Source of the DNA: Elsinoe ampelina
Taxonomy: Eukaryota
DNA length: 64,000 nt
Direction: 5' to 3'
Assembly (NCBI GenBank): GCA_010093995.1
Contig: ML992501.1
Location: forward strand, 1,731,583-1,795,582
Shown here: positions 1 through 64,000 of the stretch, one piece after another
How positions within the stretch are numbered: the stretch's first letter is position 1
Layout of the letters: every line of letters begins with the position of its first letter
Notes under the pieces: model-generated
Told to the model about the DNA's origin: nothing
Seen by the model: only the letters and a program-made list of their open reading frames with translations
Databases searched by the model: none
Made by a program: the position numbers and the translations under genes

Positions 1-822
1 AGACCTACTAGTAAAACTCTCTAAGTATAAGTTCTATAAGTATAAGATATAATTTCTAGGCTATATTATATCTACTAATAGTATTAGACCTAATCTAAAG
101 AAGATTAAGTTAGTAAATAACTAGCTAGAACCTATAATAGTTAAGGAGGTTTAAGCGCTACTAAAGTTCTTTAACTACTACTATAAGTTTATTAAAAGAT
201 TCTCTAAGGTAGCTACGCTAATATCTAACCTTACGAAAAAGGAAACTAGCTTTATCTTTAACAAAAAATGTAGGTAGGCCTTTAAGAAGCTAAAGCTTAG
301 ACTTATAATAGTACCTATCCTAGTACTTTTCGACCTAGATTAGTAAGTACTACTAGAAACAGATGCCTTAGACTTTATAATAGAAGTGTATCTAGCGTAG
401 AAGGACGTAGAAGAATAACGCTACCTAATTATATACTACTTACAAAAAATAATTAGACCTAAACTTAACTATAATATATATAATAAGGAGTTACTTATAA
501 TTATAGAAGTATTCTATAAGTAGAGAGTATACCTAGAAGAAACAACCTTACTAGTATAAGTCTATACTAATTATAAGAACCTTCTATATTACATAACAAC
601 TAAGGTTCTTAATAGATAATAGGTTTAATAGTTAGAAATACTTACGAGCTATAACTTTTAGATCTACTATATTAAGAGATTAAAGAATAGTAGAGTAGAT
701 GCTCTTAGCTAATAACTAGATTACTTAAAGAATATAATAATAATAGAGGCCTCTATACTAAAGTAGTAAGATAGCGCTTTAGTCTATAAGTACCTAAAGG
801 TAGAGTAATTATATAGCCTTAC

Positions 823-1285
823 TATTACGAACTGTCTAAATATAGCCTACGCGAGTAGTCTAAGCTAAGCTAAGAACGAGATAGTTCTACTTCTATAGTA
901 GTATAGCACTAAGGTAAGAGTTAGAGAAGGTAGGTCTTATAGATAATAAAGTATAATTAGATAGTATTATAAAGGCTAGCCTTAGTAATACTAGTGTTTA
1001 CTATCTAGACAAGGTTAACTATAGTACTTATATAAGGTAAGGACTATTCCTATATACATGTGTTCTCTATTATATTCTCTATGTGCTCTATATACTCTAT
1101 AGCGAGAGTTAGGAGTAACATAGAGTATATGTCCGCTAGTAACCTATGCACTTTATAGTTTTAGAGGTAGAGCTACTAGAGAAGATAGAGAACTAGGTAA
1201 ATGTCGAGCTAGGTTACATAATAATTTTAGTAGTTTAATTAGTCCTAACGTCTCTATATTCTAGCTATCCTACTAGTTTATAACA
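823..1285 (-). repeat. 3' LTR of Gypsy A2
   Basis: Direct repeat of 7381-7843 differing mainly by C>T/G>A transitions. Confidence 0.95.
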
Positions 1286-1359
1286 TTACTCTCCTCCTTT
1301 AATTAAGTTATTCTAACGAGTAAGTATTCTTTCTTATCTTTACGTACTATATACTAAAT

Positions 1360-1908
1360 ATGCCTTTTAGTTGTTAAAGGCATAGTAAATCTAGTATATC
1401 TATACGAAAGAATCTCTTAGAGTTTATTAAACTATTTAGAACTAATATACTATAGGCTTATTCTTGTTATAAATTAAAGAGGCTAGACTATAAGGTCTAT
1501 ATTCGGTCGGGTATCTATAGCTAGTATATTATAAGTAACTACTTAAGTTATAATATTTAAGTAATAAAATTAGAATAGTAGTATCTCTAGTCTAAGTATA
1601 TTTATTTACAAAAGGAATTAGTTATAGCTAAGGCTACTAGAAAGAAAGCTAAAGAAGCTTATAAAAAGGCAAAAGAGACTTATTAAAGAGCTATAGGTAA
1701 TAAGCTTTATCTATATAAAGAGATATAGAAATTAAAGAATAAGGCAGAGAAAGTAATCTTTCTAGAGAAGATCTATATTTAAGTCTTAGAGTAGGAGGAA
1801 ATACTATTATTAGTAGATCCCGTCCTACTATAGAACTAGTAATTATTTATACTTAACTCTAATTAGAGTTCCTTATTTAGTAATAATTAAGGTACTTCTT
1901 TTAGCTAA
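1360..1908 (+). pseudogene. Antisense accessory gene of Gypsy A2: Zn2Cys6-like finger plus coiled coil (RIP-disrupted)
   Basis: ATG at 1360. All stops in this frame are TAA/TAG and thus RIP-revertible. Consensus with the 31223 copy gives ...CSRCKSKGLDCKVHVRSGVCGQCIASNHSSCDVQVTKSEWQRL..RLRKEL..ARKKAKEAHEKAKEAHQRA (C-x2-C-x6-C-x8-C-x2-C-x7-C; Cys inferred from TAT/TAC). End approximate. Confidence 0.7.
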
Positions 1909-4900
1909 GTAGTCTTCCTTAGATATTCTTGTTTTTGTTTAGTATTAGTAGTATTAGGCCTACCTAGTTAGTTTACTTAGGATAGGTTTTTAGTCTAGTA
2001 ATCTAGAATTACTTACGAGGTAAGGTGTTTCTCTAGTTCCTATATTACCTTACTATACTAATGTTCTTTCTAGTAGATAAGATAGTAACGTTTTTCCCTT
2101 ATAAATTTATAATATAAAACTCTTTTAATTTTATACTATAGCTCCTATATTTCTTTATCTAGTTCGATAGGTCTAGGTACTATATCCTATAGTACTTTCT
2201 CTAATAGTAATATATAAAAGACTAAGTAGATCCTTATATACCTAGGTAGTTCTAGTTTATATACGTTTTTGTTTTTCTTTTCTAGGATCTTAAAGGGTCC
2301 TAGTTTAGTGTAGTTAAGTTTCTTACTTAGTCGTTTCGTTTTAATGTTTTTACTAAGAAAGTAAACTTTCTCTCTCTCTTATAGAATTAGTCCTATAATT
2401 CTCTTCTAGTTAGTAAACTCTACTATTCTTTATAATATAAATACTATATTATAGTATAGCTAGTTATGTAGTTTCTTAATATTAGCTACTAGTATATTAG
2501 CATCCTTAGATATTAGCTTAATTCTAAGTGTATTATAGTATAGATCTAGGTATATTCTATAGTTTACGTAGAATAGTAAAATTCTATTTACTAACTTTCT
2601 ATTATTAATAGTAAGCTCTACGAGTAGTAATAGTATTACCTATAAGTCTTGCTTATAGTTTAGGTAGCATTATAGGTACTATTCTAGTACTTAATTTACT
2701 TGTTTAGTTTATTCGTCCGTCTATAGATAAAAGGAGATTAATAGCTTATATTTAACTCCTAGTAGGTCTATAAATAATTATTAGAATTATAACATAAATA
2801 GCTTATCCCTATTAGTTATTAGGTCTTATAGTACTCTATGTTATAAAATAATTATTCGAAGGAAGGTAAAGGCTATATCCTCGGTAGTTGCTATTGTCTT
2901 ATATAGTATAAAGTAGTAATACTTTATAAACCTATCTACGAGGACTAGAATACTATTATACTTTATACCTATAAGAGGTTCTTCTAATAGTAGTAGAGGT
3001 CCTATAAAGTCTATTATAACTAATTACTATAGTTTATCTAGTAGTAGCAAGAGTTATAGTAGGCTATATAGTTTATATCGAAAGTGTTTAGACTTATAGT
3101 ATATATTATATATAGCAATATATATCTTAATATTGTTTCGGAGTTCTTTCTAGAGGTAGTTTTATATAATAAGTTTAATAGTCTTATTAATTCTACTATG
3201 TTCTACCGTTAGGTTATTATAGTATATTTAAATAACTTCTTTCTTCTATTCTTATATAAGCTCCTAGGTAAAGCTATATAACTACTCTACCTTTAGGTAC
3301 TTATAGACTAGAGCGCCGTCCTACTACTTTAGTATAGAGGCCTCTATTATTATTATGTTTTTTAAGTAATCTAGCTAGCGGCTAAGAGTATCTACTCTAC
3401 TATTCTCTAATCTCTTAATATAGTAGATCTAAAAGTTATAGCTCGTAAGTATTTCTAACTATTAAACCTATTATCTATTAAGAACCTTAGTTGTTATTTA
3501 ATATAGAAGGTTCTTATAATTAGTATAGACTTATACTAGTAAGGTTGTTTCTTCTAGGTATACTCTCTACTTATAGAATACTTCTATAATTATAAGTAAC
3601 TCCTTATTATATATATTATAGTTAAGTTTAGGTCTAATCATTTTTTGTAAGTAGTATATAATTAGGCAGTGTTATTCTTCTATATTCTTCTACGCTAGAT
3701 ACACTTCTATTATAAAGTCTAAGGCATCTATTTCTAGTAGTACTTATTAGTCTAGGTCGAAGAGTACTAGAATAGGTACTATTATAAGCCTAAGCTTTAG
3801 CTCCTTAAAGGCCTATTTACATTTTTCGTTAAAGACAAAGCTAGTTTCTTTCTTTATAAGGTTAGATATTAGTATAGCTACCTTAGAAAATCCTTTAATA
3901 AACTTATAATAGTAGTTAAAGAATCCTAGTAGTACTTAAACCTCCTTAACTATAGTAGGTTCTAGCTAATTGTTTACTAATTTAATCTTCTTTAGATTAG
4001 ATCTAATACTATTAGTAGATATAATATAGCCTAGAAATTGTATCTTATATTTATAAAACTTATACTTAGAGAGCTTTACTAGTAGGTCTTTTTCTTTTAG
4101 TTTCTATAGTACTTTATAAATATGTCTTATATATTTATTATATATCTTTAAGAAGATAATAATATTATTTAAATATACTAAGATAAAGTTATTAAGGTAT
4201 TCTTATAGAGTATTATTAATTAACTCTTAGAAGGTTATAGGAGCGTTAGTTAACCTAAAGAGTATAACAAGGTACTTATATAGGCCCTATTACATTCTAA
4301 AAGCTGTTTTTTACTCCTTGCTCTTTTTTATTTATACTTAATAATAGGCGTTTCTAATATTAATTATAGTAAACTATTTAGCTCTAAGTAGTTAGTCTTA
4401 AAGTTTGTTAATCCTTAGTAAGAGATAGTAATTCTTCCTAGTAAGTATATTAAGTTTCTAGTAATTAATATATATTTATAATATCTTATTCTTTTTAGGT
4501 ATAAAAAGTACTTTATATATAATAGGTAATTTTAATAGTTATATAAATTCTTTAAGTAAGTACTTATCGATGTAGTTCTTAAAGACATTCTCTTTCTATT
4601 TTAATAGTAGTATAAGACCTTAATAGTGTATTAGGGATTTACTCTCTTTAAAAGGTATTTTGTAATTCTATAGTTTATATTAGAGTAAGGCTATAATACC
4701 TTCTCTTTCTTTAAATAAGTCCTTAAAGTCTTTATATTCTAGCGGAAGTGCTTAATTACTTATACTAGCGATAGCTCTAACTATTAGTTATATCTATACT
4801 GTTCTTATAGTTAGTATCTATAGAGCTAATTATGCTCCCTATATCCTATAATTATACTTAGGAAATTTAAGTGTTTCTTTAATCTAGTCTACGTTTAGAT

Positions 4901-7380
4901 TATATTATTAAAGCTAGTCTATGCTAAGTACTATATTATACTATATATTAACTATATTAATTAATCATTTTTCTATATATGTTTTAATTTAGATTATAAC
5001 GTTTTATAGTTCCTAAGTAACTTTTCTATTCTTTCCTATAGGAGTTCTATCTACTATAGTAAGTAAGTAAGGTAACTCCTTCTAATATTAATAAGGTTTA
5101 AGCTAGTTAGCAATTGTTATAGAGATATAGCTATAGTTAGCTCCCGAATCTATTATTACTCTTACTTTATTCTCTTATATCTAGACTTTTAGTATAAAGT
5201 AGTTTAATATATAGATCTTTATTATATTAAGACTTTAGCTAGTATTATCGTCTTACCTTATTAAGTAACAACTAGCTAGTTTTTTATTATTGTAGCTCCT
5301 TAGATAAGTAGCTAATCCCTTCCTGTATGTATTTATTGTTAGTACTATATCTATTAGGCAAGTTATGTTTTGTTACTATTTAATATAGCAAGGTAAACTT
5401 CTAGCGCCTAAGTTCCTTAGTAACTATAAAGTCTAATAATTCTCTACTAGTTATACTAAGTAGTATTATATACCTATATTAGTATAACTATTCCCTCTAG
5501 GTATAGCTAGGTATTAGTATTAAAGACAAAAGCAAGTTATATAGATTTGTCTTATCGTGTCCTATTCTAGTAGTAGGTATATATTATTATATTATTCCTC
5601 TATATCTCTATAAGGTATGCTTTAAGTTATCTACCTAGTAGTAGTACGTTGTTATTATTATTATTAGATAAGTCCTTATCTATGTTATTACATTATAGTT
5701 ATTCGAGATATTCTTTATTATATTTCTCCTTATCGCTACTATCTCTAGTATAGTTATAATTAGTAAAGCTACACTAAGTATATTCTCTTACTTAGCTATA
5801 GAGAATAGTACTATCTATTTTAATTACCGAGAAGTCTATAGTATATTTAAGACTAATAGTGTCTTCTCTAAGTATATTATATAAGTAGATAGTATAGTAC
5901 TATTTGCAATTTAGATTTATACATTTCTAGAGCGATATATAGTATACCTTTCCTTATAGTTCGCTATAAGAGCTAAAGGTAAGGCTACTATATTGTTATA
6001 TAGTACTTACATTCTAATACTTCGTCTTAATAATTATATATTAGTAATTGTTACTAACTACCTTCTAAGGTTAGTTAATGTTATTACTAATTATAGAGAG
6101 CTCTTTTAGGTTAGGTTCCTAGTCTAGCTATTTCGTTAGCTACCTATACTTAGATAGCTTATATAGAAACTAACTAGATCTCTACTTGTCTAATAAGTAA
6201 ATATAATAAGAGTTATTATAACATGCTATCTATAATAGTATTACGTATTAGCTTTGTTGTTTACTATTAGTTATAGAGATATTAAGCGTAATATTCGGAG
6301 AGAATTCTCTTATCTCTCGAGTTGTTATAGATTTCTTTTATATTTCCTTACCTACGCTAAAGGTCGTTAGGTCTTCTATAGTAGTGTTAGCCTTTTTTTC
6401 TACTAGCCTAGCAACTATTATGTATAATCTATTAGCTAGCGCCTCTTATTAGTAGTCCCTAGCCTAATACCTAGGTCTTTTATACTTAAAATATAGATTT
6501 TCTTATCTATACTTCTCTCTCTCTTTTCTACTAAGGAACTTTCCTCTATAGCTGTAGCCTTATACCTATAAGAGGTAGCCTTTATATATAGTATTAAGTT
6601 CTATAGAGTCTCTATAGTTCCGGGAGAAACGTATATACCTAGTATTTGCCTTATATCCTTTATAACGCTCTATATATCGTTTGTAAAGTCTATTATCAAT
6701 AGTAATTATAGTGTCTACTAGTTCCTAAAGGCTATTAGGTAGCTCGGGTATTATTTAGTCTTTAACTAAGTTACTTAGTCCTTAGTAAAATGCTAAATGT
6801 TTAGCACTATTATTCTAATCTAGGTATATTACGAGCTATTAGAACTAGGAATAGTACTAGGCTATAGACCTACGTTGTTATAGTTATTAAATCTTTGTTA
6901 TAGCAACACATTCCTTATTAGATACGTTAAAGACTTACTTAATCTTTGCCTAAAAGATACTAAAGCTCTTAAAGATAGCCTTTATATCTAGGCTTAGTTA
7001 TCTATCTAGGTAGCTACTTATATAAGGCTTAAACTACTTAAAGGTAGCGCCCTTAAGGTATATCCTAGTATAAAGAACCTTTACTACGTCGTTAGCGTAC
7101 TTATCCTCTTCTAGAGTAAAGAAGGCTTTAAGTTAAATAAGGAAGCGCCTTAAGTAGGCGTAGTCTCTATAAAAGGGTTCTACCTCTAGCTTAGGCTTAC
7201 TTTGTCCTTTCCCTATACTAAGAGACCTTCTATATTCGCTTAAGGTTAAACTAGTAGTAGATATGTTATTAATAGTAAGCTTCCCTAGCTTACTAGTAAT
7301 TAAAGATACTAATAGTAACTTAGAGCAAGAGTTACTTATTAACCTTATAGCGTACTATACTATAGTAAGGATAGTTAAAA

Positions 7381-7843
7381 TGTTACGAACTGTCTAAATA
7401 TAGCCTACGTAAGTAGTCTAAGCTAAGCTAAGAACGAGGTAGTTCTACTTCTATAGTAGTATAGTACTAAGGTAAGAGTTAGAGAAGGTAGGTCTTATAG
7501 ATAATAAAGTACAATTAGATAGTATTATAAAGGCTAGCCTTAGTAATACTAGTGTTTACTATCTAGATAAGGTTAACTATAGTACTTATATAAGGTAAAG
7601 ACTATTCCTATATATATATATTCTCTATTGTGTTCTCTATATGCTCTATATACTTCGTAGTAAGAGTCGGAAGTAATATAGAGTACACGTCCGCTAGTAA
7701 CCTATATACTCTATAGTTTTAGAGGTAGAGCCGCTAGAGAAGATAGAGAACTAGGTAAACGTTAGGCTAGGTTACGTAATAACCTTAGTAGTTTAATTAG
7801 TCCTAACGTCCCTACGTTCTAGCTGTCCTACTAGTTTATAACA
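7381..7843 (-). repeat. 5' LTR of Gypsy A2
   Basis: TGTTACGAAC...TATAACA followed by TSD CTTAC. Confidence 0.95.
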
Positions 7844-9146
7844 CTTACCTAGGAGCTTACGTAAGAATAGAAGTAAGAGGTTATTTAAATATACTATAAT
7901 AACCTAATAGTAGGACATAGTAGAATCGATAAGACTATTAAACTTATTATATAAAACTACCTATAGAAAGAACTCTAAAACAATGTTAAAATATATATCG
8001 TAGTATACGATATATACTATAAGTCTAAGCACTTACGACATAAGCTATATAGCCTACTACAACTGTTACTACTACTAGATAGACTATAGTAATTAGTTAT
8101 AATAGACTTTATAGAACTACTACTACTATTAGAAGAGCCTCTTATAGGTGTAACGTATAATAGTATTCTAGTTCTTATAGATAGATTTACGAAGTACTAT
8201 TACTTTGTGCTATATAAGATAATAGTAACTACTAAGGATATAGCCTTCGCCTTCCTCTAGACAATTATTTTATAATATAGAGTACTACGAGATTTAATTA
8301 CTAATAGAGATAAACTGTTTATATTATAGTTCTAGTAGTTATTCGTGGATCTATTAGGAGTTAAATATAAGCTATTAATCTTCTTTTATCTATAAATAGA
8401 TAGACAAACTAAACGAGTAAATTAAGTACTAGAGTAGTACCTACGCTACTACCTAAACTATAAGTAAGACTTATAGGTAACGCTATTACTACTTATAGAA
8501 CTTGCTATTAATAATAGAAAGTTAGTAAATAGAGTTTTACTATTCTATATAAACTATAGAATACACTCGGATTTATACTATAATATACTTAGAATTAAGC
8601 TAATATCTAAGAGTATAAATATACTAGTAGCTAATATTAAGAAGTTATATAACTAGCTATACTAAGATATAGTATTTATATTACAAAGAATAGTAAGTTT
8701 TGCTAACTAGAAGAGAATTATAGAACTAATTCTATAGGAAGGAGAGAAAGTTTACCTCCTTAGTAAAAACATTAAAACGAAACAACTAAGCAAAAAACTA
8801 AACTATACTAAGTTAGGACTCTTTACTATACTTAAAAAAAGGAATAAGAATATATATAAACTAGAACTATCTAGAAGTATAAGGATTTATCTAGTATTTT
8901 ATATCTCGTTATTAGAACCTACACTACGTAACACCTAACTAGGACTAACTAAACTAGATAATAAAACCTAATAACCCTGTTATAAAATTAATAAAATACT
9001 AAAAGATAAGCTTATTCGGGGCTACTACTATTACTTAATCTACTAGAAGGAGTATTAGTATAGTAAAGACATATAGGAACCTTAAGAATATCTTATCTAG
9101 ATATTAATCTAAAACTACTAATAAAGTCTATCTCGGAAAAAGCGGA

Positions 9147-9632
9147 CTAGTTACTAGCGTCGATAAAGAGATCCTCCGGATATACCGCTATAAAACTAGA
9201 AGCCTCTATATTATTCTCTAGCTTACTAAGAAGCTTCGCTTCCTAATTTACTATATTACTTTACTACTCTATTATCTTTTCTAGCTTCTTCTCTAGCTAA
9301 TCTACTACCTTCTAGGCCTCTAGAATCTTATAAGTAAGAGACACTAGGCGCGACTAGGCACTTTAGAATTGCCGCTATAGATCTTGCTTCTTATTCTCTA
9401 GACAACGGAATTTAGCTTCTAAGAAAGTTCCTCTATAGGATAAGTTTATCCTAGTATACTAACTATACCTTATATAACCTTATTATATAATATAAAGATA
9501 GCTCTCCTTTAAGTATTTAGAGTATCGAGCTATCTCTTTAACTTTAATTCCTATTATAGTAATCTTTTTAGCTAGGTTCTTCTAGTAAATAGTAGAGGAA
9601 AGTGTTAATAGTTTCCTAATGCCTCGAGGTAT
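9147..9632 (-). pseudogene. Antisense accessory gene of Gypsy A1: a different Zn2Cys6-like finger plus coiled coil (RIP-disrupted)
   Basis: De-RIP reading MPRGIRK..SST..RKNLAKKI..G....ARCSKCLKESHLC....GY.RCGQCTR.NLSCGGTFSEAEFR.LENKKQDLQRQ...LEKKLEK (C-x2-C-x6-C-x8-C-x2-C-x6-C). Only TAA/TAG stops; start is ATA (inferred ATG). End approximate. Confidence 0.65.
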
Positions 9633-9731
9633 TATTAGCTATTATAAGAAAAAGAGAACGAAGGGAATTAAGTAAGTACCTATCTAGTTTTAAACACGTT
9701 AAGGACGACTATACTATAGAAGGGGAGGTAA

Positions 9732-10152
9732 TATTACAAACCGGTAGAAAGAAAGGTAACTTTATTCGCTTACGACGCTCTAATAGAGTTCTAGCGTAGA
9801 GAAGAAAGTTACGTAACTAGAAGCGTATAGGCCGAGGACCTAAACGCTCTACTATACTCTATAACGCTCTTATATAGAGTACTCCTAGATTATTATAGAT
9901 CCCCTAGGGAATCTTAAGTATATAGTAAGTAGTCCTTACCCTATATAAGTACTATAGTTAACCTTGTCTAGATAGCGAACACTAGTATTACTAAGGCTAG
10001 CCTTTATAATACTATCTAATTGTACTTTATTATCTATAAGATATACCTTCTCTAACTCTTCCTTAGTACTATACTACTATAGAAGTAGAACTACCTTATT
10101 CTTAGCTTAGCTTAGACTACTAGTATAGGCTATGTTTAGACAGTTCGTAATA
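9732..10152 (+). repeat. 3' LTR of Gypsy A1 (R-U5 shared with A2, U3 unrelated)
   Basis: ~9925-10152 is the reverse complement of 823-~1055, while 9732-~9920 does not match. Preceded by PPT. Confidence 0.9.
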
Positions 10153-11227
10153 GGTAGTTACTAGATGTCTATATATTAAAGCTAAAGTACACTATTAAAA
10201 CTACTATTTAGAGGTACTTAGTAATAACACTAGTAGCACTTAAATAAGCTAAATAAATCTACTAGCTAATAGAGGTATAGGATAGTATAGTCCTATCTAG
10301 ATAAGGGCTAAGATACTAAAGCAAGTAGTAGAGGTAGAGGCTTTTAATCTTACTAAAGGAAATATTATTATAAACTATCTAATAAAGAAGTAAGCCTCTA
10401 AAAGTTTAAGCTTAAAACTAAGTAGTAATTATATTAATAACTATAGGAGTTATACCTTAAGAAAGGCTAAAGCTTACTACAATTAATAGTCTAGTAGCTA
10501 GTATAACCTTATAGCTTAGATTAAAGATCTTATACTACTTCTTAAAGTAGTTAATTAGACTATTAGTTTACTAAGGAGTAGGTATTATATACCTTATAAC
10601 TTGCTTCTTTTTTAAGTAGTATAACTTATATAGCTAATACTTAACTCTATAGAAGTCTTTAATACGCTAGCTATATATCTATATAAAGCTAATCTTTATT
10701 ATAGAGAATTTAGTAGTATAATAGCCTTTAAGGGAGTATATAGTCTAGTCTACCTTAGCGTATAGATTATTAGGTTTATAATAACTTAGCCTTACCTTAG
10801 AGAGGCCTTATAGTCTAGCTAATAGTCTAATTTTATTATTATAATAGATATTAGCTATTTCTTAAAGGAATAATAGCTCACTTAAAGCTTTAGAGGCTAT
10901 AGTTAAATTTTAGTAAATTTTTAGAGTAGTGTTTATTCTAATAAATAATTATAAATTATATACTAAAGTACTAAGAGAAGGAGATAAGGTTTAGTAAGTA
11001 TCTCTATACTAATTAGAGCTCGATTTTGCTATAACTCTATACCCTTAGCTATCTACCTTATTATACCCTTAATTAGCACTACCACTTTTATAATTATTAT
11101 TAACAATATCTAGCTTTATAGATTAATTAATTAATGCCAAGGAAAAAATCTGATCATAAGATATTAATTGATTAATCAATTAATAAGTGGCAATACAATC
11201 AATCATGATTGATTGTAGTCTTCACTG
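10153..11227 (-). mobile_element. hAT-superfamily DNA transposon, 5' end and N-terminal transposase relic
   Basis: Terminus CAGTG (minus strand from 11227) with subterminal CAATCAAT/ATTGATT repeats at 11120-11215. De-RIP BED finger WLCKLC...TNGLIDHFKKQHKI at ~10525-10640, NISFSKIES..L..LLQYL at ~10310-10370, catalytic VHFSFDxWTSSN at ~10157-10192. Confidence 0.8.
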
Positions 11228-11228
11228 C

Positions 11229-11654
11229 CTAAAAGTCTACACCGGAATCCCATAATTGTGCGAACACCTCTAGATCGACTTCTACAGGCTTCTGTGGCTT
11301 CCAGGCCTGAACTTTGAACGGGTTGAGGGCACCGGCGGGTCGGCGGGCGAAGGTGGTGATGTAAAATGTCAGTTTTGTCCGCTGGCTCAGTAGGGGGAGC
11401 GCTTCAGAGTAGATACGTTGGCATGTCCGTAACAGAGTTGATGAGCGCTGGATGGGCACATAGTGACCAGGACGATTCCATATGCTGGAGCGAGGGTATC
11501 GATATTTCGTAGACGGAGTGGGCGACACGACTAGGTCGAAGATGTGGCGCCGTAGTTCTGGTGGGAGCCCGAAAAGTGGACTCTCCAATTGAGGCGATGC
11601 GGGCTTATGCCTGGGACTCAGAGTCGTGGTTCGAGATGCTGCATGACGGTGCAC
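11229..11654 (-). pseudogene. F-box-like domain protein fragment, truncated at the hAT terminus
   Basis: QLESPLFGLPPELRRHIFDLVV...LLRTCQRIYSEA is typical of fungal F-box-like proteins. No in-frame ATG. The frame ends 1 bp from the hAT end. Confidence 0.65.
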
Positions 11655-11774
11655 GATTACCGCCTTTCCGCAATTTCAAGTTTTTGGTGAACGCTTGCCA
11701 TGTTACCTACGGATGGTAGATATAGCTTACGTTTATAAGTTATATAAATTGCTATATGCGTAGGAGCGCACGAA

Positions 11775-12055
11775 GAGCTCTCCCTTCTGCGTACGCGCCG
11801 AGTGCTCTCTCCTTCTGCGTGCGCTCTCTCCTTCTGCGTGCGCTCTCTCCTTCTGCGTGCGNNNNNNNNNNNNNNNNNNNNNNNNNNNNNNNNNNNNNNN
11901 NNNNNNNNNNNNNNNNNNNNNNNNNNNNNNNNNNNNNNNNNNNNNNNNNNNNNNNNTCTCTCCTTCTGCGTGCGCTCTCTCCTTCTGCGTGCGCTCCGAG
12001 TGCTCTCCCTTCTATATACGCCGCGAGTACTCTCCCTTCTATATGCGCGCCGAGC
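11775..12055. repeat. Minisatellite, 19-bp unit GCTCTCTCCTTCTGCGTGC with ~27-bp degenerate flanking units; spans assembly gap 11862-11956
   Basis: At least 5 near-perfect units around the N gap; outer units carry TATAT in place of TGCGT. Confidence 0.9.
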
Positions 12056-12839
12056 AACCCTAACCCTAGTAAGTACGAAGGACCGAAGTTCAAACCACAC
12101 GTAAAGAATAATGTCATTTTATAGACAAATCATAGAAGATACTTATAGAATAAAGCTTAAAATCGTAAGATAGATATACGTAGAGGCGTTGTATAGTAGG
12201 AGACATCGATCTACCTCCTAATCGCTACGCTAGAGGTAGTAAAAGATACAGTAAGGCGGTACGATGTCAAACACAAAAGTGAAATTGCGGAAAGGTGGTA
12301 ATCGGCTGCAGTATGCATCCATTTCTAGTTGCTATCGAGCATGAAGACGGCTGATAATGCTCCTGCGAGGCGGCCGATGGTGATAAATATTCTTTGAGAA
12401 CCGCGGTGCTACGGTAGGATTCAAGGCAGCAGCAGCCACTTTGCAGCCACCTTGTCTTGGCCATGTTCCTCAAGAAGGGCGATCGCTTGTGTAGGTCGCT
12501 TATTTGGGTCGTTGACTGATTGATGAAACATTCCCTACCCAAACCGGCTGAAGACGGCTTATGAAGCTGAGTTGGTTCAGTCAGTTGCCACATATACATC
12601 AGTGAATTCCTTGGCAAGGATGTATCAACATACATCACAGCAGCCATGTCATATTACATCACAGCTATGTGATACCAGCAATTCAGGAGGCCTCTCGATC
12701 AGTACCGGAGGATCCAGAAGAGGGGAAGTGCTCCATTCAGCCAACTCGGCACGCAGAAAGCGGCTTGGCAGAGAACTGCCTTCTGTATAGAAAGACAAGT
12801 CCATCCACTTCCACAGGTATCCACGGAGTCTTCCACAGT

Positions 12840-13559
12840 ATGCCTTCATATCTCATCACAGGCGCAAACCGTGGCCTGGGCCTAGAATTCGTCCGCCAGC
12901 TATCCCAGGATGCTGACAACACGATTCTGGCATGCACGCGATCTTCTTCCGCCGATCTTTCCGACGTCAAAAAGGTAGCTTCCAAATCGACTCATTTCCT
13001 CGTCTGCGACACGGGAGATATCAAATCAATCAAATCCCTCGCGACTTCGGCCCGTGACGCTCTTGCAGGCAGCAAGCTCGATTTCGTCATCAACAACGCC
13101 GGCATCAATGCCAAACCCGAGCAAACCGCATTGTCGATCTCGCCTGAGGATCTCAACGAGCATATCCGGGTGAACGTGGTAGGACCGGCGAAGACGACGG
13201 AATATCTCTTGGAAGCTGGCTTGTTGGCTGAGAATGCTCGAATCGTCAACATGACATCTGGCTTGGGAAGCATGGTTGTGTCTCTGTCGATCACCCCGAG
13301 GAAGTGTGCTACCTACTCAATCTCCAAGGCAGCTCTCAATGCCCTCACGGTGCAGCAGAGTGGCGAGGTCAGGGAGAAGCTGCACGGTGCAGTTGTCATT
13401 TGTATGGATCCAGGTTGGGTGAAGACTCGGATGGGTGGTGATGGAGCGCAGCTCGAGCCAGAGGTCAGCATCGGTGGCATGCTGAAGTGCATACATGGGT
13501 TGAGCGACGGGAGCAATGGCAAGTTCTTCACGTACACGGGTGAAGAGGTACCGTGGTAG
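12840..13559 (+). CDS. Classical short-chain dehydrogenase/reductase (C-factor/sniffer-like), 239 aa, single exon
   Basis: MPSYLITGANRGLG (TGxxxGxG), NNAG, catalytic YSISK, DPGWVKTRMGG, C-terminal GKFFTYTGEEVPW. The ATG at 12840 fits the family better than the ORF-track start at 12669. Confidence 0.93.
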   Translation: MPSYLITGANRGLGLEFVRQLSQDADNTILACTRSSSADLSDVKKVASKSTHFLVCDTGDIKSIKSLATSARDALAGSKLDFVINNAGINAKPEQTALSISPEDLNEHIRVNVVGPAKTTEYLLEAGLLAENARIVNMTSGLGSMVVSLSITPRKCATYSISKAALNALTVQQSGEVREKLHGAVVICMDPGWVKTRMGGDGAQLEPEVSIGGMLKCIHGLSDGSNGKFFTYTGEEVPW

Positions 13560-14474
13560 TACGCTCAGATTTCAATCGACGAAGAGTGGATGGACCCGGT
13601 ACATTCCGCATAAATATCGACCAATGCATGTACTTCTTTCTCAGGCCTCGGCCACAACGCAATGGTGGTCTGGGGTGAATTGCTATTAAAATACAGTTCT
13701 AAACCTCCAAACGCAGCACAGCACTCGAGCCACGATGAAGAGTTTCGAAGCAACGTCGTATGTCGCACCACAGTAAAAGATCAAATGTTCGTGGTTCCGC
13801 GCACCTTTCACTTCGAGCACAAGACCTGAAAAGAAAGGCCAGGAAGCGTCCCGTGGCCTCTCGAGACCCATCCGGCATCCGGTGTGAGCAGAAGCCTAAA
13901 ATCGTGCCACCCGGACAGACTCAAGACCGCCCGTCACTATGCGCCATGACAATACCACGTACCACATAGCTTAGATTTCGGCCAATCCCACCAGTGATCG
14001 ACTTCTTTGCTTCTTTCCAACATCGATTTTACGACCCTTAACCGGTTCGTCGGATCTCTGACTGGCGGATCTGCGGTTGACCGCTCGAGAGCACAGATGT
14101 TACCGTCTCGGCGGGAAGAGATCCAAGTATGACTATACCGATCAAGTCTATGGAGAAGAGCCTCAAATGGCCACAGCTGCCTTGAGCTCAGCTGGGCTCC
14201 AATGATGGCATTTCAATCGACGCCAGAAGAGTGTGATCGTGGCAGTTGCCAAGCGCAGCAGCGTCTTGAGTGGCATGAGGGTAACAGCGATAGTGGTAGC
14301 GAGCACAGCTGAGCGGTGATCATCTTCATCCGGCGGCGTAGTCACAGTCCGAGGTGATGATATGACAAGTCGCGGGATGTAAGCAAGTACCATTGTTCCC
14401 TTCTCCAGTCCGTGTTCTCTCATTCCATCAAACCTTCTTCCGAACAATCGAGTCAAAGCATCACCATCTCGTCC

Positions 14475-15317
14475 ATGATGGTCAGCCTCAAGCACATACT
14501 CGCATCACTCCTCGCGGCAGCACCGCTGGCCCAAGCATGCGATGTATGCAACTCACTAGAGGAGCGTGGCTCTTCGACCGACAAACGGCTCGGCAAGCGC
14601 AATACCAACTTCTCCATCTAAGCCGGAGCTATTTCAGCCATGGGCTTCACCTACGTCGAAGGCCGCGGGCAACTCCTCCGTGCCAGCTATGCATGCCGCG
14701 GCCGTCGCTTCAGTGAAGACCACTACGACAACTCATGCATGTACCAAGTGACGGGCTTCTTACTTGGCGATGCCGTCTTCACCCTGGTTGGCGGCTACAC
14801 ACCGCACACCTTGACCGACGTGGTCAGCCTCCTGCTGCAGCAGAACCGAGGCGAGCAGACAGAACGTCCCGCGAATCGGGACGAGCTGCGCATCCGAGAC
14901 CCTGCCGCCGGGCGCTTCTTCAACCTTACCGCGATAGACGAAGCGAGCGCCACCCCCCTGACTCCTGGACTACAGTACTTATACGACAGCATCAAGTCCG
15001 GCAACGAGTCGTTTTACAACGTCGATCCTGCGATCGGCGACCGCATGGGGTGCCCAATCAGCCGCTACGTCTACAACAGCAACGAGTGGTTCACCTTTGC
15101 CGACCAGTACGGAGTGAAGATGCAGTGCAAGGACGGTTGCGATTTCCGACATCTCGAGTGGCAGGCCATTGAGGTTATAGCGCAGAAGGTCATGGGCCGG
15201 ATACTAACGGCAGGCGATTTGAATGCGGATTTTACTCTGTGCCACACCAATAGCAGACGAGTCGTGATCAGGTGCAAGGTGACGTTGCAGAGTCTACTAG
15301 CGAGCACTTGTGGGTAA
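14475..15317 (+). pseudogene. Secreted Cys-containing effector-like protein with a premature in-frame TAA (14619-14621)
   Basis: Signal-peptide-like MMVSLKHILASLLAAAPLAQA, then KR/LGKR Kex2-like sites, TAA, and the same frame continues through AGAISA into the 225-aa ORF. 10 Cys in total. Confidence 0.75.
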
Positions 15318-15528
15318 CCTATATCCGGGAGAGGGTGCTCGGTGTAGGGCAGAAGTACCCTTCATGAGTCTGCTGCGGTGGAGACACACGGTGTTGCAGG
15401 GAGAATGGGCGAGCGGCCAGGGGAGGCGATGAGAGTCCTGTATGGAGCAGTCCATTAGTCGAATCCAGTCCTTTGTATATGCCTGTCCTTTTGAATTGTC
15501 GGCTCGTGACCCCAGTGCTGTGCCGAGT

Positions 15529-16030
15529 TCAGTGCGTTCGTATTTGGTTCTCCGCGCCTCTCAAGAAACTCATTCCATCTAGCAGGGTCAAGATTGCTCG
15601 GACAAGAGGCGTGGGGCGTTTGGACCTCCGGTGACCATTTGACATTGCAGCGATCAAGCTAATCAGCCACAGCGTACAAGCGGACCAGACTACCCTTTGC
15701 TGCCAGCCAGCATTATATCCTATGGGGAGCTTTTGTGCCGAACCAACAACTACGCCGCCCATGGCGGTCGTGGCTACTGATCCAACCATTGAGGCAACAA
15801 CTGGAGCCCATTTCCGCTTCCTCTCGGGGATATCAGCGTACGCTGAGCCGTCCGGGTATGGGACGAAAAGCTCTCTACGACCGAAGCTGTACATGTACGC
15901 TAGCCATGAGACCAGGGCAGCCTGTAAGCTGAAGCCAAGACTATACATCTCTGCCTAGTCCCTTTGGAAAGCCGTGAGGAAATAAGAGCAGGAATGTATT
16001 ACCGCCGAGTGAAAGAAGGGGTGGCGTAAA
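15529..16030 (-). pseudogene. Degenerate multi-pass membrane protein, possibly DUF1295/steroid-reductase-like
   Basis: 139-aa ORF with ~3 hydrophobic segments. The frame extends upstream past a TAG at 15955-15957 (LRHPFFHSAVIHSCSYFLTAFQRD*AEM). Family resemblance (FGRR; WQQRVVWSACTLW) is weak and from memory. Confidence 0.4.
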
Positions 16031-16476
16031 AGTACAGAGAGAGCTTGAGAATGAAGCAGAGAGGAACGATGCGAGGAAGTCCGAGTTTTTTGAGTCGAGA
16101 TTGGGGTCGCTGCCAACCGCGCCACGCCGTGGCGGGGGCTCGGCGGAATGTTAACCGAGGTATAAGCTAGAGCGCCAAGAAGGACCCTGATTCAGTTTAT
16201 CCCCTAGTAGAACTAAATACTTATCTACTACTCTACTAATTTATAATTAAATTAGATAGTTATTGTCTTAATCTATTATTATTTAGAAGTTCTATTAATT
16301 TAGTTATCTCTTAGTTTATTAAGTTAAGTATTTATATAGTTATAATCTACTTTAGTTTAGTAGATTAAGTAGTAATAAATCTTATTCTTCCTATATATAA
16401 GCTAATAGTTATAAGCCTAGTATAACTACCCCTATATAAGTATATTACTTAGTTACTTTCCTACTTAATCTATTAG

Positions 16477-19400
16477 TGTAATAAAGGTAGAATATTAGAG
16501 CTAGGAAGACAAGTGTATAGGAGTAGAACAGGTATTATACTAGTATACCCTTAATTGTCGTAAGACTAATCTCTACTCTATCTATTCTATAGGCGAGAAG
16601 TGTTTTATTCTCCTACGGAGAATAGTATCTCTAGAGTAAGCTAGCGTAGCGTACTTACTACGTTAGTTCTTATAATTATTTCTCCCCTTTAAGAGGCACG
16701 CTCTTACGCTTATAAGCCTCGATAAAACCTAGAAAACCTAGTATAGAAGAAAACTAAGAAAGAGCGTCTCGCTAGTACCTCTTAGGCGTAGTATACTCTT
16801 TACATATATAGCACGCCTATAGTAGCCTATACTATTCTTCGTATGCTAGATATAGTAATAATAGTATAATTCTTTATATATAGAATATAGCGCTTCTACG
16901 TTATTATCTTTATATATAAGGATCTACTTATTATTATATACTACTACCTATTATTCTCTAGATTAGGCTTAGCTTAGAGCTAGATATATACCTTTCTCTT
17001 CTCCTTCTCTTCTTCTTTTCTCCTTTATAATACTTCCTTCGCGTAAGTATTCTACTTAATACTAGCTCTATACTTATATAGGTCTAATACTATACTAGTA
17101 ACCTATTTTAGGTACTATATAGTATAGACTAGGCCTTACTAGCCTAAGGGCTAGTAGAGGAGGCTTAGTATATATGCTAAGCCTACGCTACTATAGATCT
17201 AGCTATTAGGCTTATCTATTTAGTTGTTTATTTACTAACCTAGTATAGCACCTACGTAGTAATTTTTTTTTTTCCTTTATTATTCCGGCCCTACGCTAGC
17301 TTACTTTCTATACACTTACGTACTTTAATAACTATAGCTCCTAAAGTTCCTAAGGAGTAAGTATTATATATAGTACTTACGCTACGCTAGCGCTAACCTT
17401 TTATAGACCTTATAAGAGCAATTTTACTAACTAGAACTAGTACTCTATACTATACTTATGCTATGCTATTGCTATTAATAAGTACCTCTAGCTCGAAGAC
17501 GGTATACTTCCTATTAAGAATCTCCTCTACTAGATTACTAAGGCTAAGGCTACCTACTATAATTGTTATAGTTATAGTAATAAACACTACTACTAGGTAT
17601 ACTTTACGCCTACGCCGTATCTACTTTATACTAACCTTAGTAGCCTACTAAGCTCGACTCTAAGGATTAAGTTACTACTAAGAAGCTCTAGGATAAATAC
17701 TTCGCTATACATACGCTAACCCGTAATAACGCTACTACTCCTAAGAAGAACATTATTCTTCTAAAGCGCCGGATTACTACCTATACTAACTATATATACG
17801 AGAAGGCTAGCGCTAAGCGTACATAGAGTAAGTCTAACACTAAAGATAAGAGTAAGGTAGTTAATAAGAGTAATAGTAATAGTATAACTTCTTTATGCTA
17901 TAATAGCGCTATTGCTACGCTCTCTGCTTCTAAGGTCGATACTAAGTAGCTAGCAAAAGTGCTACGCCTAGGTATAATTAGTAACACTAGCTTTATACTT
18001 AAGGCTTTAGCTAATTATATAAGTCTAGAAGTGTGCCCCTATAATACCTAAGCTACGCTAACTTCCTCGTAGGTAGTTACTAAGAATAAGTAAGCTACTA
18101 CTACGTAGATAATCGATAATACTATAAGGGTGCTAACTAGACGTATTAATAGTATTAAGGAGAATAATAAGGATAAGAGTAAGGTAGATAATGTAGATAG
18201 TTAAGGTAGGGGAGGCTAGAGCGCTATACCTACGCTATACCCTCTTTACTTTAGTATAATTCTATAGTTTTCGCTACGCTAGTGTTCTCCCTACGTAAGC
18301 TAATAATACTCTAAGCTAACCTAGCGCTATACCTAGGTACTCTTTACTTCGAAATTTATGCCTTTAACTTATTAATCCTAAGTGTATCTAGAGTATTTAG
18401 CTAGTGCTATACTTACGCTAAGCTACCTCGTATTTATATAGTAATTCCTTAGCATTTATAAGGTTTTTTGCTAGCTTCTATATACTTTCTTCTATAGGGT
18501 AACTCTACTACTTTACTAGGTAGTATAGCGCCTTTAGAGTACTAGTATAGCTCTTGTTAAGGATACGTTTAATAATGTATTCTTCTTACCCTTCTACCTT
18601 TAGAGGCAGTAGGCGTATACCCTTACTACGCCTATATAGCTCTAGTAATACAATATTAAAGACGTTATAGATTAGCTTTATTTTATCTAGTAAGTATAGC
18701 TTATACACCTACGTACTAATTTGTTATACAATTATAAATAAGCTAATATACTTAGCTAATAGCTTATAGCTAGGTCTAGCGCTATAAAGGTTCTTAGTAC
18801 TAAGTATAACCTCGTCGCTATCGTAGAAGACTTTTACTTATTAATCTTTATTATAGGCTAGCGCTTAGTCTTTCTATACTTTACGTAAGTGTCGAGCGAG
18901 CTCCGTACGCGTTTTAGTAATAGATTATACTTAGTTGTTAACTAACAAGTTATACGCTAGCGCGTAGCTAGGTAGCGCTAGCGCCTTAATGTTATTAGGT
19001 AGGTACATCTCTTACGTAAATAAGAACTACACTAGCGTAGCGTATAGTAATACTTAATACGTATTATTATACACGAATTGCGCCTACTTAACCTAGTATA
19101 GCTAGTCCGTCTAGTAATAGTCGACAAAGTAGCGTAGGTACTACTCTAGCGTCTAGTTTTGTCTTTTAGTTTAGCTATCTATCTACAGATAGAAACTAGT
19201 ACTAAGCTTACGTTACGCCTTCTAGCGCTAGTATAGCGCACTCTAGAATTTGCTTATAAAGATAGACTCTCTATCTAAAACTAGTATCTTTAGCGTTCCG
19301 AACAACGTTATAATATCTGTCTTAAATAGATTAGTAAAGTCCCTAGTGTTAAGCTTAGTTAACGTCGGCGTATAGATACTAAACTTAGACAAGTAATAGA

Positions 19401-22400
19401 TATACACGATAATTGCGTCTATAACGACACTAGGCCGGAGCTCTACTAGGGGTAAGCTAGTAATAAAATTAAGCGACTAGTGTTATAAGGCCTCGAGTAT
19501 AGGTAGAATTAGTAAGAGTTATAGGAGGCTATAAGGCTTATACTACGTTACCTTATACCTTTAGCAGCTGTTATAGCGCTCGATATACGCTTTTATAGCG
19601 ACGGACATACCTAGCTACTAGTACTTCCTCCTTATATTAAGGTAAGTCTTTATATAACTAAAGTAATTCCCTAAGAGGTTATTATAATTACGCTATATAA
19701 GCTCTACTCTTAAGGTAGTTTCTTCTAGGATATATACTCTATCTCTATTCCGGAGTAAGCTATTACTAGATAGGCTCTACTTAGGGGTAGTACTATTACT
19801 AGTTAAAGTTATCTCTTTTAGAAGTTTCTATTTCTTACTATAAGTAAAGGCGTCTCTTTACTATACTACGTAGATAAGGTCCTAGAGTAATATAGAAGTA
19901 GAAGAGATATACGTAGTCTTATCTACTAGTACTTATATAGCGTAGAGGCGCGTAATCTGCCGACTCTAGTCTAAAATTATAGTAAGCTTTCTACTAGAGG
20001 TGTCCCGGGGTTACGTAGGTATTATACCATCTTTATGCCCTTAGCTCTCTATTATTTCCTAGGCGAGTAGCGGTACGTCCTAGGATACTAGAGTAGGCGT
20101 ATATCGTTCTAATTCGACATTACTAGTTAGGCTTAGAGGAAGGTTTATATAAGTGCTCTCTAGGTACTACTCTTCTTACTCTAGAGGCTCTAACTCTTCT
20201 TAGTATAGCTATAGCGCTCCTAAGGTAATAGGTAGACTTATAGGCGCTATTCTAGAGGTATACTAGAATTATATAAGCGTATTATGTTAGGGAGCAGTTT
20301 AAGGCATATAAGCTATACTAGCTTTATTACTATCTTCCTAGGCCCTACTAGCCTTAGGTTTCTTATTTATAATAGATATAGGTATAACTCCTTCGCTTTG
20401 TATTTATAATACTTACTCTAAGAGAGAGACTAATATATAGTACTCTTCCTATATATCTTCTTTATACTTATAGTAGTTAGGCCTATATAATAGGCTATTA
20501 GCTAGATTAGTCTTCCTACTATAGTACTAAATAACAATATCAAACTACGCTAGTACCTCAGTATAGTAGGCCTAGCGCTATAAAAGCTTCTTAGTAGTTA
20601 GGAAATACCTAAGGTTATTATAGTTAGAGAGAACTTCGATCGGGGTAGTAGCGCTAAGTAGGTACTAGCGCTAGTACTACGCCGCTTCTATAATAGTAAG
20701 AAGCTCTTTGTCGTAGGTAGTGTAGTTTAGTTCTATACCTTATAGCTTCTAGGACTAGAACGCTATAAAGTACTAGTGTTACGTAGAGGTGTTATCTTTG
20801 TTTTACTAGAAGATTACTCCGGAGAGTATAAAATCTAAAGTGTTAGTCTTAAGCTAGAGAGGCTTACCTAATAAAAAGTAGCGTAGTATAGGCACTTACG
20901 TAAAGGTAGCTTTAAGCCTGTTAAAGGCCTACGCTATGTTATTGCTCTATAGAAATAGGCCTACTTACTTTCCTTAGACTAACTCTTACGTAAGTGTAGT
21001 TAGTAGTAGCGCTACGTAGAAGAAGCTCTTAATAAATTAATAGTAGAAATTAGTAAATTCGAGAAAGGTTTATAACTCCTTAAGGCTAGTAGAGGTAGGC
21101 TAGTTAGTAACGGCTTATACCTAGGGCTACTCTATCGTAACGCTATTACTACTAATAACGTAGCTTAGGAATACTACCTATATTACCTCGAAGATATACT
21201 TCTTTAGTTTTATATAGAGGCTATTCTTACGTAGGTAGTCTAGTATGCTCCTAATAGCCTAGTAATGCTCTTACTTATCGCTAGTATAGATTAGAATATT
21301 ATCTAGGTATATAATATAGTAGTAGTCTACTAAGCTACTTAAGCACTAATATATATAAGCCTAGAACGTAGCTAGAGCATTAGTAAGGCTAAAAGGTATA
21401 ATAGTATATTCGAAGTAGCTATAGTAATAGCGGAACGCTATCTTCTATTTATTGCTACGCTAGATATATACTCTATAGTAGGCATCTATAAGGTCTAGCT
21501 TACTAAATAAGTATATGCCCTCGATGTAATTAAGCATCTCGGCAATTAAAGGTAAGAGGTAATAGTTCTTAATAGTAATATTATTTAGCCTACAATAGTT
21601 AATATATAGGCGTAGTAAACTATTCTTCTTAGGAACGAATAGAATAGGAGACTCTATAGAGCTAGTGCTATACTAGAGTTAACCTATTACTAAGCTATTG
21701 TCTATATACTCTTAAAGTACCTAAAGCTCCTTCTTACCGAGGGGGTAGATAGGTCCCTAGAGTAGCTATTCTCTCTCTTTAATATCGATAGAGTAAGTAA
21801 AATCGTTACCTAGTAGCGCTATTACTATACTCTTATTAAAAACGTCTACGTAGTTATTAAGCTAGTATAGTAGGGTCGGGGCGCTAGGTTCGTCCTAGCA
21901 TATATATACTAGGTAGAGCTAGGCGTTAGACTAATTTAGCTCCTAGGAGAAGGAGAGTATATCTAGGATCGACACCTATATAGCGCTAGTACGATGCCTC
22001 TACGCACTAGTACTCTACTAAATCTTAGAGTCGTAGAACAATAGCTATAGTAGGCCTAATATAAGATTATAACTAGTTACATTAACGCTTTTAAACTGCT
22101 AGTGCGACGCCTACGTTGTTTCTTTACTATCCTTAATAGCAAAGGCTAACTTAGTATATCTATAGGTAGTTAATTCGTGTTTATCTAAGCCGCGTACTTA
22201 GTATACTACTAGGGGGTTAACGGCGATATAATAGCGTATAGTAAAATACTAGCTAATAAAGTTACTATTAGCGCTACTATCTATTAGAGCTACCCCTTTA
22301 ATAGGGCCTTTAGGTAGGTTAACTATAACGTCGGTACAAATTTAGCACATATTCTACGTTATACTAGAGCTACTTAGAATTAGTAAACGTAAGGACACTA

Positions 22401-23770
22401 TCCGTTTTAAAGAGTCCTTCTAGAGACAGTTCGGCGCCTAATAGTCTAGGCTCTTATAGATGTTATAAGAGTAAGTAGCGCTAGGTTAGAGAACTATAGG
22501 GGTAGCGTTAGCGCTACTCTACTAGTCCTTTTAGCTCTTATAGTCTTCGTTATAGTAAGGCCTTTTAGTAAAAGTATTAGTCTTCTCTCTAGTGTTACGC
22601 TTATACTACCTCTATATAGAGTTAAAGTAGCCTAGTAGGTTCTACTCTAAACGGGATAGATATACTAGAAGTTCTACCTTAATTAGGGGTAAGTTCCCCT
22701 AACGGAGTACTTCTAAGCGTAGCTCTAGCGTAGTATAGGCAATAAGCTATATATAGCAGGCGTCGTCCGGGAGCGGCGCTATCTTAATATAGGACTTATA
22801 ACTATCGAGGAACATATAGAAATTAGTAATTAACTATTCTCTACGCTAGTATAACGTAAAGAACTTTACTACGTAGCTATTACTATAGTTTTTAGAACTC
22901 TAGGCTTAGTCCTAAAGCTAGAACTATATTAGGCTCTACGAGAGTATAACGCTAGCGCTCTTAGTATATAAGTCCTAATTGTAGCTAAGCTAACCTTTTA
23001 AGTAGCTAGTAGCTATATAGCACTAAGTAACTTCTTTAAAGTAGATATTTAGTACTATCTTAAAGACGTTATTATACATATATATAAATTCCTTAACTCT
23101 TACTATAATAGTAAACTCTAAGGCCTCGGGGTAGCATAAGTTTAGCGTACGCTCTCTTACGATTTGTAGGTTTATTAGGCAAATATCGTCGGGTTGTACG
23201 TTGTTAAAACAAATACGTAGTACTAGCGCTACGACTAGAAAGTAACTACTAAGTATATTCTTAAGCTAAGTAATATAAGCAAGAAGCGCTTCGTATATAG
23301 TATTATTTCCTATGTCGGCTATGCTTCCTATAGGAGCTATATTAGCGCGGTATAGTCTTAGCGCTAGGCCTTCCCTAGCCTAGTAATCTTTAATAGGAGT
23401 TGTCTCTAGAGTTGTAGCTAATTTAGTAAATGTCTCGCTAATAGCTAAGCTATTAGAGAGTTATCTATGCTAGTACTACTCTAGCGGTAGTTAGTCGTTT
23501 CGCTAGCGCTAAGCACGGGGTGCTATCTTGTCTATATAGCTCTATCCGATAGAATATAAGAGAGATTAGAATTATAACGAAGGTAGGATATTAGAGCTAG
23601 AAAGACAAGTACATAGGAGTAGAATAGGTGTTATACTAGTATACTCTCGATTATTGTAAGACTAATCTCTACTCTATCTATTCTATAGGTAAGAAGTGTT
23701 TTATTCTCCTACGGAGAATAGTATCTCCGGGGTAAGCTAGCGTAGTATACTCGCTACGTTAGTCCTTACA
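16477..23770 (-). mobile_element. Full-length Ty3/Gypsy (family B), RIP-inactivated
   Basis: 198-bp LTRs at 16477-16674 and 23573-23770. TSD ATTAG. Minus-strand PPT at 16675-16690. RT IVYLDDILIY relic at ~21285-21320. Order gag-PR-RT-RH-IN. Confidence 0.95.
17334..18204 (+). pseudogene. Antisense, intron-containing accessory gene of Gypsy B (six-Cys finger, acidic tail)
   Basis: Introns 17357-17406 (GTAAGT..GCTAAC..TAG), 17597-17643 (GTATAC..ACTAAC..TAG) and 18019-18072 (ATAAGT..GCTAAC..TAG) join into one frame with only TAA/TAG stops. Inferred C-x2-C-x21-C-x9-C-x2-C-x6-C. Confidence 0.7.
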
Positions 23771-24675
23771 ATTAGTTAATTCTTTATTATTTTACTTTTT
23801 AAGTATTAGAATTTATTAAGAACTATCTTAATTATAACTATAAGATTTAAGTATTAATAAAGAAATAAATAACTATAGATACTAATACCTTAATAGCTAG
23901 AATACTTATTATTCTTACTATATTAGCTAAATAGGCTAGCTAGCTATATATTATTAAGATAAGAGCTTTAAATACTAAGATATAGAACCTTATTAATCCT
24001 TAGAAGACTATTAAGCTAAAGGAGCTTCCTAAGCCTTAGAAGCTAGAAATAGTAAATATTAACTTCTTAATACTCTTCTAGATATATAAGGAGGAATAAG
24101 TATAGTATAATAAATAATATAAAGCCTTAGCTAATTTAGCTAGCCTTATTTAGTTGTTAATTATACTATAAGTTCTTACTATTATTTAGCTAGAAGAAGA
24201 TTCTTATCTATAGGCTATTCTTTAAGCTTTAAAGAATAGATTTACTCTATCTAATATAGCTATTTAGCTTAAGGTTAAAGTACTTTAAAGAAAGTAGCTA
24301 TCTAGTTCTTCCTTATAGAATATAGACTATTAGCTTTAGTAATAGAAAGAGGTTATAGATAAGGCTAGGAATTATAATCTACTAGAAGCTTAAGGCTTAA
24401 AGCTATAAAGAGACTTCTTACTTTCTATCTCTAAAACTAAACTAGTATTTACTAATAAGTACCTTATTAATCTAGATTTACTAACTCTACTAACTATACT
24501 TAAACTAATTACTAAATTTAGATAGTTCTATAAGCTTTATAAGCTATATAATACTATAAAGACTAGTAAGGGAGCTATAGCCTTCTCTATAGCTACTAAA
24601 GATATTCTTTATAAGAAACCTAGTTCTATTAAAGAGCTTAAGTATATATATTAAAGCTAGTATAAATAAGGTAAG

Positions 24676-27600
24676 TGTTAAGCGGAAGGCACGTTTAGGG
24701 GTAAAGTATTATATAGAACCAATCCGCACACTAGTTAGGTAATAGACAAGTTAATTAATTAAGGAGTCTATCTACCGAAAGAAAGAACAGCTATAAATCC
24801 CTAGGACTTAGCGTTATATAACCTGTAGTTATATAACCTTCGGGCCTAATTATCTAGAGAGAGCTATATTCTTAATACTTCTACTTAGCTCCTGTAGATA
24901 AGCTATTAGGTTGATAATAAGCTAAGTTACTTTATAAACCTCGTAAAGTTCTAACCTTATAATGGCTTAGTTAACCTATTAGCTACTATATCTACTGTCC
25001 TTACAAACTTAACCTGTATCCTCTAGTCTCTCTATAGCCTCCTAACGTAGTAGTAAGCAACATTAATATGTTTTGCCCTTTTATAAGTATGTAGCTCCTT
25101 TACAAGTAAAAGAGCTGCCTAGTTATCACTATTAATCTTAGTAGTAAAGGGTGATCTCATTATTGCTTTCTAAGACTCCTTTATAGTTAGCTTCTAAGGT
25201 AATTAACTAACTATCTTATAACAGCCTATATCTCTTAGTAACTAAGATAGGAACTGTAATCTCTTTATATAAGAGTATATTACTATGTATTTAGCCTCTA
25301 TAGTAGAGGTTAAAACAGACTTCTACTTCCTACTTATCTAGCTAATAGGACTACCTATAAGTATAAAGACGTATCTAAGAATAGAGACTCTGTCTGTCTT
25401 GTCTAAGGCATAGTCTAAATTAGAATATCCCTTAAGAGTCTTGTTATTATTCCTCCTAAACACTATACTAAGATCTTTAGTTAATCTAATATATCTTAAT
25501 ATCTTCTTTATCTTGACAGTATAGCTATCTATTAGATCTGCTATAAACTAACTAAGCCTTCCTAAGGCAAAGGCAGTGTCTAGTCTTGTTAGGGTACTAA
25601 GGTACATCTAGCTTCTAATAGTATATAAGTACTTAGTTCTACTAAACCTTATATCTTTAGTCTAAGCTCTCTAAGGGAGCTTATTATCTATTAGCTGCTT
25701 TATTAGAGTAGCCTTATTAGAGGTTATATTAAGCTTCTATAGCACATTATCTATATAGTAGGTCTAGTTAAGCCTTAAGGTTCCTTATTGTCTATCCCTT
25801 GTAACTTTAACCCTAAGAACTTTACTAACCTTACTAAGATCCTTAATCTTAAAGATTCTACTAAGCTCTTACTTAAACTACTAGATGTTCTCTTTACTTT
25901 ATACTATAAATGGTATGTTATTAACATAAACTAAGAGAATAATCTTCTTATTATAGTGTATAAGAAGATAGAGGTCTACTTCGCTCTAAGTAAAGCCTAG
26001 CTTTAAAAGCTTAGAGATATAGTGCTAATTCTAATCTCTAGTAGCTTACTTAAGTCTATATAAGCTCCTAAGAATGCGAAAGGTAATACTAAGTTAGACC
26101 TTAAGTCTAGGTAGTAGCCTTATATAAATTACTTCTCTAAGGAATAATTCTATAAAGGCATTATTAATATCCACCTAATGATATTCAAGGTCAAGTATAT
26201 ATACAATAGTAAAGAACAGTCTTAGTGTATCTACTCTAACTATTAGTGTAAATGTGTCTTTATAGTTAATACTATACTTCTATAAGAAGCCTCTAGTAAC
26301 AAGTCTAGCCTTAAACTTCTTAATAGAGCTATCTATGTTATACTTAACATTAAAGACCTACTTAGATGTTACTAAGTTTAATCCTTTTAGAGGGACAACC
26401 TCTTCCTATGTGTTATTTAATCCTAGAGTATTAAGCTCTACATTAATTGCTTCCTACTACTTACTTCCCTAAACTAGATTAGTAATAGCCTTATAGTAGT
26501 CTCTTAGAATTAGGATATATTACTTAATAGAGGCTATTATAGTAATCTTATTAACCTTATCTTGCTAATTAATACACTTAGTAATAAATGCTCTATAATG
26601 CTTTACCTTAGGCTCTTTATTATTAGATTCTTTATCTCTTAATCTCTTAAGTGATTAGCCTATATAATTAGGTAATATAGATTAAACTATTAGCTCTTCT
26701 CTACGTTAGAATTCTGCAAGGTTAATAGGGTTAACCCTTAGGATCTTAATATGTAAGAAGATTCTCTCTATAGGCGCTTCTTACTAAATAGGCTAATCTA
26801 ATTAGTCTACCTTAGGATTAAGCCGGGCTTAGATCTAGGTTAGTCTACTAATTAGTCTCCTAACTAGTGCTTAATTACTCGTAGTACTAATCTTAATACT
26901 AAGATTAATATTCCTACCTTTCTTAAATTTAGAGAACTTAACATTTAGTAATATAATTACTGCCTTCCTATTAGGTACCTATATCTTGTATATCCTGTTA
27001 GTTCTATCTATATAGCTAAGGAATACTCCTACTCTCCCTCTGTCTATAAGCTTATCTTTTCTTCTATATATAGGAAGGGACTTTAGGTTTATATAGGTGT
27101 ATACCTTATAGCCCTAGACTCTAATATAATTAACTAATAGCTTAATGCCTATATAGGCCTTAATTAGTGTAACTTACTTATTATTAATTATAGGTCTAGT
27201 TACTATCCTGTTCCTTAGATATATATCTACCTAAACTGCTTTAGGCTAGAACTTATTTAGCATCTTTAAGTCCTTAAGTATTGCTCTTATGCTATTCTCT
27301 AAGGTTTAGATGCCTTTCTCTACTAGTCTATTCTAGATTAAATTATATAGCTTAGTAGTTATGTAATAGATGCCTTCTTAGCGCTTCTACTGCTTTAGGA
27401 TCTTATTAAGCTTACTAGCATTATCTGATCTAGTGACCTTAACTTTGGCATTACTTTCCTTCTTAACCCTTAGCTTCTACTTAATAAGCCTCTATAGGGC
27501 TTTATCTCTTATCTTAAGTAGTATAATCTATGTCATCCTTAAATAGCTGTCTATAAGCTCTAGGAAGTATCTAAATCCTTCCCTACTTACTTTAATTAGG

Positions 27601-29910
27601 CTATAGATGTTAGCATAAATAAGCTAAAGAACCTTTAGTCTTCTCTATAAAGTTTTACCTCTTCTATTCCTTATCCTTGTTAAGGAACAGACCTTACATA
27701 GGATTAACAAATTATAGTTTAAATTAATAAGCTTCTTAAGGGTTATAACCTTATAAAGATCCCTAAGCTTCTTAACTCTAAGGTAAGCAAATCTCCTATG
27801 CTAGAGTTAGTACTCTATGTTAGAGTTGTTAGGTCTTAAATTAATAAGATCCTTATGTTACTTATCCTAGGTTAGATATACATACTTAGTGTATAATATA
27901 ATTACTAGCTAAGTAGTAAGGAATACTATGTCCTAATTAGCTAGATCTAGAATTAAGCCGGGCTTAGATCTAGAATGCAGCTTTTAATTAGCTAACTACT
28001 TAAAGAGGGATTAGATAATATATACCCCCCCTTAAATTCTAGCTTTAAGTAGTAGCTACTTTTGTAAATTAAGAACAAGAAAAGAATTTAAATTAAGAAT
28101 TCTAGAAACTCCTAAATCTGTATATAGCTTGTAACAGAAGACTAAATTAACACTAAGATTAGGTATATAAAGAGCCTATACCTTTATCTTATCTCCCTTC
28201 TTAGTCCTAATAACTGTAGTTCCTATTAACTATAACTAAAGGTAACCCCCCCTAACCTAGATCTATTAAGTGCGTATCTTGCTTAATAGGCCCCTAAAGA
28301 GAGTTAGCTTATCTATTATATAGTTAGATACTCTAGAGTTAAGTATCTACTAATAATGTAGAAGCTTACCTTACACCTCTAATGTAGAGCCTATAGTCTT
28401 AAGTTCCTCTTTACCTAATAGAACTTTAGGTAGTAGAGTTAAGATTAGAGAGGAAGGTTCGGACCGGCCTTTAGTAGNNNNNNNNNNNNNNNNNNNNNNN
28501 NNNNNNNNNNNNNNNNNNNNNNNNNNNNNNNNNNNNNNNNNNNNNNNNNNNNNNNNNNNNNNNNNNNNNNNNNNNNNNNNNNNNNNNNNNNNNNNNNNNN
28601 NNNNNNNNNNNNNNNNNNNNNNNNNNNNNNNNNNNNNNNNNNNNNNNNNNNNNNNNNNNNNNNNNNNNNNNNNNNNNNNNNNNNNNNNNNNNNNNNNNNN
28701 NNNNNNNNNNNNNNNNNNNNNNNNNNNNNNNNNNNNNNNNNNNNNNNNNNNNNNNNNNNNNNNNNNNNNNNNNNNNNNNNNNNNNNNNNNNNNNNNNNNN
28801 NNNNNNNNNNNNNNNNNNNNNNNNNNNNNNNNNNNNNNNNNNNNNNNNNNNNNNNNNNNNNNNNNNNNNNNNNNNNNNNNNNNNNNNNNNNNNNNNNNNN
28901 NNNNNNNCTACTTATCTATCTTGTAGTTTACAAATTAGATAACTAGCTCCCTTACACTTGCTTTAAGGTTTGTTTTGTACTTAGACTTAAGTAATCTCTA
29001 ATACTCTAATATAAGCTCTTCCTTATATAGTAACTCTTTGTTATCTTATAAGATGCACTAGACAACCTAGTACTTAGTAGTTATATTAGCCTTTTACTAG
29101 TCCTTTAACTTAATAGGTAGGACTAAAAAGGAGCTAGAGGTGTTATTAGATAATAGTGTTACTAAAGGGGTAGTCTAACTACGAATAGTCTAGAAGGCAT
29201 CCTTACTTATAAGGTATATTTCTATCTAGTAGAACTATTCTCTCTAGTTAAGTCTATTAAGCTTAACAACTAGTCTTCTTAAAGATAAGAACTAATCTTC
29301 TATAGTTAGGAATTAAGTTCTCTAAGGAGAAGAGAATTAAATAAATAAATAAAGGTTAAGTTTAGTTAATAACCTCTAGTTAATAGTTGTCTATAAGGCT
29401 AGCTAGGCCTTAGAGGAAGTTAATAAATCAAATATGTTTAGTTAATCTAGCTAATAAATAGTAGCTATAGTAGAACAATTATAGGAGTTAAACCTGTACT
29501 AAATAGAAGTGCTATTCCTACTTATTGTCCTAAGTAGTATAATCTTTTACGACTTATAGTATAGTCTACTAGGCTTACTAAAGGTATCTAGATAGTTAAC
29601 TATAAGGCAGTAGGGATATTGTAATTCTACTTCCGTTTTGTTTAAGCAGTGGGCTAACTACTATATATATAATTCTATACTTGTGCTATAAGCTCCAAGC
29701 TTATAACCTATTAAGTAGAAGGCACGTTTAGGGGTAGAGTATTATATGGAACTAATCCGTACACTAGTTAGGTAATAGACGAGTTGATTAATTAAGGAGT
29801 CTATCTACCGAAAGAAAGAACAGCTATAAATCCCTAGGACTTAGTATTATATAACCTATAGTTATATAACCTTTAGGCCTAATTATCTAGAGAGAGCTAT
29901 ATTCTTAACA
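24676..29910 (-). mobile_element. Full-length Ty1/Copia (family C), RIP-inactivated, contains gap 28478-28907
   Basis: 202-bp LTRs at 24676-24877 and 29709-29910. TSD GTAAG. PBS-like GGTTATAAGC. LWHRRFAHLG relic at ~27778-27806. RT LLVYVDDI relic at ~25912-25943. Integrase lies upstream of RT. Confidence 0.95.
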
Positions 29911-30683
29911 GTAAGTACTATTACTTAAATAAGTATATAAGGCTAGATAGATAAATACTAAACTAGTAGACTATAAAGGAGGTTAAATAAAGGCTAAATA
30001 ATAAGATACTTAAGGAGAAAATTAATACTATTCTTACTAAAGAAGTATAATATTAAAAGAAGTTAACTCTACTAGTACTAATTAATATAGCTATAACTAT
30101 AGAATTATACTTAGTATTTATTTTAGCTACTAGTAATATCTTAAGCTTATAAATACTAGACTCTAGAGTAACTAATTATATTTATAATTATACTATAAAG
30201 GATAGATATAAAGTTATTAGAATTATAAAACCTTATAAGAAGCTATTTTATAGTAATACTTTACTTAGTATTAAGAGTTAAAGAACTATTAATATTATAG
30301 CTCTTTATAAAGAAAAGTTTATAACTATCTATCTTATAAAGGTAGCTTATATACTATTAATTATAACTAATCTAGTTAGCCTTAGGAGGTTTATTAATAG
30401 TAGAGTCTACTAAAATACTTAAACTATAAAAATTAGCTATAAAAGAAAAGTACTTTTCTTAGTTATACTAAAGTATAACTAATATATCCTTAAGAATAAC
30501 TCTAAAGCTCCTAATATTACTACTATAGTATTAAGAAATAATAATAATTATCTACTATTAGTATTTACTATAGTTACTATAAGGACTAATTAATCTTAGT
30601 ATAAAGTTATAGACTATCTAAGCTTAGAGTCTATTAATTACCTTCTAACTACTATAGTTAGTAGTAAACTAACTCTAACTAAG

Positions 30684-33600
30684 TGTTACGAACTGTCTAA
30701 ACATAGCCTACGTTAGTAGTCTAAGCTAAGCTAAGAACGAGGTAGTTCTACTTCTATAGTAGTATAGTACTAAGGTAAGAGTCGGAGAAGGTATATCTTA
30801 TAGATAATAAAGTACAATTAGATAGTATTACAAAGGCTAGCCTTAGTAATACTAGTGTTCGCTATCTAGACGAGGTTAACTATAGTACTTATATAAGGTA
30901 AGGACTTATTCCTATATACATGTGTTCTTTACTATATACTTTATATACTCTACGTACTCCGTAGTAGAGCCGCTAGAGAAGATAGAGTATACGCTCGCTA
31001 GTAACCTACGTGCTCTATAGTCTCCGGGGTAGAGCCGCTAGAGAAGATAAAGAACTAAGTAAATATCGGGCTAAGTTATATAATAACCTTAGTAGTTTAA
31101 TTAGTCCTAACGTTTCTACGCTCTAGCTTATCCTACTAGTTCGTAACACTACTCTCCTCCTTTAATCGAGTTATTCTAACGAGTAAGTATTCTTCTCTAT
31201 CTTTACGCGCTATATACTAAATATATCTCCTAGTCGTTAAAGACATAGTAAATCTAGCATATCTATACGAAAGAATCTCTTAGAGTTTATTAAACTATTT
31301 AGAACTAATATACTATAGGCTTATTCTCGTTACAAATCGAAGGGGCTAGACTATAAGGTCTATATTCGGTCGGGTATCTATAGCTAGTATATTACAAGTA
31401 ACTACTCTAGTTATAATATTTAGGTAACAAAATCGGAATAGTAGCGTCTCTAGTCTAAGTATATTCGTTTACGAAAGGAATTAGTTATAGCTAAGGCTAC
31501 TAGAAAGAAAGCTAAAGAAGCTTATAAAAAGGCAAAAGAGGCTTATTAAAGAGCTATAGGTAATAAGCTTCGCCTACGCGAAGAGATATAAAAGTTAGAG
31601 GATAAGGCGAAGAAAGTAATCTCTTTAAAGGAGACTTGTATTTAAGTCTTAGAGTAGGAGAAAATACTATCGTTAGTGAATCCTGTCCTACTATAGGACT
31701 AGTAATTATTTATGCCTAACTCCGACTAGAGTTCCTTATTCGGCAACGATTAGGGTACTTCTATTAGCTAAGTAGTCTTCCTTAGGCGTTCTCGTTTTTA
31801 TTTAGTATTAGTAGCGTTAGGTCCGCCTAGTTAGTTTACTTAGAATAGGTTTTTAGTTTAGTAATCTAGGATTACTTACGAGGTAAGATGTTTCTCTAGT
31901 TCCTATATTGCCTTACTATACTAATGTTCTTTCTAGTAGATAAGATAGTAGCGTTTTCCTTTTATAAGTTTATAACGTAATACTCTTTCTATCTTATACT
32001 ATAGCTCCTATGTTTCTTTATCTAGTTCGATAGGTCTAGGTATAGTATTCTATAGTACTTTCTCTAGTAGTAATATATAAAAGACTAGATAGATCCTTAT
32101 ATGTCTCGGTAGTTCTAGTTTATATACGTTCTTGTTTTTCTTTTCTAAGATCCTAAAGGGTCCTAGTTTAGTATAGTTAAGTTTCTTACTCGGTTGTTTC
32201 GTTTTAATATTTTTGCTAAGGAGGTAAACTTTCTCTCTCTCCTTTAGAATTAGTCCCGTAATTCTCTTCTAGTTAGTAAATTCTGCTATCCTTTATAATA
32301 TAAATGCTATATTATAGTATAGCTAGTTATATAGTTTCTTAATGTTAGTAACTAGTATATTAGCGTCCTTAGATACTAGCTTAATTCTAAGTGTGTTATA
32401 GTATAGATCCGAGTATATTCTATAGTTTATATAGAATAGTAAAACTTTATTCGCGGACTTTCTATTATTAATAGCAAGCTCCGTAAGTAGTAATAGTATC
32501 GCCTATAAGTCTTACTTATAGTTTAGGTAGCATCGTAGGTACTACTCTAGTACTTAATTTGCCTATTTAGTTTATCTGTCCGTTTATAGATAAAAGGAGG
32601 TTAATAGCTTATATTTAACTCCTAGTAGATCCACAAATAATTACTAGAATTATAACGTAAATAGCTTATCTCTATTAGTTATTAGGTCTCGTAGTACTCT
32701 ATATTATAAAACAATTATTCGAAGGAAGGTAAAGGCTATATCCTTAATAGTTACTATTGTCTTATATAGTATAAAGTAGTAATACTTCGTAAACCTATCT
32801 ACTAGGACTAGAATACTATTGTACTTTACACCTATAAGAGGTTCTTCTAATAGTAGTAGAGGTCCTATAAAGTCTATCGTAACTAATTACTATAGCTTGT
32901 CTAGTAGTAGCAAGGGTTATAGTAAGCTATATAGCTTATGTCGTAAGTGCTTAGACTTATAGCATATATCGTATACAGCGATATATATCTTAACATCGTT
33001 TCGGAGTCCTTTCTATAGGTAGTTTTATGTAATAAGTTTAATAGTCTTATTAATTCTACTATATCCCGTAGTTAGGTTATTATAGTATATTTAAATAACT
33101 TCTTTTTTCTATTCTTACGTAAGCTCCTAGGTAAGGCTATATAATTGCTCTACCTTTAGGTACTTATAGACTAAAGCGCTATCTTACTACTTTAGTATAG
33201 AGGCCTCTATTATTATTATATTCTTTAAGTAGTCCGGTTGTCGGCTAAGAGCGTTCGCTCCGCTATTCTCTAATTCCTTAACATAGTAGATCTAAAAGTT
33301 ATAGCTTATAAGTGTTTCTAACTATCGAACCTGTCGTCTATTAAGAACCTTAGTTATTATCTAATATAATAGGTTCTTATAGTTAGTATAGACTTACATA
33401 GGTAAGGTTATTTCTTCTAGATATATATGCTATTCGCGGAATACTTCTATAATTGTAAGTAATTCCTTATTGTGTATATCGTAGTTAAGTTTAGGCCCGG
33501 TCATTTTTCGTAAGTAGTATACGATTAGGTAGCGTCGTCCCTATACGTCTTTCTACGCTAGACACGCTTCTATTATAGAGTCTAAGGCATTTGTTTCTAG

Positions 33601-36600
33601 TAGTGCTTATTAGTCTAGGTTAAAGAGTACTAGGATAGGTGCTATTATAAGTCTAAGCTTTAGCTTCTTAAAGGTCTACCTACATCTTTTGTTAAAGACA
33701 AAGCTAGTTTCCTTTTTCGTAAGGTTAGATATTAGCGTAGCTATCTTAGAGAATTCTTTAACAAACTTATAGTAGTAGTTAAAGAACTCTAGTAGCGCTT
33801 AAACCTCCTTAACTATCGTAGGTTCCGGCTAGTTATTTACTAACTTAATCTTCTTCGGATCGGGTCTAATACTATTAGTAGATATAACATAGCCTAGAAA
33901 TTATATCTTGTACTTATAGAACTTACACTTAAAGAGTTTTACTAGTAAGTCTTTCTCTTTTAGTTTCTATAGCACTTTATAAATATATCTTATATGTTTA
34001 TCGTATATCTTTAAGAAAATAACAATATTATCTAAATATACTAAGATAAAGTTATTAAGGTATTCTTGTAGAGTATTATTAATTAACTCTTAGAAGGTTA
34101 TAGGAGTGTTAGTTAACCTAAAGGGTATAACGAGGTATTTATATAGACTCTATTATGTCCTAAAAGCCGTTTTCTACTCCTTGCTCTCCTTTATTTGTAC
34201 TTAATAATAGGTATCTCTAATGTTAATTATAGTAAACTATTTAGCTCTAAGTAGTTAGTCTTAGAGTTTGTCGATTCTAGGTAAGGGATAGCAATTCTTC
34301 CGGGTAAGTGTATTAAGTTTCTAGTAATTAATACATATTTATAACGTCTTATCCTTCTTAAGTGCGAAAAGCACTCCGTACATAATAGGTAATTTTAATA
34401 GTCGTATAAATCCTTTAAGTAAGTACTTATCGATATAGTCCTTAAGGACGTTCTCTTCTTATTTCGATAGTAGTATTAGACCTTAATAGTGTATCGGGGA
34501 TTTACCTTCTTTAAAAGGTATTTCGTAATTCTATAGTTTATATTAGAGTAAGGCTATAATACCTTCTCTTTCTATAAATAAGTCCTTAAAGTCTTTATAT
34601 TCCGGCGGAAGTACTTAATTACTTACGCTAGCGATAGCTCTAACTATTAGTTATACCTATACTATTCTTATAGTTAGTATCTACGGAGCTAATTATGCTC
34701 CCTATATTCTATAATTATACTTAGAGAATTTAAGTGTTTCTTTAATCTAGTCTACGTCTAGATTATGTTATTAAAGCTAGTCTATACTAAGTACTATATT
34801 ATACTATATGTTAACTATATTAATTAATTGTTTTTCTATATATATCTTAATTTTAATTATAACATTTTATAGTTCCTAAGTAACTTTCTTATTCTTCTCT
34901 ATAGAGGTTCTATTCGCTATAGTAAGTAGGTAAGGTAACTCCTTCTAATATTAATAAGGTTTAAGCTATTTAGCAACTATTATAGAGACGTAGCTATAGT
35001 TAGCTCCTAAATCTATTATTGCTCTTACCTTATTTCCTTATATCTAGGCTTCTAGTATAAAGTAATTTAATATATAGATCTTTATTATATTAAGGCTTTA
35101 GCTAGTGTTATTATCTTACCTTATTAGGCAATAACTAGCTAGTTTTTTGTTATTGTAGCTCCTTAGATAAGTAGCTAATCCCTTCCTACGCGTATCTACT
35201 ATTAGTACTATATCTATTAGGCAAGTCGTGTTTTATCGTTGTTTAATATAGCGAGGTAAACTTCCGGTACTTACGTTCCTTAATAACTATAAAGTCTAAT
35301 AATTCTCTACTAGTTATACCGAGTAGTGTTATATACCTATACTAGTATAACTATCCCCTCTAGGTATAGCTAGGTATTAGCGTTAAAGACAAACGCGAGT
35401 TAAGTAGATTTGTCTTATCGTATTCTATTCTAGTAGTAGGTGTATATTATTATATAGTTTCTCTATATTTCTATAAGGTATGCCTTAAGTCGTCTACCCG
35501 GTAGTAGTACGTCGTTGTCTTTGTCGTTAGATAAGTCTTTATCTATATTATTACATTATAGTTATTTAGTATATTCTTCGTTGTATTTCTCTTCGTCGCT
35601 ACTGCCCCTAGTATAGTTATAGTTAGTAAGGCTACACTAAGTATATTCCTATACTTAGCTATAGGGAATAGTACTACCTATTTTAATTACTAAGAAGTCC
35701 GTAGTGTATTTAAGACTAATAGCCTCTTCTCTAAGTATATTATATAAGTAAATAGTATAGTACTATTCGTAATTTAGATTTGTGCATTTCTAGAGCGATA
35801 TATAATATACCTTTCCTTATAGTTCGCTATAAAGGCTAAAGGTAAAGCTACTATGTTATTATATAGTACTTACGTCCTAATACTTCGTCTCGATAATTGT
35901 ATATTAGTAATTGTCGCTAACTACCTTCTAAGGTTAGTTAATGTTACTACTAATTATAGAGAGCTCTTCTAGGTTAGGTTCCTAGTCTAGCTATTTTGTT
36001 AGTTACCTACGCTTAGATAGCTTATATAGAAACTAACTAGATCCCTGCTTGTCTAATAAGTAAATATAACAAGAGTTATTATAACATGCTATCTATAATA
36101 GCGTTACGTATTAGCTTTATTATTCGCTATTAGTCGTAGAGATATTAAGCATAACATCCGGAGAGGATTCTATTACCTCTTAAGTCGTCGTAGACTTCTT
36201 CTATATTTCCTTACCTATGCTAAAGATCGTTAGGTCTTCTATAGTAGTATTAGCCTTTTTCTCTACTAGCCCGGCAACTATTATATATAATCTATCGGCT
36301 AGCGCCTCTTATTAGTAGTCCCTAGCCCGATGCCTAGGTCTTTTACACTTAAAACATAGATTATCTCGTCTATACTTCTCTCTCTCTTTTCTACTAAGGA
36401 ACTTTCCTCTACAACTTCGGCCTTGTATCTATAAGGGGCAACCTTTACGTATAGCGTTAAGTTCTATAGGGTCTCTATAGTTTCGAGAGAAACGTATATA
36501 TCTAGTGTTTACCTTATATCTTCTATAACGTTCTATACGTCGTTCGTAAAGTTAGTTATTAATAGTAATTGCGGTATCTACTAGTTCTTAGAGGCTATTA

Positions 36601-37708
36601 GGCAGCTCGAGTATTATTTAGTCCTTAACTAAGTCGCTTAGTCCTTAGTAGAATACTAAATGTTTAGTACTATTATTCTAGTCTAGGTGTATTATAAGTT
36701 ATTAGAACTAGAAGTAGTACTAGGCTATAGACCTACGTTGTTATAGTTGTCAAATCTTCGTTATAGTAACATATTTCTTATTAGATACGTTAAAGACTTA
36801 CTTAATCTTTGTCTAGAAGATGCTAAAGCTCTTAAAGATAGCCTTTATATCTAGGCCTAGTTATCTATCTAGGTAGCTACTTATATAAGGCTCAAACTAC
36901 CTAAAGGTAGCGCCTTTAAGGTGTATCCTAGTATAGAGGACCTTTACTACGTCGTTAGTGTACTTGTCTCTCTCTAGAGTAAAGAAGGCTTTAAGTTAAA
37001 CAAGGAAGCGCCTTAAGTAGACATAGTCCCCGTAGAAGAGTTCTACTTCTAACTTAGGCTTGCTCTATCTCTCCCCTATACTAAGAGACCTTCTATGTTC
37101 GCCCGAGGTTAAACTAGTAGTAGATATATTGTTAATAGTAAGCTTTCCTAGCTTACTAGTAATCGAAGATACTAATAGTAACTTAGAGCAAGAGTTACTT
37201 ATTAACCTTATAGCGTGCTATACTATAGCAAGGGTAGTTAAAATGTTACGAACCGTCTAAATATAGCCTACGTTAGTAGTATAAGCTAAGCTAAGAACGA
37301 GGTAGTTCTACTTCTATAGTAGTATAGTACTAAGGTAAGAGTTAGAGAAGGTATATTTTACAGATAATAAAGTACAATTAGATAGTATTATAAAGGCTAG
37401 CCTTAGCAATACTAGTGTTCGCTATCTAGACGAGGTTAACTATAGTACTTATATAAGGTAAGGACTTATTCCTATATATATGTATTCTTTACTACGTACT
37501 CTATATGCTCTACGTACTCTATAGTAGAGCTACTAGAGAAGATAGAGTACACGCCCGCTAGTAACCTATACGCTCTATAGTCTCCGGGGTAGAGCTACTA
37601 GAGAAGATAGAGAACCGAGTAAACGTTAGGCTAGGTCGCGTAATAACCTTAGTAGTTTAATTAGTCCTAACGTCTCTACGCTCTAGCTTGTTCTACTAGT
37701 TCGTAACA
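30684..37708 (-). mobile_element. Full-length Ty3/Gypsy, second copy of subfamily A2 (element D), less mutated
   Basis: 465-bp LTRs at 30684-31148 and 37244-37708. TSD CTAAG. Colinear with 823-7843. Confidence 0.96.
31223..31771 (+). pseudogene. Antisense Zn2Cys6-like/coiled-coil accessory gene, second A2 copy
   Basis: Same length and frame as 1360-1908; retains more ancestral codons (CGT TAC AAA TCG AAG GGG; CTT CGC CTA CGC GAA GAG). Confidence 0.7.
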
Positions 37709-38315
37709 CTAAGCTTAGTTTAGTAGCTTAACTAATTTATCTTAGGTCTTTATATTAGACTTATAAGCTATTAAATACTTAGTAAATTATAATAAGGAGT
37801 TCTAATACTAAACTTACTATATTAAAGCTATTTAAGAGAACTACCTTTAATATTATTATTAATAGATTTACTAGCTATAATAAGGTAAGATATATAAGCT
37901 ACTTTACTTATAGAACTACTAACTATTAACTAGTTACTACCTATACTTATAGATATAAGATTAATAAAATCTATATTAAAATAATTACTTATATTAAAAG
38001 CAATCTTAGCTTTAAAATTAGATTCCTTAGGAGTAATAATAAGAAAGCTTTTAGCTTTAAATTTACTATCTTCTTAAATAGTAAAGAAATCTATTATAAG
38101 CTATCTACTCTCTATACTTAAGCTTAGAATAGTTATAATAAAAGAATAGAAGCTATACTATTAAGAAGAGTAAGGGTAATTACTATCTTTACTAATCTAC
38201 TAAGAGAATTATACTCTAAACTATATAGATTAGTAGCCTATTTAATTAATAGAACACCTCTTAAGAAGCTAAACTAGAAGACTCTCTTTAAGCTAGTTTA
38301 TAGATATTCTCTATT

Positions 38316-41300
38316 TAATTACAACTAGTAAGATAAGAGGTTAATTACGTCTATTTATTAAGATATTAAGACTTAGAAAAAGAAGAAGAAAAGCTAGTAT
38401 ATAAAGCATATATAATATCGAGAGCGAAGTAGCTAGAAGCCCGGGCTACGATGCTAAAATTACGTAACTAATTCCTAAACTAGATTCTAACTAAATCTAG
38501 TTTATATCTATCTTATATTACTACTTTCCCTCTTAAATGCGTTTACTCTTAAACGCTATTATACATTATTTGTCGATCTATTTTAGCCTTAGCTTATCTA
38601 TATAATAGTCTAGATAGTCGTATAGTACGTTAGCTACTCCTTTAAGATTATTAATTAGCTACTAGGTAAGATTCTCTAGATAGCTCTTCTAGCTTATATA
38701 AGTAACTAGCTTTCTTTATAGTATATATATATTAATTACATCGTTTACCTTATACTTCTCTTTACTATCGACCTCTACTAGAGGTAGTTTATTAAAGGCT
38801 TAGCCTAGTAGAGAGTTATTTAGGTACTTAGTAAGAAGGTTAGCGTAGAACACTAGGTAGATCCTCTATAGCGTAGCTAGTAGATTAAGCTTATATACTA
38901 GCGGTGATTGTTTCTTAAGAATCTTATAGGGACCGACATGCTTTAGTAGTAGCTTTAGATTGCCCTATAGCTAAAGGTTCTTTATCGATAGCTAAACTAA
39001 ATCGCTAGCCTTAAACTTAATTAACTAGTAGTACTTATTTACTTGTTTTACTATCTATAACTAGGTAATAGCGAGGTTAGCCTTAGTAATAGCTAGTGCC
39101 TCTTCTAGTTACTTAGTAAGTGTATAGATGTTAATCTTATTTAGCTTAGCTCTTATTAATAGTACGTTAAAAGAGAGCTAGAAGCTTAGCCTAGACTTAT
39201 ATCCTCTAGTAACCTTAAAGAGTAATAACTTAGTACTTTCTAATAGGCTAGTATTAGTAGAGAACTCTACTACTAGTAGAATAAGGGTCTAATTACTAAA
39301 GCGCGTAGCGTATAAACGAATAACTTACTTAAACTTATAATTTATAATCTCTAATTAGCTATTAGTTTAAGAGTAGCTAGTAGTTAAGAGCTTAGCTATA
39401 ATTTTTAGAATCTAGTAGAGCTTACTCTATATATCGCTAACGAACTAGAGACTATAGTTAGAGGTAATACTATCTAGTAGGCTATATAGTTTCTATACGT
39501 AGAAGAATAATAACTTAGTAGTCTTAAACGCTAAGGTCCTTCTATCTCTAGAGAAGTAAGGGATTAAGTGTCGTTCCTTAGATAAACAATTAACGATATA
39601 GAGTACTATATTATAGCTATTAGCTAAGGGTAGACTAGTAACGAAGTCTATTATAATATATTACTAGAGCCTTTCTAGAATAGGTAAAGGCAATAGAAGG
39701 CTAGCTAGTAAGCTATAGTAAGCCTTTAAGCGTTTATAGTTATAGCAATTAGTAACGAATCTCTTAATTAAGTTATTATAGCCTAGAATAAAAAAGATAG
39801 TCTTAATTATAGTAGCTATTTTAGTAGCTCTAGTATATGTATAGTTCTTCGATATATAGACCTCTTAGATAACCTTTATAGCTATTAACTATAGTACGAA
39901 TAGTTAGCTAGCAATCTATAATATTCCTTTATTAATAGTAACATTAGTTAATAGTAGCTATTTCCTCTTTAGGAAGGTCTCTATTATATAGTAGATACCT
40001 TAAACTATTTTATACTTAGCGTTCTATAAGTTAGCTTCGGCTACTTCTTTAAAAAGAGGTAAAGGCTCTTCTATAGCTATTATAGGTGCCACGTAGATGC
40101 CTAGTTTAGTAGCTAAAATAGGCGCCGATATAAGTTACAAAATAGAAAGTAAGATAGGTAATAAGCTAGACAACGAACTAGTTTATAAACTAGATAACGG
40201 ACTAGATACTAGTTTAACTCGAGCTAGTAATCTAGTTTAGATACGACCTAGATTTAGTTTGTTAATAATGCGTAGATCGAGTACCTTATATAGTAATAAT
40301 GTCTAGCAGAGGTTAGAGTCTTCCTTTAAGTATAGTATATCTCTATTCCTTCTTATAAGTGTATTAGCTTTGCCGTTAGTAGCGCTAGGCCTATATACAA
40401 TCTTAAAGTTAAACTATACAAGGTAGAGGGCCTAGTATACTTAGTAGCGTAATAGCTTCTAAGTCTTTATAAAGTATATTAAGAATTAGTAGTTAGTAAG
40501 GACGTAGATAGCCTTATTAGATTAAGTACTTATAAGCTCGAGGGCCTACTCCTCGAAGGCTTAAATAATAGCTAGTAGTTCTTTATTATAGATAGTATAG
40601 TTATATTTAGCTTTGTTTATAGACTTACTAAAAAGAGTAATAGGCTAGAGAATGTTAGATTTATTATATTATAATAGAATTCTAGTAGTAGTAGTGTTAG
40701 AAGCGTTAGTCTCGAGGACTATCTACTTTAAGTAATTAAAGTATATAAGGATAGATACACTTATAATAGTATACTTTATATAATTAAATATAGTAGTACA
40801 CTTATCGTTCTATAGTATAGCGTCTTTCTTAAGTAGATTATTTAATAGCTTAGCAATAGTGCTAAATCCCTTAATAAAGTAATAATAGTAGCTATAGAAG
40901 CTAATAAAGCTCCTTACCTAAGTAGTGTTACTAGGGGCTAGCTATTTCTATACTTATATAGCTTCTACCTTCTTAGAATCTATCTTAACTCTATCTCGGC
41001 TAATAATAATACTAAGGTACTTTACCTCTATTAGGTAGAACTTACTCTTCTTAATATTAGTGTTTAGGCCTAATTTATAGAGCCTCTAGAGTACTAACTT
41101 AATATACTTAGTATATTCTTAGTAAGAGTTATTAGTGTAGATAAGAATATTATTAAGATAGATTAATATAAAGTACTCTAGTATATTAACGAAGTTATAA
41201 TTTATAAACCTCTACTATATAGTAGAGGCGTTAGTAAGGCTAAATAGTATTACTAGCTACTTAAAATTACCTATGCATATAGAGAATATAGTAAGGTCCT

Positions 41301-44300
41301 TACTATTAATAGAGTTATAGAGGTAGTAGAAGGCTTAGTAGATATTAATCTTACTAAACTACTTAGCTTTACTTATGTACGTAAGTGTTTCTTTAATAAG
41401 AAGTAGTAGATAGATATCTTACTTAGTTACCTTATTAAGGCTATAGTAGTTAACGTAGAGATAGAGTCTACTACCTAACTTATAAATAAAGAGAATAGGC
41501 AAAGAGTAGCTAGTAGAGCTTAGTATAATAAAGCTCTTATCGAGGTACTTATAGATAAACTATTCTACTATATTAAGCTCGTCTAGTAAAAGGCGGCGTA
41601 GGGGTTTAGTGCATAGTAGTTTAGCTCTATTCTTAAGTGTAATTCGATTGTTAAAATCTAGCTAGTATAGAGAAAGTATATTAGACTACTCTTTAGAGAA
41701 GATATTAGCGAATTTACGTAGCTCCTCTAGAAGAACTACTATAGGGTCTAGCTCTAGCTTAGAGGCTATCTAGTAGTAATCCTTAATGTTCTTTACTAAG
41801 ATTATAAATACCTTATTCTCTTAGTATCGAGCTACTAATATAAAAGTAATAGCGCTAATAAAGGCGATAGTTAGTTCTTCTTATTTAGTGTTACTTACGT
41901 AGGTAGGTATATAGAAGAACTTATATATTAACTAAGTACTATAGGAGACCGGTTTAAACTCCCCTTAATCTAGCTTAAGGTTCGACCTAAGAGCTAGTAG
42001 TTAATATAATCTAGTTTATTCTATCTTAGTAGCCGAACTAGAACCTAGTTTACAAGTTAAACTAGAACTAAACTAGTTCTAAACTAGAGCGGCGGCCTTA
42101 CCGAGCTAGATTCCTAGATCTAAGCTAGGCTTAGATCTAGATTCTAGTCTTTTAATTAGCTATAGTAGCTCCTACTCGATAACGACTAGTAAAAACTCTT
42201 CTTTATACGTAACTTAGCTATACTTATAGTTAATAGTAGCCCTATTAGCCTTAAGCTAGCTAAGGCTAAAAATAATATTAAAACAGCTAATATCTATAAT
42301 ATAGAAGGTAGTAAGAGTGTTTAGCTTACTAGAGACAGTAGTAGTAAGAGGAACGCTATAAGTAACTTACTCTATTAGAACACTATTATAGGCTTAAAGC
42401 TAAATAGGACTAGCTAGTGCTATAGAGTAGCCGAAGCTCTTTAGCTTATCGAGGATATTATAATTAACTACGGCGCTAATAAGTACGCTAGTGTCGATAA
42501 AGGCTTAAAGTATAATAATATATAAGTAGTTATAGGAGTCGTAAATAGTAATAGGAGTTATAATAGCAGGGATATAGTAGCTAATAACGCTGTTTATTAA
42601 GTATATACCTCTAGATCTATCTCGAATTACTCTTATTCTACTAGAGAATAGAACTTATTCTCTAGCTACTCGTTTCTCTAGCTAGAGAAACTAGTAGGTT
42701 TATAGTCTATTTCGGGGTTGAACTAAGGCTAAACTAGATTTAGTTTGTAAGCTAAACTAGTGTCGACTTAGTTACTTAACTTAGCTAAGTAATTCTAGAG
42801 CTACTATATTTCTTCTATAGCGCTAATACATATAGGGTATATAGTAGCGTAAGTAGCCTTCTCTAAGGCGCTAGCTATATACTTAGTAGAGATATATCTA
42901 GGCTTGCCGCATGTGTAATAGGTAAGTACTAGAGCTAGACGGAAAGGCTATAAAGCACCTCTAGTAATAGAGTAGAAGGTAGGCGAAGCTATAGGCGTAG
43001 AGGTAGAATAAGATACGTAAGTAGGTATAGTAGTAGCATAGCTTATAGCTAGCATAGAATATAAAGCCTAAGTACGCTTAGTAATAAGGTTATTCTATTA
43101 GATATTATAGTTAGTAGCGTAGGCCTTAGTAATAAAGGTAGTAAGGTTATTAGTGTCGTAGTTAACTAGAGTATTACGTAGCTTATTAGATATCTTCTAA
43201 TAGATCTAGTATAGCTACTTCTCTTTAGTAATCTTAGTGTAAAGGGTATACTTATTAAACTTGCTAATAAAGGAGTTAAATGTACTATTATGCTAAAAGA
43301 GATTAGTAAACTAAGTATATATAGTAGCTCTATAGTTAGGATCCTCGAAGCGCTAGACTATAGAAGAGTAAGAACCTCTTTAACACTAATAACGTTATTA
43401 CTAGCTAAGTCTATAATAAGGGTATAGACTTCTCTAGAGAGGCGTAAGTATAGATAGGTAAACTAGGTATCTCTTATAGAGAAATAATCTATATTAGTAC
43501 ATATCTTATTCCTTATCTAGTACTTAAAGACCTTAAACTACTTTAGTATACCTATGCTAAAGATAGTAGAGTCTAGTATCTTTTCTAACAAGATAGAGCT
43601 ACGTATAGAAAGAGCTAGTATACTATACTCTATCTCGTTTCTTAGTTAGTTTACCTTAGCCTTAAGCTCTTAGATTTTGTCTAGGTAGTAAGTAGCTTAG
43701 GTAGTAATACTATTAGTATAGAACTAAGATATATCTAGTTTAGATTAGAGGTTACTAAGCTAGGCCTAAGTAGTATCTAACTTATAGTAATAGTAGAGAG
43801 CGTTAATATAAGTGCCTTTTACCTATATAGTCTACTTATTATAGAAGGACTTAATATAGTTAAATACGTCTCTTAGTACCTATATACTATACTCTTCCTA
43901 TAGCTTCTTAAGAAGTATAGCGTTAGAGAGGGTAAAAAGATTATAGTAGAGAGAGTAGATAGAAGTATTATTATTATTAGAGATAGGTTAAGGTAGCTTA
44001 CTTTAGTAGCGCTCTTCGTTACTATAGTTAGATCGAGCTATGCTTAGCGTAGTTAGTTATAAATAAAACAGTATAAAACGTTAATACGTAATAAAGAGAA
44101 TATTAAAATTTTTAGCTAGTAGCCTACTTCCTTTAAGAGTCGTCTATAACTTAACTTATTACCTTCTTCTTATATCTTTAAGATTTATAGTATTAACCTA
44201 TATAGTAGTAGCGAGGATCTATTATAGTGTGCGTAGGAACTATAGTTATAATAGCTTCTTCTTTAATTCTTTATAAGTAGTAGTTATTAGTAGTTACATA

Positions 44301-44575
44301 AGTAGTAGAATAACTAGATAATTTAATAGCTCTATTACTTAGTCGCGGTCGTTTTAAAGTCTCGATATAGTAATTACAACTAGTAAGATAAGAGGTTAAT
44401 TACGTCTATTTATTAAAATATCGAGACTTAGAAGAAGAAGAAGAAAAGCTAGTATATAAAGCATATATAATATCGAGGGTAGAGCGGCTAGAAGTCTAGG
44501 CTATAATACCGAGATTACGTAACTAATTCCTAAACTAGATCCTAACTAAATCTAGTTCGTATCTATCTCGTATTA
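38316..44575 (-). mobile_element. Full-length Ty3/Gypsy chromovirus (family E), RIP-inactivated
   Basis: 205-bp LTRs at 38316-38520 and 44371-44575. TSD CTATT. PPT at 38521-38535. RT IYLDDILIY relic at ~41137-41165. Chromodomain relic at ~38620-38770. No extra 3' region. Confidence 0.93.
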
Positions 44576-47500
44576 CTATTAGTTACTTATCTTAGGCTAC
44601 TTAGATATAAAGCTTATACTTTAGATAAGCTTATTATAAGTAGTAATAAGCTTATACTAAGGACTTATATTAGCTATTTAGTTAGCTATAACTTAACTAA
44701 CATCTTTAGGATCTTTATACTATTCTCTAAAAAGGTTATTAGAATAAGAGATATTAGATTTAATAAAACTTAGTTCTATAAACTAGAGGAATAACTGTAA
44801 TAGGAACTATAAACTTACGACTAGTAGACAGACGTCGGAGATACGTTGTTCCGGCTGCGATTCTATACAGTATATATAGTAGTAGTTCCTAGCCTTCTAT
44901 AGAGAGGTTAGGAATTTATTGTTGTATTTATATAGTATATACTTCTCCTCTATTGCTTCTCTGTCTTAGAGACATCGTACCTGCCCTATCTAGATACTCT
45001 ATTATAATTTAAATTCCTCCTAAAACTATAGTTAAGATAGCCTAGGTCGATAGTCTTAATATAGTTAGCTTAATAAAGGACTAACGGATTATCTACTATA
45101 GATGCTATATCTACTAGCTCGGTAGAAGCTACCTAATTGAAACCTATCCTCTCTAATGTATCTAAGGAGGAGCTACGTACCGCCTAAGAAGAGCTAGCTT
45201 AACTCTACTAGAATAGAAAGTATATAGAGATCTAGAGGGCTCTTATAATTAAGTATAAAGGACCCCTTCGGAAGAGAACCTATATTAATATATAGAAATA
45301 GTAAGAGAAGTCTAATAACAATAATTAGTTATACTAAGATAGTATCTCTCGAGAAACCCCTAATCTAGATATCTCTCTAGAGATGCTTTCCCTTTAGATT
45401 AACCTTAAGAAAGTACAAAAGCTAGAGGTACTAGAGAAACTAAAGAGATATATATACCTCGCCGACGTAAAGGTGTTTATCCGATCGTACTATGCCGTCT
45501 TTAGGGTCTATAAGTATATCTATCTTACTAGTAGAGATCGAGCCTAGTTTATAGCTAGCTATCTAGATAGATCCCTCGCTATAATATAGAAGAGCTATAT
45601 TAATAACGTAGGACCTTAGGCTAAGAACTAGAGCTACTTTTAAGAATGAATTAAAGATTGTATTATAGATAAGAGTAACTAAGCTCTAAAATATACCTAA
45701 CTATTCTATAATAGCGCTTAGAGGTCGAACTAATTAGTCGCTAAGTTTACCTAATACCTTAAAGAGTGTGCTAAGGAAATTAGTAATACTACTATAAACG
45801 AGGCTTAGTTCGTAAGCTACCTCGTTAACGGCATAAAGCCTACGTATTAATAGAGCTATATAGTGCTCTAAGACTCTCTAAGGGGCAAAGACAAGGCTAT
45901 CTCCTACTTTACTTACATTAAGAGTATATTTAGGAGCTAAGCTATCTCTAAGATAATATATATCTCTTACTACTTCGTAGACAAGCTAAAGGGAGGTAAC
46001 TAGAAATTCTAGAATAACAAAAATAAGGAAAAAAGAAGGTTTAAAGACCCTACGTCTAGAGTTAATACAACTCTAATACTCTGTCGCCTTAACCTCTTAG
46101 AGGTAAAGTGCTATAGGTGTAAGTAACCTAGCTATATCTGCCTTAACTGCCCTTGTAACAAGACAAAAAACTAAATACCCTAGCTATAGATCTCGCCTCT
46201 ATATAGCTAGGAGTATCTAAAGAAGGTCCGCTACTAAGCTAACTAAGGATAGACGTTTACCTTAGTTAGAAAGGTAAGGCTCTATCTACTAATTATATAG
46301 CTATATCTCTTATAGATTTAGGAGCTAATATTTGTTTTATTAACTATTATTACGCAAAGGAGAAAGAAGTCTACCTATGCACTAATAGCATAATAAGAGT
46401 AAAGTCCCTCGACTAGTACGAGATACACTTATATAGATACTACTATCTTATAGTAGAAGCTACTAACTACTATAGCGTTACAAAGGAGATTTAATAGTAC
46501 TTCGAGTCGGTAGAGATAAAGAGATACAACTTAGTACTAGGCTAGATATAGCTCTTTAGTATTAACCTAGACATCGATTAGTAAAGCTAGAGGTAAAGAC
46601 ATTGCTCTACTAGTGTTAATATAACGCTCCTAATAGTAGAAGAATTTACTAAGGAAATAGTAGAGTAGCTATAGTACTATATAGTTTTCTTAAATGTAAT
46701 CTATAAAGATAACGCTCTAACGTTATAGAGTAGGCTTCTAAGCTAGCTCTATAACTTCTTAGATGTATTTAACAATAAGAAAGCTATTACTATATCCCCT
46801 TTAGTGCTATATAACTACTTAATCGAACTTATCGAAGGGAAGTAACTCCTATAGAGACCTATTTACGCCCTCGTAAAGATAGAGCTAAGTGCTCTTAGAG
46901 AGTACCTAGCTAAGAATTTAAAGCTAAGCTATATTTACTACTCTACTAGCCCTATAGAGGCTTCTATCCTCTTTATGCCTAAGGCTAACAAGTTGCTATA
47001 TCTCTACGTCGACTACTAAGGTCTTAATAATATCTTAGTAAAGAACTACTACTCTTTGCCCCTTATTACCGAGATGCTCGATAGAATCTAGAGGGCTAAG
47101 GTATACTTAAAAATAGATCTTAGAGACGTATACTACTATATCTAGATTAAGGGAGGTAACAAATAGAAGATAGCGTTTCGATATAGATATAGACATTTTA
47201 AATATGTAGTTATACCTTTTAGCCTTATAAATGCTCCTACTACCTTCTAGTTATATATTAGCTAATGCCTTAATAGCTTAGTTAATTACTACTATATCGT
47301 CTATATAGACAATATTCTTATCTACTCCCGAGATCTGTTATAGCACTATAGGTATATTAAAGAAGTTCTAGCGTAACTTAGAAAGTATCTTCTTTTTATA
47401 AAGGCTTCTAAGTACGCCTTTAAAGTTAAGGAAGTACAGTTTCTAAGATACGTTCTAGGCCCTAAGGGCATCTCGATAGAGCCCTAGAGAGTTTAAGCTA

Positions 47501-50269
47501 TTATAGACTAGCTAGAACCTACTTCCCTAAAAGAACTCTAGATCTTCCTTAGATTTGTAAACTTTTACTAACGGTTTATTAATAGCTACGCGGAGATAAT
47601 AAGATCTATAATATAACTACTTATAGGGAGCAAAAATAAAAAATAGATAGGTCCTTTCTACTTTACTAATAGTGCTAGGCAATTATTTTAATATCTTAAA
47701 GACTGCTTTATAACTACTTCCCTTCTATAGTTTTTTAATAAAAGTAAAAATATAAGGATATATACTAACTCCTCTAGATTTGCTATCTCTAGGATTACTA
47801 TATAACTATTCGGCAACGGCGGAGAGAAGGTAGTCTAATAGTACTCTATTATATACTATTCGTAGAAACTATAGGGAGTAGAGTTAAACTAGCCTACGTA
47901 TAACTAAGAGCTACTCGCTATCCTCGAGGTAGTATACTACTAGTAGTAGTATCTCCTCTCTGTTTCTTCTACTACTACTATGTTTATAAATTATAATAAC
48001 CTAAAATACTTCTTAATAACTAAGACGCTCTTAGCTTAATAGGCCTACATTAGCGAAGAGCTATTATAATATAATATCTAGATTACCTATAACCTAGAGA
48101 AGCTTAATTCTACTAACGGACTATCGAGGAGACTAGACCTAGATACTAGAGACAAGTAAGCCGAGGTAGACTTATACCTATAGGTCCTAAGAGACTTATA
48201 TAAGAGGCTAGAGAGATATCTTCTCCTTAACGCTATAATAGTAGCTAAGTAGGTTAAGTTAACCTAAGACGTATAAGGTAAGATACTAGATATAAACTTA
48301 GCAGTTACCGAGGACTTCTTACTAAGATAGTATAGTAAGGTAGAGTATACTAGGAGATCTAAAGATACCTAAGAGAGTATTATAGCCTAAGGCAAGATAC
48401 TAGATATAGATACGGAAGCTAAGATAGCTCCCTATAAGGGTAGAGATAGTAGGTCTACTTCTCTAGAGGTAAGTAGTTCCTTTTACTATTCTCTATAGAT
48501 AACTATAGTAGAGAGATTATAGAAAGATCGCGGAGAACTTACTAGCCCTAGACATCTATATACGATAGCTACGAAAGAAGACAATACGTGTAAAGAGGCG
48601 CCACTAAGGCTACTTAGCCTAGTAAAGAGGCTATAGCGGTAAGATACTATAGTAGAGACAATACTAAAGCGTCTCGGCAATCCTAAAGAAAGGGAGACTA
48701 CTAAGAGAGAGAGCTAGAGATAGTAGAATAATAGCGTTCTACTATTTTAAGATAAAGTCTTTATCCTAGCTATAAAAATGCTAACTACGGAGATACTCTA
48801 TAGAAATTATAATAATCTAATAGCGGGCTACCTTAGAATAGAAAAGACACTCTTTGTACTAAAGTAGAAGTACTATTAGAAGGGTATAACGATAGACGTT
48901 ACTAGATATTTAAATTACTATAACGAGTGCTAAAGAATAAAGGTTCCTTAATATCGGCCCTATAGTAAAATATAGACTCTAAGATTGCCCCCTATTAGAG
49001 AAGTACTCTAGTATTAGTTAATAGACTTTATTACTAATTTACCTCTAGGGAAGAACTAATAGAGCTCCGTTACTAATTCAATTTTAGTACTAGTAGATAA
49101 AGTGTCTAAATATGTTAGATACGTTCTAGTAAGAAAAGATATAGAGGCTCGAGAGTTAGCTAACATTATAGAGAAGAAGATCCTTAGTCGCTATAGGTTT
49201 CTAAGAAGCTAGATTACCGATAGAGGCACCCTATTTAAGTCTAAATTTTAGACGTTTCTCTACTAGAGATAGAAGGTCTAGAGACGCCTCTTAATAGCGT
49301 TCTACTCTTAAACTAATAGCGCTATAGAGAGGTAGAACTAGATAATCGAATAGTACCTAAGGGTATTTATTAATTTCTACTAATATAACTAGCTATACTA
49401 GCTATATTAGGCTAAGTTTGCCTATAATAGCTCCTATAGCACATCGCTAGGGGTAAGCCTACTCTACTACATTTACGGAATAGTCCTATATCTCTCTAAC
49501 AATATTAAGGCTAACGCTATAGAGAAGAAGGTAGCCTTATAACTACTAGAAGCACTAGTAGTAGAAGTAAGAGTAAAGGCCCTATAAGACATAAGAGAAG
49601 AACTTAAGTAGTATAGGCTTAATACTATTACGTAGTAGGAGGTATACTATAATAAGAAGCACTAGCTAATAAGGTTTAAGAAAGGCTAAGAAGTTATACT
49701 AAGTACTAAGAACCTCTAGTTTCTCTAGCTAAAGAAGAAGCTAGTAGCGAAGTTTATAGGTCTATTTACTATCGCTAAGATAGTAGGCTACTAAGTATAC
49801 TAACTTAACCTTCTAGTATATATAAAATCGATCTACTTAACCTTTTACGTATCTCTTCTTAAGGCTTATTAATAAAGTAATAACGTTACTCTACTACTAG
49901 TAGAGATTAAGAGGAAAGAAGAATACAAGGTTAAAGAGTTAGTTAATAAGGGCCTTATTAGAGGTAAGACTTACTATAAGGTACTCTAGAAAGGCTATTC
50001 TAAAGAGAAAGCTAGCTAGAAGCTAATAGAGCATCTATAGAATACTATTAGTAAAATTAAGAACTTTAAGAAGAAGAGCCTTATTCTAAGTATAATAGCA
50101 AAGTAACGCTATATTAAGTAAGAGGCTTATAAGGCTTAAAGAGCTTAAACTTACGCTATAGAGAAAGAGAAAGATAAGGGAATAGCATAAGATTAAGATT
50201 TAAAAAAGTAAGTCTATGTTATAAAAAAGTATAACGTTAGCCTAATAACATGTCTCTAACGTAATACTA

Positions 50270-50822
50270 GCGGATTATAAGAGGTCTATCTTAACCTTAT
50301 CCTCTAAATCTTTAGGCTTATCTAGCTCTACTAGCTTAAGGATAAGATTGCTACGTAGGAACTCTATTATATCTTTGTTAGACTCCTAAATATAAATAGT
50401 AGTATTAAAGGCACGCTAGGTTAAAATAAGACTCTTAATAAGTAGAGTATAAGAGACATTATACTACTATAGGTTAGCTATTATAGTAATAACGTAGAAT
50501 AAAAACATATAAAGACATATTTAGTATAGAAGTGTTAATAGAGATAGTAGCGGAGGAAAGTGCCTATATTATTATTATAAATATATTAGGACTAGGCCTA
50601 CTTATAGTTAAGGTATATAGTAGTCTAGTAGCAAATATAAGACTTATACTAACAGTAGTACACTAGCGTAGCGTAGTTAGAAGAGGTCTAGAACTGTAGG
50701 AACTTAAGCTTAGAGCTCTTACTATAGTTATAGTTATAGTTACTAGAGAAGTCTCTACCGAATCTAAGACGGCATATCGCCTCTATAATAACATTAGTAA
50801 TCTTTAGAGACTCGAAGGACAT
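50270..50822 (-). pseudogene. Possible second antisense accessory gene of Gypsy F (Cys/His-rich, one intron)
   Basis: ATG at 50822, frame with only TAA/TAG stops, intron-like 50467-50520 (ATATGT..GCTAAC..TAG). Boundaries uncertain. Confidence 0.4.
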
Positions 50823-51289
50823 AGCGTAGCTAGAGTTATTAATCTAATTAGTAGAGATATAGTAAGTTATAATACTATAAGATTCTAATATTGTAGTATA
50901 GAAGTTAAGTAGATAGAGAGAATAAGGGGTCTAAGAAGATTAAGGAGAAAGAGAAAGAAGATAGTATATATATGTTACTTCTCTATTATCTAAACAATAA
51001 TACTCTCCTTAATAATACCTACCTCGATAATAGACCTTTAATAATATAATAATACCTAAGGGGATAATAGGCCCTAATAAAGAAGCAAGAGTAATCTAAG
51101 AGCTATAGCTTCGCTAGGGGCTATAAAATAAAGAACTTAGGCAAAAAGAAGAAGTAGAAAGTAAAAAACTCTATAAACTCTAAAAGGCAAAATCTATCTC
51201 TAATAGCTCTAAGCTATTACATCGACTAAGGAACCTATACTTATACCTAGAAACCTAAATACTATACTAGTAACTACCTTAACTCCCTA

Positions 51290-51981
51290 AATCTCTTAAG
51301 CTCCGCTAGTAATACTACTAGAGGCTAGCGTAGCAGCGTAGGTAAGAGCCTTCCTAGTAGGCTAGGCGCTAATAATCTTTGCTAATAACTCGTTAGTCTT
51401 TTAGCTACTAGTAAGTAAGGTAGCAAAGTCCTTATAGGTCGTAGGCGAATTGTTATTAGAGTTAGATTCTTCTCTCTTTCTCTTCTTCTCGGTAGAAACG
51501 TATTTAGCCTTAAGAGTAGTAATATATCTCGCTATTATAGTATAGGCGTCGTAAACGCGCTACTTGTTAGCTAGTATAGCGTCTAACTCCTTATCCTTAT
51601 TAGTACAATAATAGGTGTAGATAGCCTTATAAGTAACTCTAGTAGCCTCGAGTTTGTTACTATAGCGCTTAGGGAACTAGAAGTATTAGCATTGCTTCGA
51701 TAGAGAATAGGCATTAGACCTACGAAGGTATAGCTATTATAGCGGAGCTTATAGAGCTAGTAGAAGGCATAATTATTCTACTCCTTATAGTAGCGAGGGT
51801 CGTTAGTAAAGTTAGTATTGTCTAACATTATATATTTAATAGTAAGCTTAAGGTAGTTAATATAAGAGCTCTCTATAATAAGAACGATATTAGCGCGACT
51901 AGGAGATAATAGTAGAGTACCTTCGCGCTAGATCTAGCTATAGTTAGGTCTACTAGAGGTAGTACTTACTAGAGAAGACAT
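51290..51981 (-). pseudogene. Antisense, intron-containing accessory gene of Gypsy F (six-Cys finger, KKRKR NLS-like motif)
   Basis: ATG at 51981. Introns 51873-51920 and 51677-51723 (GTAGGT..GCTAAT..TAG). Inferred C-x2-C-x20-C-x9-C-x2-C-x6-C with an intron two codons after the last Cys. EKKRKREE at ~51468-51491. 3' end approximate. Confidence 0.65.
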
Positions 51982-54093
51982 ATTAAAAGAAGGTTCCCGA
52001 TAGTAGAGAAAAGACAATAAGACGTCGGAGAGATACTAGGAGATATTAGTATAGAATATAAGGTAGAGAGTAGAGAGCTATACTTTAGTAAAAGAGTTTT
52101 TAGAAGAAAGAGAAGAGATATTCTAACGAGGGAGAAGCCTTATATATATATTAGAGCGTCCTATTGTCCTATTATTACGGACAATAGGAGGCTCCTATAC
52201 TAATTAAGAGAAGAAGAATACAAGAAGAAACAAGGTAGCCTACTAATTATTGTTATAGCTAGCATAATAGTAGCTAGAAGACAAAGGAATAACGTTATTA
52301 TATATGCTAGGTAAGGTAAATTTACATATAAAGTCGAGTAGAGCTACACTTTATATTCCTTACCTAATGCTAAGACCCTGTATATAGACCTCTATATGTA
52401 GTGTAATAACGCTCCGAAGGTAGTCTACTCTTTCTCTACTACTAGAGAGTTTTAACAAGGAACTAGCCTAAGGACAGGCCTATAGAGAAGAAGGCAATTG
52501 TAACAGGAACTATAAACTTACAACTAGTAGACAGATATTAGAGATATGTTATTCTAGCTACGATCCTACATAGTATATATAGTAGTAGTTCCTAACCTTC
52601 TATAGAGAGGTTAGGAATTTATTATTGTATTTATATAGTATATACTTCTCCTCTATTGCTTCTCTATCTTAGAGACATTATACCTGCCCTATCTAGATAC
52701 TCTATTACAATAACCTTAACTAAAACTAATTAGATTACTTAATCTACTAAGGCTCCTATAGAAGGTTAATAAATCTAAAAAGATATATAAAGTAGAGGGA
52801 ATAACTAAACTAAATCAAGTTTAGAATCTAGTTTAGTATCTAGTTTAGAGTCTAGTTTAATATCTAGTTTAGAATCTAGTTTAGAGTTTATCTTAGCCTC
52901 TAATATAGACTAAGACTCTAGCTAAGAATCTAGCTTAAGAGCTAAGCCTATCTTAGTTACTAGTTTATAAGCCTTATAATTCTTATTTACTAGTATAATT
53001 AGTACTAAATCTACTATTCTTACTTAGATCTAAGAATAGTACTTTAGTAGACTAGTTCTTTAATACTCTAGCCTTACCTCTATTAATAGTAATATAGCTA
53101 TCTCCTCTACTAATAGGAGAAGTTAAAGCTAAAAAGAATAAGGAGAAAGATTAAACTAAAGAGGTAGTTAAAGCCTAACCTAAGTAACTCCCTTAAAGAA
53201 TTACTACTAGGTTAGCTAATCTTCTTCCTAAGTATATCTTTACTATAAGAAGAATAAGAAAGCTAAGGAGATAAATATATATTACTACCCTTATATAAAC
53301 TAATAAGGCTTCTAGATATTACTAAGCCTTTAATACTTATCTATTAATAAAGCTAATATAGCTTAAGCTAGAATTAAGAGATAATCTTCCTTTACTACTA
53401 GCTAATATTAAAAAGCTTAAAGCTAACCCTTATAGAAAGTAATTTTAAGAAGCTATAAAGGCTAAATTACTTACTTTATACTTAAAATATATATAGACTA
53501 TTATACTAGCTACTTAAGTAATAGGTAAGTTTATCTCTTTAATATAGATATTTACTTATAAAGTTAATAATAAAGAAAAGGTTATAAAGTATAAAGTAAA
53601 AATCTATATAAGAAGTAATTTTTAATTAATAGAATTAGAGACTTATATAGTAACTCTAGTAGCTAAGATCTTTAGAATACTTATAGCTTTACTTACTTAT
53701 AAAGATATAAAGGCTATCTAGATAAATATTATTAATACTTATATTAATAGCTCTATTAATAAAACTACTTACTATACTATTTCTTTTAGATTTAAGTTAG
53801 TTATAGAGAAGCTTATAAAGGACTACTCTAGTATTACTCTATTAGATATAATTCTCTTACTTAATAAAGCCTTATATAGTTTTAAATAAGCTCTAGCTCT
53901 CTAGTATACTAAATTTACTACTACTTTAAAGAGTATTAGTTTTACTTAGGCTTCTAAAGCTTCTTACTTCTAGCTAATCTCTAAAGTAATAATCTTCTTC
54001 TTTATAAATAATATTACTATTATATATCTTAAGAAGTATAAAGAGAAGACTAATTTTATTATTATAGCTCTCTATACTAAATATAAGATAAAG

Positions 54094-57000
54094 TTAATAG
54101 ATTTAACCTTCTACTAGTATAGGTAGATCTCTTATAGTAATACTTAGCCTTTATAAGGCTAAAGTATCTTAATTAAGAGTAGTATTAATATTAGCCTTAT
54201 TAGCTCTATAATAAACTTACTATATATCTACTATATATACTAGGCTTAACTAAGCTATAGCTTCTTAGTTACTTTATCCCTTATAACTTAGATAGCTAGA
54301 AACTAGCTTAGATCTTTAAGTACCTTTATCTTATATTTAGTATAGAGAGCTATAATAATAAAAGTAGCCTTCTCCTTATACTTCTTAAGATATATAATAG
54401 TAATATTATTTATAAAGAAGAAGATTATTACTTTAAAAGTTAGCTAGAAGTAAAAAGCTTTAAAAGCCTAAGTAAAACTAATATTCTTTAAAGTAGTAGT
54501 AAATTTAGTATACTAGAGAGCTAGAGCTTATTTAAGACTATATAAGGCTTTATTAAGTAAGAGAATTATATCTAATAAAGTAATACTAGAGTAGTCCTTT
54601 ATAAGCTTCTTTATAACTAACTTAAATCTAGAAGAGATAGTATAGTAAATAGTCTTATTAATAAAGCTATTAATATAAGTATTAATAATATCTATCTAAA
54701 TAGCTTTTATATCTTTATAAGTAATAAAGCTATAAGTATTCTAAAGATCTTAGCTACTAGAGTTACTATATAAGTCTCTAATTCTATTAATTAAAAATTA
54801 CCCCTTATATAGATTCTTACTTTATACTTTATAACCTCTCCTTTATTATTAACTTTATAAGTAAATATCTATATTAAAGAGATAAACTTACCTATTACTT
54901 AAGTAGCTAGTATAATAGTCTATATATATTTTAAGTATAAAGTAAGTAATTTAGCCTTTATAGCTTCTTAAAATTACTTTCTATAAGGGTTAGCTTTAAG
55001 CTTTTTAATATTAGCTAGTAGTAGAAGAAGATTATTTCTTAATTCTAGCTTAGGCTATATTAGCTTTATTAATAGATAAGTATTAAAGGCTTAGTAATAT
55101 CTAAGAGCCTTATTAGTTTATATAAGGGTAATAATATATATCTACTTCCTTAGCTTTCTTATTCTTTTTATAGTAAAGATATACTTAGAAAGAAGATTAG
55201 CTAACCTAGTAGTAATTCTTTAAGGAAGTTACTTAGGTTAAGCTTTAACTATCTCTTTAGTTTAACTTTTCTCCTTATTTCTCTTAGCTTTAACTTCTTC
55301 TATTAGTAGAGGAGATAGCTATATTACTATTAATAGAGGTAAGGCTAGAGTATTAAAGAACTAGTCTACTAAGGTACTATTTCTAGATCTAAGTAAGAAT
55401 AGTAGATTTAGTACTAATTATACTAGTAAATAAGAATTATAAGGCTTATAAACTAGTAACTAAGATAGGCTTAGCTCTTAAGCTAGATTCTTAGCTAGAG
55501 TCTTAGTCTATATTAGAGGCTAAGATAGACTCTAAACTAGATTCTAAACTAGATATTAAACTAGACTCTAAACTAGATACTAAACTAGATTCTAAACTAG
55601 ATTTAGTTTAGTTATTCCCTCTACTTTATATACCTCTTTAGATTTATTAACCTTCTATAGAAGCCTTAGTAGATTAAGTAATCTAATTAGTTTTAGTTAA
55701 GGTTATTCCTCTAGTTTATAGAACTAAGTTTTATTAAATCTAATATCTCTTATTCTAATAACCTTCTTAGAGGATAGTATAAAGATCCTAAAGATATTAG
55801 TTAAGTTATAGCTAACTAGATAGCTAATATAAGCCCTTAGTATAAGCTTATTACTACTTATAATAAGCTTATCTAAAGTATAAGCTTTATATCTAAGTAG
55901 CCTAAGATAAGTAACTAATAGAGAGTATCTATAAACTAGCTTAAAGAAAGTCTTCTAGTCTAGCTTCTTAAGAGGTATTTTATTAATTAGATAAGCTACT
56001 AATCTATATAGTTTAAAGTATAATTCTCTTAGTAGATTAGTAAAGATAGTAATTACCCTTACTCTCCTTAATAGTATAGCTCTTATTCTTTTATTATAAC
56101 TATTCTAAGCTTAAGTATAGGAAGTAGATAGCTTATAATAGATTTCTTTACTATCTAGAAAGATAGTAAATTTAAGGCTAAAAGCTCTCTTATTATTACT
56201 TCTAAGAAATCTAATTTTAAAGCTAAAATTACTTTTAATATAAATAATTATCTTAATATAGATTTTATTAATCTTATATCTATAAGTATAAGTAGTAACT
56301 AGTTAATAGTTAGTAGTTCTATAAGTAAAGTAGCTTATATATCTTACCTTATTATAGCTAGTAAATCTATTAATAATAATATTAAAGGTAATTCTCTTAA
56401 ATAGCTTTAATATAGTAAGTTTAGTATTAAAGCTCCTTAATATAATTTACTAAGTATTTAATAGCTTATAAGTCTAATATAGAGACCTAAGATAAATTAG
56501 TTAAGCTAAACTAGGCTTAGTTAGAGTTAGTTTACTACTAACTATAGTAGTTAGAAAGTAATTAATAAACTTTAAGCTTAGATAGTCTATAACTTTATAC
56601 TAAGATTAATTAGTCCTTATAGTAACTATAGTAAATACTAATAGTAGATAATTATTATTATTCTTTAATACTATAGTAGTAATATTAGAAACTTTAGAGT
56701 TATTCTTAAAGATATATTAGTTATACTTTAGTATAACTAAGAAAAGTACTTTTCCTTTATAGCTAATCTTTATAGTTTAAGTATTTTAGTAGACTCTACT
56801 ATTAATAAACCTCCTAAGGCTAACTAGATTAGTTATAATTAATAGTATATAAGCTACCTTTATAAGATAGATAGTTATAGGCTTTCCTTTATAAAGAGCT
56901 ATAATATTAATAGTTCTCTAACTCTTAATACTAAGTAAAGTATTACTATAGAATAGCTTCTTATAAAGTTTTATAATTCTAGTAACTTTATATCTATCCT

Positions 57001-58512
57001 TTATAGTATAATTATAAATATAATTAGTTACTCTAAAGTCTAGTATCTATAACCTTAAGATATTACTAGTAGCTAAAATAAATACTAAGTATAATTTTAT
57101 AGTTATAGCTATATTAATTAGTACTAGTAGAGTTAACTTCTTTTAATATTATACTTCTTTAGTAAGAATAGTATTAATTCTCTCCTTAAGTATCTTATTA
57201 TTTAGCCTTTATCTAATTTCCTTTATAGTCTATTAGTTTAATATCTATCTATCTAGCCTTATATACTTATTTAAGTAATAGTACTTACTTTACTTATACT
57301 AGCTTTAATATATATACTTAAGCTCTTTAATAAAACTAAGTTTTTTATAAAGAATATCTTTAGTAGCTATAGAGAAGGCTATAGCTCCTTTACTAGTCTT
57401 TATAGTATTATATAGCTTATAAAGCTTATAGAACTATCTAAATTTAGTAATTAGTTTAAGTATAGTTAGTAGAGTTAGTAAATCTAGATTAATAAGGTAC
57501 TTATTAGTAAATACTAGTTTAGTTTTAGAGATAGAAAGTAAAAAGTCTTTCTATAGCCTTAAGCCTTAAGCTTCTAATAGATTATAATTCTTAGCCTTAT
57601 CTATAACCTCTTTCTATTACTAAAGCTAATAGTTTATATTTTATAAGGAAGAACTAGATAGCTACTTCCTCTAGAATACTTTAACCTTAAGCTAAATAGC
57701 TATATTAGATAGAGTAAATCTATTCTTTAAAGCTTAAAGGATAGTCTATAGATAAGAATCTTTTTCTAGCTAAATAATAGTAAGAACTTATAGTATAATT
57801 AATAACTAAATAAGACTAGCTAAATTAGCTAAGGCCTTATATTATTTATTATACTATACTTATTCTTTCTTATATATCTAGAAAAGTATTAAGAAGTTTA
57901 TATTTACTACCTCTAGCTTTTAAAGCTTAGAGAGCCTTTCTAGCTTAATAGTCTTCTAGGGATTAACAAAGTTCTATATCTTAGTATTTAAAGCTCTTAT
58001 CTTAATAATATATAGCTAGCTAGCCTATTTAGCTAATATAGTAAGAATAATAAGTATTCTAGCTATTAAGGTATTAGTATCTATAGTTATTTATCTCTTT
58101 ATTAATACTTAAATCTTATAGTTATAATTAAGATAGTTCTTAATAGATTTTAATACTTAAAAAGTAAAATAATAGAGAATTAACTAATAGATTAAGTAGG
58201 AAAGTAACTAAGTAATATACTTATATAGGGGTAGTTATACTAGGCTTATAACTATTAGCTTATTTATAAAGAGAAAAGAGATTTATTACTACTTAATCTA
58301 CTAAACTAAGGTAGATTATAACTATATAAATACTTAACTTAATAAACTAAGAGATAACTAAATTAATAGAACTTCTAAATAATAATAGATTAAGACAATA
58401 ACTATCTAATTTAATAATAAATTAGTAGAGTAGTAGATAAGTGTTTAGTTCTACTAGGGGATAAACTAAATCAGGGTCCTTCTTGGCGCTCCAGCTTATA
58501 CCTCGGTTGACA
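54094..58512 (-). mobile_element. Ty1/Copia element H, right arm (uninterrupted, 3'-truncated within RT)
   Basis: LTR at 58253-58512 begins TGTCAACCGAGG on the minus strand. Inverted copy of the left arm plus ~230 bp more RT (…LSWFLAIRV.RDR..KKLWLSQ…YQQKVGSIN). Confidence 0.92.
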
Positions 58513-58659
58513 CAATGATTTGACCATGGCAATGCCAGATCTCTGATGCCACAATCCACATGCGCAACCGTAGAGCGGAAACGGGCCAGGCAAATGCGAC
58601 TTTCCTACTGTCAAAGTCCTATTGTCCCTCCCGGATTACTTTGTCGTATGTGGAGTAGA

Positions 58660-60611
58660 TCATAAAGCATAACTAGCATTCCAATCCCTCATCCTCGCCA
58701 CTTCCGGTACGCCGGCGATACCCGGCTCAATTCCCATTTCCGGTTCCCTGACCACTCGATACATGTACTCCGCCAGCGGTAGTAACCTGCTGTATCCATA
58801 CGTCTGACTGCCCCTGATCAGCAGCTCGGTGAACTCTTCGAGTAAGAGTCTGTCTTTTCTGTTGTCTTCTTTGCTATCCGTGTTGGTGAGGCGGTAGAGG
58901 TAGAAGAAGCTGACGAAAGAGGTTGTGCCTGTCACCCTGTACAGATGTTAGTGCCATCTGGAATATGGTCGGGCGACGCGGACTTACGATAGAGCACTCC
59001 TGCATGCCCAGCTGCCTCTTCTTCGATCCATCTCCGCAAGCTCGAGGAACACTCTGATCACTTTTCTTGCACTTTCTCTTGCAACAAGTCTGGTCAGGTC
59101 TCTGCTGCCTCTCATCTTCTGCTCCCACACGACAAGCAAGGACCATGCGAAAACGAGGGTATCACCGAACAGTCTCTTTTCGCTTGGATTGGTACTTTTG
59201 TGAAAGGCGTCCTCGATCCGCCATTCTTCCAACCACTCGTGGGTCTGCCAGAAGTATGTCTCCATCTTACTCCGAATGTCACGCTGGGTCATGTCGTCGT
59301 CGTCAAGGACGGAGAAACTCTCCATGATGACAAGCATGATCCGAGCAAAGGCCACTAGGATGGTGGCCAGTCCCATTGCGTGTGGATCGGCAGCCTTGTT
59401 GATCACTGCGGAGGGGAGATGGACAGACCAGGGCTCGTGCATGAAAACGGGCGGCTTTCCATAGAACGCTCGGAAGATGCAGTCAAGGCGCATAATCTGC
59501 CCAAAAGCAAGACGACGAGCTTCGGTGCGCTCGTCAGGTGTGGCCTCGGGTGGAAGAGGTCGTGCATCCATCTCACGTATGCCGAGTCCATCAATGATGC
59601 GCTTGGACTGAAGGAAAAGCTTCCAAGCCATGTGAAGATCAAACTTCTCCTGAGCGGTGTAGATCTGGGGTCGTTAGAAGTGTGCATGTCCAAGTGGCGG
59701 CATACGTACCGCGACTATTACTGCTGCCAAATCCAAGTCAGAGAACGTTTCCATGTTGTCCCAATCGGGTAAACTTTGGACACAGAGTGTGTAGATGACA
59801 GAACCCCAATACGGCTCTGCTGCCACATCTTGATGCCATCCAATGTTGATGAGGAAGTAGTATATTGTCGCTACAGCAGGATCGACCTTGGCGTATGAGC
59901 TGTCAATGATGGTAGGTATTGGCTCTAGCGCCTTCAGATCCACCAGGCCCAAGAATTTATCATGTATCCGGTCAGTCAGTGCGTCTAGGATGGTCAGTCA
60001 GAGCAAGCATTACTACTGTAATGTATCGTACTGTGCAGCCATTTGATGCTGAGATCTCTTGGTATTGATCGTGGCAATTCCACCGGCACGCTCACGCTAG
60101 GCGTTCGTGGTAGCTGCTGAAAGGGCAGAGCATGACCGGTATGCGATATCGACGAGTCATGCCCAGTACGAGCATGTGAGATGGGCGAGATTGGTGCATT
60201 ATGGTGTGCAACAGGGCTGATCTGCTGCTGTGGCGAAGCGACATGCCCTATTGGCGACAAGAGGCTGCTCTCCCCGCCCGGCGACTCAGGCCCTGGAGAC
60301 GTCGGCGTCACATGTTGCTCCAGGCGCTTTACGCGGTCAAGAATCGTGCCTTCGGACTTTTCTGCTCCTGGTCAGGACGAATGCGATACGTCAGGATTGG
60401 GAGACGCGACTTCGCCTGGGTTTCCACTTCTTGCGTTGTGAGTAGACGCATTCCAGATTGCGTTGTTGACACCGCACGCAGACGGGGCGCTCCTTGGTGC
60501 ATTTGACCTTTGTCGACCTGCACGGATCACACTGCAGATATCAGCACGCGTACAATGCCAATGGCAGCATCGGCTGATAGCCATTCGACTCACTGACGAC
60601 TGCTCAGGCAT
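58660..60611 (-). CDS. Zn(II)2Cys6 fungal transcription factor with fungal TF middle region, about 5 introns
   Basis: ATG 60611 MPEQSS|intron GTGAGT..CAG|CDPCRSTKVKCTKERPVCVRCQQRNLECVY, coiled coil TILDRVKRLEQH. Further GT-AG introns near 60370, 60030, 59709 and 58987 link ORF-track segments 59994, 59674, 58984 and 58660. The intron 2 donor is uncertain. Confidence 0.88.
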
Positions 60612-60827
60612 AGTTCCGGGCCAATAAGAAGTGGGGCGACAAGCAGTTGCAAACGGAGGGAGGTTTCGGATATTTGTTCCTTTCCAACGCGACACTTTTG
60701 GTCTAGCCTTTTGCGGTTGCCTAGACTTGTCGGATTTCTCGGGGTGCCTGAACAGCCACGGACCGGAAGAAACGTTGACATGCTAATTCATTTTTGGCTT
60801 CTAATCTTCGCTGCAACACGACACGTG

Positions 60828-63800
60828 CTATACCGATAACCTGATTCCACTTGCTGCTGCTCCTATAGCGCAGACCTCGCATACCTTGCAAACCGTTCCT
60901 TTGTACTTGGGCAAGTATTTCGTGCCGTCGTATGGACAGCTGACACTCTGCTCACCGGCATAAATCGGCGTGTAACTTGCACCGCAGACCTCAAACTCCG
61001 CAAAGGGATCGAACTCGACTTCGATGGCATCTCCTGGGCTCCGTTCGCAAGCAGCCTTGACCTTCTTCGCCGTATCCTTGAACTTGGCATTAGTGCCCTT
61101 TTCGATCAGAGCATTAGCGAATCCAAGCGCAGATGACAATTGCTTGTTCTTGTTCGCGAGATTCATAGCGGCATAGAGGGCGAGGGTGACGTGGTTGGGG
61201 TCGAGACTGGGTACCGTGAAATAGGCGGAGAGCTCGAGTACACGCTTGCGCTTGTCCTCGGGAAGTGATGAAAGGTCGGTAGCTGGAGAGATCGCTCGGC
61301 GAGCAAGTTCGATAGACATGGCGAGTGTGTAGGATGCGGCCGTCTGGATAAGAGCCTTTGCCTGCGGTTGTTGTCAGTATCAGCTGATCATTTATCGGCT
61401 CCAATAATGCACTCACCTCTTCTACTTCAGATTTTGTGGTCACGGCGTTGACAAGCATGGTGTGGAGAATCTTCTTGAATAACACGACACCCTCTTCGAG
61501 CTGGTTCTTCTGCATTCGCTGTTTGGCGGCAGGCAAGTCGACAGTGGTGATTGATTCCAGGTCGCGGACGATCAGTGGTAGAAGTTTTCGTGATTCAGTC
61601 TCCTTCAATGTGCGTCGAACATAGTTGACAAGAGGCGGTAATCCAGGGCTTGCGGGCAGGTATGTACGTGTCGCTTGGTGAATCTCGTTGAATCTGCTTT
61701 CGAGTGGCTTGAAATTGACCGCGCCTACTTGCCTGTTGAGCAGATTCATTGCTGTATCAAAGGAGCCACCAGCGACATGATCGGCTGCGACGGGGGAGTT
61801 CCGAATCCAGATCTCAGCTTCACTTATGCCAGCGCCTGCATCGTCTGCTTCAACGTTGACATAATCGTCGTCTGCAGAAATGGCAGTCTCCTCCCCAACG
61901 TCCCAGCCGGCAAGATCTTCGTCTTCAGCTTCGTCAATGTGCCCGTTGGCGTCTGGCTCGGCGTCTGCATCTGCAAAGTCGTCTTCCGCGTACCCGTTTG
62001 CCACGGCCTCTTCGTCGCCACCTTCTGCGAGTAAAGCCTTCTCAAATGATGAGACACCTGTAGACTTGACGGGCCAATTCTTCTCGAAGGTTGGAGCAAA
62101 AACCGATGGTGTCGTGAAAGGCTTTCCTGTACTCGGCAGCGAGATTTGATCTTCAGACAATCCCGTGGCGTCGAGAATCGCGTGACATTCGTCGTCCAAA
62201 CCGTGTGTCTTTGCTGTCAGGTAAGCCAATGGATCTGTGTTGCATTAGTATCAGCGTCGTGAGCTCATAACCACTATACTCACATTGATCGAGTTCCTTG
62301 AGCATGTCAATTCTGCTTTGAACATCATTCAAGTATATCGAGTTCTGGAATCGTGAAGTCATGTCGCCTCTGTGCTCTGCGATCTTCGCCATTCGTTGAA
62401 GCTTGTTTTCGTCACCAGTCGCCAGATACAGGAAGGAGAGTTTGTCGAAGTTCTTCAGCTTCTGGTAAGTCATTTCCACAACTTGGTGATTGCCGTGTGC
62501 CAAAGCTTCCGAGCTGAGTTGCTGCCAGATCTTTGGTCGATCAAGCTGCTTGGCCATCTCGACAGCGACATCCAGATTGCCGCACTCGATCGCCAGCTCA
62601 AATCTAGTTTGCGGGTCCTGCACGAATTGTAGAGCAATCTCAGGGTAGCCCTTTTTTTGCAGATATGAAATGATGCTCTGGCCAACAAGACTGGAGTTCT
62701 TGATAATGTTCAGCATTTCGTCGTAGTGTCGCTTGACCAAGGCAAGCTTGAATCGATATTCCGTTGGCTCGATCGTCATGATCTTCGGCTTCGCTGCCCG
62801 GTCGAGTGCGTAGATGCTGCGACCCTTGACACGGACAAGGTAGACCGTCTGGTCGAGAGTTCGCACAATGCCGTTGTCGCCATTCATGAGCGTGTACTTG
62901 ATGTGATTAAGGGTAGAATAGAGCAGAACGCCAGCGTCATCCCAGACTGCGCTCTTGATCCGAATAGTCTCGTGCAGTGTAGAGACCTGTTCGAGCTGTT
63001 TTGTGACGATCGTAACGTTGTGCTTGCTCAGTAAGGCACAGTGGAGACCATCGCTAGACCAGGTCACGTATTTGACACCAGCTACAGCAAGTTCTGCAAG
63101 CTGCTTCTTTTGTTGAATATCGTACAAGTAGACCGTGGTTGGCGTGACGAGCAAAAGACAACCGGTGCCTCCGAAAAAGACGTCTGTGGTACCGTGCGGT
63201 GGCTTGATGGTCTTGGTCGTCGAATTCGAGAGATCCTTGATGTCCACTTGCTGGTTTGCTGAGTTGAAAACGGCGAAGCGGTTCCTGGCAACGAAGACGG
63301 CGGACTGTCCAGATCCCCGCATAGTGTTCGTGGGCTCAACTGCACCAGAAGCGTCCTTTGGCAAGCTGACGAGCTCGTACACGCCACCATCAACAGGCGA
63401 TGTGACAAGAACAGCGCGTTCAGCTGGGTTGTATGACATGGACCGTGGTGGTACCCATGCGCTTCCTAGCTTCTTCAAGGAGAGCATCGACGGACTCTCA
63501 ACATTCTTCGTAAAGTCGAACGATCGAACATGCTTCTCCTTGGTGATATAGAAAAGCTGGTTCTGGTAGACCGCAGATGCTGGGCGTTCTCTCTCCAGTT
63601 TAAACACCATTACACCATTGTCGTGACCAGCTGCAAACAGATTGATCTCTGGATGCGCCGCAATCACCCAGAACCTATCGTTCTCGCGCTTGAAGGACTG
63701 TACCGATGTCCGCTTGTTCAGATCCCAGACACGCACGGTCTTGTCCTCACCGACCGACAGAATGAGATCCTGGTGTGGATGGAACAAGCACGCCGATGCA

Positions 63801-64000
63801 TTCTGGAAATGGCCTCGACAGGTATCGACCTCCCAAGCTTTTGTTTCGCTCATCCTCCAGAGCTTGATGAGCCTGTCATCTCCTGCCGAAACAATGAGGG
63901 GCAGAGTCGGGTGGAATGCGACCCAATTCACACCGCGATCATGACCTTCGAGCACGAACTTGACGACCGCGTCAGTGTTACCGAACATGTCCGCCTGATT
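60828..64000 (-). CDS. COP1: Coatomer subunit alpha (alpha-COP), 5'-partial
   Basis: WD40 region VKFVLEGHDRGVNWVAFHPTLPLIVSAGDDR, coatomer WDAD region (GYPEIALQFV), C-terminal domain (CGASYTPIY...CKVCEVCAIG). Introns at ~62235-62283 and ~61362-61416. Confidence 0.97.

Follow-up and report, generated by a model that had tools for sequence, protein, structure and literature searches.

Two full-length copies of a Ty3/Gypsy chromovirus family (family A) lie on the minus strand of the window analysed here, a 64,000-nucleotide stretch of Elsinoe ampelina DNA (Table 1). The first, A1, was delimited by self-BLAST of its LTR pair and is RIP-degraded, with RVT_1, RT_RNaseH/RT_RNaseH_2 and SH3_Tf2-1 still recognisable in its minus-strand pol. 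A1 is nested within the pol of a third copy, A2, which belongs to a related subfamily, was split by the insertion and loses its homology to A1 abruptly at 9080. In A1, A3 and A2 alike, the segment separating pol from the 3' LTR contains an opposite-strand frame that we read as the relic, in A2 the probable relic, of an accessory gene. All these copies are dead, having 13-17 in-frame stops each and every Cys lost, and the six motif codons of A1 and A3 are all TAT or TAC. The ATG of the A1 antisense gene (1360) lies 60 nt beyond the polypurine tract, so an antisense promoter would have to be in or next to the 3' LTR; the start codon of the A3 relic is now ATA.

A preliminary description had proposed that family A and two further Gypsy families, B and F, each carry such an antisense gene for a Zn2Cys6-like protein, with Tyr codons standing where RIP has removed Cys, and that the product might be a transactivator, a repressor or an anti-silencing protein. 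The frames and Tyr patterns of all three families are present in the sequence. That their only stops are TAA and TAG is true of the frames named and carries no weight alone, since no frame of the six differs in this: the window's AT-rich DNA (53 kb) contains 18 TGA against 2872 TAA and 3060 TAG (six-frame stop count), and with TAA and TAG read through each frame of bases 1-11,200 is open for about 3,700 codons. Stop density in the accessory regions singles out no frame. The helical, charged tail is likewise present, but also occurs in other + frames of the same purine-rich stretch. Tyr makes up 8.3-9.0% of residues in all frames, and the Gal4-type pattern, with C or Y allowed, occurs 12 times in the six-frame translation of the window: in the three family A copies, in one genuine host gene and at eight sites by chance. 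Family A is more than chance because intact relatives were found outside the window.

Table 1. Coordinates of the elements, relics and sequence patterns in the window
Feature	Position	Strand	Remarks
Element A1	823..7843	-	full-length, RIP-degraded Ty3/Gypsy chromovirus, family A
A1 target-site duplication	818-822 and 7844-7848		CTTAC, 5 bp
A1 3' LTR	823..1285	-	
A1 polypurine tract	1289-1300		
A1 relic of antisense accessory gene	1360..1908	+	183 codons, 17 TAA/TAG stops, no frameshift
A1 zinc-cluster motif	1459-1551	+	Y-x2-Y-x6-Y-x8-Y-x2-Y-x7-Y
Element A2, left part	2-822		
Element A2, right part	7849..10160	+	integrase onward, partial 3' LTR 9918-10160; tblastn, blastn
A2 relic of same accessory gene, probable	9147..9632	-	diverged
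A2 motif	9435-9524	-	Y-x2-Y-x6-Y-x8-Y-x2-Y-x6-Y
Family B unexplained stretch	16682-18380		1.7 kb, B pol end to 3' LTR
Family B frame	17334..18204	+	pattern at 17453-17590; unsupported as zinc-cluster gene
Element A3	30684..37708	-	second full-length family A copy, 88% identical to A1
A3 target-site duplication	30679-30683 and 37709-37713		CTAAG
A3 3' LTR	30684-31148		
A3 polypurine tract	31152-31163		
A3 relic of antisense accessory gene	31223..31771	+	183 codons, 17 stops
A3 zinc-cluster motif	31322-31414	+	same Tyr spacing as A1
Family F unexplained stretch	about 50150-52495		2.35 kb, F pol end to 3' LTR
Family F frame	51290..51981	-	pattern at 51730-51864; unsupported as zinc-cluster gene
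Host zinc-cluster gene	60442-60531	-	Gal4-type pattern in a genuine host gene; six-frame pattern search

Intact relatives and their setting

A HMMER search with the A1/A3 antisense frame, its stops masked as X, returned 12 proteins of 67-211 aa at E<=1e-3 (best E 1.6e-14); a first attempt, a word-based search with A3, had given no matches. Nine of the 12 are non-RIPed proteins of 175-211 aa, and the remaining three are RIP-like or fragments. The nine are collinear with A1 and A3 over the full length, from start codon to tail. They have Cys at all six positions where A1 and A3 have Tyr, which bears out the Cys that had been supposed behind the Tyr codons, and His in place of the Tyr of 'KVY'. 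In the reverse direction, a profile of the nine intact proteins matched only A3 (31235-31672, 84.1 bits, E 3.2e-27) and A1 (1378-1803, 53.2 bits, E 9.4e-18) in the six-frame window, each in a single frame and thus uninterrupted by a frameshift; against a profile of 70 members, the two relics score 68.0 and 39.8 bits, respectively.

The intact gene product is about 175-215 aa long. It begins with a helix (SST.RRK.L..FI..FG), followed by the six-Cys cluster (C-x2-C-x6-C-KVHVRSG-x-C-x2-C-x6-8-C), a short linker (D[VI]RVT.SEW/F), a helix of 85 residues and an acidic-aromatic tail (LALSP.TW.A.DGLPD.FW). The search brought up no relative markedly longer than about 190 aa, itself weak evidence. As read, the A2 frame does not match the profile of intact relatives (-4.8 bits), nor is it similar to the A1 frame (z 0.65). 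Its N-terminal 'IP...SST..KNL' resembles the 'MP..SST.RRK.L' of the family in alignment, and when all six frames of the window were crudely re-read with Tyr as Cys it gave the only new positive match (9213-9602, 14.7 bits, E 6.5e-6, profile positions 7-141), a significance that depends on this transformation of our choosing. The A2 frame is probably a diverged relic of the same gene.

The relatives share a constant setting. At 42 of 60 metagenome loci, a Ty3/Gypsy chromovirus pol converges on the gene from the opposite strand, tail-to-tail and within 1.5 kb; this amounts to 42 of the 45 testable loci, as 15 with less than 700 nt downstream were left out of the context test, and pol is absent at three. 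The antisense ORF is thus kept downstream of the Gypsy integrase in intact relatives, as the preliminary description would have it. The accessory ORF and pol overlap at their ends by up to 134 nt or are separated by a gap of up to about 110 nt. The carrier elements are Ty3/Gypsy chromoviruses by their PR-RT-RNaseH-INT order, C-terminal chromodomain and gag with capsid and zinc knuckle: in two of them (L003 and L010) the pol ORF contains RVP_2, RVT_1, RT_RNaseH, Integrase_H2C2, rve, SH3_Tf2-1 and Chromo, and gag contains Ty3_capsid and zf-CCHC. Intact elements have a GC content of about 0.5, with gag, pol and accessory frames open, and are apparently young.

The accessory frame is open over at least 140 aa (152-290 aa) at 36 loci. 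For the 18 pairs with dS between 0.05 and 1.5, the median pairwise dN/dS is 0.15, and 17 pairs fall below 0.5. The data show a real and conserved family A gene that is subject to purifying selection and borne by a retrotransposon, and the Tyr codons of the window correspond to the Cys of its relatives. We consider it quite likely that, in family A, the antisense frames (A1, A3 and probably A2) descend from a genuine accessory gene of an Ascomycete chromovirus lineage and were killed by RIP.

Zinc cluster and long helix

Gal4-type Zn2Cys6 domains follow the consensus C-x2-C-x6-C-x5-12-C-x2-C-x6-8-C. All 29 distinct intact domains, drawn from 33 of the 60 loci, have Cys spacing within this consensus (2,6,8,2,6 in 20, 2,6,8,2,7 in seven and 2,6,8,2,8 in two), with basic residues between the second and third Cys (C.KH.RVC). 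More members match Zn_clus (PF00172) than any other Pfam family (23 of 70 at E<=1), and none of the 70 passes its cut-off of 21 bits, the best being P0078 at 16.9 bits (E 0.0071). The only Pfam family whose cut-off any member passes is DUF3716 (PF12511, 22 bits), which is matched by 10 of the 70 at E<=1; P0042 reaches 22.9 bits, and four further members lie below the cut-off at 17.1-19.5 bits. A comparison of the family with the window's own host zinc cluster by hhalign gave a probability of 4%.

AlphaFold (AF2) models, with pLDDT of 84.3 and 91.1, have two short helices, one at each CxxC pair. In both Foldseek searches, all rows to rank 26 were Zn2Cys6 DNA-binding domains or CBF3/kinetochore entries, at E>=0.09; the closest folds were the DNA-binding domains of Gal4, Leu3, Hap1 and Pho7, no single match being significant. 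Lac9 (1cld) aligned with an rmsd of 2.1 A over 33 residues and a TM of 0.66, within the same range of E values (>=0.09). The Gal4-type reading of family A is favoured by the spacing, by the ranking of folds and by one automatic database name (the UniRef entry of one member is called 'Zn(2)-C6 fungal-type domain-containing protein'), but it does not reach the Pfam threshold for PF00172.

In the AF2 model, a helix runs over residues 75-159 after the cluster. The homodimer model scored 0.52 against 0.00 for the best control, a score attained by 21 of the 30 proteins solved as pairs and by none of the 23 solved as single chains; homodimer runs had at least 46% of contacts in common and pLDDT of at least 70. 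The predicted dimer is antiparallel, its contact pairs summing to 211-218, whereas the coiled coils of Gal4, Ppr1 and Put3 are parallel. The cluster is likely to fold as a Gal4-type Zn2Cys6 domain, with the protein dimerising through its long helix. Its six-Cys spacing and its layout of cluster, linker and long helix are those of Gal4, Leu3, Hap1, Ppr1, Put3 and Pho7 (PF00172). The family A protein differs from these factors in that none of its 70 members reaches the Pfam threshold, in its length of only about 190 aa, in the additional helix at its N terminus, in a KVHVRSG loop that is invariant, in its predicted antiparallel dimer, and in being encoded by a retrotransposon and not by a host gene.

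Possible function and alternatives

We tentatively propose a model for this accessory gene, which in a lineage of Ascomycete Ty3/Gypsy chromoviruses occupies the space separating pol from the 3' LTR and runs tail-to-tail against pol. Its transcription would start at an antisense promoter within that LTR or close to it. The protein would then re-enter the nucleus and, as a dimer, bind iterated motifs in the LTR U3 of its own element, thereby tuning the element's transcription. Taken jointly, these steps, from the promoter and nuclear return to U3 binding and transcriptional tuning, are somewhat less likely than not. The acidic-aromatic tail tips the balance slightly towards activation. CGG-type half-sites do not recur in six LTRs of intact relatives. 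Two sequencing runs (X3 and X4), guessed to be RNA, neither being so recorded, and in which the strand is invisible, contained only short, divergent pieces at the LTR edges of the elements.

Alternatively, the product of this real gene could be a DUF3716-like zinc-binding adaptor that acts through protein or RNA contacts and is no sequence-specific transcription factor, possibly serving in integration targeting with the chromodomain integrase, in copy-number control or in interference with host silencing. Such a role fits the one member that passes the DUF3716 cut-off while Zn_clus stays below threshold, as well as the lack of CGG half-sites in the six LTRs. In the antiparallel dimer, each end of a rod of about 85 residues would also bear one cluster, an arrangement better suited to bridging than to a short palindrome. 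DUF3716 genes are carried by a class II transposon, REP9 of Zymoseptoria tritici, as REP9-1 and REP9-2, with no known function (PMC8232023). Like the family A protein, DUF3716 is a fungal, transposon-borne, Cys-rich domain (about 59 aa), and its alignment to family A takes in the helix and the whole cluster (profile positions 3-59 of 59). REP9, however, is a DNA transposon, and only one of 70 family A members reaches the cut-off; that DUF3716 is related to Zn2Cys6 is our own inference, one that the passages of PMC8232023 on these proteins do not draw. The monopoly of DNA-binding Zn2Cys6 domains in the fold ranking, the layout that mirrors the DNA-binding module of Gal4-type factors and the basic residues between the second and third Cys all argue against an adaptor, which we regard as unlikely.

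The claim that three families share a complex-retrotransposon design was too wide, because B and F lack support as zinc-cluster genes and only family A is borne out. Neither shows frame-specific similarity or a profile match, and the Tyr patterns of both frames have most likely arisen by chance, in RIPed DNA that is rich in Tyr codons. It is distinctly improbable that they also encode an antisense Cys-rich DNA-binding factor, as a distant member or a second family blurred by RIP and divergence. Their exact pattern does occur at only these two sites in the six-frame window, both patterns open with Y-x2-Y-x6-Y preceded by K, and long 3' regions, of 1.7 and 2.35 kb, are left without explanation in the two elements; given how distant B and F pol are from each other, a partner gene that evolved faster might no longer be detectable. 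In the noted frames, the two resemble each other with a z of 2.9 against residue shuffles, 3 of 300 shuffles scoring as high. Yet this similarity is compositional, since out-of-phase antisense frame pairs score equally or higher (104, 94 and 91 against 95 in the noted frames). Matches to the family profile are absent from the B and F frames even after each Tyr is changed to Cys, and Pfam gave no matches in any of the six frames of either region. The 20/21 residues that separate their third and fourth positions are more than the Gal4 consensus allows, the low stop count of F is common to three frames of the same stretch, and the F frame is about 1.1 kb from the pol end, whereas the gene is tail-to-tail with pol in intact relatives of family A. 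The pattern was also defined after the fact, in locally Tyr-rich sequence.

That family A itself is a chance Tyr pattern with spurious ORFs as its database matches is hardly conceivable: about eight such patterns arise by chance in the window and every frame is 'open' once TAA and TAG are ignored, but the reciprocal, significant HMMER matches, the collinearity from start codon to tail, the constant genomic context and the 36 open frames of at least 140 aa with a dN/dS of about 0.15 refute it, and the confidently predicted fold also stands against it.

Precedents and implications

For fungal Gypsy elements, the principle of an antisense gene is already on record with brtn of Boty (cited in PMC8365987, PMC7264820, PMC4227169 and PMC5987419). 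Boty and family A are both fungal Gypsy chromoviruses in which gag-pol is followed, ahead of the 3' LTR, by an additional gene in antisense orientation, and the passages of this literature that cite brtn contain no zinc-cluster reading of it. No Botrytis record or BRTN name is among the 73 profile matches, from a collection that includes NCBI, which is weak evidence that brtn belongs to a different family. The original report of brtn is said to date from 2011 (Virology 417:248). In plants, the Ty3/Gypsy elements Grande1, RIRE2, Retand and PvRetro13 carry additional antisense ORFs in the stretch from pol to the 3' LTR, conserved within families and with no known function (PMC7264820); the sections of that paper on these ORFs describe none as a Zn2Cys6 protein. 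These plant ORFs (aORF-3R) have the same position and orientation as the family A gene, but belong to Tat/Retand lineages and not to fungal chromoviruses, and are likened to it by position, not by sequence. HBZ of HTLV-1, a vertebrate retrovirus, is a nuclear bZIP factor whose antisense gene is transcribed from the 3' LTR. It shares with the family A gene the antisense orientation, the location at the 3' end of a retroelement and a dimerising protein of DNA-binding type (predicted for family A); the two are unrelated in sequence and fold, and antisense LTR transcription of the family A gene is presumed from its position.

It is tempting to speculate, although we hold this broader picture to be doubtful, that a widespread Ascomycete chromovirus lineage encodes its own Gal4-type factor from an antisense 3' LTR promoter, which would be the first retrotransposon-borne Zn2Cys6 protein. 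Bound to iterated U3 motifs as an antiparallel dimer, its two DNA-binding heads about 12 nm apart, the factor would activate the element or tie its two ends together. With it, the DUF3716 genes of DNA transposons would make up a transposon-associated branch of the zinc-cluster superfamily, a possible source of host regulators.

Real genes can be retrieved from badly degraded, RIPed DNA when Tyr is taken for Cys or His, and TAA or TAG for Gln or Trp. Such reading is reliable only with the backing of intact relatives: applied to B and F in this window, it led to two calls that lack support. The profile of relatives recovers 73 proteins at E<=1e-3 and 60 metagenome loci, so that the family A gene has at least this many members, with no Pfam assignment for the family in the protein collection searched. 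As intact, apparently young elements exist, the hypothesis is directly testable. LTR retrotransposons are usually viewed as relying on host transcription factors. If the hypothesis is true, an element-encoded zinc-cluster protein would allow fungal chromoviruses to regulate themselves, by a logic comparable to that of retroviral antisense and accessory regulators.

Retrotransposons of the AT-rich tract

About 53 of the 64 kb of the window are AT-rich (GC 0.22-0.35), and this part consists of stacked LTR retrotransposons decayed through RIP-type transitions (C to T, G to A). Within it TGA and TCA occur 18 times each, against 2872 occurrences of TAA and 3060 of TAG, and gene-bearing stretches with a GC content near 0.5 flank it at 12-16 kb and 58-64 kb. 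The elements were defined by self-comparison and tblastn. In A1, one of three copies (A1, A2, A3) of Ty3/Gypsy family A, pol still matches the Pfam domains RVT_1, RT_RNaseH and integrase SH3. Integrase domains are also matched in B and F, which belong to two other Gypsy families, and chromodomain-like ends put the end of their pol genes near 18380 and 50150, respectively.

A1 inserted within the pol of A2, leaving a clean 5-bp duplication (CTTAC). The two copies are 83-93% identical across pol and the 3' half of the LTR; DNA homology breaks off abruptly at the end of pol, and nothing can be aligned from there to the middle of the LTR, a segment comprising U3 and the accessory gene. Further along, one copy of a 2.8-kb repeat (in the 16149-58512 region) hosts five LTR insertions: B, A3 and F together with elements of 5.2 and 6.3 kb. 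The clustering is suggestive of an insertion hot spot, which may have arisen from chromodomain targeting of heterochromatin. The minus-strand host genes of the GC-normal flank (58984-64000) include a genuine Zn2Cys6 motif, CDPCRSTKVKCTKERPVCVRCQQRNLECVY, at 60442-60531, and a WD-repeat ORF (62153-64000, minus) that runs off the end of the window and presumably encodes coatomer alpha.

Retrotransposon features of the window
Feature	Position	Strand	Remark
A1	823-7843	minus	TSD CTTAC
A1 accessory frame	1360-1908	plus	
A2, related to A1	2-822 and 7849 to ~10160	plus	split by the A1 insertion
A2 accessory frame	9147-9632	minus	
A3	30684-37708	minus	TSD CTAAG
A3 accessory frame	31223-31771	plus	
B	16484-23777	minus	
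B candidate frame	17334-18204	plus	
B, pol end to 3' LTR	16682-18380		
Two short elements	24678-29908 and 38316-44578		no long 3' region
F	44793-52711	plus	
F candidate frame	51290-51981	minus	
F, pol end to 3' LTR	50150-52495		
2.8-kb repeat, interrupted copy	16149-16482, 23771-24676, 29910-30683, 37708-38315, 44576-44795		
2.8-kb repeat, uninterrupted inverted copy	55702-58512		94-98% identical

The antisense gene and its intact relatives

The preliminary description had read Tyr codons in antisense frames between pol and the 3' LTR of families A, B and F as RIPed Cys codons of a Zn2Cys6-like protein. The frames and their Tyr patterns are present as described in all three families. Two of the arguments attached to them do not hold as frame-specific evidence. 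The restriction of stops to TAA and TAG is shared by all six frames of bases 1-11,200 (each about 3,700 codons, with TAA and TAG read through), from which TGA is absent, and the charged helical tail recurs in adjacent frames of this purine-rich sequence. Tyr makes up 8.3-9.0% of every frame in the six-frame translation of the window, where the Gal4-type pattern written in Cys or Tyr occurs 12 times, chance giving 8. Stop content and Tyr richness thus have no force alone. Scans of stop density make no frame stand out, Pfam matches nothing in the proposed frames with their stops masked, and A1 and A2 show no likeness in these frames beyond that of shuffled sequences (z 0.65, a score reached by 74 of 300 shuffles). 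Contigs of a DNA run (X1) aligned to 1200-19000 number 21,760, with A>G at 390 places and T>C at 378; none of the mismatches listed lies in 1271-2040, and evidence of de-RIPed copies is absent among them.

Database relatives of the family A frame are more telling. A word-indexed search for homologues of A3 yielded 69 candidates, none at E<=0.01. When 1.84 billion representatives were searched exhaustively by HMMER with the stop-masked A1/A3 frame, 12 proteins scored E<=1e-3 (best 1.6e-14, 70.1 bits); of these, eight are 175-211 aa long and span most of the query. Nine of the 12 are un-RIPed and read MP..C-S-x-C-x6-C-K-V-H-V-R-S-G-x-C-x2-C-x6/7-C-D-[VI]-R-V-T-x-S-E-[WF]-x-R-L; the remaining three are either fragments or RIP-like themselves, Tyr standing for some or all of the Cys. 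All six Tyr of the window align to Cys in the nine un-RIPed relatives, as had been predicted, while the Tyr of 'KVY' aligns to His and the in-frame stops to Gln, Trp or Arg. As far as sequence goes, these relatives settle the Tyr-for-Cys question in family A.

Run against the six-frame translation of the window, a profile built from the nine intact relatives matches only A3 (31235-31672, 84.1 bits, E 3.2e-27) and A1 (1378-1803, 53.2 bits, E 9.4e-18). Frameshifts, which the preliminary description had named as contrary evidence, are absent from both copies, since each profile match sits in one frame. A2 as read gives no match in this translation. With every Tyr read as Cys, a crude control applied to all six frames, A2 becomes the only new positive (9213-9602, 14.7 bits, E 6.5e-6), matching profile positions 7-141. 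The three window copies hold 17, 17 and 13 in-frame stops and have lost every Cys; the accessory gene is dead in all of them.

Elsewhere the gene occurs intact. With a profile built from intact members, 73 proteins are found at E<=1e-3, mostly in metagenome and read-archive assemblies, none of them with a precomputed Pfam domain. Two of the 73 are Lithohypha guttulata records at NCBI, one of which carries the UniRef name 'Zn(2)-C6 fungal-type domain-containing protein', and an ESM Atlas search with an intact relative (P0002) returned only Ascomycota clusters (scores 0.91-0.92). A scan of metagenome contigs yielded 60 loci. The proposed placement, antisense and downstream of Gypsy pol, recurs in 42, where an opposite-strand pol converges on the accessory match and its 3' end is no more than 1.5 kb away; another 15 have less than 700 nt of downstream DNA, so that pol context is unassessable, and three have room for pol and none present. 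Many loci are whole un-RIPed elements with GC near 0.5, whose gag and pol frames are open (1150-1260 aa); in Pfam terms they run PR-RT-RNaseH-INT-Chromo, and gag has a zinc knuckle and a Ty3 capsid. The convergent pol and accessory frames overlap by at most 134 nt or are separated by up to about 110 nt. The accessory frame is open for at least 140 aa in 36 loci (152-290 aa), and nearly all begin MP or MS. Median dN/dS is 0.15 (range 0.03-0.52; below 0.5 in 17 of 18 pairs) in the 18 pairs, of 199 unsaturated ones, that have dS of 0.05-1.5. We conclude that the accessory frame is a genuine gene of the retrotransposon and is subject to purifying selection.

Several contigs of 6.1-7.4 kb (L010, L013, L015, L027, L032) end in identical direct repeats of 123-174 nt and others are circular permutations of the element, as expected of whole young elements assembled with their two LTRs collapsed. 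Two of the three loci that have room for pol and lack it are the same sequence (L024:4673-7086 and L025:9563-11976), in which an accessory relative lies between 330-nt direct repeats that are 95% identical and 1.75 kb apart. This arrangement suggests a non-autonomous element in which an internal deletion has left only the accessory gene; the protein, P0008, is also found on a 1.1-Mb NCBI contig. Longer or fused forms of the accessory protein are absent among 8000 candidates, a weak indication against them.

An extra antisense gene between pol and the 3' LTR has precedents in plants and, in fungi, in brtn of the element Boty, as passages citing that work describe it (PMC7264820, PMC8365987, PMC4227169, PMC5987419). 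Because no Botrytis or BRTN-named protein is among the 73 profile matches, there is a slight suggestion that brtn, known here through those citing passages, lies outside the family A accessory family. Our literature search found no paper linking a zinc-cluster or Zn2Cys6 protein to a retrotransposon gene, and in a survey of fungal LTR elements (PMC3248453) the words 'antisense' and 'zinc' do not occur.

The claim is not supported for B and F, where the Tyr pattern stands alone. Its gap of 20/21 residues falls outside the Gal4 consensus, and neither region gives a match in any frame to Pfam or to the profile, the Tyr-to-Cys reading included. The two frames resemble each other (z 2.9), and out-of-phase frame pairs reach similar or higher scores (104, 94 and 91 vs 95), so the likeness is not frame-specific; the low stop count of F is likewise common to three frames there. 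About 1.1 kb separates the F frame from the end of pol, unlike the real gene, which is tail-to-tail with pol. It is unlikely that B and F carry a different, unrecognised gene here, which might fill 3' regions that measure an unexplained 1.7 and 2.35 kb; these show no mutual similarity.

A Zn2Cys6-like domain and a predicted dimer

The motif is intact in 33 of the 60 loci, and all 29 distinct domains have the spacing C-x2-C-x6-C-x8-C-x2-C-x6-8-C, which falls inside the Gal4 consensus. AlphaFold2 models of P0001, the closest relative of the window copies (full length, 70-row alignment, pLDDT 84.3), and of its 85-residue domain (pLDDT 91.1) comprise an N-terminal helix, a short helix at each of the two CxxC pairs, a short linker and a single helix from 75 to 159. 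In two Foldseek searches, ranks 1-26 are all Zn2Cys6 DNA-binding domains (Leu3, Gal4, Hap1, Pho7, Put3, Ppr1, Lac9 and AlcR among them) or entries of CBF3 and the kinetochore, none with E below 0.09; the CBF3 subunit Cep3 is itself a Zn2Cys6 protein. These fold matches agree with one another and are weak. A structure search with the whole model finds only coiled coils (residues 72-165), and a PDB sequence search with the cluster finds only Leu3 (E 0.69).

More members match Zn_clus than any other Pfam family (23 of 70 at E<=1), and none of the 70 reaches its cut-off of 21 bits (best 16.9). DUF3716 matches ten, one of them over its cut-off (22.9 vs 22 bits), and hhalign pairs the domain profile with the host zinc cluster of the window at a probability of 4%. 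We describe the domain as Zn2Cys6-like because the spacing and the best fold resemblance agree while the Pfam threshold is missed and DUF3716 is borderline. DUF3716 occurs in genes of the DNA transposon REP9 of Zymoseptoria tritici, according to a passage on that element (PMC8232023).

Modelling supports a putative homodimer of the accessory protein. Against 0.00 for the best control, the homodimer model scores 0.52. Of 30 proteins solved as pairs, 21 reach this mark, and of 23 solved as single chains none does; the dimer runs have at least 46% of contacts in common and pLDDT of at least 70. The best contacts pair residue 88 with 123, 81 with 130 and 109 with 109. As these sums are 211-218, the predicted coiled coil would be antiparallel, with the clusters at opposite ends. 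In the model the dimer is centred near residue 109 and its zinc clusters would lie about 85 helical residues apart. The dimers known from Gal4-type factors, in contrast, are parallel.

A possible role at the LTR

The A1 start codon is found 60 nt past the polypurine tract, at a distance of 75 nt from the edge of the LTR. In relatives assembled as circles, gag start and accessory start are separated by a non-coding span of 376-567 nt in all. Because these distances are short, antisense transcription would begin in or directly beside the 3' LTR. Against 1200-19000, contigs of runs guessed to be RNA (X3, X4) align to host genes and, at LTR edges, as short, divergent pieces only.

The U3 of six relatives (L010, L013, L015, L019, L027, L032) holds four to eight iterated short motifs (GCTCAG/TGATCA, GCTCTG or GAGAGCA) 20-120 nt upstream of a TATATAG box; a CACGTGA box, too, lies upstream of TATATAG in the relatives. 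In the family A LTR (823-1285, 30684-31148) a 22-nt unit is duplicated and each copy is followed by CGG-N8-CGG. From their sequence, the U3 motifs and the CGG-N8-CGG pairs of the window are candidate binding sites. Reading through the LTRs of six intact relatives revealed no recurrent pair of CGG half-sites.

Our best guess, a tentative one with somewhat less than even chances, has the dimer binding motifs of this kind in the LTR, whereby it would tune the transcription of its own element. The protein may instead be a repressor consisting of a DNA-binding domain only, an adaptor for integration or silencing, or a bridge between two LTRs. Its acidic-aromatic tail hints at activation.

What the first reader, a model, noticed from the sequence alone, without database searches (positions are those of the whole stretch)
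8950..10152. Accessory gene and U3 swapped as one cassette between two subfamilies of the same Gypsy
Seen: A1 and A2 share pol up to the end of integrase and share the LTR from the TATA-like site (~9925) through U5. They diverge over the chromodomain tail, the antisense gene and U3 (9732-~9920). The two antisense proteins share only architecture (SST..RKNL..I..G...C6 finger..EW/F.RL coiled coil). Inference: a trans factor and its cognate cis target travel together, diversifying like a lock-and-key module by template-switch recombination.
Basis: partly seen in the sequence, partly recalled or inferred. Interest (0 to 1): 0.72.

Follow-up and report, generated by a model that had tools for sequence, protein, structure and literature searches.

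The report
Swappable regulator-plus-enhancer cassettes in fungal retrotransposon
A fungal jumping-gene family keeps one shared polymerase but carries at least four interchangeable tail modules, each pairing a different small backward-facing zinc-finger-like gene with its own enhancer region, and whether each protein really recognises its own enhancer is untested but now directly testable.

Summary
The block swap is real and recurs. A1 matches the abundant A2 Gypsy through R-U5, gag and pol: no fixed transversions over about 4.5 kb. It differs sharply from window ~8800 (integrase tail, 150 nt earlier than reported) to ~9929.

The same backbone carries at least four such cassettes in this RIP-mutated genome, each a different antisense six-cysteine/coiled-coil ORF with its own U3. 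None of 65 examined 3' ends was mixed. An unrelated intact metagenomic element (L116) shows the same two-allele bubble with the same edges.

The best mechanism is reverse-transcription recombination: strong-stop transfer in R plus a switch back in integrase. That moves ORF and U3 together simply because they are adjacent, so linkage alone does not show lock-and-key. A1 and A2 U3s even share their main motif array. Cognate recognition stays a testable hypothesis (~25%).

The scan noted this antisense gene type before, in this and other genomes; my search for the swap returned no note.

The parts
1..822 (+). A1 pol (RT/RNase H part), A2-type backbone; the rest of A1, including its 5' LTR, lies upstream of the window
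825..7848 (-). Second full A2 copy inserted into A1 pol
   Evidence: 88% over 7029 nt to 30686-37710
7849..8799 (+). A1 integrase core, essentially A2-type, with a short foreign patch of five to six diagnostic transversions at 8002-8299
8800..9110 (+). Left part of the swapped block: SH3-like integrase tail and chromodomain region, ~13% transversions against A2
   Evidence: (PF24626)
9093..9632 (-). A1 antisense accessory ORF, RIP-broken (start codon intact in the second A1 copy); six-cysteine finger at about 9435-9524, then coiled coil and acidic tail; member of the P0001 family
9718..9731 (+). Polypurine tract
9732..9918 (+). A1-type U3 (4 copies found in the genome), with GCTCT[A/G] repeats and an inverted AGAG[C/T] motif
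9919..10152 (+). TATA box (9919-9925), A1-specific spacer to 9929, then clan-wide R and A2-type U5; 7-nt complement of the PBS at 9955 marks the likely R start
10153..10157 (.). Target-site duplication GGTAG, matching the flank of the 5' LTR in L096
30684..37711 (-). A2, a full-length copy of the dominant subfamily
30920..31151 (-). A2-type U3 of the 3' LTR
31223..31770 (+). A2 antisense accessory ORF, RIP-broken, end approximate; six positions are Cys or Tyr codons in all 55 copies
31860..32179 (-). A2-type integrase tail and chromodomain, counterpart of 8800-9110

Best explanation
A1 and A2 belong to one recombining clan of chromodomain Ty3/Gypsy elements in a RIP-active ascomycete. The clan shares pol and the TATA-R segment but holds several old, non-alignable 3' modules (integrase tail, antisense Zn2Cys6-like ORF, PPT, U3) and several gag types. 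In a particle with two different RNAs, minus strong-stop DNA (R-U5 of the primed RNA) jumps to the identical R of the other RNA. RT then copies that RNA's U3, PPT and antisense ORF and switches back at the first homologous stretch in integrase. One replication round therefore moves ORF and U3 as a block. The module probably also works as a unit in cis, because the antisense ORF starts ~100 nt from the LTR and is likely transcribed from it. The protein is most likely a dimeric DNA-binding regulator of the element. Shown: block structure, four cassettes, mosaic backbone, edges in R and in the integrase tail. Inferred: the RT steps, antisense transcription and the protein's function.
For: Block edges. 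Cassette 3 (L188/L227) keeps a B-lineage base between TATA and R but has the A2-type distal U5, which places its crossover in R. The U3 of cassette 4 joins at the R start, and a shared TSD ties its two LTRs. Sister lineages that could be donors are in the genome: B (L225, L226; gag up to ~17% transversions) and the C4 element (gag up to 20%). The two A1 copies differ in gag type and in an integrase tract that matches B at 9 of 10 sites, so the backbone recombines repeatedly. L116 has integrase 92.8% identical, ORFs 26% identical, different U3 and LTRs 98.7% identical from the TATA box. Unitigs in 3 of 4 laid runs show a shared gag-pol piece and two alternative ORF+U3 paths. The strand-transfer mechanism is described in PMC6894440 (passages). 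Protein: invariant or near-invariant cysteines in intact relatives; model pLDDT 84 with a 69-residue helix; the top 11 Foldseek rows are all Zn2Cys6-DNA complexes.
Against: No donor backbone for the A1 cassette was found, so its direction is inferred by analogy. Ectopic DNA recombination or gene conversion could give similar mosaics. Foldseek E-values are only 0.4-1.7, and Pfam Zn_clus was not hit in 14 of 14 intact relatives. No RNA evidence was obtained. The genome survey is a sample (40 best candidates scored of up to 237 per search). In L116 the two alleles could sit in different strains.
Confidence: 0.72

Rival explanations
1. Lock and key: each antisense protein binds and regulates only its own U3, so mixed elements are selected against and the pair diversifies as a private transactivator/enhancer module, as Tax or Tat do with their LTR elements (recalled).
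For: 0 mixed of 65 3' ends over four cassette types, although an 82-nt 73% patch between ORF and PPT could allow uncoupling. No joint was listed in 4 runs laid on L116. L115 and L116 element 1 share the ORF family and a GCTCTG/CAGAGC array despite 43% pol identity (score 64, shuffles at most 35), while L116 element 2 has the other ORF family and GCTTTG/AAAGC at the same place. The three U3s that go with the P0062-type ORF score z of at most 1.9 against A1, A2 and L115.
Against: A1 and A2 U3s both carry the array, and A2's U3 is closer to L115's (z 5.6-7.7) than A1's is (z 2.1-3.2), although L115 has the A1-type protein. U3s with P0062-type ORFs do not resemble each other across backbones (z -0.2 to 0.8), while the two L116 U3s with different proteins do (z 5.5-6.2). 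Only 6 of the 65 ends are non-A2, so the linkage count has little power. Adjacency predicts the linkage anyway.
Confidence: 0.25
2. The protein is a clan-wide factor (activator, repressor or anti-silencing protein) acting on a shared motif or on host chromatin. U3 diversifies separately to capture host signals, as in Tnt1, and the ORF hitchhikes.
For: Shared motif array and a CACGTGA-like box in several U3 classes. U3-only modular evolution is documented for Tnt1 (PMC1838419 abstract).
Against: Four very different ORFs are kept in one clan, and intact relatives conserve family-specific finger sequences, which suggests different specificities.
Confidence: 0.35
3. No swap: A1 and A2 diverged gradually from one ancestor, and pol and R-U5 only look alike through constraint or RIP.
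For: TATA-R is conserved even in the divergent B lineage, so the right edge is partly a conservation boundary; the left flank has an intermediate zone.
Against: No fixed transversion over 4.5 kb that includes silent sites and gag, beside 14-33% in the block; A1b falls inside the A2-A2 range for gag and RT, whereas the sister lineage B differs at up to 17% in gag.
Confidence: 0.03

Closest known systems
Boty/BcGypsy1 antisense gene brtn of Botrytis cinerea (Zhao et al. 2011; seen only as cited in PMC7264820 and bioRxiv 10.1101/2021.04.13.439636; the paper itself is not held)
   Same: Additional antisense gene between pol and the 3' LTR of a fungal Gypsy element.
   Different: Homology to BRTN was not tested. 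The passages read give no zinc-cluster assignment and no alternative cassettes.
Reverse-transcription recombination in LTR retrotransposon clans (PMC6894440, passages); LTR swapping in soybean (Du et al. 2010, seen as a reference title only)
   Same: Intermolecular strong-stop transfer joins one parent's R/U5 to the other's U3; a second template switch follows.
   Different: Here the exchanged block includes a protein-coding accessory gene, and four very old alleles ride on one pol.
Tnt1 subfamilies with distinct U3 (PMC1838419, abstract)
   Same: Conserved pol with modular, divergent U3.
   Different: A plant element (Copia type, recalled); the abstract describes no encoded factor.
Plant antisense aORFs of Retand, Grande and RIRE2 (PMC7264820, PMC11963269, passages)
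   Same: Same position and strand; a regulatory role is proposed and untested.
   Different: Different domains (TRP28 and others); no U3-linked exchange in the passages read.
Zn2Cys6 transcription factors (Gal4, Ppr1, Put3, Hap1, Pho7)
   Same: Six-cysteine spacing, following coiled coil, acidic tail; best structural rows.
   Different: Only 170-200 aa, no Pfam Zn_clus hit, and few basic residues between the second and third cysteine.

Membership tests
Chromodomain Ty3/Gypsy (chromovirus) | LTRs with TSD, gag then PR-RT-RH-IN order, C-terminal chromodomain | tested here: met
   TSDs; colinear tblastn to the intact L115/L116 polyproteins; PF24626 and weak PF17921. The chromodomain is named from the recalled motif, not from a profile hit.
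Chromodomain Ty3/Gypsy (chromovirus) | Placement in a named clade (Pyret, Maggy and others) by RT phylogeny | not tested
   No reference elements were fetched.
Tf1-type self-priming elements | PBS complementary to the 5' end of the transcript | tested here: inconclusive
   8 nt in L115 and 9 nt in L116, 39-41 nt after the TATA box; 7 nt in A1/A2. No null model; the transcript start is not mapped.
Zn2Cys6 binuclear cluster proteins | Cx2Cx6Cx5-12Cx2Cx6-8C spacing (pattern recalled) | tested here: met
   Intact relatives. A2: six positions are TGY or TAY in 55 of 55 copies, four of the six with surviving Cys codons.
Zn2Cys6 binuclear cluster proteins | Pfam PF00172 match | tested here: not met
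   0 of 14 intact relatives; one relative is named 'Zn(2)-C6 fungal-type domain' by UniRef.
Zn2Cys6 binuclear cluster proteins | Cluster fold | tested here: inconclusive
   Foldseek top rows E 0.4-1.7; Atlas rows under its naming bar; the wide search was filled by coiled coils.
Zn2Cys6 binuclear cluster proteins | Zinc binding, dimerisation and sequence-specific DNA binding | not testable with these tools
brtn-type antisense genes | Antisense ORF between pol and the 3' LTR | tested here: met
brtn-type antisense genes | Sequence homology to BRTN | not tested
   The BRTN sequence was not on hand.
RT-recombinant (LTR-swapped) retrotransposons | Both LTRs carry the same hybrid U3/R-U5, with a second crossover internal | tested here: met
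   Both A1 elements; cassette-4 element; cassette-3 element.

The most novel reading that the evidence does not exclude
Fungal chromoviruses carry private transactivator/enhancer pairs: an element-encoded Zn2Cys6-like protein and its cognate U3 site. These exist as ancient alleles that are exchanged as a unit between backbones. The same two allele families (P0001 type and P0062 type) segregate on two unrelated pol backbones, so subfamilies sharing one replication machinery would keep separate regulatory circuits.
Probability: 0.25. Interest if true: 0.85.

Novelty: new variant of a known kind. Interest (0 to 1): 0.6.

Why it matters
The function of antisense accessory ORFs in LTR retrotransposons is described as unknown in the reviews read (PMC7264820, PMC11963269). 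Here nature supplies matched pairs: one backbone with alternative ORF+U3 modules, two of them intact in L116. A 2x2 protein-by-U3 test would show whether a retrotransposon encodes its own sequence-specific regulator, as complex retroviruses do. Even without cognate specificity, the data show a fungal Gypsy clan evolving by exchange of whole gag and 3' modules around a common pol, which family-level annotation hides.

Tried and rejected
Word-indexed homolog search with the A2 profile found nothing among 2853 candidates. RIP damage limits this, so A2 has no intact relative here. Pfam gave no meaningful hit for the damaged ORFs or the intact relatives. The PDB sequence search gave only coiled coils and other weak rows, and the wide fold search only coiled coils. 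Two scans of viral contigs found no relatives. The metagenome scan gave only 2 loci of 125 candidates, so the U3/ORF co-variation test rests on three intact U3s. No RNA holder was listed for L116. The tandem layout of contig L116 is not taken as real: no laid piece spans it, and it looks like a walk through a repeat graph. L085 and L170 lacked a classifiable cassette because they are interrupted at A2 positions 5617-5672. Motif counts used mononucleotide shuffles, which do not correct for RIP's TA excess, so the enrichments are overstated. Literature: 9 searches ran. None listed a paper on exchange of antisense zinc-cluster ORF+U3 modules in fungal Gypsy elements; most subscription papers, including the brtn paper, are not held, and no supplements were read. 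Gradual divergence was rejected.

Full report
Setting. The window lies in a 28.3-Mb genome. Its repeats are AT-rich with TA/AT near 2, the signature of RIP, and gene islands are unaffected. Self-comparison shows two full copies of a 7.0-kb Gypsy element, A2, at 30684-37711 and 825-7848 (both minus strand), and the remains of A1 at 1-822 and 7849-10152, into which the second A2 copy is inserted. A1's 5' LTR lies 55 kb upstream and shares the TSD GGTAG with the 3' LTR. A second, uninterrupted A1 element (A1b, L095) has TSD ATTAA. The search found only these two A1 elements (4 LTRs), against 217 candidates for the A2 module (40 scored).

Observation check. RIP makes only transitions, so transversions give a RIP-proof measure. 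A1b against 10 A2 copies shows 0-1.1% per 200-nt window from U5 through gag, protease, RT and RNase H, the same as A2 against A2. It shows 0.8-5% in integrase, 14-33% over the integrase tail, antisense ORF and U3, and 1.3-1.4% again in R-U5. Sites fixed between both A1 copies and the A2 copies are absent over A2 positions 226-4734, number five at window 8002-8299, are absent at 8300-8799, are dense from 8800 to 9929 and are absent afterwards (52 A2 copies for the integrase part). A1b lies within the A2-A2 range for gag and RT but at about 131 transversions per kb in the tail.

The antisense ORFs. Read with X at stops, the two A1 copies retrieved 31 proteins at E up to 0.001 from 1.84 billion representatives, best E 4e-20. 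The full-length ones have Cx2Cx6Cx8Cx2Cx6-7C, a long helix and an acidic tail. They hit no Pfam family at its cut-off (14 of 14), and the nearest Atlas clusters are ascomycete hypothetical proteins. A model of P0001 (pLDDT 84) ranks Zn2Cys6-DNA complexes in its top 11 Foldseek rows, but only at E 0.4-1.7. In A2 the six matching codons are Cys or Tyr in 55 of 55 copies, and four of the six keep Cys codons in some copies. No intact relative of the A2 protein was found, and its profile similarity to the A1 family is weak (29.7%). Two metagenomic loci, L115 and L116, are intact chromodomain Gypsy elements with an A1-family ORF in the same antisense position.

More cassettes on the same backbone. 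An outlier in the integrase-tail search (L188) is a third cassette: A2-like pol and U5, a different U3, and an ORF of the P0062 family. That family is a distant homolog of the A1 family (hhalign 99.7%). A sister lineage B (L225, L226) carries a related cassette with its own gag (up to ~17% transversions) and its own distal U5. An unclassified LTR led to a fourth cassette on C7: A2-type backbone to the end of the chromodomain, a new cysteine-rich antisense frame that hits neither family, and a new U3 joined at the R start. Its two LTRs share a TSD, and the same U3 sits on a C4 element with a third gag type. Of 64 distinct 3' ends classified, 59 were A2 ORF with A2 U3, 3 were type 3 with type 3 U3 and 2 were A1 with A1 U3. 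The C7 element makes 65; none was mixed. An earlier count with another anchor gave 75 loci: 69 A2/A2, 2 A1/A1 and 4 unclassified. Those four were L188, a locus cut at its edge, and two interrupted copies. The backbone, in contrast, is a mosaic. The window A1 has a minority gag tract shared with 3 of 44 other copies, one of them under an A2 U3, while A1b has the common gag and an integrase tract matching lineage B at 9 of 10 sites.

An independent replicate. L116 holds a second 3' end whose integrase part is 92.8% identical to the first and whose LTR is 98.7% identical from the TATA box on, but whose ORF (P0062) is 26% identical and whose U3 differs. Its pol is only about 43% identical to L115 and 31-38% to the damaged A1/A2 copies. 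Contigs from 4 runs of 4 studies were laid on it. In three (X2, X5, X6) one long piece covers gag-pol and two alternative paths cover ORF plus U3. In X5 the path depths (35 and 38) roughly sum to the pol depth (67); X9 is fragmented; no joint was listed. The tandem layout of the contig is probably an assembly walk, and the alleles may be in different strains. Still, both are intact and are the same two ORF families as cassettes 1 and 3 here.

Mechanism. TATA-R is nearly invariant across A1, A2, type 3 and B, and A1 and type 3 have A2's distal U5. Type 3 keeps a B-type base between TATA and R. The right crossover is thus in R, as expected when strong-stop DNA from one RNA lands on the other (PMC6894440, passages). 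The 'TATA edge' is where clan-wide conservation begins. Copying then proceeds through U3, PPT and the ORF, and RT can return only where homology resumes, in the integrase tail. A 7-9 nt complement between PBS and the R start hints at Tf1-like self-priming (mechanism described in PMC2864245, passage), which would tie R-U5 to the 5' end and help explain its conservation; this is inference.

Lock and key. For: complete linkage; L115 and L116 element 1 share an ORF family and a GCTCTG/CAGAGC array before the TATA box (score 64, 500 shuffles at most 35), while L116 element 2 has GCTTTG/AAAGC there. Against: A1 and A2 U3s both carry RIP-compatible forms of the array (weak null). A2's U3 resembles L115's more (z 5.6-7.7) than A1's does (z 2.1-3.2). 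U3s with P0062-type ORFs do not resemble each other across backbones, and the two L116 U3s align with each other despite different proteins. Only 6 of 65 ends are non-A2, and ORF and U3 are about 100 nt apart, so linkage is expected without selection. I put cognate specificity at about 25%.

Comparison with what is known. Antisense ORFs at this position are known, including brtn of Boty (PMC7264820 and bioRxiv 10.1101/2021.04.13.439636, passages; the original is not held). Their function is called unknown (PMC7264820, PMC11963269, passages). U3 modularity is known from Tnt1 (abstract). A survey of fungal LTR elements has no mention of 'antisense' or 'zinc' in its main text (PMC3248453, term search). 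Nine searches listed nothing on exchange of ORF+U3 modules in fungal Gypsy elements. Earlier notes of this scan report the antisense gene many times; a search for the swap returned none.

Verdict. Observation confirmed and extended; recombination supported; lock and key open. New variant of a known kind, interest 0.6.

Noticed in passing
L225 (G000:C10:1322766-1329636), L226, L233/L234 (G000:C4 from 920572): The clan also has at least three gag types (up to 15-20% transversions apart) on a largely shared pol, so gag looks like a second exchangeable module.
   Followed up: partly
window 9600-9731 (minus), L115:123-250, L116:306-440 and 6826-6945: A branch-site-like GCTRAC directly before the ORF's start codon, a pyrimidine tract, and in some elements a GTAAGT donor upstream suggest an intron in the antisense leader; splicing might move the start to the conserved Met before the first Cys.
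   Followed up: no
L235 (G000:C7:~1093000-1093700): The fourth antisense frame has a different cysteine spacing and hits neither intact family; it has no intact relative yet.
   Followed up: partly
U3 of A1, type 3, B, L116 elements 1 and 2: A CACGTGA-like box 80-110 nt before the TATA box recurs across U3 classes, a candidate host bHLH site (factor class recalled).
   Followed up: no
L116, U3 of element 2: Perfect 8-bp inverted repeat GTGACTTC-N8-GAAGTCAC overlapping that box (seen).
   Followed up: no
window 16149-58512: A Russian-doll nest of at least five further LTR elements around A2 (paired repeats at 16484/23580, 24678/29711, 38316/44371, 44793/52496) interrupting a ~2.8-kb inverted repeat.
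   Followed up: no
window 12840-13559 and 60828-63988: Host genes: a short-chain dehydrogenase and coatomer alpha subunit exons.
   Followed up: no
window 8002-8299: Short foreign integrase patch shared by both A1 copies, only partly matching lineage B; possibly a remnant of the missing A1 donor.
   Followed up: partly

Follow-up and report, generated by a model that had tools for sequence, protein, structure and literature searches.

Remnant of a probable antisense accessory gene, most likely with two exons, between pol and the 3' LTR of a RIP-mutated Ty3/gypsy chromovirus of Elsinoe ampelina

Architecture of the element

The window, i.e., the whole stretch of 64,000 nucleotides from E. ampelina that was analysed in this study, is fungal DNA that has been wrecked by repeat-induced point mutation (RIP). 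RIP turns CpA into TpA, and its signature is seen in the observed/expected ratios of 0.18 for CA, 0.19 for TG and 1.89 for TA. One Ty3/gypsy chromovirus in this window (family B) carries the gene remnant described here, and its parts are as follows:

16477-23770: Ty3/gypsy chromovirus of family B, with a minus-strand pol whose end lies near 18420
16472..16476: left copy of the target-site duplication ATTAG (right copy at 23771-23775), read from the sequence
16477..16674, minus strand: 3' LTR relative to pol, 198 nt, a direct repeat with 23573-23770 at 88% identity
16675..16696, minus strand: candidate polypurine tract adjoining the 3' LTR, reading AAAGGGGAGAAATAAT on the minus strand
18418..23560, minus strand: RIP-wrecked gag-pol of the chromovirus, in the frame starting at 23775
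18427-18579, minus strand: chromodomain (Chromo, E=0.0031, 17.8 bits, which is under the Pfam cut-off of 25.1)
23573..23770, minus strand: 5' LTR relative to pol, pairing with 16477-16674

The two LTRs and the 5-bp target-site duplication set the ends of the element, as does a paralogue of the empty site (58361-57759), in which the two flanks of the element are joined. The TG...CA ends of the 3' LTR have been mutated by RIP in this copy, and the segment adjoining this LTR is a putative polypurine tract judging by its position. On a single minus-strand frame, Pfam recognizes RVT_1, RT_RNaseH, RT_RNaseH_2, Integrase_H2C2 and SH3_Tf2-1. The LTR pair with its target-site duplication, the order of reverse transcriptase, RNase H and integrase, and the chromodomain at the C-terminus together characterize the element as a Ty3/gypsy chromovirus. 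Relatives of its pol were found (P0002-P0009), the best of which carry PF00385. A word-based search with the RIP-mutated integrase part yielded one distant plant match only, and in-silico RIP of the pol of the relatives, which was meant to raise the similarity, lowered the scores.

A once-coding frame on the strand opposite to pol

A second gene remnant lies on the plus strand between the end of pol (about 18420) and the 3' LTR (16477-16674), tail-to-tail with pol:

17644..18204, plus strand: body (frame +1) of the antisense ORF, 186 codons long and closed by a TAA at 18202-18204

Frame +1 of this body is interrupted by eight internal stops, every one of them a TAA or TAG as RIP would make, and half of them are grouped in 18049-18108. 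The translated product is basic and rich in K, N, S and T, and it contains internal repeats that stay in frame, with spacings of 327, 216 and 363 nt, each a multiple of three. The TA dinucleotides are spread over the three codon phases as 74:16:22 (chi-square 54.5). This is the top value of the 1746 AT-rich windows of 561 nt each (99th percentile 30.6), and the periodicity exceeds that of every segment of pol. No tandem repeat that might cause it is present.

Strand and frame were assessed with codon models. The host-RIP model, trained on host genes that had been RIP-mutated in silico, ranked the true frame first in 27 of 31 real RIP-mutated chunks of pol, placed the sense frame above its mirror in 30 of these 31, and was right on both strand and frame for an independently identified antisense remnant at 9201-9608. 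For 17644-18204 it scores frame +1 at -701.7, the next frame at -722.8 and the mirror frame -0 at -725.9, so that +1 leads the six frames with a margin of 21 log units and stands about 24 above its mirror. A second codon model, trained on pol, equally puts +1 above the mirror frame by 24 units and preferred sense over mirror in 31 of 31 pol chunks, with frame +2 scoring a little above +1 (-699.4 versus -704.8). The latter model performs well on pol but misjudged the 9201-9608 control, and it was therefore weighted below the host-RIP model. Coding on the plus strand is further supported by base skew, since the plus strand is A-rich at 17644-18204 (36% A versus 29% T), as is the sense strand of pol. 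Together, these data support 17644-18204 as a once-coding plus-strand frame +1 in this copy.

A very improbable alternative is that the minus strand is the coding one, with the body corresponding to a C-terminal extension of pol or to a third sense ORF, given that frame -0 is the frame of pol itself. Indeed, stops are as sparse in frame -0 of 17683-18282 (6-7 per 100 codons) as in pol, and a periodic Markov model of purines and pyrimidines cannot separate +1 from the mirror frame (12.8 versus 11.6). Since RNY is self-complementary, this latter model finds the phase and cannot tell the strands apart. Against the minus strand speak the margin of about 24 log units by which both codon models rank +1 over -0, combined with their control results of 31/31 and 30/31 for sense over mirror, the shift of the A>T skew to the plus strand, and the closure of the minus frames in 17383-17682, where they have 11-17 stops per 100 codons. 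Moreover, when a pol query of 1055 residues was compared with the 76 related loci, most matches extended to residues 1041-1054, which is its end just after the chromodomain.

It is also improbable that no gene ever existed here and that RIP, acting on a non-coding 3' region of the element with an unusual composition, produced both the periodicity and the open frames as a side effect. Such an absence of a gene would agree with the low complexity of the translated product and with the outcome of the similarity searches. An exhaustive HMMER search of 1.84 billion representatives gave no match to the plus-strand frames, Pfam returned only noise on these frames at E up to 10 (DUF4871, E 0.16; DUF2614, E 0.22), and Zn_clus (PF00172) had no plus-frame match even at that threshold. 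With tblastn, the 76 related loci gave only matches of biased composition in the wrong place or on the wrong strand (L062, L001), and the rest of the window gave nothing. No transcript came to light either; two sequencing runs presumed to be RNA yielded 0 contigs for the stretch, which counts neither for nor against expression. In addition, the RIP-dead gene at 9201-9608 has no bias in its TA phases (25:22:25), which implies that extreme periodicity is not typical of genes. Yet RIP has no three-base register of its own, a tandem array is absent, the periodicity ranks first of all windows and above all pol segments, a validated codon model picks one frame of six, and the internal repeats hold the reading frame.

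Splice-like segments and the site of the frame switch

An earlier note on this DNA had proposed that the antisense gene is spliced, based on three plus-strand segments opposite pol with a donor, a CTAAC branch site and a TAG acceptor, and all three were indeed found where it had placed them. The stretch upstream of and within the body is organized as follows:

16697..17396, plus strand: stretch ahead of the antisense gene, a 5' UTR or a promoter if there is one, with no prominent frame
17357..17406, plus strand: proposed intron 1, 50 nt, with a GTAAGT donor, CTAAC at 17393-17397 and a TAG acceptor
17397..17596, plus strand: candidate upstream exon of ambiguous frame; +0 is stop-free for 84 codons to 17648, with an ATG at 17463
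17597..17643, plus strand: candidate intron 2, 47 nt, with GTATAC, TACTAAC at 17629-17635 and a TAGTAG acceptor (TAG at 17641-17643)
18023..18152, plus strand: zone of proposed intron 3, with 18023-18076 (54 nt) and the alternatives 18031-18072/76 and 18090-18140/52

Fungal spliceosomal introns are typically about 45-70 nt long, with a GT donor, a CTRAY branch site and a YAG acceptor. By sequence, 17357-17406 and 17597-17643 match this consensus. When a strict GTRNGY donor is imposed, the 871-nt region holds three distinct candidates compared to a mean of 0.34 in local dinucleotide shuffles (n=1000), and at least three were reached in 17 of the 1000 shuffles (p about 0.02). Across all of the window's AT-rich DNA, the background density of strict candidates amounts to 0.13 per 871 nt. 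The excess of splice-like segments is thus real yet modest, in a region that was chosen post hoc. The CTAAC motif itself occurs eight times on the plus strand of the region and never on its minus strand, while the whole window has 95 and 131 occurrences, respectively. Five of the eight sit in proposed exons as CTA-ACN or NCT-AAC codon pairs, and part of the CTAAC excess consequently reflects local codon composition and not branch points.

The earlier note had placed a possible promoter in 16700-17330. In 16700-17260 the best frames according to the codon models are -2 and +1, at most 4 units apart. The proposed exon 1 (17262-17356) has a T-run inside and no coding signal, and frame -0 scores best there. 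For intron 1, the earlier note had stated that its removal is required to restore the frame. This does not hold: frame +0 is open on either side of 17357-17406, with three stops within, and its 84 downstream codons (17397-17648) contain no stop. Frame +2, in turn, crosses the segment without being closed. This stretch of frame +0 is the longest stop-free frame in the RIP-mutated DNA of the window. The frame of the candidate upstream exon is nevertheless ambiguous, because the stop count favours +0 (frame +2 has five stops in 63 codons), whereas the codon models prefer +2 in 17397-17596 by 2 to 11 units and the TA phase is tied. The TA phases of 17462-17641 are 3:22:15 (chi-square 13.9), i.e., biased, but in another frame than the body.

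The switch to the frame of the body can be located precisely. The change-point in TA phase falls between 17641 and 17646, at most 3 nt from the acceptor of candidate intron 2 (17643), and the TACTAAC of this candidate is perfect and lies 9 nt ahead of the AG. Directly after the switch, in 17646-17706, the coding phase is already occupied by eight of 11 TAs. Three in-frame stops are present at 17632-17643, and neither ATG nor ATA occurs from 17644 until 17707. The switch would then correspond to a splice acceptor. Two donors may have served it: GTATAC, which is non-consensus, and GTAATA at 17577, which lacks a G at position +5 and would give an intron of 67 nt. By frame arithmetic, an intron of 47 nt suits a passage from +2 to +1, and one of 67 nt a passage from +0 to +1. 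Of the three proposed introns it is intron 2 that the sequence supports, as a candidate with an ambiguous donor.

Some observations would equally suit a single-exon antisense ORF without any intron, which begins either at 17707, where an ATG would have become ATA, or at a start lost further upstream, runs to 18204 and is accompanied by splice-like segments arisen by chance. The antisense ORFs of two relatives (L006 and L061) and the remnant at 9201-9608 show no sign of an intron, the local CTA- and TA-rich composition favours splice-like triplets, and introns 1 and 3 are unneeded. We consider this single exon unlikely, since coding-phase TAs appear from 17646 onward, 60 nt ahead of the first possible start (binomial estimate for eight of 11 about 0.01), and since the stretch upstream is phase-biased in a different frame and contains the longest stop-free frame of the RIP-mutated DNA.

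The full model of the earlier note, with four exons and three introns (17357-17406, 17597-17643 and about 18023-18076), is likewise improbable. It would account for the suitable spacing of GT, CTAAC and TAG in all three segments, for the three strict candidates against 0.34 in shuffles, and for the grouping of four of the eight internal +1 stops in 18049-18108. Its exon 1, however, is the T-run-bearing stretch without coding signal. Frame +0 avoids in-phase TA on both sides of intron 1, which speaks against a frame shift of 50 nt, and frame +2 runs into a stop eight codons after this intron. In the case of intron 3, each workable version is a multiple of three and leaves the frame unchanged, so that its removal is unneeded. 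The donor of 18023-18076, GTCTAG, is poor, a length of 42 nt is very short for a fungal intron, and the 51- and 63-nt versions overlap a module (18087-18109) that is an in-frame duplicate of 17724-17746 in the exon. We regard introns 1 and 3 as chance look-alikes in CTA- and TA-rich sequence. What stands of the proposed spliced antisense gene is an ancestral plus-strand gene opposite pol, located between pol and the 3' LTR (17644-18204, frame +1), probably with one intron that ends at 17643.

The family and other antisense genes behind pol

The stretch under study is covered in all 30 bins by 1183 contigs of organism A and by 160 contigs of organism B. Across it, 339 variant places were recorded in all, with RIP-type transitions and few indels, and in organism A transitions account for 192 of the 197 differing places. 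None of the contigs contains a joint, i.e., there is no copy from which a candidate intron is missing. The antisense segment is thus part of the family and not a private insertion of this copy. Among the 40 variant places listed, the acceptor G at 18140, in the zone of proposed intron 3, is a T in organism B.

In each of the relatives L006 and L061, an intact antisense ORF lies behind pol as one open frame, which makes a gene of this class plausible here as well. No relative of the L061 ORF was found among the 76 loci. The Zn2Cys6-like L006-type family (alignment A2) occurs in metagenomic chromoviruses and has the spacing C-x2-C-x6-C-x8-C-x2-C-x6-C followed by a coiled coil; 29 relatives were found, without a precomputed Pfam domain. 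A RIP-dead member of this family is present in the neighbouring element of the window at 9201-9608 (A2 profile, 19.9 bits, E 6.7e-6), where one frame aligns to profile positions 7-133 and all six cysteines read as tyrosine. The antisense frames behind pol in seven LTR-bounded relatives gave no Pfam match at E up to 0.1 except for noise (Sema4F_C, E 0.032), and sixteen long minus-strand ORFs behind pol in relatives gave none at E up to 0.01 except for a Copia reverse transcriptase in L007.

The antisense ORF of family B occupies the same slot and strand of the element as the L006-type genes. The L006-type ORF is a single open frame, and the member in the window aligns in one frame. The ORF described here has no match to the profile. 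The A2 profile scored best at -4.5 bits (E 210) on the unspliced sequence, and the best of 669 frame translations from which one GT-AG segment had been removed reached 0.0 bits. A search for the six-cysteine motif with relaxed spacing (C-x2-C-x6-C-x5-12-C-x2-C-x6-8-C, Cys to Tyr allowed) gave no workable spacing either. Two half motifs are present in frame +2 (YLCYAIAINKY at 17453 and YNCYSYSNKHY at 17558), 24 residues apart with two stops between them, and no in-frame intron closes this gap; in RIP-mutated DNA, 104,328 codons contain 19 pairs of this kind.

Discussion

In this study, we propose that the plus-strand segment of family B is the RIP-killed remnant of an antisense accessory gene of the aORF-3R class, most likely with two exons, in a high-copy Ty3/gypsy chromovirus. 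We assign this reading a probability of roughly 0.55. A short upstream exon within 17397-17596 would be joined to the body at 17644-18204 by removal of one short intron, which would end with the TAG at 17641-17643 behind its TACTAAC branch site. On the genomic RNA of the element such an antisense intron would not be in splicing orientation; it would survive reverse transcription because the gene is antisense to that RNA. If the gene was ever expressed, its basic, repeated product may have acted as a regulator of the element, which is the usual guess for the aORF-3R class. The suggestion that the gene is maintained by the element cannot apply to this copy, which is RIP-dead.

The aORF-3R class comprises extra ORFs of plant LTR retrotransposons that lie antisense in the interval from pol to the 3' LTR and have a presumed regulatory role. 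Among LTR retrotransposons, such antisense accessory genes have been described for a handful of plant elements and, in fungi, for Boty. The gene of family B is placed and oriented in the same way with respect to pol and the 3' LTR, and it is probably present across the copies of its family as well; the opposite strand is indicated by the host-RIP codon model together with the A>T skew. Different are its host, which is a fungus and not a plant, the RIP-dead state of the copy and the lack of sequence similarity to anything, while its splicing would follow from the frame switch and the accompanying signals.

The closest fungal case is brtn, which was reportedly presented by Zhao et al. in Virology 417:248 in 2011. 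As cited in later papers, it is an antisense gene of Boty-like (BcGypsy1) Ty3/gypsy elements in Botrytis cinerea and Sclerotinia (PMC8365987, PMC7264820, PMC4227169). Like family B, these are Gypsy elements of fungi that have a chromodomain and, behind pol, an additional gene in antisense. A search for literature on antisense Zn2Cys6 genes of fungal retrotransposons retrieved none, judged by title. In animal retroviruses, antisense genes lie opposite gag-pol near the 3' LTR as well, such as the spliced HBZ of HTLV-1 and the antisense protein of HIV. The likeness to family B is an analogy of layout between elements that share no sequence relation.

With family B, a fungal family is added in which the antisense gene is not of the six-cysteine type found next door, a hint that the slot takes different genes. 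It is a tentative idea that fungal chromoviruses have filled this same antisense slot, from the chromodomain to the 3' LTR, with unrelated genes more than once. If so, one element of the window would carry a six-cysteine Gal4-like gene and family B a different, spliced gene for a basic repeated protein without known relatives, whose intron would owe its retention to its antisense orientation relative to the genomic RNA. In that case accessory genes would have landed repeatedly in the slot behind pol, and their products would most likely be element-encoded regulators. Since the layout was already known, the copy is dead and the protein is unidentifiable, the gain is incremental. At the same time, strand and frame can be assigned even to RIP-dead genes by combining TA-phase periodicity with a codon model derived from in-silico RIP.

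Setting and anatomy of the element

Throughout the window, GC-normal host DNA (51-55% GC) is interleaved with AT-rich blocks. The features that frame the element are as follows.

12606-13556, plus strand: short-chain dehydrogenase, host gene in a GC-normal block beside repeat-rich DNA
60831-64000, minus strand: coatomer alpha subunit, host gene in a GC-normal block, in several ORF pieces that are presumably exons
11862-11956: N run of 95 bases
28478-28907: N run of 430 bases inside an LTR element; the long 'ORFs' here are artefacts of the run
16477-23770, pol on the minus strand: family B element, a Ty3/gypsy chromovirus with LTRs, a target-site duplication and an uninterrupted insertion-site paralogue
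16477-16674 and 23573-23770: LTR pair, 198 nt each, 88% identical, with TG...CA ends
flanking the element: target-site duplication of 5 bp, ATTAG
58361-57759, opposite orientation: uninterrupted paralogue of the insertion site, 94-96% identical

The uninterrupted paralogue fixes both the ends of the element and its 5-bp duplication. Repeat-induced point mutation (RIP) converts CpA to TpA, and the dinucleotide skew of the family B element is its signature: observed/expected ratios are 0.18 for CA, 0.19 for TG and 1.89 for TA, compared to 1.43, 1.12 and 0.49 in a host gene. Pfam models for RVT_1, RNase H (two models), Integrase_H2C2 and the Tf2-1 SH3 domain share one minus-strand frame, and a chromodomain (E=0.0031, 17.8 bits, under the Pfam cut-off) ends at about 18427. 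Given this orientation and chromodomain end, the left LTR is the 3' LTR, and the interval between pol and this LTR spans 1.7 kb (16675 to about 18420).

A former coding frame between pol and the 3' LTR

RIP creates TA dinucleotides and has no three-base register, so that the phase of TA retains the former codon phase. In 17644-18204 the TA phases are distributed 74:16:22 (chi-square 54.5), a value that tops 1746 AT-rich windows of 561 nt (median 4.7, 99th percentile 30.6); the periodicity is also greater than in every pol segment. Tandem Repeats Finder reports only 2-3 copies of 6-12-nt units in this region. Frame +1 has eight internal stops in 186 codons, each TAA or TAG; pol's own frame, taken block by block, has 2-13 stops per 100 codons. 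Three short internal direct repeats lie in the antisense ORF.

17829-17865 and 18156-18192: direct repeat, spacing 327 nt
17724-17746 and 18087-18109: direct repeat, spacing 363 nt
17855-17873 and 18071-18089: direct repeat, spacing 216 nt

All three spacings are multiples of three, which suggests a duplicated basic protein module. We consider the remnant of an antisense gene at this site to be real with a probability of about 0.8.

Strong TA-phase periodicity (chi-square 28-40) also occurs at 37591-38151, 56161-56721, 54271-54831, 42811-43371 and 53641-54201, and these AT-rich windows may be further RIP-dead coding stretches.

Strand and frame

A purine/pyrimidine model, which is insensitive to RIP, barely separates frame +1 (12.8) from its mirror -0 (11.6). 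Because pol itself is read in -0, the alternative that pol extends into this region on its sense strand had to be ruled out. Two codon models were used, one trained on the RIP-mutated pol segments of the window and the other on its host genes after in silico RIP. In leave-one-out runs the pol-trained model ranks sense above mirror in 47/47 chunks of 300 nt and 31/31 chunks of 555 nt; in 17644-18204 it places +1 above -0 by 24 log units, with the off-frame +2 slightly above +1 (-699.4 vs -704.8). The host-trained model, tried on 31 real pol chunks, places the correct frame at the top in 27 and sense above mirror in 30; in 17644-18204 it scores +1 at -701.7, the runner-up frame at -722.8 and -0 at -725.9. 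As a control outside pol we used an antisense remnant identified independently by homology.

9201-9608, minus strand: RIP-dead member of the antisense ORF family found at the metagenomic chromovirus locus L006, behind the plus-strand pol segment 7892-8458

For this control the host-trained model recovers strand and frame, and the pol-trained model picks wrongly. In addition, the plus strand of the family B interval is A-rich (A 36% vs T 29%), as is the sense strand of pol, and the minus frames are closed over 17383-17682 (11-17 stops per 100 codons). The pol extension is thus very unlikely: it is outscored by +1 in both codon models and faces an A-rich plus strand and closed minus frames. We conclude that the gene body lies on the plus strand in frame +1, tail-to-tail with pol.

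Splice signals

Antisense introns survive retrotransposition, as follows from the logic of intron-marked retrotransposition reporters. The earlier note proposed three introns within 17334-18204, and the three segments with donor, CTAAC and TAG are indeed present on the plus strand.

17357-17406, plus strand: intron 1 candidate, 50 nt; GTAAGT, CTAAC, TAG
17597-17643, plus strand: intron 2 candidate, 47 nt; GTATAC, TACTAAC, TAGTAG
18023-18076, plus strand: intron 3 candidate, 54 nt; poor GTCTAG donor; alternatives 18031-18072/76 and 18090-18140/52

With a strict GTRNGY donor, the 871-nt interval contains three distinct intron candidates. When it is shuffled by dinucleotides, 0.34 are found on average (at least three in 17/1000), and all AT-rich DNA of the window, on both strands, contains 0.13 per 871 nt. 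All eight CTAAC copies in this interval lie on the plus strand, yet five of them are CTA-ACN or NCT-AAC codon pairs within the proposed exons, so the excess is partly local composition. The splice-like pattern is above chance, but modestly given its post-hoc choice.

Intron 2 has real support. The TA phase switches between 17641 and 17646, at most 3 nt from the acceptor; the following stretch 17646-17706 has 8/11 TAs already in coding phase and contains no ATG or ATA start codon upstream of 17707; and a perfect TACTAAC stands 9 nt ahead of the AG. Three in-frame stops fall at 17632-17643. Which donor was used depends on the frame of the upstream exon, and both are uncertain: GTATAC at 17597 (47 nt) suits a passage from +2 to +1, and GTAATA at 17577 (67 nt) one from +0 to +1. 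Frame +0 runs without a stop over 84 codons (17397-17648, ATG at 17463), the longest stop-free frame in the RIP-mutated DNA of the window; codon models favour +2 by 2-11 units, and TA phase ties the two. Overall, we lean towards a single intron ending at 17643.

Removal of intron 1 had been held necessary to restore the frame. It is not, as +0 is in phase on either side and +2 reads through; the proposed exon 1 holds a T-run and no coding signal. Intron 3 leaves the frame unchanged; the donor is poor in the 54-nt form, and the 51/63-nt form sits on a module in which part of an exon recurs in frame. If Gln and Trp codons together make up roughly 5%, a rough estimate of the stops that RIP would create agrees with the eight of frame +1, so a third intron is not required. 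The three-intron model as written is quite unlikely.

Copies in two organisms

We surveyed contigs from one DNA run each of the same organism and a second organism, with at least 80% identity to 16600-18500. The 1183 and 160 matching contigs, respectively, cover all 30 bins, which makes the segment part of a high-copy family common to both organisms. Transitions account for 192 of the 197 differing places in the first organism, and indels in the copies are rare, single-contig events. None of the 1183 + 160 contigs was seen to join across a candidate intron as a processed copy would. Among the 40 of 339 variant places listed, the second organism has T in place of G at 18140, the acceptor of an alternative version of intron 3.

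Known parallels and relatives

ORFs that lie antisense in the gap from pol to the 3' LTR are a described class, aORF-3R, for which passages of PMC7264820 name Grande1, RIRE2, Retand and PvRetro13, together with a fungal antisense ORF, brtn of Boty. Passages of PMC8365987 and PMC4227169 mention brtn as well. The family B gene has the like placement, in the pol-3' LTR gap on the opposite strand, and is a further case of a known layout, on a dead copy. The original brtn paper is reportedly that of Zhao et al. from 2011.

An exhaustive HMMER search for protein homologues of the antisense product gave no matches, and neither a Pfam family nor a match among 76 metagenomic chromovirus loci, for which the closest intact pol proteins, aligned, had served as the query, was found. 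Two of these loci carry antisense ORFs of their own.

L006:2836-3330, minus strand: antisense ORF directly behind pol, C-x2-C-x6-C-x8-C-x2-C-x6-C plus coiled coil
L061:6308-6844, minus strand: antisense ORF of 179 residues, Cys-rich, within a 2-kb pol-3' LTR gap

The L006 ORF has 29 unnamed protein relatives (P0036-P0064, 41-99% identity), and the family combines six invariant or near-invariant cysteines in Gal4-like spacing with a DGNFS..DFD.L motif and a coiled coil. It is without a precomputed Pfam domain, and Zn_clus reaches E=0.083 at best with the L006 ORF. Against the family profile, the unspliced family B ORF gives no match, and 669 frame translations, each lacking one GT-AG segment, score 0.0 bits at best. 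Frame +2 holds a pair of Cys/Tyr half motifs, but a six-cysteine reading of it was rejected, since the spacing is wrong and RIP-mutated DNA contains 19 such pairs. By these comparisons, the family B gene cannot be recognised as one of the six-cysteine family.

The remnant at 9201-9608 matches the same profile in one frame (19.9 bits, E=6.7e-6, positions 7-133), with all six conserved cysteines read as Tyr; a second chromovirus in the window thus has a different antisense gene in the same slot. The L061 ORF, from an element with 100% identical LTRs, differs from the L006 type and has neither relatives in the other 75 loci nor a Pfam family. As L006 and L061 illustrate, the antisense slot behind pol is in use among chromovirus loci.
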